Shown: positions 1 through 64,000 of the stretch, one piece after another | How positions within the stretch are numbered: position 1 is the first letter of the stretch | How the letters are laid out: each line of letters begins with the position of its first letter | Assembly (NCBI RefSeq): GCF_006345805.1 | Contig: NC_042998.1 | Coordinates: 102,052,001 to 102,116,000, forward strand | DNA from: Octopus sinensis | Lineage: Eukaryota | Length of the DNA: 64,000 nt | Reading direction: 5' to 3' | Position numbers and translations under genes: made by a program | The notes under the pieces: model-generated | Database searches by the model: none | Told to the model about the DNA's origin: nothing | What the model saw: only the letters and a program-made list of their open reading frames with translations

Positions 1-1950
1 AACAGAGTGGGAGTCAAAGCACAAACTAAATGGGAACAGAGAAAGAGTCAAATGTTGAGCCAGCAATCCAAACTCATCTCACTGTTCTAGTGCAGAATGC
101 CACTATCAGCCCAATCAGTCCTGATGTTATACCTCGCAGTTTCAGCATCTTCCAGAGTACATGCCTGTCCACTAACGTAAAACCTTTGTGGAGGTCCCTG
201 TACGCCACGAGCGGCACCTACCGAAACCTTCGTGAAATCTGACTGCTCCGGCTGCAGAGGGGTAAGCAGATGATTTTGTTCACTGTTCAGTATACCGATG
301 ACATAGACCTTACAGGACATTGAGTGGAGTTAAACAATCCTACAATTGTTGCAGTCGTGGTTATCAACTTTACCTTTCCAGAGAGGGATAATTATGCCAT
401 TCATCCAGTCAGGTTGCACGATTCCACTTCTCTAGATTGAGCAGATGATCTCCCAAAAACAAGACTGTAATAAGCCTACCTTTTTGATAATCACCCTAAT
501 AATGTCACAAACACTAGCTACCTCCTCTCCCTTCAGTTGATATATTGCCGTGCAAACTTCGTTTTCGGAATGAGTACCACAGAAAATTTGCAGGTGGGTG
601 AACATTGCTGAAGATATCATAGTATTAAGAATATTACTTAGAGGGTCTATCTTACAATACTCTTCAAAACGCGATGTCCAGCGTCCAACAACATTGGACT
701 CCTCCATCAAGAGTGCTCCATCAGAGTCTCGATTCAAAAACACCTGGAGGGAGGCTTTGCTCTTGTAAGGATAGCGATTCCTCTGTAGGCAGTACTTGAA
801 TAAAGACTGAAACTGACCCTCGACTTTCTCACAGACTCCGCGAACTTGCTTTTCCTTGTCAAAACTTAGCGCTCTAAAAATCACATATCATAACCCCCGA
901 AGCAATTCAACACCCATCCCACTCACACCCATCTCTCTTTGTGACTGCAATCAACCAATGCGAGGGTGTCCTTGGAAAGGAAGTGTTTTCGGGCCTTGTT
1001 TGGAAAAATGCGTCCCTATTAGTGGAAAGCAGAGTATCACTGTAACCCACATTCTCACAGGTGCATTTGTGGGACCAGATCCAGGTAGCACAGACCAAAG
1101 TTGCCACGAATAAATCTTGCTATAACTGTTGTCTTTGAGTATGCTGACATCCAGTCTGTGACGGGGTCCAACCAACCTTCTAGACCTTAATCATAATCTC
1201 AACGCAGCCAGAATAAGCATGTGCAAGGTTCCTATGAAGAAAGCACTCCAAAATATATTGAAGTTCTGTAGGCTCAATTTTCTTTGCCGCAAAAACAAGT
1301 CCAGCGATACAGCTGAGGACGTTGGTAGTAGAAGACAGTAATACGAGTTCCTTTTGTCCTTCGCATTGCAGGCGCCTTTATCCAAGTTCCTTTACCAAAA
1401 GCTATACGAAGTGGCTTTTGCTAAAGCTTTGGAGTATTACACCATCTTCGTTCATCGTACTAGACCTCAAATTACCGAAAAGGCTCTAACATACCGTTCA
1501 GCCAGCCCAGGTAAATGCGCTAAAATCTTCTATGAGAGCGCACTCACCGCCCTGTCACTCACAGCAGTCGGGGAATACACTGCAACCAAGGAAATGAAGC
1601 CCTGAGATTTCAAACCCTCGGTCGCATAATACATTGACAGAGTTACACCTGATACCGTTGTAACCAGGGAGTCCGCCACTGAAATTGCTACCGAAGCCAT
1701 TAGGGCACACAGGCAAGTAGTATTTGTAAACACTGGTTGCGATGTTACTCCTCTTTCGCCGACGTACCTCCCACAGGGCCTCTACAGCAACTCACAAACG
1801 GCAGACTTTGAAAGACGTCAAGCCCAGATGAGAATAAGACCTCAAAGTGGGAACATCCCTGGGCTCCTCACAAACAGCCCTCCTAAGATCGAGATGAGAT
1901 TCTCTAGTTCTGTGGATGATACCCCTGCACAATTCAGGCGACAACCCTCT
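1..1950 (-). mobile_element. Degenerate RTE-clade LINE (APE endonuclease to RT N-terminal region)
   Basis: Minus-strand ORF fragments resemble RTE ORFs: 'SVAISVADSLV...GFISLVAVYSPT' (APE), 'HRLDVSILKD', and 'DGALLMEESNVVGRWTSRFEE' (linker). Many stops and frameshifts. Confidence 0.7.
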
Positions 1951-2429
1951 GCCCATCCTCTTCTATAGAATTTGTTCCTGACCGATTTGCCCCAACTGCC
2001 TCAAGCGGCTTATCTTTTAGTCCGTCGAAGTACTTCCCCGGAGGAGAGAATATGATGAGTCCGTTTGGATAGTCGTTGATAGTGATGATTTGAAAGCGAA
2101 TCCAACAGCAAAATAAGCTCAATGTCTTTTAGCCGCCTTTTACAACACATAGAGGAAATGTCGGGAATATTCTATTAAGTTTCTGCATGCTGTCATCCCT
2201 CTTTAAATTTTTTTTGTTAAAGGTTTCATATTTCGTCAAGGAATATTTGGTCACATTTTCATTTCCTCGACTGTCTGTCGATCAGCATAGTTGCTTTAAT
2301 CTACTTGCATAAAGTCTGAAAATCTCGGGACAAATCGAAATGTAGAGCATCCAAATATTCAGGTCAATAATTATTATTTTTTTTGGTTGCTTTCCCTGCA
2401 ACCCAACCACAACCATTTATATATGTTTT

Positions 2430-2750
2430 TTCTAAATGCATGACATTCTTTTATTGTACACAAAATAATAATTCATTCGTGGCAATGCGTGCACCTTGTT
2501 TGGAAACCATAAACAATTGAAGTGGGTGTCGAATTGGATTCTCTTTAGTTCAACATTTGGCGTTCCCATGTAGGGGATGCATTGTTTGTTGTTCAAAAGT
2601 TCATATGGTATAGATTGAGTTACTTTAGATTCTGTTACCCAAATAATATGAATAATACGTAGAAAGGAATCAAAAAGCACTATTGAATACACAGTCTGAA
2701 AACCGCAATCATGCTTTCCTAAACTATTGGTGCCAGCCAACCCTGGCAAA
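2430..2750 (-). mobile_element. Possible very old Penelope GIY-YIG relic
   Basis: 'YMGTPNVELKRIQFDTHFNCLWFPNK' loosely follows the YIG...FK.R...H...F pattern. Weak. Confidence 0.25.
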
Positions 2751-2959
2751 GATTAAGATCCAATCAATTGGCCTGACCACCTATCACACAATAAAAATTC
2801 TTCTTGTATACCTATTAATGGATATATATATATGTACATATACATATCCATACATACATACACACACATATATTTATTTATTGTGTGATAGGTGATCAAG
2901 CCTTATCTGGATCTTAATCTTCGGGATGGTTGTCTATGTAGATATTTTCTATCGCTCTG

Positions 2960-3700
2960 CCAAACCTAATTGCTGTAAATGTGTGGGAGAACCGTTGTCT
3001 AATGAACTTATTTCTCGTATTTCTTTCTTTAAAGAATACGATATATTTCAAGCCAGTATAACTTCTACCGGGAATAGAAGCTACACTAGCTTGAAATATA
3101 TGACAAACATTCGTTTACACCAATAGTTAGGAGCGCAAGAACTTTTATTATTCCCTTATTTAATTTCCTTCTAGTATCTTATTGTTTACCTAAACTCATA
3201 GGCAATTTGTTGCTTAACATTTTGATAAATTTTCTAGCTTCTCTAGGCAGCTTTACTTTCAATCAATTTTTCAGCTCATAGCACCAAATCTAAATTCACT
3301 GTCGTTTCTGCTAAATTTCACAAAGACTAATGAAAATGTATTGCGTGACATTTTTTTTTCTACGCTTTGTCAATATTTTACCAGCCTTCATAAAATGTTA
3401 AAAAGTGGCAGAAAGCTAAATGAAATTTAGTAGTCGAGTAGTACGGTGGCTTTCGTTAGAAGTTGTTAAGCAGAATAAAAATTTAATTTTCACGGTAACA
3501 AAATCACTTGGTGCGAAAGCATCTGATGTCAAATAAGTTCAGTATCGAATCAGCAACGTCCAAACGTTTCTAATAATAATTTTATCAAAACCAGAAGTCG
3601 ATATGTGTACTAGATTCCAACATGGTGTAAAATTAGAGCGGTATTGCAAAATAAAATTAACTTGATCGGATATTATTGTAAGAAATTCGTAAAAACTTTT
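2960..3700 (+). mobile_element. Degenerate hAT (Buster/Charlie/ZBED8-like) transposase relic
   Basis: Motifs in the expected order: 'PLSNELISRI' (PLSN.T.SRRI), 'THRQFVA' (HRQ.LVAK, ~3197) and 'VVRWLSL' (VRWLS, ~3440). Frames are broken. Confidence 0.5.
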
Positions 3701-6700
3701 GTATGGTTACCATTCCCTAGAGTTCCACATTGCCAAAGACATTACTTAAACTTAACTGCCTCTAATTTTCAAGCAAGCAGATCTCAACTCCAAACATAAT
3801 CAATCTTAATTCAAGCTATTCTTTTCGCAGTCATTTTGCACTTTAATCCTTTATTTAAATTAGTTATATTAAGTAAGTTTTTGTATATTTTTATTCACGT
3901 ACACCACATTTTTCAGTTAGTGATTACACTATCTTTAAATATCGTCAGAGAAAAGTTCATTTAAACTATATCCAAATTATAAATACACTAAAGAAAGTAA
4001 AGGAAGGTACGATACATATTTATTCCGAATCATTTTCTTCTTGAATAAAAAAAGCTAGTCGCTTTTAGAATTCACTTCTTCTTAACTTTTGTAATGTTTT
4101 CAATTACCACGTTCGTTCTGTGTCTATTTGATGCTGGCCGTTTGGCTCCAATAACAAAATGGATTCAATAAGTCGGAAGGTCTACACACTTTAGGCTAAA
4201 CACCTGCTTCGAAACATGATGTTGCAAGTTCAAGTAAATGATCAGAAGCATCTCAATACTATTAAGAAACAAAAAAGCAAGAGCTGTGAAAAGAAACCCT
4301 GTAGGTTTTGGTAATAGTAACGCCATAGATGCCATCTACGTTGAAAATGTTGCTAACCATAGCAAAAAATTACGTTTTCGAATTTTTCTCCAAGAAATGT
4401 AATATCTAATATTTAGGTGTCAACTGCATCGACACTGGTATTGCTGTGATGCAACATGTCAGTGAAGTGGTAAACCGAAACATGATTAATAATGATAGCA
4501 ACATGGTCACGACCATCCATAATCCTATCGCCACCAAAAACATCAGAAACAACAACTGTAACTACAACATTGTAGCAATAATACAAGCGGAATGAAAATA
4601 CAATGGGATGTGGAAAATATAACCATGTTATCATCGACAAAACCAACTAAGAGTCACAGAATATCCATGGAACTGGAATGAAGTCCCACCGGTGAAACCA
4701 ACCACGCCATGAAATAAAAAAATACAACAACAGAAACAAAACTAAGGATAGCACTAAAAACAACACCAAAAAGAAGAAACATTATGCAATAGTAGATTGA
4801 AAAGTTTAAAATACTGGTAGTGAAAAAATAAACAACACAAAGGTTGAGAATGGCAAAAAATAGGTAAGACATCTGCAGTACTAACAAGAAACAAGGGAAT
4901 GAACAATTCAAGAGCAATAATGACAGCAACAACAAGAATAGAAAGTAAACCTCAACAACAGCAACAGAAACAAGAAGATTGGTGAAAAGAACGGTCACCC
5001 TAACAGGTGTGGTTCTTCTGCGAAATTTATCTGCGGGTAGAATGAACACTGGCTTTACTTTAAAATGAAGCCCTTTAAGTCAAGGGATAACAGAGCTTGC
5101 AAAAGTGTTCGGAATTGTCTACTGAGAAACACATTGCTCCACAACTCCAGCAACACCCTTATTAGGTGTTACCTTTTCTTGGCAAAGAATAAAAATGTCT
5201 TAGTTTATATAGTATCTCGGAAACAATACGCCTCAGTATAAACTTTGTTCTGAATTTGAAGGGCAACAGTGAAAATTAATCCACCTATCGATATCATAGT
5301 GGTTAATTCCTATCTATATGTCATTGAATTGTCAATATGAAAATTGCATTATGCAACTAAAATTGAAACACTTAAGTTGTGTTGCCGAGCAGAAATATGT
5401 GCAAGTATATAAGAAGGCAGGAAGACTTCTTGATGAGCGCGAATAGCAGTTAAACCACAGTATCACCTTTCTGACTTTGATTGACTACATGAAGAGATAC
5501 TATTCGTTTGTAAAGAGACGCAATATTCTTTTCGACAGAACGTGGCTAAACTTGTCACAAATGATTCCTGAGTGTAAAGGACAACGTGTCTGCTAAGGGC
5601 AAAGTTCGGAATCACATGTATATCTGTGTGCAAAAGTACATAAGATGAGATTTTTAGAGTGTATGTAAATGGAAAACGGCCGCGTTTAGATGCTCCCAAG
5701 AAACAACATTTCTTAGATATTAACTAATTAGATATCTACCATAACTGACTGTGAGCCTGGAACCTATTATATAAATCGAAGAATAATGACGCTAAGGTAC
5801 GATTGGAACGAAGTGGAGACCATCGGTAATTTTAGGCCAGGAACACTTCTAAAGATAGATCTGAACATATTACAGGAAACTAGATTAATAAATAACAAAA
5901 TACAACTCAAACATCAGTAGTAATACAGATCCCATATAATAAAATATAAAATTAACTTGTACTAAATATTCAAACAAATTCTAAACCCGAGTTTGATGAA
6001 TTTATCAATTGCAGCATTATTCTGGTGATCCTTGGTGCTTGATACAAAAACGCTCCAAATAAGCGCCACAATCGCTGTTTATTCAACATTTTATTGTTGC
6101 AGATTAAATAGCGAAATATGAAAATCACTAAAAAGAATGGATGAACACTAACAGGGCCGTGTTTTCAATATAATATCTTCACATGTTATATTTACTTTCG
6201 TATAGCTTTTGATATTCATTGACAGATATAGAAATAAGAACGAAAATACACTTTACACAATACTTGTGATCACACATACAGAGATACATGTGTTCACACG
6301 TTCGAATAAATTTTACGTGGTGAAATAATACCAACATACGTGTCTTAATATAAAATGCTATCTATATTTACAATGAATTGAAAGCTAGTTCCCAACGATA
6401 AATCCGCATTTATGCATATGTTATTCATGCTTAAATACACAAATACACATATATGAATTAGGAATGAATATCAACGGTAAATATTGGAATACCTACCAGA
6501 CTAAATGCAATTGCTGCAACAACTGCAAATTTTCTTATTCATAAAGTGTGTTTTCGATAGTTACAGGAATTAGGATAGATGATGGGTTATTATACTTTCT
6601 CAAGAATCCCTCACCTGATGTATACACCCCACCACATACACACTCCCACACATATATATTCATATACACATACACCCAGAAATAAATAGATATACATATA

Positions 6701-6707
6701 TATAGGT

Positions 6708-6799
<92 letters not shown>

Positions 6800-8728
6800 A
6801 TTCAGATTTAAATGTCACCGTGTGAATACATACATGCATCTAATAACACACTTGCGTACGAAGTCTGATATTTAGAGTTAAGTGGATGGATACAGAGTGA
6901 ATGCATTATGTGTAGTTCAATTGTATATAAATTGCCTTGCCTTGAAAAAATAGCAATGCACCAAAAATGAATGTGCATAGATATTGCCACTCGTATACAG
7001 GCCATGCGTATACTCCTATTTGACCTGCGATGTTATACAAAATTATGTGTTTATAAGAATTTTACCCGATTCCACAGAGATAGGAATATGCTCTGTGTAA
7101 TCTCTTGCTCGTTTCGTTAGAGAAAAGTAATATTTCAAGAGGTTTCAATATTTGAAAACAAAGAAATCTAAAACTATAGAAAATATGAATATAATAACTT
7201 CGAGCGAATACAAAACAGATTATTTCCTCTGTGGAACATATTTCACTTCTTTCAGATTCTTTATTTCACCTATCACATCAATAAAAGCTGAATAATATAT
7301 AGTAATGCACACGCCCTGAAATAATTTTCATATCCATGAACATATAGATACTTGCCTGTTCTTTACTAGTTCTTATATATTCGAGTATATCAGAAATCAT
7401 GCCCGTGCACTTACACACTCGTATATTCCGTGGAAGTTAAATTGTAATTCAATGTTGTTGCTTTGTAAAAATGCAGGGAATAAAGTTAGCGAACATACAT
7501 GATGTATGCATCAGTTCATGCAATTTATCCATCTGCCTGTCTGTTATTCTGTCTATCATCATGTCATTCTATATAACTACACACACTCACAGCCACAGGC
7601 GCGCGCACGCATATATGAATTTGTGTTGCAAGATTCCTGATGTGAAATCGTTAAACAGATATTGTTGTATTTCGGGATGGTCTTATTCTCCTGATTTTTT
7701 TTTTGCATATTTCTTGCCAAACACAAACACAACGAGATACCGAATTGTACCAAACTTTTAATTCCTGCCACAGTAGCAGAAAAAATGGTGGGAGGTGGGT
7801 CTAATGGAGAATGTCATACTGCTAGTAAGGACAATGACACACAAACAAGCCTGCACACACATACACACATACACACAAACACGGACGCAAACGCATGCGC
7901 ACATAAAGATACACATCATAGGAGACTAGAATGAAATGAGTGGAGCAAGAGCACACACGAAGACGGAAATTGTCGACGAAGAGACACAGATGGTCACGAG
8001 TTAGAATAAGAACAGTACTAAACGAGTGAAGAACAAACATATGGTGCATGTTTTTATTTGGCAAAAAAACAAAGAAGTAAAATATGACCATCCCGCAATA
8101 CAACAACATATATATGTATACACACTAAAATAAGGTATTATGCCTTTATACCTTATTCAATGAAATGCAAAATATAATATATTATACTATATTGTATTCT
8201 CTTCTCTTAATTTTCCTCTGTTCACTCTGTGTTTTTTCTATGTCCTCATTCTCCGCGTCTTTCGTGGACACCACCATAATCGAAATTTCTCAGTCTTATC
8301 ATTAATGGTGCGAAGTCGATTATTACCATTTGGTCGATAACTGCTGAAGAATTAGGGACCTTCTGTGTCTGTCTCCTCTCCTCTCCGAAATATATACTTT
8401 TCAAAGCGAAACAGTCACTGATCTCATATATACAAAAAAAATTATTTCCAAATCTCTAAACGAGAAACATTCATTAACAGTACTCTAGAGTAAAAATTAT
8501 TTTTCCAACATAATGTGGCAGTCCTGATTAGGACGAATGTTACTCATATTTATCCTCAGGAGACATCGTCTCCAGCTGATAATCGATGCACTATCTGCGC
8601 CCTTATCCGTGACTGTGTGTCAAATTGAAAATTATACATTTCAAACAAGTCTGTCGGAATGTAGTAAACGCATCTGATAAGAAACCAATAAGGTCCGAAA
8701 ATCGATTCAGATTGTTCATCATATTTTT

Positions 8729-8863
8729 GGCGTAGGAGTGGCTGAGTGGTAGGTAGCTTGCTTACCAACCACATGGGTTCGAGTTTTCTCTTCTACTATA
8801 GCCTCGGGTCGGCCAAATCCTTGTGAGTGGATTTGGTAGACGGAAACTGAAAGAAGCCCGTCG

Positions 8864-8865
<2 letters not shown>
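8729..8865 (+). mobile_element. tRNA-derived SINE family A, 5' half (internally deleted)
   Basis: GGCGTAGGAGTGGCTGAGTGGTAG (A box), GGTTCGAGT (B-box-like), then CCTTGTGAGTGGATTTGGTAGACGGAAACTGAAAGAAGCCCGTCG running into (TA)n. Homologous copies at 16821 and 63268(-). Confidence 0.85.
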
Positions 8866-8894
<29 letters not shown>

Positions 8895-9043
8895 AAATAG
8901 AAAGATGAATCTTCTTGTAACAGATTATTCAAAAGGTTTAACCGATACCTGGGTAGCAAAAATCCGGGGACGCAGCTCCGTCTGATGCCAGTTTAACGCG
9001 CAGTAGGAATAATAACAGTAATAATGATAAAAGCGCCAGTACA

Positions 9044-9772
9044 GTGACTGATAACCTCAGTACCAGCCAGGGATTAAATAATAGGTTTAGCGATAGAAGT
9101 AATGGAGATATCATTAGTGTTAGTAATGGTAATAGTCAGGTGAGCGCTGTTCGGGTCATTAATGTAGAGAGTCCTAATAGCAATTTTAGCATCCTTTCCG
9201 GGAATAGCAGGTCCACGGATACTAGCAATTACAGCGCTCTCAGTGATAGGGAAGACACAGGGGTTGGTCCGTTAATTAATAATGAGGAATATAAAGTAGT
9301 AAGCGGCCGCAGTTCTCACAATCAATATAGTAACAGTAACGCAGTTTTAATATCAGAAGCTAATCCCAATAGAATAAGGTTCTTGTCGAGTAACTCCAAG
9401 ATCAGAAATGCCATTTACCAATGCAAGATTTACACGGATTCAGATGTCTACTCGTATGTCGGGGCCTCATCGTCAAAATTGGCCTTGAGAATTTCGAACC
9501 ATTTCGCGACTTTTCGCGACGTGAATAAATACCAAGCTACGGGACTTAGCAAGCTTATATGGCGTTTGAAGAACGCGAATTCAGCTTTTAGGCTGGAATG
9601 GCCGATTTTGTCGGTGGCCCTCCCATTTGATAGGGGCAGAAGGCGGTGCAATCTTTGTATCTCTGAGCTTTTCCACATATTGTTCGCCAGAGACCGGTTG
9701 GTAAATGGTCTTTTACAGTCGGCTTTTCGATGTCCCCATTGGAGGCGTCATACATATCTTACATATAAATGA
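9044..9772 (+). CDS. PLE C-terminal region: Asn/Ser-rich linker plus GIY-YIG endonuclease
   Basis: 'AIYQCKI...YVGASS...RISNHFATF...ATGLSKLIWRLK...LEWPIL...CNLCISELFHIL...VN...CPH' gives the GIY-YIG core with CxxC..E and C.H. No RT upstream, so truncated. Confidence 0.85.
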   Translation: MTDNLSTSQGLNNRFSDRSNGDIISVSNGNSQVSAVRVINVESPNSNFSILSGNSRSTDTSNYSALSDREDTGVGPLINNEEYKVVSGRSSHNQYSNSNAVLISEANPNRIRFLSSNSKIRNAIYQCKIYTDSDVYSYVGASSSKLALRISNHFATFRDVNKYQATGLSKLIWRLKNANSAFRLEWPILSVALPFDRGRRRCNLCISELFHILFARDRLVNGLLQSAFRCPHWRRHTYLTYK

Positions 9773-10353
9773 TACCTAAGACAATTAACACCTAGTTACC
9801 CTACTAAAATGAAAATAATCTTTGGAAATAATTTTTGAAAAAGCTTTTTAAGAAATCTATGAATAACCCTTGCAAGGGGAAATTACTCCCATTAGGCGTG
9901 GAACTATATATGCCATTAGGATTCTTTGACGATGTTAAATTTTGACAAGCAGGCCGAGTCGAACACACGAACACAAAAAATTCTTTCAGCCGCTTGACTG
10001 GTTTTTTCAGCAGTGGTCATTTTGTAGCCCCCCTCGCCAGCACACGACCACGCAAACATAGGCCATCACACACATACATGCTTATAGGAGGCTTTTGGCT
10101 CGCCCCCAAAAATACACCCAGTATTCTTAAATTTTTCAGAACATTAGTGTTGGTCACACAGAGCATCCCCACACCCCTTGCTTCTACCGACTAGATCTGA
10201 CCGCCGCCTGACCTGTAGATATTTTCAACGCACCAAATCCCCGATTTCAACGTACATTGATAAACAGTTCAGCCATGGGCTCCTAAGGAGCATCTTCGCT
10301 CGAATTGCTGTGCCTCTGTTTTGTTTTGTCCTGTCAACGGAATTCCTGTTTTT

Positions 10354-10433
10354 TTCCTGAAGAGAAAGCCGCAATATGGTACCCTTATTTAAACAGAATT
10401 TGGAAATGTGTGGCCTTCGAAACATGTGTAGAA
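10354..10433 (+). ncRNA. Type I hammerhead ribozyme
   Basis: ttc-CTGAAGA-gaaagccgca...tgtggccttc-GAAAC-atgt-GTA-gaa. Stem II arms pair with one mismatch; ACATGT palindrome in stem III. Confidence 0.8.
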
Positions 10434-10486
10434 TGTAATAAAAGGTATTCTGTACAATCTTCGTTCAACTCCATTTATTCCATTCA

Positions 10487-10552
<66 letters not shown>

Positions 10553-10553
<1 letters not shown>

Positions 10554-10790
10554 GTGTGTATGTGTGTGTTTGTGTGCCTGTGTTGGTCCCCCCAACATCG
10601 CTTGACATCTGATGCTGGTGTGTTTACGTTGCCGTAACGTAGCAGGTCGGCAAAAGAGACCGATAGAATAAGTAGTGGGCTCACAAAAAATTAAGTCCTG
10701 GGGTCGATTTGCTCGACTAAAGGCGGTGAGCCAGCATGCCCACAGTCAAATGATTGAAACACGTAAAAGAGTAAAAGAAAAAAGAGTAAA
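10553..10790 (+). mobile_element. SINE family A, 3' half
   Basis: GTGTTGGTCCCCCAACATCGCTTGAC...GGGGTCGATTTGCTCGAC...GGCGGTGAGCCAGCATGCCCACAGTCAAATGATTGAAAC plus an A/AG-rich tail. Homologous to 18100-18322 and 62565-62720(-). Confidence 0.85.
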
Positions 10791-13617
10791 GAGAGAGAGA
10801 GAGAGTCTAGTGTTGCCATTTCTAGCCAAGCAGTTACTCTTTGCTGAATAACAGAAATAACTCAGAAACTATTGGTACACAGATACTGTTTTGAGCTGAG
10901 TGGGGATACTGAGCTCCCATGTTCGTAAACATAAGGAGGCGGTTAATGTGTCGATAAGCAGCCGGGAATGCTTCATGGGGCTATATAACAGTACCATTCG
11001 TCCTGCCGCATTATGTTCCTGAATCTTCTCGTTCAGAGATTTTAAAATAATAATCTATGTATATAGACATAAATGTCGATGGATCAAAATGAGAGCTCTA
11101 CACTACATTGGCGGATAGAATATCTTTATTTGTATTTTAAGGCTACAAGTAGTTTCACGTTAAGTAATTTTTTATACAGTATGTGCGTGTGCGTGCGTTC
11201 ACGGGTGTCTGCGTTTGTTGTTTATTCATTCTCAACACCGACAAATGGAGTTTACGAAATAGGCATATCCATTTTAACTACCGCTAGAGTGAGTGTGATA
11301 GAGTGTATTTGTTATTCAATGGTCTTTGCAGATAGGGAAGAGGCAGTTAGTTCTTCCTTGAGGAATTCCCATGTAGCATAGAAACATATTGGAATAATAT
11401 TTCTCTTTTTTCCGTGAGTTGAGAATAACATGATCGCCTCACAACATTACATTTTTGTTAAACACAATATTTTAATAATTTAGAAATATTTTAAAGTGAA
11501 TGTGATTTCAAAAATGAAAGTTGTTTTTACAATAAGTATTTATATTTTAACTCTCTTTAAACAGACATTATTTTGCTGTTTTAAAAAATATATTTTCAAG
11601 TGAATTCTATTACAAAAAATTGCTTTGGCATATATTAGAAATATTTTAAAGTGAAAATGACTTTAAAAATGCTGTAAATATTTTGTGAAAGACTTGTTCC
11701 TAACCTCAGCCTGAAATAGTTTTCTTTCATAGGTGTTTTTTCCGAGAATAAACCGTTCACTATGCTTTATTAACCCTTATTTTCATATCACTCTTTCATT
11801 TCGAAATGATTCTTTCAATTATATATAGTTCTCTCTTTTTATTTTCTCCTTCATTCATGGAGTTGAAGTTTCAATACACTGGACGCAAAAATTCATCTGG
11901 GCTGGACTCTTTCCCCGAAAAAAGTAAGATATCCTGCCCAGAAATCTACACTGAAAATTATGCCAAAAACTGACAATAAAGAGTGGTGTTATGAAGGATA
12001 CCAATATCTTCTTAAATGTTGTAGGGAAATATGTAAGTGAAATCGAAGTGCATAGGAACACTGCTAAACATACCTTACAACCAGTTGGAACGAAAGCTTT
12101 CACTCTGTAAATGGAGTGAGCACGCGCACACACATACATATAAACATGCATCCATCTTTCTAGCCATCTATCTATCTATCTATCTATCTATCTGTCTATC
12201 TATCATAAATATATATGTATACACACACATACAAGCCCACACACAAACATATACATATACATACACACCTACGTATACATAATTAAACATATAAGTACGC
12301 ACACACACACACATACACACACAATTATATATCTTTAGAAGTATATAAGTATTTAGACTATTTACCATTATTTCTGATATACATTGATCTCAAAATCTGT
12401 GAAGTTACCAATCGTTTTCGCACTATAGATATAAACAAACGTAAAAACATATAGTCAAAGCACATGCACACTCTTAGAACACGCGCTCAAGTGCACGCAC
12501 ACACACTATACCTATTCTAACACAAACCTAGATGCATATAATTTAATAAGAAATATATATATATGAACGATATACTTCTTTTGAGATGCAACAAATATTA
12601 TTTTCTCATAATATGACTGACCTCAAACCCAAAAGTACTGCCAGACTGACAGCAAACTATATATCATGAAAATATTTTTTAGCAATACAGACCAATTTTT
12701 GCACCAGTTAATAAAATATTCTTTCGAATGTATATGTCATTCTCTGTCAGCGAACAATGAGAAACCATTGTAAAATGTACATGAGAGCCTTTTCAGACGT
12801 CTATATTGTAATAATATTGGTGTTTTTGTTTTCAGATGTGACGTTTTCCTTAATATGAGACATGATGGCTCTACTGATAACTATGTCAGAACAATTTCTA
12901 CATTTGACAGACGGTATTCTCATCGTGTTACATACAAATGTTTGGTTTGAAATATATTAAAAAAGAATATATAAGATTCGTGATTTCCTACTTGGACCTA
13001 GCGGAAACTAATATATTTTTATATATTTTTATAATCAATGAACTTAATTTTTTAACTATAGTATATAAAGATATATGTAATTGTTTGTTTGAATAATCGT
13101 TGATTACAATGGGAAATGCACAATTAATTATTAGCTAGTGCAGCCAGATATCAATTATTAGAAATCAATCAATCAGTCGTGTTATGAACAAAGTAAAAAA
13201 AGTTACTTCTAAAATATTCCCAAGAAATAGTCTTTTAAGTGCGGAGTTTTCCTGTGAACAGCCGTCTATGAACAAACAAACAATCAGCCAATGAATAAAC
13301 TGGTCATTGAATGCTTCAGTAATTCAGTCATTTAATATTTAATGGTTATCAGTGAGCTGTGACTTATCTGGTATGCGTTAAAAATCACCCCCATATAAGT
13401 TATTGTAATTTTTAAAATTTCAAATATATAGCCTTGTATACACAACAATATGCAGTGCCCCATACAATGCCTTAGAAGCATGAGACAAATTCTTCTAAAA
13501 AGTATTCACGTATTTGTTTTACAATTAGAATGTACAATTGTTACACAGTATAGAAAAGAACGATTAATTAAAAAAATGGAAACACTTTATCCTGAAGCGA
13601 AGAAAGCAATTTGAACG

Positions 13618-13744
13618 AAAGTGAAATAGTTGTGAGTGAAAGTGAAGAAATGTTGAATATAGGTATATCAAATGTTATCAAAGTGAAATAGTTGTGAGTG
13701 AAAGTGAAGAAATGCTGAATATAGGTATATCAAATGTTATCAAA
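13618..13744. repeat. 62-bp tandem duplication
   Basis: AAAGTGAAATAGTTGTGAGTG...CAAATGTTATC occurs twice, with one substitution. Confidence 0.95.
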
Positions 13745-13995
13745 TGCCTATACCACCGCCTGGAGAAGCTATGATTTCCAACCCAGGGAAGAGATTGGGT
13801 GATTCAAACCTCACACACACAAATAAAGATATGCAAGACTTACTCTAACATCAGTATGTAAAACTTATGGATGCTGTTCCGCCGCAATCTTTAATGTTGT
13901 AGCTTTTGTTTGTATCTCTCATTAGAGAAAGAATATTAATAAATAAAATAACTTATACACATAAACGTGTATACAAGCTGCCAATACACGCCCGG

Positions 13996-14058
<63 letters not shown>

Positions 14059-14083
14059 ATATATACATACATATATATATATT

Positions 14084-14589
14084 ACAATTATTCGGTAGCC
14101 ATGATAAAACTCCGAGTTTCGGATGCCGAGGTGGAAATCCATTTATATAGACGTGTGTATGAATCTTTATGGTGCGCGTGTGTGTGTTGGGGGTTTCTAT
14201 GTATATACGTATACATTTGGTGAATGGTGAGAGTCAGGATGTTTACGTTTTCAAGTGAGGTGTGATGAATGTATACTTTCAGGCGCACGCCCGTGGGTGT
14301 GCGGGCGTGCATTGTAGGTATGAATAGACGCGCTTATGCGAATACTGTGAACGTTTTTACCCCCTTATTTACGGTCATTCAAACAGCGCTTTTGTCATAA
14401 TAACGGTCATGTTTCATAGCATTTTCCGATGGCCGGATAACTGAAGAGATAGTGGCGTAGATGTCCACCTCGGCATCCGAAACTCGGAGTTTTATCATGG
14501 CTACCGAATAATTGTCACATATTATATTTACAGATAAATTCCTCTATTTTCATAATATCGAAGTTTCTCTCCTTTCTTTTGTTGTCTTA

Positions 14590-14592
<3 letters not shown>
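14084..14592 (+). mobile_element. Non-coding PLE-derived element with 56-bp inverted repeat and HHR, inserted in (TA)n
   Basis: 14084-14139 is the reverse complement of 14460-14515 (one mismatch). HHR at 14436-14496, 3' tail to ~14592, (TA)n on both flanks. Confidence 0.8.
14436..14496 (+). ncRNA. Type I hammerhead ribozyme
   Basis: gataa-CTGAAGA-...gtgg...ccac...atcc-GAAAC-tcgga-GTT-ttatc. Stem I gataa/ttatc is perfect; stem II is partly deleted. Confidence 0.75.
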
Positions 14593-14643
<51 letters not shown>

Positions 14644-14817
14644 ACGCTGAACTATTGAAAAATCTACTGCTACTCTGTCCAGATTAAAAGTTCAATTTTA
14701 TATATGTAAATATCGAGGCACAGGGATATGTGACACAGTACCTAAATATCATTCTTGAGAAATAAAGCTTTCCAAAACTAGAAAGGAGAGAGCTAATTCG
14801 AAGACTACATGTAGTCT

Positions 14818-14872
<55 letters not shown>

Positions 14873-15689
14873 GCATACACGCACTGGTGGACATAAACAC
14901 AAACACACATATCAATGACTTAACTGCACTTACAAACACACATATATACATAATCTAAGAAACGTATAACTAAGTGAATTTAAGTAGAAATACATTTTGT
15001 AATTTGAAAAATAAAACAGAGCAATTAATGAAATCTAATTAATTATAATAATATTTATTTTCAATCTGTTATAAGTCAATCGAAATAATAATTCGATGTT
15101 TTTCTCAAGGAGGTGACATTTATTCATTCATCCAACAATAATTTTAATAATAATAATAGTTATAAAACGAAGTTACTTTGAATTCCGATAAACTTTTGAC
15201 ATTAATCTCATAAATAAATCCGAGATAAAATATTTTTAATTAATCTGTTATTTTATCTTTGTGAAGTCAATAGGTTCATGCAAATTGCTACTGCACAAAC
15301 CGGTGCATGATCTTATTCTAGTGTGCATGATGTTTTTTTTTTTTGGAAGGTGAAATATATTTACACATCTCAACAATACTTTTTTTATTAATGCTTTTCA
15401 CACGTGGTTTCTAGTTTTACTTTACATTACGTAAATTTGTTCGCGGTGTCTGCTTAGAGCCAGACGTGACTGGTTTGAGTATACTGTGTGAATATACATC
15501 ATGCAGACTAGAATACGTATTCTGTTATTTTATTGGGTGTCGATTGCTTAGAGAATATCTTCTGCTGTAGTGTTTCGTGTTGACACCAGAGAACATGTAT
15601 TGTACTTTGGATTGTCTCTATTCTATAGGACGTAATTGTGTTTAGAGTTCACTATGTCAATTTTCTTAATCAAAACTGACATCGCCATG

Positions 15690-16132
15690 TAAAAGATTTG
15701 GGAAGTGATATACAGCGGTAAAATTCTTGAAGGACTTGTTTCAAAGTTTGGCATTGAAAGTTACACAAACACCAGAAAGGGGCTACACTGTTTAGTGCCA
15801 AAGATCTCAATATCGTCATCAACATATAGCATCGATTTCAAGAGCCTAGAGCTCTTCAATATCCTTCCAAAGACCCTGAGAGGCCTATATTGGGGAGGGG
15901 AACGTAGGTGTCTTTAAAACAAAGCTGGATCTTCTGTCAAGAGTTCCGTTTCAACATAACTCGCGACTGGGAACGCAAATGAAGGTAGAAGGTAGCAAAA
16001 TGAAACTCATTCATTCACCAAATATCACATATCACAGGCGGATTGAAATGATCAAATTTAAATAGAAACTAAGAGCGGTGTCCTAACATGGCCTCAGCTC
16101 TTGAGCTGTAACTAGTAAAAGAATCAAAGAAT
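15690..16132 (+). mobile_element. CR1/L2-like LINE 3' end relic
   Basis: 'KILEGLVSKFGIESYTNTRKGLHCLVPK...ELFNILPKTLRGL...VFKTKLDL' is typical of CR1-group ORF2 C-termini. It is followed by a 3' tail resembling the SINE A tail. Confidence 0.65.
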
Positions 16133-16820
16133 AGAAGCAACGTGCTTATCTTTAACGTTACGGAGTGTCTGTAACATTGTAAACCTGTGTAGATAGGTTT
16201 TACTTCTTGACTTACACGTTGTGCCTCGCTTCTATTTGATTTCAGTCGTCATATATTTGTTCTTTGATTGTTTCTCCAAGTTCCATTTTGGGTGGCGTTG
16301 CAATTTCGATGTCAATCAGGATACAGGCATTTCCGTCGTAATCCTTGATAATCGAATCCAGTTGCTTTGCCTTGCACAATTTGAGCAACCATATACCAGC
16401 TGATTATATGCCAAATCAATTCTGTATGTTATGTTTGGTTCATTATCATAAGATCGCTCCTATGTTTTCACATCATTGTGTCAGAATTATACATTAGAAA
16501 TGCATGCCAAATTGGCCTTATCTGATTAATATACTCTTAGCCGATAACAACAGGTAATGCTAAAATGATATGATTAACTATCGTCGTAGTGCTGGTTGAA
16601 TAATGGGACTTGATGTTAATATCATTTTACATTCCTTCATTTGCGTAGGTGTTCATAGGTTTTATACATCTAAAAATCTTTTCTTCTTTTACCCCAGATA
16701 ATTTTAGCCCCCAAATTGTGTAATATGGAATGATTTGTTATTATATTGTTATTTAGTATATTTTTGGATTACGCCTTATTTTAACTTTTTCTTAAACCTC
16801 TCTGTTGTTTCGTCTTTATA

Positions 16821-16985
16821 GGCGCAGGTCTAGCCGACTGATATAACGTTCCTTCCCAAATACATGGACTTAAGGTCAGTCACGCTGCATAACACCTTGC
16901 GCAAGTGTCTTCTACTAAGGCCTAGGGCCAGCCAAAGCCTTGTGAAAGGATATGGTAGACGGAAACTAAAAACAGCCCTTCGTAT
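16821..16985 (+). mobile_element. SINE family A, 5' half (diverged)
   Basis: GGCGCAGG...CACCTTGCGCAAGTGTCTTCTACTA...GCCTTGTGAAAGGATATGGTAGACGGAAACT, homologous to 8729-8865. Confidence 0.8.
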
Positions 16986-17021
16986 ACATGTATATGTTTA
17001 TGTACATACGCACACACACAC

Positions 17022-17119
<98 letters not shown>

Positions 17120-17139
17120 CATATACATATATATACGTT

Positions 17140-18060
17140 AAATAAAAGGAACATGAAAGCCAAAGCTGTGTAGAAGTTACATTTTATAAATGTCCTGAAA
17201 AGAGAAAGTAGAGTCTTACATCTGTTTCTGGGATATTAGGGATATCCCTTCATCAGAGGCGATGTGAGATGGTTAAATAGAGCGAAATATTAGAGTTCAA
17301 TATGAGCAGTTGTTTTATAAAAAGGAAGAAAATAAGGAGTATATAGGGAGATAGGAGAATGAATGTAAAAATAGAAAATAAAAATGTATAAGATGTTATA
17401 GTTGCAGTTCCATTATCCAAGAAAAGTGGTGTGTAAAAGTGGTAAAAATGCTTCCTGTCCGTGGTATGTAAATTCCAATAGCAGTTCATATTTTGTCATC
17501 ATAAATGGAAAGTATGGAGACGTAGATTCCTCGTGCTGTTCATTCAAAGAGGTTTTGTTCTGTGAAAGAAAATTTAAGAACGTATTTGTAGTATTAAGTG
17601 GTAGTAAATTCATCCGCATACGCACGCATATGCATGCCCATATGATATGTGATCTGTGGTTATTTAGGTTGTATTTAGATTTATGCTGAAAACCGTCGGA
17701 TTAAATCCAAGTTTCACGACGATTATACCTTCATATGGTTTAGAGAAGTGTAAATAATCCAATGAAAAGAAGACAACTACTTACTCTTCACCAAATCATA
17801 TGATGGTATAATCGCCATGAAATTTGGGTTATCTACACCTGAATTATTCCAGCTTTGGTCTGGATCTCAACAGTGCTGATAGCCCAGTATTCGGGTCGAG
17901 TGCTTCTCTGGAAATACCCCAAATTCACACCCAACTGACCTTAGCCATTTGCTCTATACCAAGTATACACTTCGTATATTTGAACTTATCCGATTGAGCG
18001 CTGAAAGGGTCTTTCCAAAACGATGAAGAGAATTCATATTGATGCGCCTCTGAAAGGTAT
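17140..18060 (-). mobile_element. Decayed PLE fragment (GIY-YIG relic plus pseudo-LTR with HHR)
   Basis: HHR at 17213-17260(-). A GIY-YIG-like 'WRLYHH' relic lies near 17800. Sits between the two SINE halves. Confidence 0.6.
17213..17260 (-). ncRNA. Type I hammerhead ribozyme
   Basis: Minus strand reads gcct-CTGATGA-agggata tccctaa tatccca-GAAAC-agat-GTA-agac. Stem II gggata/tatccc; stem III is one change from CAGCTG. Confidence 0.8.
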
Positions 18061-18099
18061 ATATAAGTGTGTATGTGTGTGGGGGGTATATGTATGTAT

Positions 18100-18322
18100 A
18101 TGTGTGTGCGTTTTTGTGCCTGTGTTTGTTCCCTTCCCCACTAAAGCTTGCCACCCGGAGTTAGTGTGTTTGTGTCCCATTAACATAGCAGTTCGGCAAG
18201 AGACAACAGATTAAGTACTAGGCTTATAAAATAAATAAATTCATTCGACTAAAAATTTAAGGAGTGCCCCAGCATGAATGCAGTCTAATGACTGAAACAT
18301 TTAAAGCATAGAAAATAAAAAG
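18100..18322 (+). mobile_element. SINE family A, 3' half (diverged)
   Basis: GTGTTTGTTCCC...GCAGTTCGGCAAGAGAC...AAGTACTAGGCTT...GTGCCCCAGCATG...TGACTGAAAC. Confidence 0.8.
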
Positions 18323-18887
18323 ATCTAATTATATATTATCGATGTAGATTGTTTTTCTTTTTCCCCAGAAACAAATATATTCAGCTATGTCGCCCACACA
18401 CTCATTCCTGTAGATTAAAGACCTACTGAAAATTTAATATATATATGATATAAATCTTTACTTTTCACAACACTTTGGGGCACATATCTTGCATTCTATA
18501 TGTACTACTTCTCTGAAAAATAAATTAAAACTACTACCAAATAGTCACTAAAACACATATATAATGATAGCCAATGTTAATTAAATTATATACTACTACA
18601 AGCTAAGAGAAGTTGCAAAAGCTAGCTTTCGCAACCAGTAATGAAAACTTAGTTACGAATCACAGTATTGGTCTATAGTGCAATACTGAGACAAGTACAA
18701 TTTTGTCCCTCTTACAAATATTAGCCGGAGCAGTCACAGAAACCATCAAGAGAGTCTCAGGTTTATGCATATGGCCAAAAGTTGAAATGAAAGTATGACA
18801 GTAATTTGGATGATAAACGGAAAAGGAACGGTTAAAGAAAGTAGAGAAATAGATAGCAGGAAAAAAGAAACGGACAGAGGATTATAT

Positions 18888-18985
<98 letters not shown>

Positions 18986-19749
18986 TGTGTGGAGAGAAAC
19001 AAGTAAAATTTAGAAAAGTGAAGTTTCTTAGAGATGGTCTATGGAGCAACGAAGCAGGTTAGGAAGTAGAGCTATAAATATTCAAAGAACATCCACGGCA
19101 ATTCACATACTGTCATATAACTGTCGAAAAATAGCTTAGACATTCCATTTATGAAATTACAATATACTCTGCATACAAGTAAAGAAACTTTCGTTACAGG
19201 TACTTATATTGATTTATGGTATTTCTAAATGAGCCCATTCCTAGAACATAATAAATAGAATAGAAACGTGGGGGAAAAAAAACCCTGAAAAGTTTACGTT
19301 ATATTACTTGCTGCCACCAAAGTATGTGTTTGCGTATTCAACTACTGACCACGTTATTTGAAACTTTGCACTACATTCATCTTGTTGTCAACAGTTTTGC
19401 TTGAACAAATCAGTATTATTTTTAAACTGAAAAGCCTTCGAGAACATTCATGCAGTTTGCATTACGTTAAAGTTATTTTCTTTTAACCAACTCTAAAAAT
19501 AGAAAGATAAAAAAAAAAACTATCACTTGCCAGCTTACTTTATTATAAAGATATACCTACTTATAGGAGTTTTCCCAAAATGAAGTGATATTGTCAGAAT
19601 TGCATTTGGGTTCAAAATTTCGGGTGTGTTAATCTGATGTCCTAAGGCTGACTTTTTGAGAGCTCTAGTATCTGATTTGCAATTACTTCTCGATGAAAAT
19701 TTCATACTACCTCTGAACCAATTTTAAACTATTGGTTTCAAATTTTGGC

Positions 19750-19927
19750 CTAAGATCATCGATTTTAGAGATGGGATAAGTCGATTACACTAATCCCAGT
19801 TTTCAACCAGGCACTTACCTTATCGACCAGGAATGGATGAAAGCCAAAGTCGACTGCGGTGGAATTTGAATTCTGATCGTAAAGAAGGACGAAATGCCGC
19901 AATAACATTCAGCCCACTCGACGCCTT
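19750..19927 (-). mobile_element. tRNA-derived SINE family B (diverged)
   Basis: The reverse complement contains TTCAAATTCCACCGCAGTCGACTTTGGCTTTCATCC...GTCGATAA, matching 61094-61320. Confidence 0.75.
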
Positions 19928-20749
19928 AACTAATTTTAAAACATTAATGTACACATTTAGAAATTGCTTCTTTATTTTTCATGAGACCAAATTATCAATA
20001 TATGACGATTGATGTGCGATAGTTATGACTAAGAAAGTCTATAGTGTTGTACGAGACCAATTTATCAATTTAACATTTTACTATCAGCCAACGTTTAATG
20101 TAATATCTTAATCTCTGCCAATACCGACACAAGTACTAATGTAAACTTTTTAATATATTTAGATATATGCAGATGAATTGTTTTTAAAGCCTATCAATTT
20201 GCTCTTCATTTATTTATATGAACAGTCGTCACCTCTATAGACTCAATATTTTCACCACGTATACTTTGAAACATTTAAATGCAGAAATAAATAAAACTGA
20301 CCGATTAAAGTTACAGTTTGAATTGTTTAGACATACCTGTGTGTGGCTGGTCCTATATGTATACATTGTCATCCACTAATAATTTTTGCCACCAGTCCGT
20401 CGTACATCTGGAACTTTGTCAAATATTATTACTTGACATCTGATTAATTTACGGATTGGTAGTAGAATCACATTTTCTAATCTATATTGCAGCAGGTAAA
20501 GAAATATACATATTACTGAGGTGGTGAGTACAACGTCGGGAAATGAATAATACCCTTGCTTGGTGTCAGGGTGCTCATTTAAGACACTGGAAATGAATAA
20601 GACCTAGCTTTTGTCACAGTATTTCTGCCGTTTATCCTGATTGCTGGTTATTTCGATTCGATTTTACCTGTCACTTGGTAAAAGCGTTTATCACAATAAT
20701 CCAATTATGTGCAAATGTTTCTTTAAGATAATCATATGTGTTATTTCTC

Positions 20750-21535
20750 AATACATCTACTGTAAGTCCTGGGGCAATGAAAAAAGTAGTGTAGCAACGT
20801 GTGAGGACTTAACCAGTTGAGAGCGTACAGTTGAAAATCTACTCAAAGTCGATGGAAGTCTTAACCTAACGTCGTCGTTGTGCCTTACCGTGAGAGATAC
20901 TAACTTTGGTGGAGATTTTTGTGGTTGAGCAGCCCCTATAGGGAAACATTGGTCACTCAAATTCTTGAGAAGGAAATGGAAAAGGTGCGCTGAATGTAGC
21001 CCATGACATCGACACTGGTTACCTTCCTGCAGTTAGCGGTGACTCATTCAAGCAGGAACAAGAAAGATAAAAGACGTAATAAAATATTTGCAAAAGATTT
21101 GTTGCTGGAGTGTTAGAACCCCACTGGATCAAAATTCATATAAGTGTCCTAAGCGAAGAAAAGAATTTGTGATAAAAGAATATATATATTGCAGCATAGT
21201 CTCAAACACATCTCGTCGAGGAATATCAGCTTACTGATGTGTCATCAGGCTACACACTCTGCTGGGTTGTTAAACGAAAAGAAAGTGTTGTCTGATTTGC
21301 GATCAGAATACATTTAGTAGAATTTTGGAGTGTCATTTTAGTATCGCTGCTCTCTTAATAAAGCTTCGCTTTCCTTTACTTGTCGACGATATTTGACAAT
21401 TTTGCTAATTTATGCGACAGCTCTCGAAACCAATGAAAATATCACGATTTTCTATGGAAATCTGCGCACAGGTATTACATCTACACTTGTTGATGGAAAA
21501 CTGACTATTCTTGACAGCTTCATGGTCTACAGCGT
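20750..21535 (+). mobile_element. RTE (BovB-like) LINE 5' relic with APE endonuclease
   Basis: Broken frames give 'WSVRTPLDQNS..P.RR', 'IAA.SQTHL.EE.QL', 'SGYTLCW', 'FAIRIHL' and 'IYATAL...FYGNL...KLTILD'. Confidence 0.7.
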
Positions 21536-22699
21536 ATCTTGTAAAAGAGTCGCTACATTTTGTATTAGTGCTTGAAACCTTGTCGGAAATAACAAATATT
21601 TTTGTTAATGAAGTAGAGTTACATAGTAAGATTGGAAAGACAAATAAAAACCAAATTACAGCTTATCCATGTTTATATTGTAACCTCACTGTTGCTGGAC
21701 CACAAATCCGTTTTCACGTTATAAATTCTTGACTTGAAAAACATTTTAACAAAATGGATGAAAAACCCTGCTTTCTTTATGTCTAAATTAAACATTTATA
21801 AGGATTACTTTCATGATTTTAATTTTCAGAGCAATGGCGCATTAACAATTAATTAAGCAACCCACTTCAAATCAATTCAACCTCTCTTTATTGCCTATTT
21901 TCAAATTGAATACATATCTAATCTGCATTTTGTTGGCTATGGTTGAGGGGAAATATACATTTAAATTATTTATTGATTCCCTTCTGCCATTGTGTTCCCG
22001 AATTAATGCACTAATGTACGCCTAGTCACAAATATCTTTCGAAATGATTTTCTTAACATTTTGATAATGCTCATTGGACTTAAAATTTCATTATAGAAAT
22101 CATTTCCGCAAAGTCATGTTTTTAATTGCAATTTCCACTTTCTCCTAATATATATAATCCTATGCTTTGCACATTTAACTTTAATTCATTTAAGACAGAA
22201 TACAGAATAAGTTTTTGCATAAGTAGGCCAACAGTGATAATCAATCAAGTTCATGAAATCTATATTTAAAGTCAGATACGAATTATTTCCTCTGAAGTTT
22301 TAATTAATTGATATTAAAATATATTGATTCACAAATAATAAAATTTCAGTTTTCTTAATCTATAAAGTCGCTTCCAAATACTCTATTGAGAACTATCCTG
22401 AATCATAACTTAAAACGAGGTATTCGCATTCACTGTCTAATTATTTGCTCAACAAAGAGAAGTCCTTCTACTTAGTCAATATATTAAGAAATCGAAGTTA
22501 TACAACGAGCAACGCGTTAAAAATTCTGAAGCTCATTTCTGAATATTGTAATACCTCGACACACTGTCTAGCATCTCTGCTCTGAACATCTCACATACCA
22601 CGTGCTCCATCACAATCTAGGCAAACAAATTGGTTCCAATCAATGGCAAAGTTAATTCTTTCTAATTTATATACAAGACCACTAATTTCAAAGGGGAGA

Positions 22700-22850
22700 C
22701 GTTGATAGCATTCGAGGACATTGCTCAACTGGCTTAGTGCAAAATGATAAAAGGCGAATTCGAATTTGAACTCAGAACGGACAGAACTGAAGGCAATATC
22801 GCTAAACATTTGGGCTCGAGCGTTAATGATTCTATAGATAACTGCCTTTA
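22700..22850 (+). mobile_element. SINE family B relic
   Basis: Diverged AATGATAAAAGGCGAATTCGAATTTGAACTCAGAACG...CTAAACATT, antisense to the SINE B head. Confidence 0.5.
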
Positions 22851-23557
22851 ATGGTTTACTCGATGAAAAATATCATTGAAAATCTTAAGCATTTGTACTG
22901 CCAGCACCGTACTAAGTAATGTTTAAATACAGTTTTTCACAAATCACATTGCATTAAAATTATTTGAAATACCTCTCATAATCTGTGTAATAAAAATGAC
23001 TAACTAGTCTATATCCTGAAAATGAGATATTTTTATATCATTGGATAGAGGCATAGAAGTTAAATGAATGCATTTTCTCCTGACATTCAGGATGTTAAAA
23101 TTTTCATTAAAGGGAGTATTAAAGTTTCCTCTAAATCATATCAATATCCCATACATATTAGAAGATTTAAAATTGCATGCGGTACCAAGTTTTGATTAGA
23201 TCGATTTCGTAGTGGTTTATTTGGTTTAATTAAAAATCGTTCATATTCTGAGTGTTTCATGTATACGTTTGCTACTTTTGTATGGAAAGAATACTCAGTG
23301 ACAAATCATTGTTGTTGCCACAGCAATAATCACATCTATGACCCACAATCTGTTTAAAAGTTCTCAAAGCAGTAAATCCTCACATCGCTCAATATGTTAT
23401 TACTTATACATGTGCAGTGGGATCAACATTAATTGAAACAAAATCTTGATGTTATTAATATAAATAAAACAAATTGAATATTCTCAATATCATCATTGTT
23501 CTACCAGTACTATGACCCACAAGCTATAGTTGCATCCACTACTATACGTGCACTAAA

Positions 23558-23762
23558 GCGGCGAGCTGGCAGAAACGTTAGCACGCCGGGCAAAATACTT
23601 AGCGGTATTTCGTCTGCCGTTACGTTCTGAGTTCCAATTCTGCCGAGGTCGTCTTTGCCTTTCATTCTTTCCGGGTCGATAAATTAAGTACCATTTACGC
23701 ATTGGGGTCGATGTAATCGACTGAGATCCGTTTGTCTGTCCTTGTTTGTCCCCTCTGTGTTT
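23558..23762 (+). mobile_element. tRNA-derived SINE family B
   Basis: GGCGAGCTGGCAGAAACGTTAGCACGCCGGGC...GAGTTCCAATTC...GGGGTCGATGTAATCGAC. Closely similar to 61094-61320. Confidence 0.9.
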
Positions 23763-24784
23763 AAAAGTGTCTAGATGAAAAAAATAGAATTAATTAAATA
23801 ATCTGAACGTCAATTTGAACTCAAAACATGTAGAGAGACGGAATACTGCAAATGCTTTCGACCGACGCGCTGACATTTCTGCCAGCACGCTGCAATAGGA
23901 TAATAGCGTTCATTTTAGAAATATATTCTTTATTTTTACTGTTTAAGCATTATTTCTTACTTCCTTAATTACTGTCATTAAATTTCGTAACATTTTACCT
24001 TATAATTGTTTTTCTACTAGTTCTTGTTCAATGCGACTAACGATTCTGAATTTCTCATGCATTTTACTATCATTTAAGCCTTTAATTTAAAATTTTAAAA
24101 AATTATGTTAATTGAAGATGAATATATGCTTTACTGCCCCACTTCAGGTCTGACATATTTTGATTCAACTTTTTTTTCTGCAGAACCAAATCTCAAACTA
24201 TTTATACCTAAGTATAGCTGAGGAGATGTCCTCTTTGCAACTATTAACTATTTGCAATTTAGCTGAGAGCTGAATTAGTGGTGGAGTTTGGAAGCTGCTG
24301 TGATTGACGAAATGATGGACTTAAGAATATATTCAATAACTATTTTTTTCTAGCAGTAATTAAAAATAGAACAAGGTGAATTGGCTATTTTCAAGGCCAA
24401 GGTCAGCGCTTTCATTGATCGCTAGTAGTAGTAAACAATTTTAGCCTCTGCTGATTCCAAGGGTGTGAGGCCGCTTTTGTCTCCTTATCACACAAAAATG
24501 CCCACTGTTGATATCTTCACCATCTGCCGAATTGATTTATAGACCTCTGGAATTTAATCTATTTGCCAAGTTCTCCCCATTGCTCCTACTATTCCCTTAA
24601 GCATTCATATATTTATGATCATTTTAAGTACAAGACAAAAGTGGAAACTAAACAACAATTACCTTTACATACTAATAATGATGGTAATAAGGATAATAAC
24701 AATAATTTAACCAAAACTCATATCGGCTCAGAGGAAATGTTAACAATGACAAATAGTAGTAAAACATGAAAATAAAAATATCAG

Positions 24785-24810
24785 TGATGATGATCATGAT
24801 GATAATGATG

Positions 24811-24843
<33 letters not shown>

Positions 24844-24990
24844 ATGATGATGTTGTTGTTGTTGTTGATGATGATGATGATGATGATGATGAAGAAGATG
24901 ATGATTATGATGATCATGATCATGATGATAAAGATGATGATGATGATCATCATCATGATCATGATTATGTTGATGATGATGATGTTGATG
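24785..24990. repeat. (ATG)n / (ATC)n compound microsatellite
   Basis: Directly visible; it explains the poly-Met/Ile ORFs. Confidence 0.95.
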
Positions 24991-24994
24991 GTGT

Positions 24995-25670
24995 CATTAT
25001 CCAGCCAGGGATCAGCACACACCGCGTAGATGGAACTAACTAATTAACGTTGTGATCATGGAGTGTTACTACCTGAGCAACCCCGTAGACGAAAATGGTG
25101 TTCATCTTAGGGGATACCGACAACGTATATATGATCATTGGCGGAAAAGAGGATTGTTTCAACTCACGGGACATAAATTATGTGTTCAAGCTAGAACAAT
25201 AAAAAATCGTTGGTTCACAGAAGTAGAGCTCGGGGCTATCAAAAGACGGGTATTGGAAAACAGCAGCAGAGGAAACGATTAAAATACAGTTCCTTCTGAT
25301 AAAAGTAGCATAATAGCAGAAAACAAATGTGAAATCTCTAATACACCACAGGAAAGGAACAGTGATACCTTGCTTGATGAGAGACATATAAATGGTGACG
25401 TGACAGACGGGCAAAAGGCAATCTACGACAAATTTATAGGCAAGTCTACAGGAGAACGATAGCGACATTATTTGCAACCTTAAAATTGTTGATCGGTGGA
25501 AATTGAACCACCAAACGAAACATGTGAATAATACTGTGAAATACATCAGAACAAGAAACATCACAGAAACAAATAATTTGATCAAAGGAGCAAGTATTGT
25601 TGTAAGGGAAAATGTAGGTGTTGATGTCAAGAAAAAGAAATATAATGGGTGTGACAAAAGAAGAGATCCA
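24995..25670 (+). mobile_element. R4/Dong-clade non-LTR retrotransposon, 5' fragment
   Basis: 'MECYYLSNP...RGYRQRIYDHWRKRGLFQLT..KLCVQARTIK..WFTEVEL' and 'NITETNNLIKGAS'. Same family as 52620-53300. Confidence 0.85.
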
Positions 25671-26159
25671 TGTACAGACGTTCACATACATAACACCTCC
25701 ACCAACACAAACATACACACGCACCTACAGACGTACACATACACACACGGGAAAAAAGATATGCACAGACATGCGCACACAAAACAGCCTAATAAATAAT
25801 TATCACACACATACAAACACGCACACACAAACGTGCACACATATACACGCACCATCCTCCCAAATATAAAACAGACCCATTTACACACACCACAATGAAC
25901 TCTGGGACCAATCGAAAATGACCCCCACACAAAAACGCAAACACATGTATATACACACATACATAGAATCGTGCAAAGACACACACACATCATTCTGACC
26001 TCTAAGACCAGTCGCAAAAGCCACTGAACCATGACAAACTAGCCCAGAAACAAAAAAATCATTTTAATTCCACATTGCCCTTCTTCCATCCACCCCAATC
26101 AACCTCCAAAACTGTCCCTTAAAACAGGAAATTATCCTTAGCTACCCACAAAATAAAAA

Positions 26160-26510
26160 ATGCTAGGAAATGTTCGTTCCTCTCAAATTCTTTTATTTGC
26201 ACAGTATTTTTGCTTTCTCATTATTACTTAGTAGTGTGGATTGTCTACTAATTTCGTTAAGAATCCGTATTTTCTATATTTTTTACATTATTTATCCACA
26301 GGGTTTGTTTGGGTAGTGGTACTCCTGTTTGGATGGCTTTGAGGGAGTATCCAGATTCTTTCGTGGCTGCTGCATATATTATGTCATTTAGCTTAGTGCT
26401 ATTGCCATTTGTTTCTGTGGCTTTTAGTTCTGTGACGGCCAAGTTCAAGCTATCTATTATTGATGTTGTTTTATTGTCTATTTTGACTGTGGGATGTCTT
26501 TGATTTTAAT
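26160..26510 (-). mobile_element. R4/Dong fragment abutting (TAA)n
   Basis: 'LNLAVTEL...TKLNDIIYAAAT...PKQTLWINN' resembles the Dong pre-RT region. Adjacent to (TTA)n at 26510-26600. Confidence 0.6.
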
Positions 26511-26545
26511 ATTATTATTATTAGTAGTAGTAGTAGTATTATTAA

Positions 26546-26585
<40 letters not shown>

Positions 26586-26986
26586 GTTATTATTATTATT
26601 AATTCTTCTAATCATTATTATTTTTACCTAAATGCATGAACATATTCATATTTATATGTACGTAATTATATAACCTGTATATAATTTTATGTTGAATGTC
26701 ACTATGAACATACAGTTGAAATTAATTATAAATACAGAAAAGTTGGTATAATTATGTATGTTTCCTGAGAAAAGCAAAATTATTTCAAATTTTATATAAA
26801 AGGAATGTCAATTAAATAGGGATTTTTTTTTCCATTTCCGTTTTGTAACTATGCTTACATTGAATTATGAATAGAGTGGCGTTCCTCTAATTCTATTAAG
26901 CTACTAATTATGTAAGAACCGTTAATTGCATGTAACATTAAACATTTGGAAATCAAAGTTTAAATAACATTGAAGAGTATGGATGG

Positions 26987-27076
<90 letters not shown>

Positions 27077-27112
27077 TATATATATATATAGATATATATA
27101 TATGTATATGTA

Positions 27113-27189
<77 letters not shown>

Positions 27190-27191
<2 letters not shown>

Positions 27192-27345
27192 CAAAGTAGA
27201 GGTGTAAGGCACCGCGCGAGTGGAATTATATATGAAAGAAAGTTTGAAAATGCAATTTTAAAAGATGTTAATTTACTTTACCGGTTTCACTTTTTTAGAA
27301 AAAGATTGTCAAAATTAACATGTAAAAGCATGGTTGTGTTAGGTA
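27190..27345 (-). mobile_element. PLE pseudo-LTR relic with decayed HHR (27265-27321)
   Basis: Minus strand reads atgttaatt-TTGACAA-tctttttct aaaaaagt-GAAA-CCGG-TA-...aattaacat. Ends at (TA)n. Confidence 0.55.
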
Positions 27346-27494
27346 CTGGTTGTCACAAAATATTACAATATATATATATACATTATTTGATGATAATAAC
27401 ATGTTAAAACAGTTTACAAGGGAAAATCATGGGAAAATATAAAAAAAATTAACAAGTTCATTAAAATATTGGCCACAAAAGATTCATCTCAGGA

Positions 27495-27978
27495 ATGATC
27501 TTGTATCTTCATTGGAGATAAGAAAACATCTGCAAGTTTATTCTGTATGCCATGTTTTTATAATCATGACATCATCAACAACCCAAGGACTGGAATATGT
27601 TACACCAGCACATAATGCATGTGTTCTGATGAACAAACGAAGTTCTTTCGGAGGTGGCCGGTCAACACGAGTTAAATCAGCAGGTGGTACACAGTTAATA
27701 ATTTTTTCTTCTTCATTTAGCTGTATGCTGTATTTATAAAGTACTAATTTAGGAGGCAGCCACTTCTTTTGCCCAGTATCTTTATTAGGACTGTTTTCAT
27801 CAGTATTTTCTTTATTACTTGATGGAGAACTGCAATTACTTTTAGGATTGGCCTGAATACCACATGTATCGATTCTAACAACTTTGGCCTTCACCACTTT
27901 ATCAGAAGTCTAGACTTTCAGAGAAACACATTCATTGATTGAAAGAACTTCTTGTAGCTTGAGCCAAGCTTGCCTCCT
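27495..27978 (-). pseudogene. BAZ1B: Disabled fragment of BAZ1B/WSTF (region just after the WAC domain)
   Basis: Reads QAWLKLQEVLSINECVSLKV*TSDKVVKAKVVRI...CSSPSSNKEN...KKWLPPKLVLYKYSIQLNEEEKIINCVPPADLTRVDRPPPKELRLFIRTHALCAG...PWVVDD [frameshift] NKLADVFLSP. This is collinear with human BAZ1B as I recall it ('AWLE...KVKIVKI...DSPSSDKEN...KWAPPKFLPHKYDVKLQNEDKIISNVPADSLIRTERPPNKE...FIRHNALRAG...PWVVED...SKFSDFLLDP'). In-frame TAG at 27910-27912; frameshift near 27555. Confidence 0.85.
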
Positions 27979-28017
27979 AAATTATATATATATACATGTA
28001 TATATATATATATATAT

Positions 28018-28277
28018 AAGTAATATTTATTCCCACATCAATATGGCGGTTCGACGTTAATAGCGTCTTAACCCCGGGTAAATCGTAGATCTACCGCCGG
28101 CTCGTTACCGGTGCAATCTTCACCCTGTATATATTACAAGCAGGGGAGCTAACCCCTACCATCCTCTAGCAGACAACGGTATCACGAGACCGAACGTTTT
28201 CTGGCTACTTGTGCCCATCCTCAGTCGTGAACACCCTACCCCTAGCAAATAGTAGAGATTCTCCTCAGCTCGCAATA
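28018..28277 (-). mobile_element. Short non-coding HHR-bearing element (solo pseudo-LTR / retrozyme-like) in (TA)n
   Basis: GC-richer ~260-bp island flanked by (TA)n, containing an HHR at 28182-28230. Confidence 0.7.
28182..28230 (-). ncRNA. Type I hammerhead ribozyme
   Basis: Minus strand reads tcacga-CTGAGGA-tgggcac aa gtagcca-GAAAAC-gttcg-GTC-tcgtga. Perfect 6-bp stem I; one likely substitution in stem III. Confidence 0.75.
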
Positions 28278-28919
28278 TATATATATACGAAAAAAAAGAA
28301 AGAAGCGACCATCGGACACTTATATTGCAACAAGCACACAAAAAGACTTTTCTTGTGGCGTCCCCCTTTTGTAAGTGATTACACAAATGAAAATTTAAAC
28401 TTTAAATAAGATGAGCAAAATGAAATATTAACACAAAATTGTAATATTTTATTTAAGGCTTAATTCAATTAATCATGTTCAGCTAGAAACTTTAAACCTC
28501 CCCCTATCAAGAAACATGTAGAATGTGTTTGTGTCTCTTACCGTTTGTTTTAAAAATAAATTTGAAATCTGCTCTTTTTTTTGAATAACCATGTATACCT
28601 GCTGACTCGGAAACCAATTACGTATCTCTAACTCCTGCCTCAGCTATGAAATTGGAACCTAACTGATGAATAATTATAGCACTTACGCAACATAACTATT
28701 GTTTTAGATCATCAGTGATTGGTTTAGGTCAAAATATTCTTTATACGTATATTAGTCCAGGGCTCGATTTCTTCGACTAAATGGTAGTGCTCCAGCATGT
28801 CCACAGTGAAAGTGCTTGAAGCAAGTAAGGGAAGAAAAGAATATATATATATACATATACACACGCACCTGCACAAACACACACACACACATATATCTAT
28901 CTATATATATATATATATA

Positions 28920-29159
28920 TGATAATAATTATTATTTGAGGGAATAAAATCCAAACTTACAAGGAAAAAGAATTCAATTTAGAAATCAAATTTCACACAA
29001 TATAATATATATAAAATATTAGAAAAAAAACACCTTTTATCAATTCAAAATGAATACTTAAATTACAAGAATAATATAATGCATATAATAGGTATAAAAA
29101 CGACACGTGTTTCGCTGCTATATTTAAGAAATGATTATAGTAGTAGATAAATCACTTGC

Positions 29160-29160
<1 letters not shown>
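28920..29160 (-). mobile_element. Truncated PLE pseudo-LTR with 3' half of an HHR
   Basis: GAAAC-acgt-GTC at 29102-29113(-) with a CACGTG palindrome. The CTGANGA half is missing. (TA)n on both flanks. Confidence 0.55.
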
Positions 29161-29220
<60 letters not shown>

Positions 29221-29235
29221 TCATATATGTGCATA

Positions 29236-29539
29236 CAGGGTGTCAACAAAAACACTCCCTTATTTCATGACACTATGATATCGAACGTAATTAAAATATT
29301 TTGATAAACTAGTTTAAAAGACACCTGTGGAGGGTTCTTCATTGGGCCTTGGTCCACGCATTAAATTTAATTTAACTTGATCAATATTTTTCAAGCAATG
29401 AACAATTTTCATCAAAACAATGGTATAATTCCTCGACTTGGAACTTAATGCAAAGCTGCATGATAAACAACAGTTTTCTTCTTTTCATTCAGTGGTCAGT
29501 GCAATATTTTTTTCTGTTTAACTGCTTTGTCTCTCTCTT

Positions 29540-29584
<45 letters not shown>

Positions 29585-30118
29585 TTCTGTTGATTGTTTT
29601 CAATCTATCATCATCCCCAGTACCACCACCACCACCACCATCGCCACCACAGTTATCATACACTTACGCCATCACCATCAATACCTTTGACTTCGCCGCC
29701 CTTTCCCTCCACCTGTCATTCACATCGATTATTCTCACCATTGTCCCTGATTGCTTCAGCTACGATCACCTCCACCACCACCACCATCACCACCGTCACT
29801 GTCACAACTACGGCTCATACCATTACTATCACCCCATAACAATCAAAACCGTCAAAACTACTATCGTCTGTATGCCTACTATTACTTCCACCCCAACATG
29901 AGCAGCAGTATGAGTATCAATCAATAGCAATAGAGGCGGTCGAAGTGTGACACACTGACACAAAAATTAGTTTTCGCATATGGTATCCACAGATTCGCTA
30001 ACAATAATATTTTCTTTTATTTTCAGGTGAATTACAATTTTTGACGTGAACGCAAGGCAATCCAAGATGGCCGCAAACCCACAACAATGCAGCTGGGAGT
30101 AGTTTTTGTGGACACTCT
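29236..30118. mobile_element. Non-autonomous Tc1/mariner-type element (MITE) with internal simple repeats
   Basis: TIRs CAGGGTGTCAACAAAAACACTCCC and GGGAGTAGTTTTTGTGGACACTCTA, with TA flanks. Confidence 0.7.
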
Positions 30119-30159
30119 ATATGTAAATATACGCACATGTACACAAACACAAACATTGA

Positions 30160-30800
30160 AATGGTCAAGAGGTTTCATACGTGTAAGTTATCTAAAAACA
30201 AATGAAATCCTTTGAGAAGAGGATTTACAATTTTATCAAAATATGCTACTAGTTTCAGTCTCTGAAAATCATGTATTTTAAAAACTTTTAGTAATGGTGA
30301 AGCACAAGAGAAAAGAAATTAAAATTAATTAAATTAATTTAATCATTCATGTTATCGGTTCTGCATGTTCAATTGTTTTTCTTACAAAAATCACATGATG
30401 CTGAAATTTTGTTTACTCCCGATTGTTGCTGAGTTGTCGTATCAGAGTAGCAGGACTGACTGTTAGCAGCAGTGGTAATAACAGCAGCAGCAGCAGCAGA
30501 GCCTATTTGTGCTGCAGCAGTAGTAATGATGTCAGTGTCGATAGTAGACGAGGTGTTATAACTAGTTGCAGCATTTGCTGTGATGGCATAAGCAAAAGTT
30601 CCAGTAGAGTTGGCGGTTGATATCCCATTTTGTCTTCCCCAAGTATTTAAAAGTGGCCGGTACTTGTTTATATGAGTTGTTTCTTTGCTCATGCATCACT
30701 GCCGTTTTGTGTAATCGCTAAATTAATATACATTTTCCATTATATATTGTTTTTACATTAGCAGTCTCAGTACATTCACTGACTACTTTTTGAAGATATT
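30160..30800 (-). mobile_element. Decayed PLE: GIY-YIG C-terminus plus decayed HHR (30242-30296)
   Basis: 'SKETTHINKYRPLLN' matches the GIY-YIG end motif KE..FI.KY.P.LN. Downstream: CTAAAA-agtttttaaaat..attttcagagact-GAAAC-TA-GTA. Confidence 0.5.
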
Positions 30801-33800
30801 CCTGTACACTTGCGTCAGAAATTAATTAGCACTTCTCAAATTTCTACATTAAATAGGTTAAATCAATTAACCTATGAGCTGTTCAAAACGTCTTACGCGA
30901 TGAGAAAACTTAGTATGGTGTGATTTCGGTCCTTGCGAGGTGCTACCTATATCTATTAAACAAAGGAAGATTTGTCTGCATCCGCACTCCAAGTTGTTGT
31001 TGCACTGCTATGTCAACATCATAAGGCTGTAGACACTCAAACCGCTCTGCAAACAAAGTTACGTCATCGTTCTGCGCAACAGTGAACTCGTAACAAAGCA
31101 ATAGTTCGAGATATGGCCACTAGGTGACAGCACATACCTTGAGTGAAGAGCAAATCAAGGGTGCTAATTAATTTCTGACGGTAGTGTATGTTGATATATA
31201 ATCTTATAGAGAAACGCATTGGCTCCACGATCACCATATATACAGACACACTTAAACATTCGCACACACATATATGGTGTATACATACAGATCTCTATAT
31301 ATTTATATACATATAATATATGTATGCACGTATATATTTATAAGCGCGTGTGTGCATGTGTGTGTGTTCGTGTTATTTTCCATTTTAGTGCTAGCTGGTG
31401 TTTGCTATCTGAGCTACACGGAAAGAATTTTGTTCTTTTCAATAGCGTGGGAAAAATGGGGAAAAGTGGAGGAAAAATAAGTAATTTCTGATATCTCTTT
31501 ATTGAATCCATTTAAAACCATTACATTGCAAGTATTTCATCATCATTTTGTAATGTTGCATCATCTCTGATGGTTAACAGAGTTGTTGAAGTTGAGATAA
31601 TTTGAAACAGTCAGATTACAGGTACTTTTTTCGAGAATTTATTTCCTCAACTTTGATCCCATTGCAACTGAGGTTGCTAATAAAATATCTGGATAACATT
31701 TGGTGTTCAACAATTAGTATTATTTTCTCTGCTGGATTCCAAGTCAACTTTTCTCACACTGATGTCCCATTTGATAATTTTCAAATATCAAAAATTAGAA
31801 AAGAAATAAACAATTGTCTAAAACGGGGCAACATGAGTATTGACTAATTTTAGTAATTTCTCTTTGATTTTAGGGTACGTAAATATATCATTAAAAGAGC
31901 CACTCCAGAAGATTGCGAACAAGCTATAGGGAATATGTTATTTCGCGGTGCAGCAGTAGTAATGATGTTAATGTAGTCGAGTTTCATTAAATTTCGTATC
32001 ATTTGCCGTTTTTCCATGATCCACTTTCAATTTGACCAAGATATTTTAAATTTTACTGTATTTCTCATCTTTCTGTTGTCTAAGGATGGATATTGATCAG
32101 TATGAGTCCTTTTCGAAGTATAATTCTAGAGAATTGAAGAGGGGAGTTTACCTTATCTTGTTTTTGGGCATTTTGCTCCGGCTAAATTTGTGGTTATATG
32201 CTCAGGGAAATAGTGTTCAGATTTTCTTAGAGCGATTTTAATGCATCTGGAGTTTAATTGCTTCTTGTACGACAATGAACATTGGTAATAAAAAAATACT
32301 TTTCCTCAAATTTAAAAATTCAGTAAACATTACTCATTGTGCCTGACTCCTAACAAATGCTTTTGCCTGAAAGTATTACAACAAAGTGATAATTTGCGGT
32401 TTTTAAAACACAAAGACTTAAAAAAACTGTCTAAACCGGGACAAAATGGCTATTCACTGGTTTCAATAATTTCTTCCCTTTCATTGCATGGTGCTTAACT
32501 AAATGATGAAGAGAGCCAATGATACATTCTTCTTAAGTCGTTCCAAGAGGATTTATGGTAATAAATGCAAGCATATTCAAATATATCTGAAAGGGATTTG
32601 ACATTTATCTTTTGTTGTTTAATATATGTAATGGTATGAAACGATAGTTTCAAACGCGTTGTGCATGTTGGTAGTATACGTCTAAACGAGATGTTTTCTC
32701 AAGGCAGAATAATACTGCTGCATTCTGTCACGGAGAAAAAATCTCGCTGTAGATAAACAAGCTTAAACATAACAAGTAAGTGTGAAGCGTTCCCGACCCA
32801 GATAAATGAATTTATGAAATTCTGAATAGTTTTTGTTTCTTCAGAATCGACACTAGAAAGGGACGAGCTACGAACCGACAACGACAGATCATTAATCTGA
32901 TTGAAATATAAGAGAGATTTCCCTTATATTGCAGTCAGAATACTGTGACTGGTTGTTCTAATCGGCTGCCCGACCTCAATGGAAAATTGATTTGAAGCGT
33001 TAAGCGGTGATGCTTACAAATATAAGCTTGTTACCATTTCAAATATGTCAAAAACATAGTCGAACCATAAGATAGCCATTCGATGTAATTTGAAACGGAG
33101 AAAACTTCTCGCTGTAGAAAAATAGGTGTAAAAACACCAATCAGTCCGAAATGTACCCCACCTCCAAGATCAATGGATGCATAATTTTCTTGATTTCGGA
33201 GTAGCTATCTCCTCGTCAATGTCGAATACTACGAAGCACAGCACTTCTACTGACTCGGCTACAACGAAGATTTTTCTCCATTACAAAAATACGACAAACT
33301 TTCTTATGGGTTCGAATATGTCTTAAACATATTTTAACTGGTAATAACTTTATAAACATATACATATACAGATAACAAATGATAAAATATTAAGGAGGCT
33401 TTCAGCTTAGCTTTGAAATTGTTTAGTAACCTACATGATGTAATTCGGTTGCATTAGAAGTATCATATGCAAACACAGATAAATGCATACATACGTACAC
33501 ACTACGCGTATACACACACATAGACATATGTATAGGTTTATATACACGTACACTTGTGTATTTATATACTTAGACGAGTACACACAAACATATGTATGAG
33601 TGTGTATGTGTATCTGTGTATAGATTCCTATACCGGGCGCCACAGCCTGTGGTTGCAGAGTACTTTTATTATCCGGATTTTTCAAATGAAACTTTATACC
33701 AGAAGATCAACATGGTATGTCTATATGCATGGAGCACCAACGTCTGTTGCACAGCACACCTGTCCTGTATGTCCAGAGGTAAACATATTTAGAGCTGGAC

Positions 33801-33880
33801 TGAAAATACATTTTGGACGAATGTACAAGAAACGAACTACTGCTCGTGTTGTCTTTGAGGAATTTGTTATAAGACTCGAA

Positions 33881-33975
<95 letters not shown>

Positions 33976-34462
33976 CATCTATATATCTATCTATCTGTTT
34001 GTCTATCTATCAATCTGTTTATATCTATCTATCTGTTTATCTACCCATCTCTTACTTTATTAATCTATCTACCTACTTACACATAGATTGTATGAATGGA
34101 GAGATACATTTTAACGTATGTTTGATTTATTCCCTCCTTTTCTTACTCTTAATAGATTGATGAAAACGTGTATACATTACACGACCCCAAATTAATCTAG
34201 TGCACATATGAAATGGTCGATACACTCTGATATTTTATTATCCATCTATTTGGAGAAGAATACATAGAGAAATAGCCATTTTCTTCCGTACATTCACTCT
34301 AATGGATGTCATCCGGAATTCCTATTACTAAATACTTATTTTGATATGAATGTGTGTTTCTTTTATACACTCCAATATCGTCGATGTGGGTGCCTATGTT
34401 TTAACTTCATGCCTCTTCCTTTTTATTTTCCTTCCGTTATATATATATAACGTGTGTGTGTA

Positions 34463-34504
<42 letters not shown>

Positions 34505-34589
34505 GACACACACATACACACACACGCATATATATATATATATATATATGCCTATGTATGTGTGCAATTCGTAAGAGTGTGTGCACCTG

Positions 34590-34626
<37 letters not shown>

Positions 34627-35488
34627 TTTATCAATACATAGATATCTTAACATGACAAACGTTCAGTCGGCTACGGAGAGGATGACAATATTTGGCACAA
34701 AACGAACGTATATGGTGTAAGACAATTGGTGTGAAATAAAATTTGTTGCTTAATAAGGGTAATTTCAAACTGAAGCACTTCAGAAAATAGGTTCTGAGTA
34801 CTTATATCCTCTTCTCTAGGGTGCAAACATCATCTATAGTACCACCATCATCTATTTTTTTCATAGGGCTTGTACGAGCCATCCAGACAAAATAGCCAGA
34901 TCATATCGTACTTCTCTTTCTTTTGCCCGGCCAGAGTTTAAAGATTTTTTTGCCTTTTCAGTTTCTTTATTCTAAACAAGATATGAAATATTTCCTGTGC
35001 TGCAGTATTGCAAAAGGAAAACGATAAAGAAATTGTTACAAAAGACCCTCATTTCTGGTCCAACTCATAATAATGAGAATATTTTCCCTTCAACGTCAAT
35101 AGAGATTGAAAAACCGAACAAAATGACGTTAACATCAAATTAGAGAAACATAACGGCTGAGACCTCCGTGACATATGTTCTTCATATAAATCGCACTGCC
35201 ACCATATAAACTCATTGCTACACAAATAGGTGTCTTTTATATAGCGTAAGACAGAATCAAATGAAGAAAGCGATCTTATAAACTTCATATGGTAAAAGGA
35301 AAATTTCCTGCAACCAATAGCAAACAAACCTGGATGCGTGTTGACCAACAGGATCTCCACACGTGAGTAGGCTCTGGTCACGAAAAGACATGGTCTAACC
35401 ATAAATTACCAAGTGATGCTATTAAATTACTCATGACCTGAGCTAATATTGACCGAAACATACGAAAGTTTATTTAGATTTATACACA

Positions 35489-35533
<45 letters not shown>

Positions 35534-36257
35534 ACACACACACACATACACACACACACATACATATCATGCACGTATCAGCGTGCGCACATCCTCGCTC
35601 ACGCACACACATATGTCAGGGAAGATGCTTTATTTCGAGATCTCAATAATACGCGCTGAGTTTCTCAAATCATATAAAAAGACACAGTGGTGAATATAAA
35701 CGGTAGCTCTATGTAGATAAATATATATAGGTATTCGTAGACAGTTGAACAAAAGACAGAGCAGAAAGGGCCAAGCAAGTCTATAACGAAGTAAAATGAA
35801 ATCAAATTTCTATATCAATTATTGACTATGCTTAACACCTCTTTATTCACGGATAACTAAATAAAAAAGATGCAATTTACAAAGAAATGGTAAAATTTTG
35901 TCTCAGTATGATTAAAGCAAATTATACGCACTGCTGAGTAACATTGGCATTAGAAACCAGGGAATTATGTTATGAATGTTTTGTGTAGCTAATGACCGAT
36001 GTAAAATTCTGTGGACAAGCCATTTCCGTATTTCTTGCAACGTGTTTTGTTGTAGTTTGAAGATTAGATTTTCTCTTCATTTGAATATTCTCTTTTATTA
36101 GATGGCTGTATTTATTGCCACACTACTCATGACAGTGAATCACCTTGGCATTCAAATGTGTCTCTAACCTCTAACCAAAGTACTTACAGGAATAAAATTA
36201 TATAAGATTTTCGTAGAAAAAACAATTATGTATATATGTATGTATGTATATGTCTGT

Positions 36258-36331
<74 letters not shown>

Positions 36332-36890
36332 CTCTATCTATCTCTACGTTTCCTCAATTTTTTCCATGATATCGACGCTTCGCAGTTACGAATAAGTCAG
36401 GTCTGTTTTTATTCATATCATAAAATAATCATAAAAGTGAACACTTATGAATATAATTATATGCATGAATATATGTTTGTATGTATGTATGTATGTATGT
36501 ATGTATGTATGTATGTATGTATGTATGTATGCATGTATGTATGTATGTATGTGTGTATGTATCTCTCTCTCTCTCTCTCTCTATTATTATATATATATAT
36601 ATATATTTCAACAATTGAGGGTAAAATTAATTAATTATTAATCAATTTCACCAAGTGTGTCAGTATGCAAAGGGACCATTTAAGGCGGAATTCAAATATT
36701 ACATTATATAAAAGGGCTTAGTAAAATAAATTACTTTGCCGCATACTGAACTCATTAGAAATAGCAGCTAAAAAACTTTTTTAAAACTATTTCTAATACT
36801 TAAAGAAAACCTCTCACATAAAGTGTTTGCTCAACTCAATTCACGAAAGTTTGGGGGTAAAGACATAAAAAATCAAATGCAAAGGTTATT

Positions 36891-36942
36891 TGAGAACGTA
36901 CGTTTCAAGATTAGTCAACACGACACTTCTTTCATCAGCTCA
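36891..36942 (-). ncRNA. Type I hammerhead ribozyme (intact)
   Basis: tgag-CTGATGA-aaga...tctt-GAAAC-gtac-GTT-ctca on the minus strand. Confidence 0.9.
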
Positions 36943-37874
36943 GAAACTCCTTGGTTTGGATTTGAAAACACTGAAAGTGAGAGCATACCCTTTCGGCTTC
37001 TCATCGCTTTCGAAGATCTGCTCGTAACTAACAGTGCCAACAAACTCAAATATGCAAGCGAAGAATTACTGTTCTCCCCTTTCCACCAGCGTGGGTTAAA
37101 ATCAGCAAACACTATGCTTATTTCGGTAAAATCCGAAGCATTAATTAGAGGGAGATTAATTATAATTTCAACAATTGAGGGTAAAATTAATTAATTATTA
37201 ATCAATTTCACCAAGTGTTCAGTATGCAAAGGGACCATTTAAGGCGAATTCAAATTATTACATTATATAAAAGGGCTTAGTAAAATAAATTACTTTGCCG
37301 CATACTGAACTCATTAGAAATAGCAGCTAAAAAACTTTTTAAAACTATTTCTAATACTTAAAGAAAACCTCTCTCATACTTTCTAATACTTTCTCATACT
37401 CTCTAATACTTTCGTGAGTTGAGTTGAGCAAACACTTTATGAGAGAGGTTTTCTTTAAGTATTAGAAATAGTTTTAAAAAAGTTTTTTAGCTGCTATTTC
37501 TAATGAGTTCAGTATGCGGCAAAGTAATTTATTTTACTAAGCCCTTTTATATAATGTAATAATTTGAATTCGCCTTAAATGGTCCCTTTGCATACTGAAC
37601 ACTTGGTGAAATTGATTATAATAATTAATAATTTTCCCTCAATTGTTGAAATTATAATTAATCTCCCTCTAATTAATGCTTTGGATTTTACCGAAATAAG
37701 CATTTGTGTTTGCTGATTTTAACCCACGCTGGTGGAAAGGGGAGAACAGTAATTCTTCGCTTGCATATTTGAGTTTGTTGGCACTGTTAGTTACGAGCAG
37801 ATCTTCGAAAGCGATGAGAAGCCGAAAGGGTATGCTCTCACTTTCAGTGTTTTCAAATCCAACCAAGGAGTTTC

Positions 37875-37926
37875 TGAGCTGATGAAAGAAGTGTCGTGTT
37901 GACTAATCTTGAAACGTACGTTCTCA
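37875..37926 (+). ncRNA. Type I hammerhead ribozyme (intact)
   Basis: tgag-CTGATGA-aagaagtgtcgtgttgactaatctt-GAAAC-gtac-GTT-ctca. Stem I tgag/ctca, stem II aaga/tctt, palindromic ACGTACGT stem III. Confidence 0.9.
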
Positions 37927-38107
37927 AATAACCTTTGCATTTGATTTTTTATGTCTTTACCCCCAAACTTTCGTGAGTTGAGTTGAGCAAACACTTTATG
38001 AGAGAGGTTTTCTTTAAGTATTAGAAATAGTTTTAAAAAAAGTTTTTTAGCTGCTATTTCTAATGAGGTCAGTATGCGGCAAAGTAATTTATTTTACTAA
38101 GCCCTTT

Positions 38108-38157
<50 letters not shown>

Positions 38158-38897
38158 ACCTATCTGACTCTGTCTATCTTCGTGTGTGTATATGTTTGTG
38201 CGTGTGTGCTTGTGTGTGTGTGTAAATATACACACATGTAATTCTATGTATATCAATGGGCGGATGCACTTTCACGTATACATAGTTGTGCCCGTAAGAG
38301 TATTACGTACATACATGCATGTATGTGTGTGTATATTTACAGGTCTACACCAATATGTTACCTCCCACTTAATTATCGACAGACATACACTCACACGTTG
38401 TAAACTTATTGTTAAAGCAGACGGAGGTCATCTTTCAAGCACCTTTTGGTTATTTTGGTGGTTTGAAAATTGTAATTTAATTGTGAATTCCATTTTAGAA
38501 CTGCAGCCGTAGAGAGCCAATACTCGTGATATAAAGAGGTATAAATGAGCGAAGTACAAAAAAAACTAAGTTAATAGCTTCAAGTGTATTTGTCTCGTGC
38601 TAGTATTATGATGGTCAATTTTCATTTTCTCCAAGCATTAATGTTTTAGCTTCAAACACTGGTTTTGCTTTTTTAGAAAATGTATTCAATTTAGAGATTT
38701 CCCAATGAAATATAATGATGGCTAGCGCTTAGCTTTCAAATAAGTAACATATGCTAAGGGAAATATATACATATAGTATGTATCATGTATATCTTCTTGT
38801 GCTTCAGTGACGGAACTGTATTTATTGTTTTGCACATCTTTATTTAAAGAGACACATTCGCACATACACATATGCATGCATGTATATACGTACATAC

Positions 38898-38946
<49 letters not shown>

Positions 38947-38949
38947 ATA

Positions 38950-39140
38950 TTATTATATAGAAGGAGCTTCTACAGGACTAGAACTGTTTCATTCAAGAGA
39001 AATCTTCAGTTCCTGAAGATTTCTCTTGAATGAAACAGTTCTAGTCCTGTAGAAGCTCCTTCTATATAATAAATTAATTTTACTCTGCTATGTATTGAGT
39101 ACCTTATTTACTGTGGTTAACCCCGAATCAACCCGGGACC

Positions 39141-39145
<5 letters not shown>
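38950..39145 (+). mobile_element. Perfect 60-bp-arm hairpin plus 3' tail; PLE pseudo-LTR end with HHR-like core
   Basis: 38950-39009 is the exact reverse complement of 39013-39072, with loop TTC. The right arm begins CTGAAGA-tttctcttgaat-GAAAC...GTC. (TA)n on both flanks. Confidence 0.75.
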
Positions 39146-39211
<66 letters not shown>

Positions 39212-39629
39212 CATACATACATATGCATATAAATAACAAAGGAGCAAGAAATTATGCAGGGATCTTCTTTAGCCCACAGCTGCATCTGCTATAAGATGTA
39301 ATACGCTCAGAGCTTAGTGTTTGTGCATGCCCTTATAGTTTGCACGGGGATTCTTGAATAGAATTGAACTTCATCTTAGAAGCACTGAAATATTTATAGG
39401 GCGATGCAAAATCCTTCAGCTCTGAGTGCACAGCTTCCTGTAGCAGAAACATGTGTAAGTTCCATTACATAATTTCCTGTTCCTTTGTCATTTATGTAAT
39501 TTCATATTGCCCTATGTACCCAGCTAACGCTTTATTCTGAAACATGTATATACTGAGTTCTAATACTAGCTTACCAATATCGTTATGCGTAAGTGAAATA
39601 TTAAAATATATGTAAGTTAATATGTATAT

Positions 39630-39838
39630 ATTTATGTTTATTATAATTAAAGCTACAAGACCATAACAAAAATATATCACTATAAATCTGCTACTCATAA
39701 TTTCCCGTTGCTGTTCGTCGGACAGTTTAGATTCACAATCTAAACTGTGCAAGGAACGGGAACGTGAAACGCTGAGTAGCAATGTTTAGCGATATTTTTG
39801 TGATGGTCTTGCAGCGTAATTATAATAAAGCATATTAC
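39630..39838. repeat. Imperfect ~200-bp foldback palindrome (old MITE-like)
   Basis: Nested paired arms: TTTATTATAATTA/TAATTATAATAAA, CAAGACCAT/ATGGTCTTG, TGCTACTCA/TGAGTAGCA, TTCCCGTT/AACGGGAA and ACAGTTTAGATT-cac-AATCTAAACTGT. Confidence 0.8.
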
Positions 39839-42800
39839 TCTACCTCCGGTAATTGAGTACTATTTTCCCACCTTGTTTCGCATTTATGTGCTTACTTTGG
39901 TATATTTATGTTGATATATATTTATGTGTGTGTATTTACTCACGCACATATATATATATACACGAAGAGGTATGTATGTGGGTGTGTGGATGTATATTTA
40001 TGTATATGTATTGTGTATATGTGCAAATCAATCTAACAAAAGAATCAGTATTTTTTGGTGAGCCTGTACTTTTTCACCGTTACCTGTTAATGTATCAGTT
40101 TTATGGCAATCTTGCCAGCTATTTTGCATAGAGTTTGAACATTTAAACATGTATTGTGAATGTATTTTATCTAAAAAAAAAACAACAGAGAATGCATTGG
40201 TAATATTTGCGGTATTTATTACCGCGAAAAATCAAATCGATCTGGCGTGTAAAGCAAATTATTCTGCAGCATTTGTTTCTGTATGATATTTATATCGATT
40301 CTTTATGTGTGAAATGGAAAAAAAGTTTAGTTCAATAAAAGTTCAAAGTACAAATCATGATAGATAAGCATTAGAGAGCAACACATTGCCAATTCTAAGA
40401 TTTTATGAAACCAGGTTAGTGGGTAGAACAGGTCAGACATATTATTAAATATCTCGCAACCCAGGAAGCTCAATGTAGTCATTTGCCTCTGTAGAAAAAG
40501 CAGATAAATCTCTTCCAATCAACGCCCGTACAGGCTTAAAAAATATGAAACACCTTGGGCATAAAATGCTGGGCGATTGCGGCTGGAATGCTATTATCAA
40601 AGAATGCAAGAATAATTCAATCATACGCAGCTCTAGTTGCACAAGCGTATGATTAATCCAACAGTAGTAGTTAAATAACTTAGCGGATTTTCAGTTTGAT
40701 CTACAGTATTGACTTGGATAAAAAAATACCTCCTATATTATAGCAACAGTGTATTTAGGTTCTGTATTTTGGAACAACTCTATGCTAAAATAAAGCCTGG
40801 TTTTGCCTTGATTTTCACCTTTTTGTAACAATAAAATCAGATGTTACACGCTTGATGGATTTAATCTTCTATGCATCTTCCCCGAAATGTTTCGCCTCGT
40901 AGCAAAGTGATAAATCAATATTAATTTAATTTTCTGCTGCGAAAATATAAAAACCTGCTACGTACAGAATTATCCTATGTGTCCCTAAGAAAATAATACT
41001 TTGTATCTTTAAGGAACAATTAATTGGAATGGAAAGTTGTCACGATGATGATATTTAGAGCTGTAACACCACAAGGGGATAGTAAAATCTTACTATAGAA
41101 TTCCATTGTATTCGGTGAATTCTGTCAACCAGAAGATTACAGTTTATACAAGGATCTTCGTTACAATCGTTTGTGATGTAAAGATAATCCCTCTTCTTAT
41201 TAATATGACATATCATAATTGTTAGAAGATACAGAAGCTCAAAGACGAGTCTAAAACTAAATAAATGGATAAGAATTGTGCGAAACTTCTTAGCATCTTT
41301 CTGGGGTCTTATAGAGGCCAGCAACAATACAATCTCTTTATACTGAAACATTTGAAATCAGAATTGGTGAAATCTAAAATTCACTTCGCAAGACGAGGCG
41401 TAAAGGAAATTGCTGCAATTACGTTCTGATTGCAATCGCTTTTAACATTTCTTTTCCAATGAGATGAAAACAGTAGTGCATCATGTACATATTTAACGCT
41501 GTTTTCTTTCAGTTCTTAATGACATATTCAATCTAAATAGAGGCATTGACACTAAGACGGTCTCTACTGAGTCAATCAACTCACAAGTCATATTAACCAT
41601 CTCCCAAATGATAACATACACCATATTGAGCAATGAAGGTGTGGATGTATATAACCATGGTGTAGCCCCAGCGTAAATCGATTTGCCAAGAGAACTTACT
41701 AAGAAAAGATTGAGCTGCACTTAAACAATAATAATTAAACAACGAATAACGCAAGAAAAATGTTGGATCAAGAACCAGCAAAAGAAAAGTGTTGGGCCAA
41801 AAATAATTATTTCAGTGTGCACAAAAGGGCTCTCTCTTCCTCTCTTTCATTCTGTCTCTCTCTGCCAGGACATATCGTATAAACTATTTTTCACTTGTAG
41901 ATGATAACAAATGGTCGTCCATTGTACATACAGGAAAGTTAATTTTCATACAGCGCAGTTCTGTTCTGTCACTTCTCCTAAAATTTTTCTACAATGTTGT
42001 AATCGAAATAAAAGCTATCCATTACATGCATTACTTACGTAGGAGACGCGACACTGATGTATAACAGCTGTACAGTAAAATAGCTACACTTATCGGTGCA
42101 GTTCACTCAAGTGAAGCCGTCAAATATATAATAAATTCATTTAATCTATTACATCAATCTAGTTTACGATATTGCGAAATATACATCATAATATCTGACT
42201 ACGTTTTAAGAATCAGAAAAATAATTTGATATTTAGTGATGTTCAGCGACTCATACATATCGTGTAAAGTTGGGGTGTGACTGGGACTGGGCTTGTGTAC
42301 ATATGTGGCATGTTTCTATTACTACATAGAATTATTTCAGATAAGTAAATACCGACTGGCTGCTTGGAACGGCCCACACAGTAACAAACATTCTTTTCTG
42401 TTTACAATGTTTACTTCATTACTTTCAGAACATTTTCTTCTTTCAGTTATCGTACTACCTGATATACTCTGCTTATATACTGCCTGTATTTTTGCAATTC
42501 TTGTATATTACTCCTAACCCTACTCGTAGCTCTTTGCGCACACAACTTTCAGTCAGGAGGCTTCTTTTCTTTTCTTTTGTTTTTGTTTTTTGTTTTTGTT
42601 CCGAAATATTCACAATTTATAGAAGTTCAAGCAGAAAACCTACTGAAACTTCACTAATATTAGAAAGTTCATAAATAGCAGATCATTATCTGTGATAACA
42701 CCAGCTGCGTGTATGTGACATACCTTCGAAGGATCACAAGGGTCATGTGATAAGATATTCCCGTTTAGAATCGGATCTGAAGAAAACATTATTTGCATGA

Positions 42801-43978
42801 TAAAGTTTTTTTTAAATAATGTGAGAATATATCATGCACCATTGAACATATAAAGTTAAAACATATGCGTCGATGCTGAGATGAAGATTTAGTCAATCGG
42901 ACTGTTTTATAACTTATAGCAACGGATATGTGAAAACAATGCATCAGGTTTCATCTGCCACTTAACAGTAGATTAAAAAGCCGTTATACATAGCGATATT
43001 AAGCTGTTAGACATAATTATATAATCGGTAATTATATAAATGACATATATTGAATCGCTCAGTTATAGAAAGAAGATGCCTTTGGTTTCATTCGTGGGCT
43101 GCACCTCAAGTCCAAGGAATGTAGAAAGGTATTTACAATCCTTATTAATGAACGGCTTGGAACATTTTGGCCAGTTATAAATATGTTGCACTCGTATATA
43201 CGTCGTTTTGGTCCCTCAGAGGTTAACATATAGAATTTGCTAAAAGCTCAAAGCTATAACTTCTTTTGTGTAATGATGATGTGCAGTGTTTGGGGCATTA
43301 ATACAAACAAAATTTCCTTGTGTCATAATACTTTGAATGTTTTAGAAACCATAATGTTTGGTTTTTAAAATATTTATATAAGTTTTTTAATGAACATCAT
43401 CTAGGTGTTGCTGCACTGAAGAATAGTTGTCCTTATACTCTTCACGACACTGAAGTTGTAAAAATTAAATATGTTGTTTTTAATCACTGTAAAAAAAATT
43501 CAACTTTGCAAAACACTGTGTAGATTTAGTTTTATATACATTTTCCCATAAATTCGGAAATAGTGAATCACGGATTTTCTCAGGATATTTTCAACCAGAT
43601 ACTTCAATTTACATGACATCATGTCGCAAGGGTGATGTCGGCAGGCTTGATAAAAAACTTGTCCGATTATAAGCACCACAGGGATAATTCGCGCCCTTAG
43701 GTAATACCTTTCATAGAATTTATTTTTATAATTTTGTCTGTTGGATAATTTCTTCTAGTACATGGATTGCAAATTTTATATCGATCCCTTTCTAATTTAA
43801 GCTTCTATTGTAAACAAGAAAGCTAAGACTATAGTTCATACTATTATTGTATTTTATCATTGAAGATACACATTAAATTAATATTTAAAAAATCATATTA
43901 CCAAAATATTGCAGAATATTTTCAGAATTTAATACTGATGGTCATATTATAATGTATAACAAATACACACACACACAC

Positions 43979-44041
<63 letters not shown>

Positions 44042-46085
44042 ATATATATATATATCTATATATATATATATGGCGAAATTCTTATGAAGTATTAGAATGG
44101 TTTAACTCTCTAGCTAACACTAGTAGTATCTCTTTTATTCAGTTTGATATTAATAATTATTATTCTAGTATTTCCCCCATTTTGGTAAATAAATCGCTCA
44201 TTTTTACCATGAATTGCTCCCTCATATCTAGAGATGAAATCGATATAGTACTATTAGCTAGAAAAACTATTATAGAATTTGAAGGTAAATTATGAACCAG
44301 AGCAGATACCCCTAATAATTTCGATATACCCATGAGTTCTAGTGATTCGGTTGAGATAACTAATTTGGTGGGGACATATCTATTAAAGGGCATAAAAAGG
44401 GAAATCCCTGAATTACAAGAGGTCTATATAGGGATGATGCTCTGTTTGTTATTCCTAATAATAATAAATCTAGCATTGAATGGATTAGAAAGAAAATTAA
44501 CAAGTTCTTTAAAGATTTTAACCTTAGCATAACTTATGAACCTGGCACTAAGATAGTCAATTTCCTGGATATTACATTAGACCTTAACTCTAAGCTGCAT
44601 TACCCATTTACAAAGGAAGGTGAAATCACTAGATACGTAAATAAATTATCTAATCATCCCCCAAATATAATAAAATCTTTGGCTAGAAATATTTCCCTAA
44701 GAATTTCCAAACTATCATCTAATAATGATATATTTAACTTTCACTCTAAACACTATAATACAGCATTATCTAAAGCAGGATATAACCAGGAGATTACCTT
44801 TCTTGATAAGGATAGCTTGCATATTCCTAATAATGATGGGAACATTAACTACATAAACATGAATATAGATCATGCCCATAATAAAAATAATAATAGATTT
44901 ATGGTGACAAAGAATCCAGTGTGCAAACCTAATCATAAAGATAAAAATATTGACCAGGGCATAAGTACCTTTGATAAGGCTATTCTGGATAAATCTAAAA
45001 AGCATAAAAATAAAAGTAATATGATTAATAATTTTCGTGGGATCAATAATAATTCAACTAACCCTAACTCTAATTTAAGAAAATATAATAAAGAAAATAT
45101 AATATGGTTGAATTTTCCTTTCAACTGGGCGATCTTATCGGATATATATGGCAGATTCTATTCAATACTAGAAAAAATTTTCCAGCCTCTCATAGATATC
45201 ATAGAATAATTTCTAAGAGAACGGTTAGGATTTCAACCCTCCCAAATATGTCCACTATAATAGCTAGAATTAATAATAAAAACATTAAGTCAGCCAGGAG
45301 TAATAAGTCTGATATCAACAGGAATACCAACAACGATTATAATGATAGAATCATAAATAAAAATAATAACAATAATAATAATTATCAAAATAAGAGCAGT
45401 ATCAACAGCAAGGATATAACTAATATTAATAGGAGTAATAATAATGATAATAATACGGGCAATACAAATAGAAATAATATCAGTAATGAAGATAATAATT
45501 ATATCTATAACAGTAATAAGCATTCAGATACAAATATAAGCAATAATAATAACAATACCAATAACGTGGGTAATTGTGATATCGCTATGGCAGATCTAAA
45601 TGATAGTGTAAACGGACCGACAAATAGTAGCCCAACTTCAGATAATAGTATTACCTATAATAACGAAAATAATACTCATAATAATTTGAATAACAGCAAT
45701 ATGACAGATCTATCCTTAAACAATTCTAGATTTGAAAATTATCCCCATTGCTGAAATTGTAGGATTAAGTCAAAATGTCCGGCATCTGGTCGGTGTGGGG
45801 TCCATAATGTAATCTATAACTGTACTATAACAACTTCGAATAGTAATTTTTTTTATTTAGGCTGTACGATAAATTTTAAGCAAAGAGTTAGCAATCATCT
45901 CTCCTTTTTTAAGTTAGATCATAAAGCTGGTTCCACCACACTTTCCAGTAAAATTTGGGAGCTCAAAACTAATAATATTAAATATAACCTCAAATGGGAA
46001 ATAGTTAGTAAGGTAGCGCCTTATAGAAATAACAGGGTGGGTTGTCAGCTTTGTTCCATGGAGACATATGAGATTCTAAAGCATA

Positions 46086-47241
46086 CGAGGGGCGTTCAAT
46101 AAGTAATGCCTCTGGCCCACTTGCCGTTGTTTAATCTAGCTGAAATTTTGCATGTGCAATTATTTATATCTCTATAGAGTAAGTGGCAAATTACAGCTCT
46201 GAACTAATTGTGGTTTCCGATTTACAGGTGTTTGAACTGAGTCAAGTGGGAAATGGAGCCTGGTGAGTGTCGAGCAGTGATCCGGTTTTTGTATTTGAAA
46301 GGACGCACACCACGGGAGACTTTTGATGAAATGAAAGTAACTTATGGTGATGATGCCCCATCATATGACCTTGTAAAAAGCTGGCATCGTGAATTCAAAC
46401 ATGGTCGGAACTCTGTGGAAACAGCTCCCAGATATGGTCGCCCCCCTTCTGCCATTGATGAGGCATCTGTCTGTCAAGTTGAGGCTGCCATTTTGGAAGA
46501 TCGACGCATAACTATTCGCCAAATAGCCCATGAGGTCAAGATTAGTACCGGGTCTGTGGAAACTATCATTCATGACTATTTGCATATGCAAAAGGTGTCT
46601 GCCAGATGGATTCCCAGGTTTCTCACACATTTCCAGAAGCAAGAACGCGTCGATTGCTCGAGGATGAATTTGGAGATGTGCCAAGAAGATGAGTCAAAAT
46701 TTTTCAAAAGACTGATCACACAGGATAAAACCTGGGTCCATCACTATGATCCATAGACCAAAGCCCACTCAATGCAGTGGAAGCACCGTGACTCACCTCC
46801 TCCAAAGAAGGCAAGGGTGCAGCCCACCGCTGGCAAGGTCATGCTTACAAAGGGTGCCACAATTACAGGAGTCTATTATGCTTCACTTTTGAGGAAATTA
46901 AGAGAAGCTATCAAAATCAAGAGGCGGGGCAAGATCAGCAAAGGCATCCTCCTCCTGCAGGACAACGCTCCGATCCACAACTCGCGTGTCGCCAGATCAG
47001 AAGCACAGGCGTATGGCTATGAACTCATCCCCCATCCCCCCTACTCTCCTGACCTTGCACCCTCTGATTTTCACCTCTTCCCAGCCATGAGGTTGATTTT
47101 GAAAGGAAAGCTTTTCCCAGATGATGCAGCCTTGATTTCTGAAGTCACGTCGTGGTTGGAGGACCAAGCTGGGGTCTTCTACAAAAACGCTCTACTGCTA
47201 TGGGAAGTGGGTCAGGGGCATTACTTATTGAACGCCCCTCG
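46086..47241 (+). mobile_element. Mariner DD34D transposon (irritans-like), defective
   Basis: ~37-bp TIRs starting CGAGGGGCGTTCAATAAGTAATGCC, with TA duplicated at 46084-85 and 47242-43. Confidence 0.95.
46253..47190 (+). pseudogene. Mariner transposase pseudogene
   Basis: HTH N-terminus, 'ARWIPR', 'TQDKTW', 'QDNAP' and 'HPPYSPDLAPSDFHLF'. Stop at 46754-56, internal deletion after 'GKVML', truncated C-terminus. Confidence 0.93.
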
Positions 47242-48246
47242 TAGAAGAGATAAAAATCTAGTAAATAACCGTATAGAATTATGTGTCTCTTGTATTCACT
47301 CAAAAATCAAAACTCTAAAATATTTTAAATAGAAATAAATAGAAATTTAAAGGTTCTCCCACTGCTGTTCTTTCTAACTGTACCTTTTTATATAAAAAAT
47401 AAATAGTATTTGTACTATGCTAACTTTTAATTGACTTTATAGTCAATTCAATTAACGTTACTTAAATCATATAAATTTGCTAAACTTTCTTAATTCTATT
47501 CTAAATTTAATATGTAATACTATTCTCTTAAGGATACATTTAATTTCCACTATATTTTTGAATAAGTAAAATCCCCCTACTAACTGCTATTGATTTTATT
47601 TGACCTCTAGATGTTGACCTAAATTCTTTCTTACAATATATAAACAAAAGTTAAAATAGAAACAATAAAAATAAATAATCCTCTTTTCTTGTCTTATCCT
47701 TAACTTTCTTACTGTATCTTCCTCTACTGATAACCTTTGACCCCTATAATGCTTTCCTTTGATCTCTGAGAGGCTCCAAGTTCAGAGCCGGTGGTCAAAC
47801 TTACCGTTCTTTTATAAATTCAAGATTCCTTCAACATTGACCTAGATTTTCTGTCACCACAGAAACAGACTAATCTTTGTCTGTGGCACCCTTATTCCCT
47901 CTTACTCCCCCACTTCTTTCCTCCCACAAGGTCCTTTACTTGGCTAAACCTACGTCGCTATATTCCTTACTACTACTAAATTCCGTTTGCAACAGTTAGA
48001 TGTGAACTGAACCAGTGTGTTAACAACACCTTTCCTCATGTTTCCCGGAATTTATATCAACACCTTTATGGTTGGATTTACCTTCTCTGAGAATTTAATA
48101 ATCTTTTTTAAAATATTTTAAAAAACTGTGCATTGTTGTAAAACATATAAAGTCTGCTTATTACCTTACTTCGAATTCATAGAACTCACTCTGAATACTT
48201 CATAAGGATATTTACACTTTCTAGGATGGTTGGAAAACATATATGT

Positions 48247-48338
48247 GATTTGGCTGAGGAATACTTGACATTATATTTGCTGTAATATTTGCAGCTTTAA
48301 ATAAAAATGTTCTCAGTATGAAACAATTGTACCGAATT
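48247..48338 (+). ncRNA. Type I hammerhead ribozyme in the PLE pseudo-LTR
   Basis: gatttgg-CTGAGGA-atact...agtat-GAAAC-aatt-GTA-ccgaatt. 7-bp stem I (with G-U pairs); palindromic ACAATTGT stem III. Confidence 0.88.
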
Positions 48339-48510
48339 ACTGATCCAATCTTGTTACTTTTTTCTTGGTTATAATCACCCCATATATTTTTACGGTTAAT
48401 ACCATATAGAATTCTGGCGCATCTAAGTTAAGTACCATATTCATTTGAATTCATTTGAATTCATTTGAATCTTAATTGTTTTGCTGAAATTATATATATA
48501 AATATATATA

Positions 48511-48553
<43 letters not shown>

Positions 48554-49719
48554 ATATGTGTGTGGGGGTGTATACTATTCAATATACCCAGCTTACAAAT
48601 GTGCTGCTAATAGTTTCATGTTTTAGGGAAATAATATATTGGCTAGATTATATAACAAGCAATATTTGAGACTCAGTTGCATCGTCTGATGTATTTAAAA
48701 AACCTACCTCATGTTTTTTTAAAAGATGAAAAAACACGAAAAAAATGTGAAGAAAGTACATGCAAAAAGTGGAACGATTAGAAAGAAAAAAAAGGAAAGA
48801 AATGATAAAAAGTTCCTCAAATTCTCTTTCTTAGCTAAAGCAAAACTTAAATTAATGAAGTCATAATTCTGCGAAATTGAAAATAAAATAAAAAATGAAA
48901 ATATTTTGGCTTACATGGACGGTTAAATATTGACCACTCCCTGTAAAGCCCCAAATATTGACCATTCAACCTCATATGTAACATGCATAATTTTCTGGTG
49001 ATTTGTCACCAAATGAAATGATGGATAATACAAATTTCAAAATGTTATAAAATAACGAGTCAACAGAATGCACAAATGAGTGATCAACCAAAGAATGTAT
49101 TCGATATACTATCCTATTATATACGATCACGTATTATATTGACAATAAGTTTATATGATTATGAGTAATATTAGGTAAGGTTATAAATTTACAATACTCA
49201 AAATTTAGCTTTTTTCGTATCTCATTGTGTATTTACAAATTAATATTAATGCTAACATTTAGAAATATAAAAACAAGTACAGTAAATTAAGTGAAAGTAA
49301 AATAAATTAAAGGAAATTAAATGGAATATTTAGAACTGTTTAAATGTCAATTACTTACATGTATAATATATGTTGCATAAAATGTACTGAGATTAGAATC
49401 ACGAAAGAAGAATGTTACCAAAATGTGTCAATGTTTCACTAATAAGAATATAGTTTTAATATCAACTAATTTTAAATTGCTACAAAAATTATAATTTTAC
49501 TTATTTTAACTTTGTACACACAAAGAAAATAAATTCACAAACTTTACGTATAGATAACTAAAAGAAACTTCTCGTCTATATATTTGTATATGTAATCATT
49601 AATATTAATAATGGTTTCAAAATTTGGCACAAAGCCAATAATATTGGGGGAGTAAGAAAACAGATTATATCAACCCTAGTGCATCAAAGGTAGAGTAAAC
49701 ATAGTTTCATTTAAATTCA

Positions 49720-49748
49720 ATAATGATGATGGTAATAATAATAACAAT

Positions 49749-49813
<65 letters not shown>

Positions 49814-49836
49814 TGATGATAATATTAATAATAACG

Positions 49837-49908
<72 letters not shown>

Positions 49909-49912
49909 TAAT
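49720..49912. repeat. (TAA)n microsatellite (Dong target)
   Basis: Directly visible. Confidence 0.95.
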
Positions 49913-51868
49913 AAATGGCAAACAGTGCTACAGCTCCAAACAAAAGAGGGACTCATGAAAACCAAAGACATCCCCATTAGGAGAGGAATATTCCAGGGAG
50001 ACACGCTCTCTCCACTCCTTTTCTGCTTGGCACTGTCACCTCTATCTGATATGCTAAATACAACTGGATGCGGATATAAATGTTACGGCAAAACGATCAG
50101 CCACCTTTTATATATGGATGACATAAAACTATACGCTGCAAATGACAAACAGCTGGAAACACTATTAAAGACAGTTCATGGATTTACCAAAGAAATAGAG
50201 ATGAAATTTGGATTAGAAAAATGCGCCAAAGTAACCCTGAAAAGAGGAAAACTAGTTAAGAGTAGCAACATCACACTAGATAAAACCAATGAAATAAAAG
50301 AACTAGGCCAAAGCCAACCTTACAAATACTTAGGAATCCATGAACTAGATAAGACACAAAACACACAAATGAAAGAGAAAATAAAAAACATTATTATAGA
50401 CGAGTTAGATCAATACTAAAAATAGAGGTCAATGCTAAAAACAAGATAATAGGTATTAACACTTTAGCTGTCCCAGTTATAAGTTACAGCTACAATATCC
50501 TTAACTGGACACTAAATGAACTGACCAAAATAGATAGGAAAACAAGAAAAATAATGACAGGATCTAGGATGCATCACCCAAAATCTGACATAGAAAGACT
50601 ATATATACAACGTATAGAAGGTGGTAGAGGCCTTATACAGCTGGAAAACTACTATAAAATAACCACCATAGGACTGCAAAAATATCTACTTCAGAAGGAA
50701 GGAAAACTGATACAAATAGCGGCAAAACACGAGCAAAACAAAACAAATGTTCTCAGTATTTAAGGAAGCTGACAAATACAAACAAGAAATCATACCACCT
50801 AATAAAAATGAAGAAGAAGAAGAAGAAGAAGAAGAAGAAGAAGAAGAAGAAGAAGAAGAAGAAGAAGAAGAAGAAGATGAAGAAAAAGAAAAAGAAGAAG
50901 AAGAAGAAGATGAAGAAGAAGAAAAAGAAGAAGAAGAAGAAGATGAAGAAACATCAAAAGCTATAAAACAAATGAAATCCAAACTAAAAATAGAACAGCA
51001 ACGAACCATGATAAAACGATGGCAAGAAATGGTGAATACTGGACTAAACTAAACGCAAAAGAAATAGACAAAGAAAAATCCCAGCAATTGTTGAGAAGCT
51101 CAGGACTCAACGCAGAGACAGAGGGATTTTTATTTGCAGCGCAAGGCCAAAGCCTCCCCATCAGAAATTACCAAAAACATGTAATGAAAGGAAATATAAC
51201 AAGTAACTGCAGAATATGTGGAGATGGACAAGAAACAATAAATCATATTATCTCTGGCTGCCCAGTCCTGGCTAAGAAGGAATATATTCACAGACATGAC
51301 AGAGTTGGAACCTACATACACTGGAATCTATGCCAACATTATGGAATAATAACAGAAAAAGATGGTATAGGCACACACCAGAAAAGGTCACAGAAAACGA
51401 GAAGCAACCATACTCTGGGATATGCCGATACACACAGATAGAAAAATTTAGGCTAACAAAAGAGATATAGTTGTCAGAGATCATGAAGAAAAAAATGCTT
51501 TCTAATTGATGCATCAATACCGGCAGATGACAACGTGTCTCTAAAAGAACTGGAGAAACTTTCAAAATACAAAGACCTGGAAATAGAGGTAAGCAGAATG
51601 TGGAATCTAAAAACAGAAACAATTCCTATCATAGTAGGTGCATTAGGCATGATAAAAAAATATTCAGACAAATACATAACAAAAACACCAGGACTTTCAA
51701 ACACATATAACATACAGAAAATTGCACTACTAGGCACTGCACACGTCCTACGCAAAACACTTTCCATACAATAACCATCAGAGCATCACAAATCACAGCA
51801 CATACCTAAGGCACACAGAGCTGCGCTCGGTAGTGAGGTGAAAGCACGCTATAAAACTAAAACTACTG
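49913..51868 (+). mobile_element. 5'-truncated R4/Dong non-LTR retrotransposon (RT, CCHC knuckle, REL endonuclease, 3' UTR)
   Basis: 'RGIFQGDTLSPLLFC', 'HLLYMDDIKLY', 'CRICG...ETINHIISGC', 'YIHRHD', 'RDIVV...LIDASIP...KELEKLSKYKDL' and 'IPIIVGALG'. Flanked by (TAA)n. Several frameshifts. Confidence 0.93.
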
Positions 51869-52616
51869 AATAATAATAATAATAATGATAATAATAATAA
51901 TAATAATGATAACAACAATGAAAGGAAACAGGTGGAGCCTCATAGGCTGATTGATAATGATGCATCTAATAATGGCGTCACAATATAATCACTGGTAATT
52001 GTGCAAGCTGATAATCGCAACCTCATATAAGTGACAATGAAAAAACAAAACATTGTAAATAACGGTGGGAATGAAACTGAAGCCAACAATGATGACAGTG
52101 GTACACCCTGTTGGCTCAGTGATTCTGCTCTGGTTCCAGTTTGACGATATTCAGACAAATACATAACAAAAACACCAGGACTTTCAAACACATATAACAT
52201 ACAGAAAATTGCACTACTAGGCACTGCACACATCCTACGCAAAACACTTTCCATACAATAACCATCAGAGCATCACAAATCACAGCACATACCTAAGGCA
52301 CACAGAGCTGCGCTCGGTAGTGAAGTGAAAGCACGCTATAAAACTAAAACTACTGAATAATAATAATAATAATGATAACAACAATGAAAGGAAACAGGTG
52401 GAGCCTCATAGGCTGATTGATAATGATGCATCTAATAATGGCGTCACAATATAATCACTGGTAATTGTGCAAGCTGATAATCGCAACCTCATATAAGTGA
52501 CAATGAAAAAACAAAACATTGTAAATAACGGTGGGAATGAAACTGAAGCCAACAATGATGACAGTGGTACACCCGGTTGGCTCAGTGATTCTGCTCTGGT
52601 TCCAGTTTGACGATAT
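51660..52616. repeat. Tandem duplication of ~487/466 bp spanning the junction of two R4 elements
   Basis: ATATTCAGACAAATAC...CCAGTTTGACG starts at both 51660 and 52147. Copies differ by a few substitutions and by (TAA)n length. Confidence 0.95.
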
Positions 52617-55230
52617 ACAGAAAGGGACCACCGCACATGTTGTAGATGGAGCAAGGAAATTAATGCTGTTGTCATTGAATGTTACTACCTGTGCAGCCCG
52701 TTAGATGAAAATGGTGCTCAAATTAGGGGTTACCGACAATGTATGTATGATCACTGGAAAGAAAAGGGATTGTTTCACCTCACGGAACAGAGATTATGTG
52801 ATCAAGCTAGAGCAATGAAAAAAATTTTAGTTCACAGACGTAGAGCACGAAGCTATCAAAAGACGGGTCATGGAAAATAGCAGCAGAGATAACAATGAAG
52901 CTACAATTCTTACAAATAAGAGTAATCATATAGCACAGGAACGGAGCAGTGGTAGTTCACTTGATGACAGACATATAGATGATGTAAAAGAAGACAATAA
53001 ACTTATGAGGACATGACAGATGAACAAAAGGCAATTTATGACAGAATAAAGGTAAGTCTACAGGAGAACGATAGCGGCATTTATTGCACCCTTAAAAAGG
53101 TTGATCGATGGAAATTGAACCAAGAAACGACAACTGTAAATGAAATTGTGAAATATATCAGAACAAACAACATCACAGAAACAAATAATTTGATCAAGGC
53201 AGCAAGTATTATTGTAGCAGAAAACGTGGGTGCCGATGTCAAGAAAATGAAACATAATGGGAGTGGCAAAAGAAAAGATCCATGGTGGAAAAGAAGAATC
53301 CAGGCAGAGTTAGAAATACTCTCGACCGAAAAGAGAAAGGGGAGCTTAAAAGCTAACAAAAATACAGGATGCTGAAAGGGAAGTATAATATTGAAAGAAA
53401 GGGTCTGAAAGTAGTAGTAGAGGAACCGAAACAGCGCTTCGTTGCAAAGGAAGCAAAGAGATTCTATCAAGAAATAAATGAAGAGTGTGTATACAGATGA
53501 ACAGTTGATACCATTGAAAGTCAAAGGTTTTGGAGTGACATCTGGAGCGAAGACAATGAGCACAAGAAGGATGCTGAATGGTTGCCAGAACTGAAACAAA
53601 CTGTAGTCTATCCAAAACAGGTCAAACTAGTAACTTCAGCTAGGGAAGTGAAGGAAATAAGCAAAAAATAAACAACTGGAAGACCCCGGGACCAGATGGG
53701 GTTCAAGGCTACTGGATCAAACGATTTGACAAAGTAACACCGACCAAGTAACACCAGAGTGCTTGACATTGGGTAGGGCAGTGCTGTGCCTGAAAATAAT
53801 CAAAAAAGGCAATACGGTAGACAATTACAAGCCGATATCCTGTTTGCTACTTATGTGGAAGCTATTAAGTGGAATACTCGTAGAGTCAATGTACGAACAT
53901 CTGGAAAAAATGGATTCCTGCGACATGAATAGAAGGGCTGCAAGTGTAAGTGCAGAGGTACCAAGGATCAACCCCTGATAGAAAAAATTGCATTTAGAGT
54001 CTGCAAGAGGAGGAAAAGTAACTTAGCCATGTCATGGATCGACTATCGTAAGGCGTACGATATGATCCCACATTCTTGGATTATGGTGTGTATGAACCTA
54101 TTTGGTATTGCATCGAATGTTAAGCGATTGCTTGGGAAAATATGGCGAGTTGGAGGACGGAAATGACAGCATACGGAAGAAGCTTCGGGGCAGTAGAAAT
54201 CAGGTGGGCATCTTCCAAGGGGACTGCCTGTCGCCACTGATCTTTGTACTGCGCTTGAAACCGCTAACTGTGATTCTGAAGGAGTCATTTAAAAGCCGCC
54301 AACAAAAGGTCAACCATTTATTATTCATGGATGACCTCAAACTTTATGGTAAAGATGAAGCCCAAGTCAGTTCCCTCGTGTTGATACGATGTATACTTTC
54401 AGTGCTGATATGGAAATGTAGTTCGGACAGAGAAAGTGCGATGTTTTAGTATTGAAGAAAGGCAAAATCAAATGTATGGACGGGCTAACGATACCGCAGG
54501 GGGAGGTTATGAAGCAGATAGAAGAGACAGGCTATAAGTACTTGGGGATTTTGGAAATGGATAAATTGATGGAGAAAGAAATGAGAGAAAAATTTAAAGT
54601 AGAGTAATTGCGCAGACTAAGACTCATTCCTAAGTCGAAATTAAATGGACGGAATAAGATCGTAGCTATCAATACCTGGGCGGTTTCACTCCTTAGATAT
54701 AGAGCATAGGTACTCGCATGGACAGTAAACGAACTAAACAGCTTAAACAGGAATAAAAGGAAGTTGCTAACTATATATGGGTCATTCCACGCAAAAAGGG
54801 ACACAGGCAGACTGTATGTACCAAAAAAATGTGGGGAAAGAGGACTTATTGGATGCAAACGCAGCATTAGAGCAGAAGAAATCAACATAGCTGGTATGTA
54901 AAAAATGCTACAGAACCGCTATTATTAGAAGGTCAGGCTTGTGTAGAATGAAAGATTGCAAAGATAATGCACTATACGAAAATGGAAGGTACGTGGGTAA
55001 AGAAAAGAATGCATGGTCAATTTCATAGGGATGTTGAAGATAAGACGGACAGAGAAAAAAGATGGCTGTGGATAATTAAAATTAATTTAAAACCAGAAAC
55101 GGAGGCCCTAATATTTGCTGTCCAAGAGCAAGCACTAAGAACAATCTACATAAAATACAGAATAGACAACACAGCTGAAAGTGATAAGTGCAGAATCTGT
55201 GGACAAAACGCTGAAACCGTATTGCGTATT
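52380..55230 (+). mobile_element. Second R4/Dong-family retrotransposon, near full length but degenerate and 3'-truncated
   Basis: N-terminal 'VIECYYLC.P...GYRQ', then 'DPWWKRRI', 'PGPDGVQGYW', 'NYKPISCL', 'WIDYRKAYD', 'GIFQGDCLSP', 'LFMDDLKLY' and 'CRICGQNAETV'. Confidence 0.9.
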
Positions 55231-55979
55231 ACCTTCTGCAGCTTCCAAGAAGAAACGGCTCCAAAGGAGTAAAACCATATTAGTTGAGATGAAGCGCACC
55301 GATAACAAAGCGTTGACGAGAAGGCAGAATAAAAGGATATATGCAAGTAATTGAATAAGTTTGCCTGACGGTAGCAGGAGCAATTTACGCCGTCAGAAAC
55401 CAACTTCATTCATGGTATGGTCTGCCGTTGCATTCGATAAGTCCTAGTCTCGTTTGATCTTAATCAATGCTGGCATCAACGTCAACAGTGAAGTGCATGT
55501 GGAAATGTTGAATATGAAGGTGTTATCCTTGATCACAGGAACTTTTGATGACTGTTACATCTTCTCTCAAGACGGGGCTTCGGGACACATCCAATTTCAC
55601 ACAGAAGTAGTACAAAGAGTATTTAAGCAGCTTTAGGGAAAATATGATGTGGCCTCCCTCAAGTCGGATATCAATCCCATGGACTTTGCTCTCTAATCCA
55701 TCTCAGAGAATAATGTTTCTTCTTATTCCTATTCAAAAATGTCAGATCTGGAAAAAGCCCTTCTCTCTTCATGGGTCAAGTCGGATGAGGAGGTGGTACA
55801 TGCTCATGCAGCTGAGTGAGTACTCGTTTGCTGTCTAACATCAATACAAACAGTGGTCATTATGAAATGTAATTTCTGCAGTGGATTGACAATTTACCTT
55901 AAAATGTATGTGCCAAATTTCATTATGCTACCTTAAGTTTATTTTGAATAATTAAGAAATATCTTTTTGGGACACTCTA
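55230..55979 (+). mobile_element. Tc1/mariner (maT/DD37D-like) transposase 3' relic
   Basis: 'MVWSAV', 'NVNSEVHVEML..KVL', 'IFSQDGA.GH' and 'MWPPSS.DINPMDF'. Ends in TIR-like TTTTGGGACACTCTA. Confidence 0.75.
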
Positions 55980-57290
55980 TTTTTCTTAGAACTTTTAACT
56001 ATAAACCGAATTGTTTTGCTGAATATTCATTTGATCAATATTGTTAGTCTTTCTATCTTATATTCACTTTGTCAGCTATAGACAGACAAACGAAATGAGC
56101 AACAGGTAATGCACAATATATTGAGTGATTACATATAGTATCATGAGGTCCACTTAGAAAATAAATAATTATTCATATTTTTCAAGTAAAATGAAGATGC
56201 ATGGTAGAAAATTCACTTCAATTCCAACTCTATAGCTGAGAGAATTGATTAGCGAGAAGGTCTGCAGTAAATGCATATATTTTCTTTATTATTGTTTCGG
56301 TGGTTGGACACATTTTTCACGTCGGCTAGTGTACAACTAGTCTGTCGATATTCAGTTGCTGTGTTTTGTCTTCTAAGTACAAGTCTGTAGACGTCTTTCT
56401 TTCACTTTCATCTATCTGTAATTTATAAATACAGTACTAGTCTAGCATGGGATCGATTTAATCAACATATAATCTCCTCCAAATTTCTTGCATTGGTCTA
56501 TGTCAGAAATTATTAATTCGTGTGTATATTAAATATTATACTATGGCTTTAGAAAACAATCGAAGAACATGAGGTTGTTTATCTGGGATTGTTAATTTTT
56601 AGAAATGAGGAAAATTTCAAAGTTTGCAAATAGCTTGCGCATAATTCTCAGAATATCTTTAAAAGGAGTAGCGTCGAAAAACCTGTTGAGAATCTCGTGC
56701 TTGCGGAACAAATATCCTTTTAAAAACTAATTTGTTGTGTTTTTGACAACAACATTTACCCATTTTAATCTTTTTTGCATTTGTTTTAGGGTTTACCATA
56801 TTCAAGCATTTATACTATTTATATTTTATCGTTTTCTGTCCAAAAATATGTTATTTGTATTCTGAATATGATAAATGAAAATGTTGCATCATTTACTTCC
56901 CTAACAAACAGAAGAAAACAATTAATTCATTATTGTAAAGTGTATATCTCAAAATATCTTGCATAAATATAAAGATTTTATCAAGAATACATTACATAGC
57001 GTAAAAGTTTGAGTTATATTTGAGAAATGTGGCTGAGAAAATTACATGTTTGACTTCAGAATCTAGTCGTACATTGTGAACAGTTAATTACAGGAAAGGC
57101 ATGTATTGCAAAACTATTTTTCATTTGCAGGTCAGACATAAAGAAGTCATATGCAGCCAACATTTTCATTATTAACAATATACAAATGTATAAGAGATAA
57201 GAGTGAATGAATATATAAAAGTTATAGTAATATTGTGTTTCAAATCAGAGGCAGGTGATAAATTAAGAATGTATGCCAATACTGCCCGTA

Positions 57291-58570
57291 TCAGGACAAT
57301 TAACCCCTTGGACAATTACCCCCACCCACCCACTAATTACGATTCCTCCTGACACCAACTTCCCCCTAGAACAATTAACCTCCTTGGTTTATTACCCCCT
57401 CTCCAATATATTAAGAGGTTTTAAATCTTCGTCTAAAAATGCAAATTATATGCGATTCCTAGGAAATGTATCACATTTATGTTTTCATAATTGCTAACTA
57501 CGGCATTAACACAGGCTGAAACATCTAACGATTTCTTTCTAGGTGGCTGTTTAGCAAAACCCGTCAAGGATTGAGTCATAAGCACTTGTAATGCGTGTTC
57601 TCTTTTGATATATTTTTAAAACTTCCAAATGCTTGTGTGGCAACAACCAGCATTTGATAAAAACATTCCTATGCCACCCTTCCACAGCATTGTTCTTGTA
57701 AGTTCATCCGACGTTCCGTTGTACACATTTCATAGATTCATTCGAAAAACTTGTTCTCGCCGTCTTCCTCTTCCACATGGTCGCTCTAAGTATGTATCCT
57801 CAAAGTAAACTTGCAAGGGATATGTTGCTGGTGGAAGTTATTTCACAAAGGGTTTCAAAATTGTTTTCAACATTATAAGTAGGAACAGAAGATAAAGCAG
57901 CAATCATTCTCACAGAGATTGGACACTCTTTATCCTTTTGGTATCGCTGTTTAAATCCGTGAAATTGAATGTTCCTTTGGCTAAAGTGACAACAACGACC
58001 GTTTATCTTGGCATGAGGAAATGCCAAATATAAACTATTAATTATGTCCTTTTCAAAATCTACCATGATAGTTTTAGGTGCTCCAGAAAAGTAGTTTGGT
58101 TTTTATCAGGATACAGAGTATAAATTAATGGCATTGGACTATAATCAACAACAAACGCGTTATGTCAGTATTAAAGTCTTTATTAGATAACAAATATCAT
58201 TATCAAAACATGAAGGTAAAAAACAGAACAAATATGTTGTCTTTTCTTCTAGCCAAGAATGTACTGTAGCAGTAACTTTACGTGGTCACCGACCGACCTT
58301 TCTTCTGAAAAGATCAGTGGAATCAGTCGATCTCCATACACAAATTATTTTCCTCCTGCAACTTACAAAAAATACACACATTAGGCGCGCCCTTCTCTAA
58401 GCCGCACACTAAATTTCCCAGGTAGCGGCTTATACACCGGCAAATACGGTACATATCGGGGTTTAACTGCTTAGGGGTAATTGTTCTAAGGGGTTGTTGT
58501 CCTCGGGTGTAATTATCCCTTGTGGGTGGGTGGAGGTTTTGGTAATTGTCCATGGAGGCAAATGTCGTAG
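57291..58570 (-). mobile_element. MULE/Mutator DNA transposon relic
   Basis: 'MVDFEK..IN....FP.AKINGRCCHFSQ', 'MIAALS.VP', 'FEDTY' and 'NNAVEGWH'. Long imperfect TIRs built from GGACAATTACCCC-like units at 57291-57400 and 58455-58570. Confidence 0.85.
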
Positions 58571-60844
58571 ACTCATATTGCCGGGATCTATGACAGCAGA
58601 ATACCATTATTGAGGATATTAAGCATTATACTTTATCAGTGAGAAATCCATGTTTTTTAGCTGACAGCATCAATATTAGAAAACAATAATTTCTGCTTTC
58701 AATGGAGTTCTAGATATATAGGTTTTTTATTATGAAGACTTGAAATATAAAAAAAAATGAGGAGCCAGTGTAAATGTTTTTCAAGAATTTGTATAGATTA
58801 TATGCCAAGACACCAAATAAGCGTCATGAAATATAGTCTTCAGCTTCTAAATGATGTCTTAGCCACCTGTATATTTTACTATCGTTTGTTCCCCTTAGAT
58901 GCTTCCTTTTCTGTTTAGTTTTGTGTTTCGCATTTCCTATTCATTCTTAATTCCATTGCATTTTTTCTTTATCTTCATTTCTTTTTCCTTTCGATATTTA
59001 TTACGCATTTTTGGATTTTATTCATTTTCGCAGCATTTTTTCACGATACTCACTGTTTATAGTTTTTTAACATATCTCTTATCATCTATTTCTGTTTTTG
59101 TCATATGTACTGTTATAATTTAGAAATATTCGTTTTATTAATCATTTATTTATTATTATCTCTTGTTTCTCCCGGAATCACTTCCATCATATTTTGCAGT
59201 CAAAAGAAAATATCTTTCAGTATCGTATTTCTCACTATCATTATTTGTGTTATATTTGCTTTTTTGCTTTTATTCTCTCGTTAATATCTTGTTTCTTCTG
59301 CAGCATCTCCTGACTGCTTTCTTTTATTTTTTCCGTTACGTTTGGCGGGTTAGTATTCTTCATTCTTTCTAATCTCTCATTATCGTTCAAATTATCTCTT
59401 ACCTTTGTGCGTCTCTTTGATTCTGATCGATCTCCTCAAAGTCCATTTCAATTATTATTTCCTTTTCCATGTCTTTGTGAAATTATTTTTCTAACATCCA
59501 AGGTTTATGGGTACAACACGTGTCCGATTTCCTCAGCGCACGACATTACACGGGTATGAGTGATATGAGATACACTTCTAAATAATCTATACATATTCCT
59601 TCGACTAAAATATAAAATAGAAACAAAATAAAATCTTTGGATATAAGTCTGCAGAGTTCTGATTTACTTTGTTGAAGGGTACGCCAGTAATATGCAAACA
59701 AAATACACATACACACATGCTCAAGCATGAACGCATATGACAGTTCGTTTGTAAAATCTGCTATGTCTTTGCAAGACAAAAATTAAAAACAAGATGCATT
59801 GAATAACTAATTAAATATAATAAAAAAAGAAAATGGAGAAAGCTGTAAAGTAAGGAAACAGAAGACAAAGATGCTTAAATGTTAATCCGCGTCGTTTGAG
59901 TTCAATGAAAACAATGATTTCGACTAAGGAGTATTTCAATAGCAAACACATCTGTCAGGGAGTCAGTGAATCACAACATCTCACGCCTTTATTACATACC
60001 CTGTGCATATCATTCAAGAAAAATGACAGTATTTATCGTTGCAAGTATATGATATTCAACCGCGGCATTTGAAATGTCCGCGCTTATTTAATGGCTGGAA
60101 TTTCAGTCAAAAGTAACAAAGATGACCATGACTGGTTCCGCAGAATGACAATAACTACGTTGTTGCTCGTAAATGGATCGGGAAGCGTGATATTTCCCGC
60201 TTCTCCCACACAATTCAAGTGCATGAAATTACGGTAGTGGCTGTGTTTCATTGTCGTTGCTTTGCAGAATACTTCAATCATCCTAAAAACACCATTTTGA
60301 TTGTAATTGTGAGTTTACCAGTTATGAGTCAAGGAATGAATTGAAAGTTTCTTCTTAAGTGAGAACACACTATACACATATCTGGATCATCATTTCGATC
60401 TCAAAAAAACGCCAATTGGCAAGAAAAAAATGAAGCCTTTTGAGTTTGCATGAGAATGTTGTTGATAAAGAAAGTAGTAGAAAAGATTCCCAAACGGCGG
60501 TTTGCCAGGTGGCGAGGTGCGTCTCCAGGTCATGAAACAGATGCTCGGCATCGTGACTCGTAGTCCATCATGACGATATATTGCACGAGTCATCTGCAAT
60601 TGATCCTTTCAGAGACTTACTGCAACCAAACTATGGAAGAAAAATGGCTTCCTCTATATTCTATTTGTATGAAATGCAGATGCGACTAAATTTACATCCA
60701 TACACACACGCGCATACGTACATGTATATGTGTATGTATGTGTGAGTGTATGCATTTGTGCATGTATGTATGAATGTATGTATGAGTGTGTGTGTGTGTT
60801 TGTGTGTATATATATGTAGGAATATATATATGTATATATATTTG

Positions 60845-60892
<48 letters not shown>

Positions 60893-61006
60893 TATATTAT
60901 ATATATATATATATTTGTATATATTATATATATATAATATATATTATATAATTTGTATATATATATATATATTATATATATATATAATATATATATATAT
61001 ATAATA

Positions 61007-61048
<42 letters not shown>

Positions 61049-61059
61049 TATATATATAT

Positions 61060-61093
<34 letters not shown>

Positions 61094-61095
<2 letters not shown>

Positions 61096-61317
61096 GCGAG
61101 CTGGCAGAAACGTTAGCACGCCGGGCGAAATGCTTAGCCGTATTTCGTCTGCCGTTACGTTCTGGGTTCAAATTCCGCCGTGGTCGACTTTGCCTTTCAT
61201 CTTTTCGGGGTCGATAAATTAAGTACCAGTTACGCACTGGGGTCGATATAATCGACTTAATCCGTTTGTCTGTCCTCGTTTGTCCCCTCTGCGTTTAGCC
61301 CCTTGTGGGTAGTAAAG

Positions 61318-61320
<3 letters not shown>
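61094..61320 (+). mobile_element. tRNA-derived SINE family B, young copy in (TA)n
   Basis: TGGCAGAAACGTTAG (A-box-like), GGTTCAAATTCC (B box), and a body matching 23558-23762. Confidence 0.9.
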
Positions 61321-61351
<31 letters not shown>

Positions 61352-62564
61352 TTATAAATAAGGATAATATCGATATTATCAAGTGGCCAGCATGGAAATA
61401 AATACCATACAAAGGTAATAATTACAAATGTACCATACAGACACCCTTATTTTTAGTTATATATATTCATAATGATCATGCATACATATACATACACACA
61501 CACACACATATACATTCACCCTCGACTCTATGCATCTCTGCTAATTAAATATGTATTTATTTGTTTGTGTTTGTGTGTGTATGTGAGTGTGTGTTTGTGT
61601 AAATATGTGTAAGAATAGAAACAAATTTCATATTCATTGACGACAACTCGTGATCTCCGATGAACTAAATCGTTTATGGGTTGATCTGAAGCTTTAGGAA
61701 ACGTCTCTAGTTAAGTAATCCTCACCTGTAATGGAATAAAATATAACTTAGTTGCAAAGTAACCTTATTAGGCCCTCGACCATTTTATTTTCAAACTTTC
61801 TAAGCATACATATAATATGTTAAGGATGACCGTGCTTTTTGGCATGCTGCGCAAGACGATACAACTACAACTTTTCTGGTCGGAACCAGTAAGATGGTAA
61901 AATGTGTAAATCAGATTATATAAATAAGTTTAGAACAGATGCATTTAATGATGTATAAAAATATTCTCGAATAATTGAAAATTTTTTCTTAATTTAAAAA
62001 CGACAAAAAAAATGTAAAATCAAATTAATTTTTAAGGATTTTCAAATAAAGGAAAATAAGTTCGACAAATTAATAATTAATTTCACTAAATTAATTTACA
62101 GGCTTAAGGGGGAATTTGAAGTTTATTTGGGAAGCAGAGAGGAAATTATGGATCTTGTCGCACACAATATGACATAAACAATAAAATAATTAACAAATAT
62201 CCGAGTATATCATGCATAAACAATCAAATCGCCAATTTACACACGGCATATAGTAAAAGAATATGCAATACATTTCGTGCGTTGACATCAAAAATGTAAT
62301 AACGTTATGGAGCAGAAACAAATTTCATTATATACGACATCACGTTATATTAACAGCTACTATGCAAGTAATAATGCAACCACTCAGAGAATTGCAATTT
62401 AGTTCAGTATTTTGCCTTACAACCCGGTTCGAATTTCGATATCACTACGTCGTAACAATTTTGATATAGATTAAAATGTAAACCAGAACTTCCTCAAATT
62501 ATGTACCCCTAATTCTTAATGCTCTTAGACATAGCACAAGACTTTAAAACATACGTATCTTTTA

Positions 62565-62720
62565 TCTTTCACTCCTTGTTTCAGTCATTTGATTGCGACC
62601 ATGCTGGAACACCACCTCGAAGGGTTTTTGTCGAACCACTAGGTTACGTGGACCTAAACACATCAACACCTGTTGTCAAGCAGTGCTGAGGGTCAAGAAC
62701 AAACACAAAGACACACACAT
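62565..62720 (-). mobile_element. SINE family A, 3' half
   Basis: GTTTCAGTCATTTGATTGCGACCATGCTGGAACACC is the reverse complement of the SINE A tail. Confidence 0.8.
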
Positions 62721-62734
62721 ATACATATATATAT

Positions 62735-63218
62735 ATCGTGAAGTATATTTGCCACTTAATTGTGGCTAACCCTTAAGGGTGGATGCTACTGTAGCTTGTA
62801 TCCCCAGGAAGAAACCTCCTCCAGCTAGCTATTGAAACACTTTCTGTGCCCTATCAGTATTTGCATTTTTCCAAGATCAGTGACTTTTCGTTACTGGAAA
62901 AAGGATATATATATTGTCATTGGGAACCACTTCACATCGACAACCGGTAACTGTCACACGCTGATGACGAGCCAATGCCAAGAAACTCGGGTCCGTGTGT
63001 ATCACATCAGGTTGGAGATGGGAAGGTTGACTTCCCTATGGAAATACTGATAGGGCACAGAAAGTGTGTCAATAGCTAGCTGGAAGAGGTGTATTCCTGG
63101 GGCTACAAGCTACAGTAGTATCCATCCTTAAGGATTAGCCACATTTAAGTGGCAAATAGGCTTCACGATGTCGTGCAGCCACTGTTTATACCTTGCTCTG
63201 TAATATATTATTGCTTAT
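62735..63218 (+). mobile_element. Non-coding element: ~132-bp inverted repeats enclosing an HHR, plus 3' tail
   Basis: 62735-62866 approximates the reverse complement of 63038-63169. HHR at 62955-62999; tail to (TA)n. Confidence 0.85.
62955..62999 (+). ncRNA. Type I hammerhead ribozyme
   Basis: cacacg-CTGATGA-cgagccaatgccaa-GAAAC-tcgg-GTC-cgtgtg. Perfect 6-bp stem I; stem II is decayed. Confidence 0.8.
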
Positions 63219-63231
63219 ATATATATATAAG

Positions 63232-63264
<33 letters not shown>

Positions 63265-63267
63265 ACA

Positions 63268-63426
63268 TAGGCTTCTTTCAGTTTCCGTCTACCAAATCAA
63301 CTTACAAGGCTTTGGTCAGCCTGAGGCTAGAGTAAAAGAGACTTGCCCAAGTTTCGATGTGTCTGACTGAACCCAGTTACCTGGTTAGAAAGGAAGCTCC
63401 TTACCATTTAGCCACGTTTGCGACTA
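63268..63426 (-). mobile_element. SINE family A, 5' half
   Basis: GGCTTCTTTCAGTTTCCGTCTACCAAATC...CAAGGCTTTGGTC...ACTTGCCCAAG is the reverse complement of the SINE A head. Confidence 0.85.
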
Positions 63427-64000
63427 TGCATTCATCATATAGAAAGCACAAACAGTATTTTGTGCTTTATCAACATTTTGAAAAATAAAAGTATTCATGG
63501 CAACAACATATTACTTATATGTAATGAAAGGCTGTCAGAAGCTCTCCAATGATTCCTTTATGTACAACACATAACAGTCTCCATCCTATAACATTTCTAC
63601 TTCTAAATCTAACTAGTAATCATATCTATATGAGAAACATACGTAACCAATTACTCACGATCAAGTGAACATGCTTCTGTTTCAATGAACAAAGGACATC
63701 ACTAATGATAACGGCGAAGCAGTAACCTCCGTTACACACTGACATTGTCCGCGTCACCTGCATCCGACAGATACAGCTTATCTCTTATATCTCTTTGAAT
63801 GTGCCCGCACCCACTTCTTACATACAGGTATTTCTACATATACGTAAACAATTTAGTTTAGTCTGAATAGGTATTATGATGTATGCTTTTTCTACTGAAC
63901 TGCTTTGGCTAGAAATGTCACTTCTATTTCTAATAATTTTAACTTTCATTAGGTTGTGTTGAGAGAAAAATCATATGGACAGATAAAGAACAAGTAGAAA

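What the first reader, a model, noticed from the sequence alone, without database searches (positions are those of the whole stretch)
8674..62999. High density of unrelated hammerhead ribozymes with palindromic stem III: a (TA)n-targeting PLE/retrozyme system
Seen: CTGANGA...GAAAC..GTH cores with paired stems at 10354(+), 14436(+), 17213(-), 28182(-), 36891(-), 37875(+), 48247(+) and 62955(+). Partial or decayed ones lie at 8674(+), 27265(-), 29102(-), 30242(-), 39013(+) and 47758(+). Flanking sequences differ between them, except the 36.9/37.9 kb pair. Stem III is nearly always a different palindrome or one change from one (ACATGT, CGTACG, CAATTG, CACGTG, CCGG, CTAG, ATCGAT, CAGaTG, CtCGGG). 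Established: minimal type I HHRs with palindromic loop III occur in Penelope pseudo-LTRs and animal retrozymes and are thought to cleave as dimers. Inference: this genome carries many independent HHR-bearing families, most reduced to non-coding elements that insert into (TA)n. Standard ORF and repeat annotation would miss them.
Basis: partly seen in the sequence, partly recalled or inferred. Interest (0 to 1): 0.8.

Follow-up and report, generated by a model that had tools for sequence, protein, structure and literature searches.

The report
Hammerhead ribozymes of TA-targeting Penelope retroelements
The window holds 13 real hammerhead-ribozyme motifs from 12 repeat families that mostly end in TA microsatellites; they are the tail ends of already described Penelope-like jumping genes and their small non-coding hitch-hikers, are predicted to cut RNA only in pairs, and one old family carries a core base pair (A3:U8) that I did not find reported from nature.

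Summary
Observation largely confirmed; the system is mostly known. 13 of 14 listed sites belong to genuine type I hammerhead families; 47758 is a deletion artefact. Descriptor hits: window 6 versus 0.11 shuffled; an evenly spaced 1-Mb genome sample 23 versus 0.9, about 60,000 genome-wide in at least 41 families. So this is a genome-wide load, not a local cluster. Stems covary, stem III is self-complementary (14 of 16), and 15 of 21 sampled motifs end within 250 nt of (TA)n (background 17%). Four are non-coding 306-557-nt tandem units (retrozymes). Two 'decayed' sites are core variants: 27312 has U3:A8 in 30 of 30 copies (known variant); 30295 has A3:U8 in most of 14 old copies, with a weak 2-bp stem I (not found in three literature searches). 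Rfam finds none of them. Cleavage, dimers and circles are inferred, not shown.

The parts
8669..8713 (+). Decayed hammerhead (core at 8674, predicted cut after 8708) of a non-coding family with a ~306-nt tandem unit; stem III AATCGATT; fragment 8648-8743
8889..10489 (+). 5'-truncated Hydra-type PLE between (TA)n at 8864-8888 and 10490-10553; first 76 nt are an inverted piece of the family's 3' tail
8957..9772 (+). Open frame: low-complexity linker plus GIY-YIG endonuclease (9389-9769) with CxxC-E..N..CxH, no CCHH and no CxCX5C linker
10354..10433 (+). Intact-looking type I hammerhead in the 3' UTR (core 10357, cut after 10430), stem III ACATGTGT (self-complementary with G-U pairs)
14084..14591 (+). 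5'-truncated Hydra-type PLE end between (TA)n arrays, with inverted piece 14084-14141
14436..14496 (+). Intact-looking hammerhead (core 14441, cut after 14491), stem III ACTC-G-GAGT
17136..17601 (-). 5'-truncated Hydra-type PLE end; mutated hammerhead at 17213-17260 (core 17256, cut after 17217; family stem III ACAGCTGT)
27191..27484 (-). 5'-truncated Neptune-type PLE end; complete U3:A8 hammerhead at 27273-27318 (core TTGACAA at 27312, cut after 27279, stem III ACCGGT), one stem I mismatch in this copy
28019..28330 (-). Copy of a non-coding family with a ~348-nt tandem unit; mutated hammerhead at 28182-28230 (core 28224, cut after 28188)
28915..29159 (-). Copy truncated inside stem II (cut site 29102, stem III ACACGTGT); family joined to an inverted Hydra-type RT in one locus (L385)
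30245..30297 (-). Decayed motif of an old family with A3:U8 core (ATGACTA in 9 of 14 copies), 2-bp stem I, stem III ACCGGT or CpG-decayed forms; Neptune-type endonuclease remnant upstream in L402 and L405
36607..38107 (.). One head-to-head insertion of a non-coding 557-nt tandem unit (retrozyme): minus arm to 37378, plus arm from 37408, (TA)n at both ends
36891..36942 (-). Intact-looking hammerhead of the minus arm (core 36938, cut after 36895), stem III ACGTACGT
37875..37926 (+). Intact-looking hammerhead of the plus arm (core 37879, cut after 37922), stem III ACGTACGT
38960..39143 (+). Mirror pair of very short 3' ends between (TA)n arrays; hammerhead core 39013, cut after 39051, stem III ACAG-TTCTAGTC-CTGT; Hydra-type endonuclease 2.4 kb upstream in one locus (L213)
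44072..48490 (+). 5'-truncated, broken Hydra-type PLE between (TA)n arrays: RT 44072-44810, N-rich linker, endonuclease 45731-46084 plus 47244-47332, 3' UTR
46086..47241 (+). Mariner transposon inserted at a TA inside the endonuclease (absent from L038, L046, L047, L058)
47758..47800 (+). Not a hammerhead: ordinary 3' UTR of the 44072-48490 element altered by a 29-nt deletion
48245..48340 (+). Intact-looking hammerhead (core 48254, cut after 48331), stem III ACAATTGT, stem I with compensatory change
62735..63215 (+). Copy of a non-coding family with a ~357-nt tandem unit, inverted piece 62735-62865; hammerhead 62955-62999 (core 62961, cut after 62993) with damaged stem II

Best explanation
The motifs are the 3'-end hammerheads of Penelope-like retroelements (Hydra-type and Neptune-type) and of four non-coding tandem repeat families that these elements likely mobilise; they sit mostly in (TA)n tracts as 5'-truncated, often head-to-head copies and are predicted to self-cleave only as pairs. 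Shown by sequence: fixed 3' ends abutting (TA)n, ladders of 5' truncation, inverted upstream pieces, two alternative 3' ends per family, endonuclease or RT upstream in eight families, fixed-length tandem units in four, covarying stems. Inferred: the element's GIY-YIG endonuclease nicks (TA)n and the RT starts at one of two internal sites of the RNA (target-primed reverse transcription), which leaves the optional tail; a tandem or multimeric transcript brings two hammerheads together, their palindromes form one 6-12-bp stem III, cleavage releases unit-length RNA that likely circularises and is copied into more-than-unit-length tandem insertions. The copies in this window are single or on opposite strands, so they are likely dead-on-arrival products that cannot pair in cis.
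For: Descriptor versus shuffles. Family alignments with intact cores in 17-30 of 27-30 aligned copies for nine families. Compensatory stem I changes: 48254 family TAG/CTA 21, TGG/CCG 4 of 30; 28224 family G-C 12, C-G 6 of 24 scored; 84% of cells paired against 25-39% for slid registers. (TA)n at a fixed 3' position in 26-30 of 30 loci for five families, 8-19 of 29-30 for five others, 2 of 12 for the oldest; 15 of 21 sample hits within 250 nt, background 16.6% (p 4e-8). Endonuclease collinear upstream: 10357 (L062, L071, L072), 48254 (L046, L047, L058), 14441 (L096, L107, L235), 17256 (L125, L129, L141), 27312 (L351, L369), 30295 (L402, L405). Tandem periods 552-562, 345-354, 355-359, 304-308 nt in several independent loci; longest ATG frames 38-73 aa. 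Stem III as a monomer hairpin costs about +2.4 kcal/mol, as a homoduplex gains 6-13; in a natural two-unit stretch the double-hammerhead fold is 10.4 kcal/mol below two monomers. Literature: PMC8557442, PMC4209133, PMC7229834, PMC11167929, 10.64898/2026.07.22.740005.
Against: No cleavage, dimer or circle was observed. Both hammerhead folds lie above the unconstrained minimum (-167.6 and -157.2 against -175.8). In the one PLE tested biochemically, hammerhead mutants did not affect insertion in vitro and no RNA-seq ends were seen at the cut (PMC11167929); 8 of 9 frog retrozyme dimers did not cleave in vitro. Within-family covariation is modest (3 pairs with double changes, 317 of 500 shuffles as high) and related copies share changes. 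Clades were assigned by motifs, not by a tree. Linkage to protein genes rests on one locus each for 29102 and 39013. No PLE partner was found for any of the four non-coding units. The protein-coding families are rarely tandem on one strand (0-4 of 30 loci), so how their hammerheads meet is unclear.
Confidence: 0.8

Rival explanations
1. The elements are as described, but hammerhead cleavage plays no necessary part in their copying; the motif is kept as a protein-binding or structural signal, or rides along.
For: Catalytic mutants did not change insertion by an anole PLE in vitro, and cleavage needed protein (PMC11167929). Craig et al. note hammerhead-less Naiads spread well. Weak in vitro activity of PLE hammerheads.
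Against: Core letters, the 3:8 pair (C:G, U:A, apparently A:U) and self-complementary stem III are kept across at least 39 unrelated sequence clusters, which is what selection for catalysis predicts.
Confidence: 0.15
2. The four tandem families are ordinary satellites that grew from PLE tails by unequal crossing-over at the DNA level, with no circular RNA stage.
For: Proposed for vertebrate retrozymes in the discussion of 10.64898/2026.07.22.740005. Units within one array are more alike than between arrays.
Against: Arrays are short (1-8 units), scattered over many contigs, end at the same unit positions in (TA)n, are 5'-truncated at variable points and come as head-to-head pairs: one insertion event each.
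Confidence: 0.12
3. Most families are independent non-coding elements without a coding parent.
For: Most genomic copies are short and carry no ORF; four families show no ORF at all.
Against: Longer copies of eight families run into Hydra- or Neptune-type endonuclease or RT sequence.
Confidence: 0.04
4. The motifs are chance matches in AT-rich DNA.
For: One listed site (47758) is such an artefact; the widest descriptor gives about 0.9 false hits per Mb.
Against: 0 of 200 shuffles reach the window count; 16 against 0.1 in the sample; family copies restore the damaged positions.
Confidence: 0.01

Closest known systems
Hydra clade of Penelope-like elements (Craig et al. 2021, PMC8557442; includes Hydra-1_Obim from an octopus)
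   Same: C-terminal GIY-YIG without CCHH, CxCX5C linker, CxxC and CxH around E and N, GLYRDD-type RT, (TA)n insertion, 3' hammerhead with short self-complementary stem III, inverted upstream copy and optional tail.
   Different: Many families rather than one per genome; elements longer than the usual <3 kb (one truncated copy is 3.26 kb without its mariner), with N-rich linker and microsatellite-rich UTRs; tails of about 43-157 nt rather than 30-40; the 10357 family has no CxCX5C linker yet 30 of 30 loci end in (TA)n.
Neptune clade of Penelope-like elements
   Same: CX4CxxC linker (fits CX2-5CxxC), CCHH endonuclease, YLDD RT motif upstream of the 27312 family; remnants upstream of the 30295 family.
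   Different: Their hammerheads here carry U3:A8 or A3:U8 and a 6-nt ACNNGT stem III. Neptune versus Nematis was not separated by a tree.
Minimal and palindromic-stem-III hammerheads of metazoan PLEs (Cervera and De la Pena 2014, PMC4209133)
   Same: Type I, weak or palindromic helix III, extra or mismatched base at the foot of helix II, mostly single truncated copies, pairs on opposite strands 100-700 bp apart, a U3:A8 variant (about 1,300 hits in Schistosoma).
   Different: Here helix III is usually an 8-nt palindrome and helix II is often long (up to ~75 nt); one family appears to have A3:U8.
Non-LTR retrozymes of animals (Cervera and de la Pena 2020, PMC7229834; Li, Clavereau and Pollet 2026 preprint)
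   Same: Non-coding, low-GC tandem units of about 300-560 nt, one type I hammerhead per unit, monomers to multimers, co-occurring with PLEs.
   Different: No cephalopod in the passages and sections read; here the arrays show PLE insertion marks (TA target, inversion, two 3' ends). Circular RNA not tested.

Membership tests
Type I hammerhead ribozyme | Core CUGANGA...GAAA...UH with three stems, open at stem I | tested here: met
   ten families with C3:G8, one with U3:A8
Type I hammerhead ribozyme | Stems kept by compensatory change | tested here: met
   (modest within families); different stem sequences across 39 clusters
Type I hammerhead ribozyme | Self-cleavage after H17 | not testable with these tools
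   only contigs were available
Type I hammerhead ribozyme (30295 family) | Watson-Crick 3:8 pair and a stable stem I | tested here: inconclusive
   A3 and U8 each in 12 of 14 copies by my reading; stem I only 2 bp with one compensatory copy (L410+); a competing 3' hairpin folds
Rfam hammerhead families | Match to an Rfam covariance model | tested here: not met
   no hammerhead row among 110 matches at E<=5
Hydra PLE | C-terminal GIY-YIG without CCHH, with CxxC and CxH beside E and N | tested here: met
   for 10357, 48254, 17256 families; for 14441
Hydra PLE | CxCX5C linker | tested here: inconclusive
   present in 48254 family (L047, L058; broken by a stop in the window copy) and 14441 family (L235); reduced in 17256; absent in 10357
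Hydra PLE | RT motifs RWK and DKT | tested here: inconclusive
   L385 reads RIKRKAYYF and SAKT at these places and follows the Hydra-1_Obim motif order by eye; W and D not kept
Hydra PLE | Insertion into (TA)n and a 3' hammerhead | tested here: met
Hydra PLE | Grouping with Hydra RTs in a tree | not tested
   reference proteins were seen only as text in the supplement
Neptune PLE | CX2-5CxxC linker and CCHH endonuclease after the RT | tested here: met
   L254, L351, L369 (27312 family); remnants in L402, L405 (30295 family)
Neptune PLE | Tree position apart from Nematis | not tested
   no reference set held
Non-LTR retrozyme | Non-coding tandem unit with a type I hammerhead in each unit | tested here: met
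   557-nt family: complete motifs in consecutive units; fixed periods in the 348-, 357- and 306-nt families; ORFs 38-73 aa
Non-LTR retrozyme | Expression as unit-length circular RNA | not testable with these tools
   no run on record as RNA, contigs only

The most novel reading that the evidence does not exclude
Within one Neptune-type lineage the hammerhead core pair moved from C3:G8 to U3:A8 and then flipped to A3:U8, so the 30295 family would be the first natural, once-active A3:U8 hammerhead; together with about 60,000 motifs in more than 40 families, a Hydra family that targets (TA)n without the linker thought to guide it, and four (TA)n-targeted retrozymes, this genome would be an unrecognised natural library of dimer-gated ribozymes that standard CUGANGA and Rfam searches undercount.
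Probability: 0.35. Interest if true: 0.6.

Novelty: new member of a known kind. Interest (0 to 1): 0.42.

Why it matters
Each ingredient is in print, so this is not a new system. What it adds is scale and variety in one genome: tens of thousands of ribozyme motifs that Rfam misses, young near-identical tandem arrays suited to testing the open question of what PLE hammerheads do (dimer-gated cleavage, circles), a natural counter-example to the idea that the Cys linker directs (TA)n targeting, and a candidate A3:U8 core that would widen the natural tolerance of the catalytic 3:8 pair and require wider search descriptors.

Tried and rejected
47758 as a second hammerhead of the 48254 element: rejected. 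A local cluster special to this window: not supported. Palindromes as family 'barcodes' driven apart by selection: not supported; 19 families with 8-nt perfect palindromes use 9 of 16 possible classes, 11.3 expected by chance (counts read, which lists 39 clusters), and several families share AATT, GTAC, ACGT or ATAT. 62735-63169 as a MITE: the arms are an inverted 3' piece of a tandem unit. A type III reading of the 30295 motif: no core follows its 3' hairpin. Genome search with the 39013 motif returned nothing, not even the window copy; its copies came from loci already held. The count of 101 insertions for the 62961 family was an artefact of a common neighbouring repeat in the queries; the recount is 2. 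The stem-I flag printed is unreliable; only the drawn structures were used. Expression: no RNA holder listed; four runs guessed as RNA cover the 557-nt unit with many short contigs, which shows neither expression, ends nor circles. Pfam found nothing on the 8957-9769 frame and only a sub-threshold GIY-YIG on 45755-46099. The homolog search returned one protein. Loci could not be extended, so full-length elements were not read. Papers not held: Lunse et al. 2016 (known here through the review PMC6765202) and Przybilski and Hammann 2007 (reference listing only). Supplements of the bioRxiv preprint and of PMC4209133, PMC3088659 and PMC7229834 were not read and may list cephalopod hammerheads or further core variants.

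Full report
Setting. The window lies in a 2.72-Gb animal genome (G000:C2:102052001-102116000), is 34% GC and is full of (TA)n and related microsatellites. The one protein homolog returned for the endonuclease at 45755 (79% identical) carries an octopus label from its source, so the host is likely an octopus.

Observation. A type I descriptor (CTGANGA, stem II, GAAA, stem III, UH, stem I of at least 3 bp) gave 6 hits in the window against 0.11 in 200 dinucleotide shuffles, none reaching 6. Rfam gave no hammerhead row among 110 matches at E<=5. I then searched the genome with 12 window segments; 11 returned 12 to 58 matches, of which up to 30 loci each were kept, from 12 to 2,457 first-look candidates; the 39013 search returned nothing and its copies were taken from held loci. 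Family copies repair the damage seen in single window copies, with intact CTGANGA in 17-30 of 27-30 aligned copies for nine families. Result: 13 of 14 listed sites are members of 12 hammerhead families; 47758 is 3' UTR sequence changed by a 29-nt deletion.

Genome-wide scale. In 100 evenly spaced 10-kb stretches (999,700 bases) a strict descriptor found 16 hits against 0.1 in 20 shuffles and a wider one 23 against 0.9 in 10 shuffles, about 60,000 genome-wide (95% range of the count 14.6-34.5 per Mb). All 333 hits in held loci fall in 39 clusters, 18 of them seen in the unbiased sample, 13 once and 5 twice; the 39013 and 30295 families are not among them, so at least 41. About one sample hit in 23 may be false. 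The window is about three times denser than the sample, P 0.02-0.05.

Stem III and (TA)n. Without requiring it, 14 of 16 sample hits have a fully self-complementary stem III, one is odd-length and one is a mutated copy. Of 39 cluster representatives 28 are perfect palindromes, 3 need G-U, 3 are odd-length and 5 other; part of this set came from a descriptor that favours palindromes. The usual 8-nt form costs about +2.4 kcal/mol as a hairpin and gains 6-13 as a homoduplex; in a natural two-unit stretch the double-hammerhead fold is 10.4 kcal/mol below two monomers, though both lie above the free minimum. Fifteen of 21 sample hits with at least 400 nt of downstream sequence have (TA)5 within 250 nt, background 16.6%. 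Families have fixed 3' ends at (TA)n, ladders of 5' truncation, inverted upstream copies in up to 20 of 30 loci, and two 3' ends about 43-157 nt apart. These are the marks of PLE insertion; the two ends match the two internal RT start sites shown for an anole PLE (PMC11167929, passages).

What carries them. The 10357 motif ends an element whose endonuclease frame is open at 8957-9772; the 48254 motif ends a broken RT-endonuclease element at 44072-48490, split by a mariner that four other copies lack. Endonuclease sequence is collinear upstream in three loci each for the 14441 and 17256 families, and in one locus for 39013; an inverted RT joins a 29102 copy in one locus. These proteins lack CCHH and have CxxC-E..N..CxH, mostly with a CxCX5C linker: the definition of the Hydra clade, described as inserting in (TA)n and bearing hammerheads (PMC8557442, sections 11 and 12 and passages; supplement sheets list Hydra-1_Obim and similar short stems III). 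The 27312 and 30295 families lead instead to a CX4CxxC linker, CCHH endonuclease and YLDD RT motif, Neptune-type. Four families show a fixed tandem period and no ORF over 73 aa: 557 nt (13 of 18 independent insertion sites by my grouping of the 30 overlapping loci), about 348, 357 and 306 nt. They fit non-LTR retrozymes (PMC7229834, passages; preprint 10.64898/2026.07.22.740005, parts 1-3 of 5).

Core variants. All 30 loci of the 27312 family have T at 3 and A at 8. A scan over all 16 combinations at these positions found only C:G and U:A enriched in held loci (48 and 35 distinct hits against at most 0.4 shuffled; the loci are enriched for the searched families). Three further U3:A8 families turned up, all with 6-nt stem III, two with Neptune-type endonuclease upstream in one locus each. 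Natural U3:A8 is known (PMC3088659, passages; PMC4209133, parts 1-2 of 4). The old 30295 family reads ATGACTA in 9 of 14 copies, keeps GAAA, a CpG-decaying ACCGGT and stem II, and has head-to-head pairs in 3 of 12 loci; stem I is only 2 bp, with one compensatory copy and a competing hairpin. Searches for A3-U8, C3A with G8U, and A3U8 or AUGANUA forms found nothing relevant; the library lacks most subscription papers. That any Watson-Crick 3:8 pair can support cleavage in vitro is recalled from Przybilski and Hammann 2007, of which I saw only the reference.

Mechanism. Shown: anatomy, linkage, target, covariation. Inferred from family knowledge: nicking of (TA)n, target-primed reverse transcription from two internal sites, dimer-gated cleavage of tandem transcripts (review PMC6765202, passages), circular intermediates. 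Against: weak or absent in vitro activity in published tests, and no need for cleavage in one in vitro insertion assay. The window's own copies are single or on opposite strands and likely inert.

Novelty. Searches for octopus with hammerhead and Penelope or retrozyme returned only Craig et al. and unrelated items; the giant squid genome paper lists 235 Rfam hammerhead loci (passage). Two earlier AI notes on other genomes describe similar PLE tails in TA tracts; they were not used as evidence. Verdict: real, well explained, new members of known kinds, with two small leads worth testing (A3:U8 core; linker-less TA targeting). Interest 0.42.

Noticed in passing
window:8957-9772 and L251:8564-8991: The endonuclease of the 10357 family has no cysteine in the 155 residues before it (no CxCX5C linker), also in a related subfamily, yet 30 of 30 loci end in (TA)n; bears on the proposal that the linker guides microsatellite targeting (mobilisation in trans not excluded).
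   Followed up: partly
window:46086-47241: Mariner transposon with inverted ends and TA duplication inside the PLE endonuclease; transposase frame broken by a stop near 46754.
   Followed up: partly
L042:2171(-), L077:3062(+), L132:1286(+), L367:2052(+); L083:1965(-), L209:1284(+); L120:659(+), L291:606(-), L294:4525(-), L057:871(-): Three more U3:A8 hammerhead families, all with 6-nt stem III, while only one C3:G8 hit with a 6-nt stem III was found (a deleted copy); may reflect shared ancestry.
   Followed up: partly
L096, L125, L213, L351, L369, L382 (upstream of the hammerheads): The long 3' UTRs of several families are themselves rich in (CA)n, (GT)n and (TA)n tracts, so these elements may spread microsatellites and new targets for themselves.
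   Followed up: no
P0001: A public protein named 'myelin gene regulatory factor-like A' is 79% identical to the PLE endonuclease at 45755-46084, so the name is likely a mis-annotation.
   Followed up: no
window:49907-55272: Broken non-LTR retrotransposon pieces (Pfam RVT_1, zf-RVT), with a 466-nt direct duplication around 51474-52272 and inserted (GAA)n and (TAA)n tracts.
   Followed up: no
window:57800-58102: Weak MULE transposase match (below the Pfam cut-off).
   Followed up: no
window:27538-27909 (-): 123-codon open frame with ordinary amino-acid make-up and no Pfam match; possibly a host exon.
   Followed up: no
window:17174-17201: Small internal inversion just 3' of the 17256 hammerhead, unique to this copy among those aligned.
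   Followed up: no
L092:2635-3087 (-) and L244:9742-9999: RT fragment of another PLE type (MDVISLY motif) upstream of a 14441-family copy; probably a nested neighbour.
   Followed up: no
L004-L013 (G000:C10:99.18 Mb): Array of eight nearly identical 557-nt units, four on each strand head to head: a young insertion suited to cleavage tests.
   Followed up: partly

Follow-up and report, generated by a model that had tools for sequence, protein, structure and literature searches.

A non-coding 559-bp repeat of Octopus sinensis that forms head-to-head arrays in (TA)n and is probably mobilised by Penelope-like machinery

The palindromic repeat in the window (the whole stretch of DNA that was analysed, 64 kb of Octopus sinensis) is genuine, a young insertion of two head-to-head copies of a non-coding repeat, and it is likely that the family to which it belongs is copied from a longer-than-unit RNA by the reverse transcriptase/endonuclease of a resident Penelope-like element (PLE). 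As judged from sequence comparisons, Penelope-like machinery most likely mobilises the 559-bp family, which would be a non-autonomous passenger of the 'retrozyme' type, since the target, the short and 'tail' ends, and the rule by which these ends are paired are common to the family and to the PLE. The family belongs to a known class of retrozyme-type, PLE-linked repeats and is itself new; in the literature searched, no description of it or of cephalopod retrozymes was found.

With positions 37408-37966 of the window as the 559-nt monomer reference, BLAST against the 64 kb gave four pieces, namely 37408-37966 on the plus strand (monomer 1-559, 100% identity), 37967-38118 on the plus strand (monomer 1-151, 98.0%), 36851-37378 on the minus strand (monomer 31-559, 98.3%), and 36600-36850 on the minus strand (monomer 1-249, 96.1%), and no further monomer copies in this window. 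An independent repeat search found direct repeats at a spacing of 558-560 nt, together with inverted arms that reach 198 nt and are 95-100% complementary. The pieces form a head-to-head pair of about 1.5 kb, in which two arms that are about 99% identical and each longer than the unit are joined 5'-to-5', with the following features:

36586..36606, no strand: left (TA)n flank, the target microsatellite, read directly from the sequence; the boundary to the element could be shifted by a few TA
36600..37378, minus strand: left arm of 779 bp, a 5'-truncated unit (31-559) and then positions 1-249, with the 3' end leftward
36600..36699, minus strand: 'tail' of the left arm, monomer ~152-249, a 98-nt extension that only one arm has
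37379..37407, no strand: filler of 29 nt at the 5'-to-5' junction, stuttered pieces of ~10 nt that resemble nearby element sequence
37408..38118, plus strand: right arm of 711 bp, a full unit (37408-37966) and 152 bp more (positions 1-151), with the short 3' end
38113..38155, no strand: right (TA)n flank, read directly from the sequence

An earlier note on this DNA had taken the left block for a full 559-bp unit plus ~210 bp, which has to be corrected to the truncated arrangement listed above, and the right block for an inverted copy of ~720 bp across the unit boundary, which indeed crosses the boundary but is 711 bp long. The near-identity of the copies is borne out by the alignment, in which a few substitutions, indels of 1 nt in homopolymers, and a single small rearrangement in AT-rich sequence set the arms apart, and the (TA)n at both ends is readily seen by direct reading. 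The right arm starts exactly at position 1, which is a recurrent 5' hot spot in the family. The monomer has a GC content of 34% and thus lies within the low-GC range (<45%) that is used for retrozymes, and as a circle it folds at -143.2 kcal/mol, compared to -111.5 +/- 5.9 kcal/mol for shuffled sequences, 0/100 of which were as low. In agreement with the earlier claim of no recognisable protein, the sole ORF of at least 130 aa over the repeat (36772-37194) has no Pfam match in a scan that covered ORFs of this minimal length.

The family is found in hundreds of dispersed loci on many contigs. The genome search with the monomer gave 201 scored matches from 1549 candidates, and an exact 31-mer spanning GAAAC-GUAC-GUU has 606 genome matches, as compared to 0 for the reversed control. 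The sampling of loci was non-random: the top BLAST hits were taken first, the remainder of that list second, and pattern matches from the head of their listing third. In the first 100 listed places, 16/17 adjacent pairs on opposite strands are minus-then-plus and hence 5'-to-5', and the arrays in the sampled loci range from ~1.3 units to at least 8 full units per arm, with a run of ~20 motif matches at C1:157.52-157.53 Mb. A (TA)n tract abuts the 3' end of the arm in nearly all complete arrays sampled, and a few 5'-truncated ends (L027, L068, L078) have no (TA)n. The 5' ends are variable, but the 3' ends are fixed at two alternatives, monomer ~151 and ~249, both of which lie in TA-rich template stretches. 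Of the head-to-head insertions, 39/41 combine one ~151 end with one ~249 end (for ends that are independent at 0.5, P is ~4e-10 by our own arithmetic), and two additional arrays read by eye, C10 and C5a, obey this pairing rule as well. The rule of one tail per insertion is clean and apparently previously unquantified.

Within arrays (77 pairs), substitutions amount to a distance of 0.67%, as compared to 2.1% between arrays, and the cross-arm distance equals the same-arm distance, which together suggest one event per array. Gene conversion is an alternative source of the homogeneity within arrays. The earlier note regarded the insertion in the window as recent, and two arms that are ~99% alike and each longer than one unit agree with this, but they equally allow a homogenisation, so that the insertion is either recent or homogenised. 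Some 60-odd loci were inspected, and in none does a coding element lie between monomers; the monomer is thus not always attached to a coding PLE, an arrangement that had been considered before.

The likely source of the required enzyme is a PLE that resides in the same genome. A search for GIY-YIG gave 147 scored matches from 5029 candidates, and a 781-aa ORF has an RVT_1 domain and, C-terminally, a GIY-YIG domain by Pfam. At 8 or more of 30 loci the PLE 3' end is ...TTTTTTACAA, directly followed by (AT)n, and at 6/30 loci there is a 'tail' 3' end 38 nt beyond the short end, all of these in (TA)n. All head-to-head PLE pairs (7/7) have one short and one tailed end, and at L107 a family array and a PLE 3' end lie in one TA tract. 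When the monomer was compared by sensitive blastn with 36 PLE-bearing loci (from the 147 scored matches of 5029 candidates), no shared sequence was found, and the assignment of the autonomous partner therefore rests on the shared signature and not on sequence. Monomer matches at PLE loci are separate adjacent insertions of the family or a relative: a seemingly shared 3' UTR at L053/L061 was rejected, as a short and diverged relative has inserted separately in that TA tract, and L046/L062 were rejected as PLE-shared sequence, as a family copy has inserted there on its own next to a PLE with a truncated 5' end. In Xenopus, as stated in the available text of 10.64898/2026.07.22.740005, 24/57 retrozyme families share sequence with known elements, 21 of which are PLEs, at pLTR regions.

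The architecture is of the PLE type, as the earlier note had recognised. In the available text of Craig et al. 2021 (PMC8557442), PLE insertions are described as partial tandems with an inverted 5' copy and a one-sided tail, and the family shares with them and with the insertions of Frangieh et al. 2024 (PMC11167929) the partial tandem with an inverted 5'-truncated copy, the microsatellite (TA)n target with a one-sided tail, a hammerhead motif located upstream of where reverse transcription starts, and two alternative 3' ends, which in this literature are read as two internal start sites of reverse transcription, with both strands being extended (PMC11167929). Unlike PLE insertions, the family has no ORF, its tail is longer (98 nt vs 30-40 nt in the PLEs covered by the available texts of PMC8557442 and PMC11167929), and its start sites fall in stretches of the template that are rich in TA, where pairing with the TA target would be possible. 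In vitro, the PLE reaction showed no difference in start sites between the strands (PMC11167929), whereas the arms of the family use different sites in 39/41 cases.

A mechanism that would lead to such insertions starts with the PLE protein, possibly as a dimer, nicking both strands of a TA repeat. Inside the RNA, each 3' end would then prime a cDNA, one from the short site and the other from the long site, both cDNAs would extend 5'-ward over a variable distance, often more than one unit, and the cDNA ends would be joined centrally via microhomology or filler. Two other ways to obtain a second arm were rejected. A leader-follower copying of both arms from one linear RNA, under which the arm with the long end, minus 98 nt, would be no longer than the arm with the short end, is contradicted at L015 and L017, and a self-primed (snap-back) second arm disagrees with the inner ends of the two arms, which usually differ widely. 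A similar priming is known from L1, where in 'twin priming' two target 3' ends reportedly prime cDNA and give rise to an inverted 5' segment that is joined by microhomology, the second primer being said to anneal at a variable internal site. The family resembles this in that two target-strand 3' ends are each proposed to prime cDNA, but its start sites are both fixed and used one each, and the inner end of one arm maps away from the start site of the other.

Going further, it can be imagined that the two-ended reaction is obligately asymmetric, with the two TA strands each priming at a different fixed site of the RNA, a dimeric enzyme seated on one RNA, and a 559-nt RNA with the hammerhead motif exploiting this machinery without any shared sequence and being copied as a circular template for more than one unit. 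The rule seen in 39/41 family and 7/7 PLE pairs points to the dimeric enzyme on one RNA, but as a whole this model is rather unlikely. If it were true, one arm would get a tail and the other none as a matter of course.

Each arm contains one hammerhead-type motif, the two being identical in sequence:

36889..36944, minus strand: hammerhead type-I motif of the left arm, from the descriptor scan, with C3 at 36938 and predicted cleavage after U17 at 36895
37873..37928, plus strand: hammerhead type-I motif of the right arm, from the descriptor scan, with C3 at 37879
37873-37878/37923-37928, plus strand: helix I of the right arm, 5/6 positions paired
37879-37885, plus strand: core CUGAUGA of the right arm
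37886-37889/37907-37910, plus strand: helix II of the right arm, 4 bp
37911-37913, plus strand: GAA of the right arm
37914-37915/37920-37921, plus strand: helix III of the right arm, 2 bp, with the palindromic loop GUAC
37922/37923 boundary, plus strand: predicted cleavage of the right arm, after U17

The core C3 U4 G5 A6 N7 G8 A9...G12 A13 A14, the A15.1-U16.1 pair, and H17 are all present at 37873-37928 in type-I topology, and the motif is of the metazoan/Penelope design. The earlier note had called these hammerheads intact, which applies at the level of the motif only, as Rfam gave no convincing hammerhead. The descriptor, which was composed after the motif had been seen, matches the two family copies only in the 64-kb window and 0/20 shuffled windows. 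Judging by such motif features, an active and an inactive ribozyme are about equally probable. For the hammerhead of the anole, assistance by protein is described (PMC11167929).

The main competitor of the reading given above agrees with it on the mobilisation by the PLE but regards the hammerhead as a decayed or non-functional relic, with the repeat spreading as linear multi-unit transcripts in a SINE-like manner without any cleavage or circles, and this is a serious alternative even if it is not the probable one. The G10.1-C11.1 pair is missing, being A-U in the window copy and replaced by U.U in 74/77 monomers, as may be expected from a relic, but an axolotl retrozyme hammerhead has been described in which helix II has a U.U mismatch at its base (available text of PMC7229834). 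The monomeric fold is marginal, as the hammerhead conformation of a single copy has -1.5 kcal/mol vs -8.3 kcal/mol for the alternative fold and in folding the motif region has no advantage over shuffled sequences (z = +0.86), but the motif fits a dimer-type design: GAACGUACGUUC is a perfect 12-nt palindrome, and two motif copies cofold at -24.2 kcal/mol vs 2 x -8.3 kcal/mol, a palindromic cofold that matches the 'dimeric' hammerhead design of metazoa (PMC4209133). The 2-bp helix III with a palindromic tetraloop is found also in the PLE-bearing loci L034, L039, L087 and L089.

In Rfam, the motif is sub-threshold, with no hammerhead at the gathering score or at E<=1 on the window and the repeat, and at E<=10 a RAGATH-1-hammerhead match of 13.8 bits vs a gathering score of 56.3. 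This suits a relic, but the negative result is uninformative, since no hammerhead was detected either in 20 PLE loci that served as sensitivity control. The Rfam matches on the window and the repeat were rejected as miRNA-like artefacts of the palindrome and microsatellites, not ribozymes, and Rfam lent no support to a ribozyme, HDV-like or other, at the hot spot at position 1. A relic would also explain that no 5' end is located exactly at the predicted cleavage site: of the single-arm 5' ends, 6/17 are within 500-531 near this site, 3 of these 6 copies including bases upstream of it, and the paired-arm 5' ends show no enrichment there (5/82 in 500-531). Moreover, ribozyme mutants left the in vitro insertion of a PLE unaffected, with unprocessed RNA as the dominant substrate and ribozyme cleavage being dispensable (PMC11167929), the authors of that study proposed a multi-copy mRNA as template, and Naiad PLEs proliferate without canonical hammerheads according to the available text of PMC8557442. 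On the other hand, all core bases are kept in the 69/77 monomers that pass the descriptor, and chance occurrence is rare (3/5000 shuffled monomers), but the retention of the motif by itself says little either way, as the whole monomer is ~98% conserved relative to the family consensus. The variants from the family and from four other organism labels affect loop 2, position 10.1, N7, and one C>U after which the bases still pair as a wobble, and are too few for covariation.

If the repeat mobilised by the PLE carries an active ribozyme, the motif, which would need a second copy for a stable helix III, could split the multimeric transcripts that come from longer arrays into units of 559 nt, and the released units could be ligated to circles. 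That such circles serve as templates is possible but not the more probable case, and 0 runs with the family sequence are on record as RNA. Rolling-circle reverse transcription and long dsRNA, both considered in the earlier note, are hypothetical. The locus in the window cannot release a unit-length RNA of 559 nt, because there is only a single sense ribozyme motif per arm, and it is predicted to be a dead-end copy and not a source.

Tracts of (TA)n are fragile and prone to palindrome formation, and together with the internal homogeneity of the arrays this could suggest a satellite-like array that spreads by processes at the DNA level, for instance by unequal exchange, by break-induced replication, or by fold-back repair in TA repeats, without reverse transcription. 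This is very improbable, as such processes do not account for hundreds of dispersed loci over many contigs, for fixed 3' ends with variable 5' ends, for the target-site duplication of ~13 bp at a copy in impure TA (L067), or for junctions that vary from locus to locus (0-38 nt filler or 1-17 nt overlap at the other loci), and the rule of short and tail ends is shown also by a protein-coding retroelement of the same genome. An assembly artefact by which a fold-back or chimeric long read would have doubled a single arm has next to no probability: the arms partly differ by the 1-nt homopolymer indels that are typical of long-read errors, and read contigs from four runs of the same organism label (46-225 nt) are too short to bridge the junction, but a chimera would be mirror-symmetric, whereas the arms are unequal (779 vs 711 bp, with ends at 249 vs 151), the flanks are unrelated sequences, the central 29-nt filler is non-palindromic, and 40 other loci share the design, each with its own junction and obeying a rule that no artefact would yield. 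The palindrome is a real insertion and no assembly fold-back, and genome annotation should treat palindromes of this kind as genuine insertions instead of collapsing them as artefacts. Short read contigs contain many arm-to-arm 'joints', which perhaps are aligner effects of the internal inverted repeat and were not used as evidence.

Plant retrozymes have LTRs and type-III hammerheads and depend on a Ty3-type mobilisation, none of which applies to this family. What is similar is that the plant LTR retrozymes are described as non-autonomous and non-coding and have hammerhead motifs at the bounds of a unit for which circularisation is proposed (Cervera et al. 2016, PMC4918200, available text). 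Closer are the animal non-LTR retrozymes, which in the available texts of Cervera & de la Pena 2020 (PMC7229834) and Li, Clavereau & Pollet 2026 (10.64898/2026.07.22.740005) are short, non-coding, low-GC tandem repeats with a type-I hammerhead motif per unit and a weak helix III, as in this family at the level of the motif, and which have been proposed to be non-autonomous PLE derivatives. As in retrozymes, the monomers are non-coding and arranged head-to-tail, from dimers to multimers. The monomer of the family is larger, with 559 bp as compared to ~300 bp (170-400) in these papers on animal retrozymes, its motif lacks the G10.1-C11.1 pair and has a loop 2 of 17 nt, and it is known here from DNA alone and showed no similarity to a PLE pseudo-LTR in the 36 loci compared. 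The head-to-head architecture and the strict (TA)n targeting are not described in the available texts of PMC7229834 and 10.64898/2026.07.22.740005, and genomes of the cephalopod type are not covered there ('Cephalopod' has 0 occurrences in PMC7229834).

How PLEs integrate, and how tandem, inverted and 'tailed' copies arise, is described as a still-open mechanistic question in the available texts of PMC8557442 and PMC11167929, and the family, being non-coding and of high copy number, is a small natural reporter for this integration. As its 3' ends are sharp and its tail is long (98 nt), the rule of one long and one short end can be read off easily and lends itself to in vitro tests. Both the genome and the monomer size are new with respect to the retrozyme-type repeats described so far, and the family adds a hammerhead variant that has no canonical G10.1-C11.1 pair and is present with 85-99% likeness in contigs from four other organism labels.

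The repeat is present in the window as two inverted arms, and with the monomer defined as window 37408-37966 (559 nt), BLAST finds four pieces of it, and no others, in the 64 kb. These pieces and the hammerhead motif are the following:

37408-37966, plus strand: right arm, full unit, monomer positions 1-559 (BLAST)
37967-38118, plus strand: right arm, second piece, monomer positions 1-151 (BLAST)
36851-37378, minus strand: left arm, unit piece, monomer positions 31-559 (BLAST)
36600-36850, minus strand: left arm, second piece, monomer positions 1-249 (BLAST)
37873-37928, plus strand: type-I hammerhead fit (descriptor and fold)

Together with an independent repeat search, which detects direct repeats 558-560 nt apart and inverted arms that are 95-100% complementary, these pieces show that the locus consists of two arms joined 5'-to-5' with their 3' ends outward. 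The inverted, partly tandem arrangement claimed by the earlier note is thereby confirmed, only that the left block is not a full unit plus ~210 bp but positions 31-559 followed by 1-249. The (TA)n stretches that it reported at both ends are indeed there and are met by the outward 3' ends of the arms, and the sole ORF of at least 130 aa over the repeat has no Pfam match, in agreement with its statement that there is no recognisable protein. Differences between the arms amount to a handful of substitutions, single-nt indels in homopolymers and a minor rearrangement of AT-rich sequence. The arms are separated by 29 nt of filler (37379-37407), in which ~10-nt variants of CTTTCTAATA / CTTTCTCATA follow one another as a stutter. 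These pieces resemble left-arm sequence next to the junction, and such a stutter would fit repeated template switching during the joining of two cDNAs.

A fold-back assembly artefact, which the earlier note had considered, is very unlikely. One arm is 779 bp long and stops at monomer position 249, the other is 711 bp long and stops at 151, and the sequences flanking them beyond the TA tracts are unrelated left vs right, whereas a fold-back chimera would be mirror-symmetric. As the same head-to-head design is also repeated across the genome, the palindrome is, judged by its sequence, a genuine locus.

In the genome (2.72 Gb, 13,516 contigs), the genome-wide BLAST that had been proposed for the monomer gave 201 scored matches from 1549 candidates with 89-100% identity, among them tandem copies such as the 8 units of locus L070, and 606 exact matches exist to a 31-mer that covers the motif's 3' half (reversed control 0). 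Loci were mapped in three batches, namely the top BLAST hits, the remaining listed hits, and the first-listed 31-mer matches on contigs C1 and C2. Views that overlapped with or truncated an array already represented did not enter the counts (L002, L004, L007-L009, L011, L013, L014, L016), and the partial views C10 (L003/L005), C5a (L025/L028) and L024 were kept outside the scripted count. (TA)n directly follows the 3' end of nearly every complete arm and likewise adjoins most 5'-truncated ends, the exceptions at the 5' end being L027, L068 and L078; a copy in impure TA (L067) has a ~13-bp target-site duplication. The first 100 31-mer matches listed include 17 adjacent pairs on opposite strands; 16 of them run minus-then-plus, and the sole plus-then-minus pair is L104 (G000:C2:107072400-107076200). 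This locus is built inside-out, its arms being joined 3'-to-3' at monomer positions 172 and 440 with the 5' ends toward the TA flanks.

The 3' ends of the arms fall into two classes, a short one at ~151 (range 129-163) and a long one at ~249 (range 239-255), and 39 of 41 head-to-head insertions in the scripted count combine one long and one short end. If the ends were independent at 0.5, at least 39 mixed insertions of 41 would by our arithmetic have a chance of ~4e-10. The exceptions are the middle insertion of L076, with both ends short, and L078, with a 40-bp arm ending at monomer position 182; the arrays C10 and C5a, read by eye, also have mixed ends. In L076 (G000:C22:29342300-29345900), a single TA tract contains three head-to-head family insertions side by side. 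The inner junctions vary by locus, with overlaps of 1-17 nt or fillers of 0-38 nt. A sharp 5'-end hot spot lies at monomer position 1 (within 3 nt), with 6 of 82 paired and 3 of 17 single arms (expected ~0.4 and ~0.1), and in the single arms L026 and L105 the flank suggests that the copy extends ~10 nt further upstream. In single-arm copies only, 5' ends are enriched at 500-531 (6/17 vs 5/82 paired arms), a region that includes the predicted cleavage site 515|516; none of these six ends is exactly at that site, and three include upstream bases. At the right end of L109 (G000:C1:109551785 region), a single-arm 5' end is followed by a direct 15-nt duplicate of its own first bases, another junction stutter, and then by the TA tract.

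The same traits are found in the resident Penelope-like element (PLE), which is of the canonical C-terminal-endonuclease type and not a Naiad; GIY-YIG gives 147 scored matches from 5029 candidates in the genome. In 30 PLE loci, (AT)n comes directly after ...TTTTTTACAA in at least 8 copies and 38 nt later in 6, the longer ends corresponding to the published optional 30-40-bp tail. The 3'-end motif has 858 genome matches (control 0), and in the first 100 places listed, every minus-then-plus pair no more than 5 kb apart (7 of 7) combines one short and one tailed end. Naiads target (TA)n according to Craig et al. (PMC8557442). Frangieh et al. (2024) reported that a PLE protein, predicted to be dimeric, cleaves and extends both target strands in vitro, that reverse transcription initiates at two adjacent internal RNA sites with the tail as the sequence between them, and that insertion is unaffected by hammerhead mutants (PMC11167929). 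Both reports fit the short and tailed ends and the target seen here. The 559-bp family and the resident PLE thus agree in their target, their architecture, the two sites of their 3' ends and the rule by which these pair. In both, the start sites lie at TA-rich template stretches, which suggests that initiation may be guided by annealing of the template to the TA target; in this, they would differ from the anole element. The monomer has no detectable sequence in common with 36 PLE-bearing loci, and two apparent matches turned out to be separate insertions adjoining PLEs. One TA tract in the right flank of L107 (region of G000:C1:29150011) contains both the autonomous PLE, with its short 3' end, and a three-unit 559-bp array in opposite orientation.

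In the hammerhead motif, helix I pairs at 5 of 6 positions, the core is CUGAUGA, helix II (4 bp, AAGA/UCUU) closes a 17-nt loop with a 3-bp hairpin inside, GAA follows, helix III has 2 bp (A-U, C-G) with the loop GUAC, and the cleavage base is U17. An intact hammerhead in each block had been claimed; the motif is present and identical in both arms, while it lacks the G10.1-C11.1 pair and Rfam finds no hammerhead in the window or the repeat, nor in 20 PLE loci. A descriptor written post hoc picks out these two sites alone in the window. In controls it finds 3 of 5000 dinucleotide-shuffled monomers and none of 20 shuffled windows; of the 77 monomers, 69 satisfy it. Instead of the conserved G-C, the window copy has A-U at 10.1-11.1, and 74 of the 77 monomers have U.U; a U.U mismatch at this place has been recorded for an axolotl retrozyme hammerhead (PMC7229834). 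Variants in the family and under four other organism labels concern loop 2, 10.1, N7 and one wobble-compatible change, too few for covariation. The motif region is not unusually stable, and the hammerhead conformation of a single copy reaches only -1.5 kcal/mol. GAACGUACGUUC is a perfect 12-nt palindrome, two copies of which cofold at -24.2 kcal/mol (vs 2 x -8.3), matching the description of metazoan and PLE hammerheads as having a short helix III with a palindromic loop and being active as a dimer (PMC4209133). Motifs built alike, but with different palindromic tetraloops (UCGA, AGCU, AUAU, GAUC), occur in PLE-bearing loci of this genome. In L084, the pseudo-LTRs of the 781-aa PLE (1653-bp direct repeats, 99.3% alike) contain, at 1084-1131 and 7019-7066, a sequence resembling a hammerhead (CUGACGA ... 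GAAAU) whose helix III region is nearly palindromic, and a 479-aa ORF lacking a Pfam match precedes the one for RT/EN.

With a single sense motif per arm, and the other arm's motif read as antisense in a read-through transcript, the two cleavages needed to free a unit cannot occur within any one transcript of the locus. A lone motif with a weak helix III would be poorly active, and read-through RNA of the palindrome would be expected to form a ~700-bp hairpin. Longer arrays could be sources (L070 with its 8 units, L079 with 6, C1:157.52 Mb with ~20). Folded as a circle, the whole monomer is more stable than its shuffles, at -143.2 kcal/mol (shuffles -111.5 +/- 5.9; 0 of 100 reach it). The 77 full-length monomers differ by 0.67% in substitutions when taken from one array (77 pairs) and by 2.1% when taken from different arrays (2849 pairs), 38 of 56 have their nearest neighbour in their own array, and cross-arm equal same-arm distances. 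This fits a copying of both arms in one event from one homogeneous template, and the distances are compatible with a circle as well as with a multimeric transcript as template; later homogenisation may also have contributed.

Of known kinds, the family comes closest to animal non-LTR retrozymes and to insertions of PLEs. Like the former, it is tandem, non-coding and low in GC, and its units carry a putative hammerhead, present at motif level; like the latter, it has the architecture, tail and target expected of PLE-dependent copies, only that no sequence is common to a partner PLE in the 36 sampled loci. The one-tail-per-insertion rule is printed only qualitatively in the excerpts concerned, and no main text found in a literature search quantifies it or describes the 559-bp family. 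A short diverged relative (L061 7130-7400, G000:C7:89086630-89086900) is 67% identical to monomer positions 5-157, has an inverted piece resembling positions ~200-249 and shares one (TA)n tract with the 3' end of a PLE; older or sister non-autonomous families therefore exist. Remnants of other mobile elements lie in the window too, a mariner/Mos1-type transposase (HTH_48, Transposase_1) at 46241-47332 and, at 49907-51441, a non-LTR reverse transcriptase (RVT_1, zf-RVT). Finally, ~0.8 kb right of the repeat pair and between TA-rich tracts, there is a 123-nt palindrome (38950-39072) whose two 60-nt halves are perfectly inverted around a 3-nt spacer; it may be one more short element inserted head-to-head, or a MITE that forms a hairpin.
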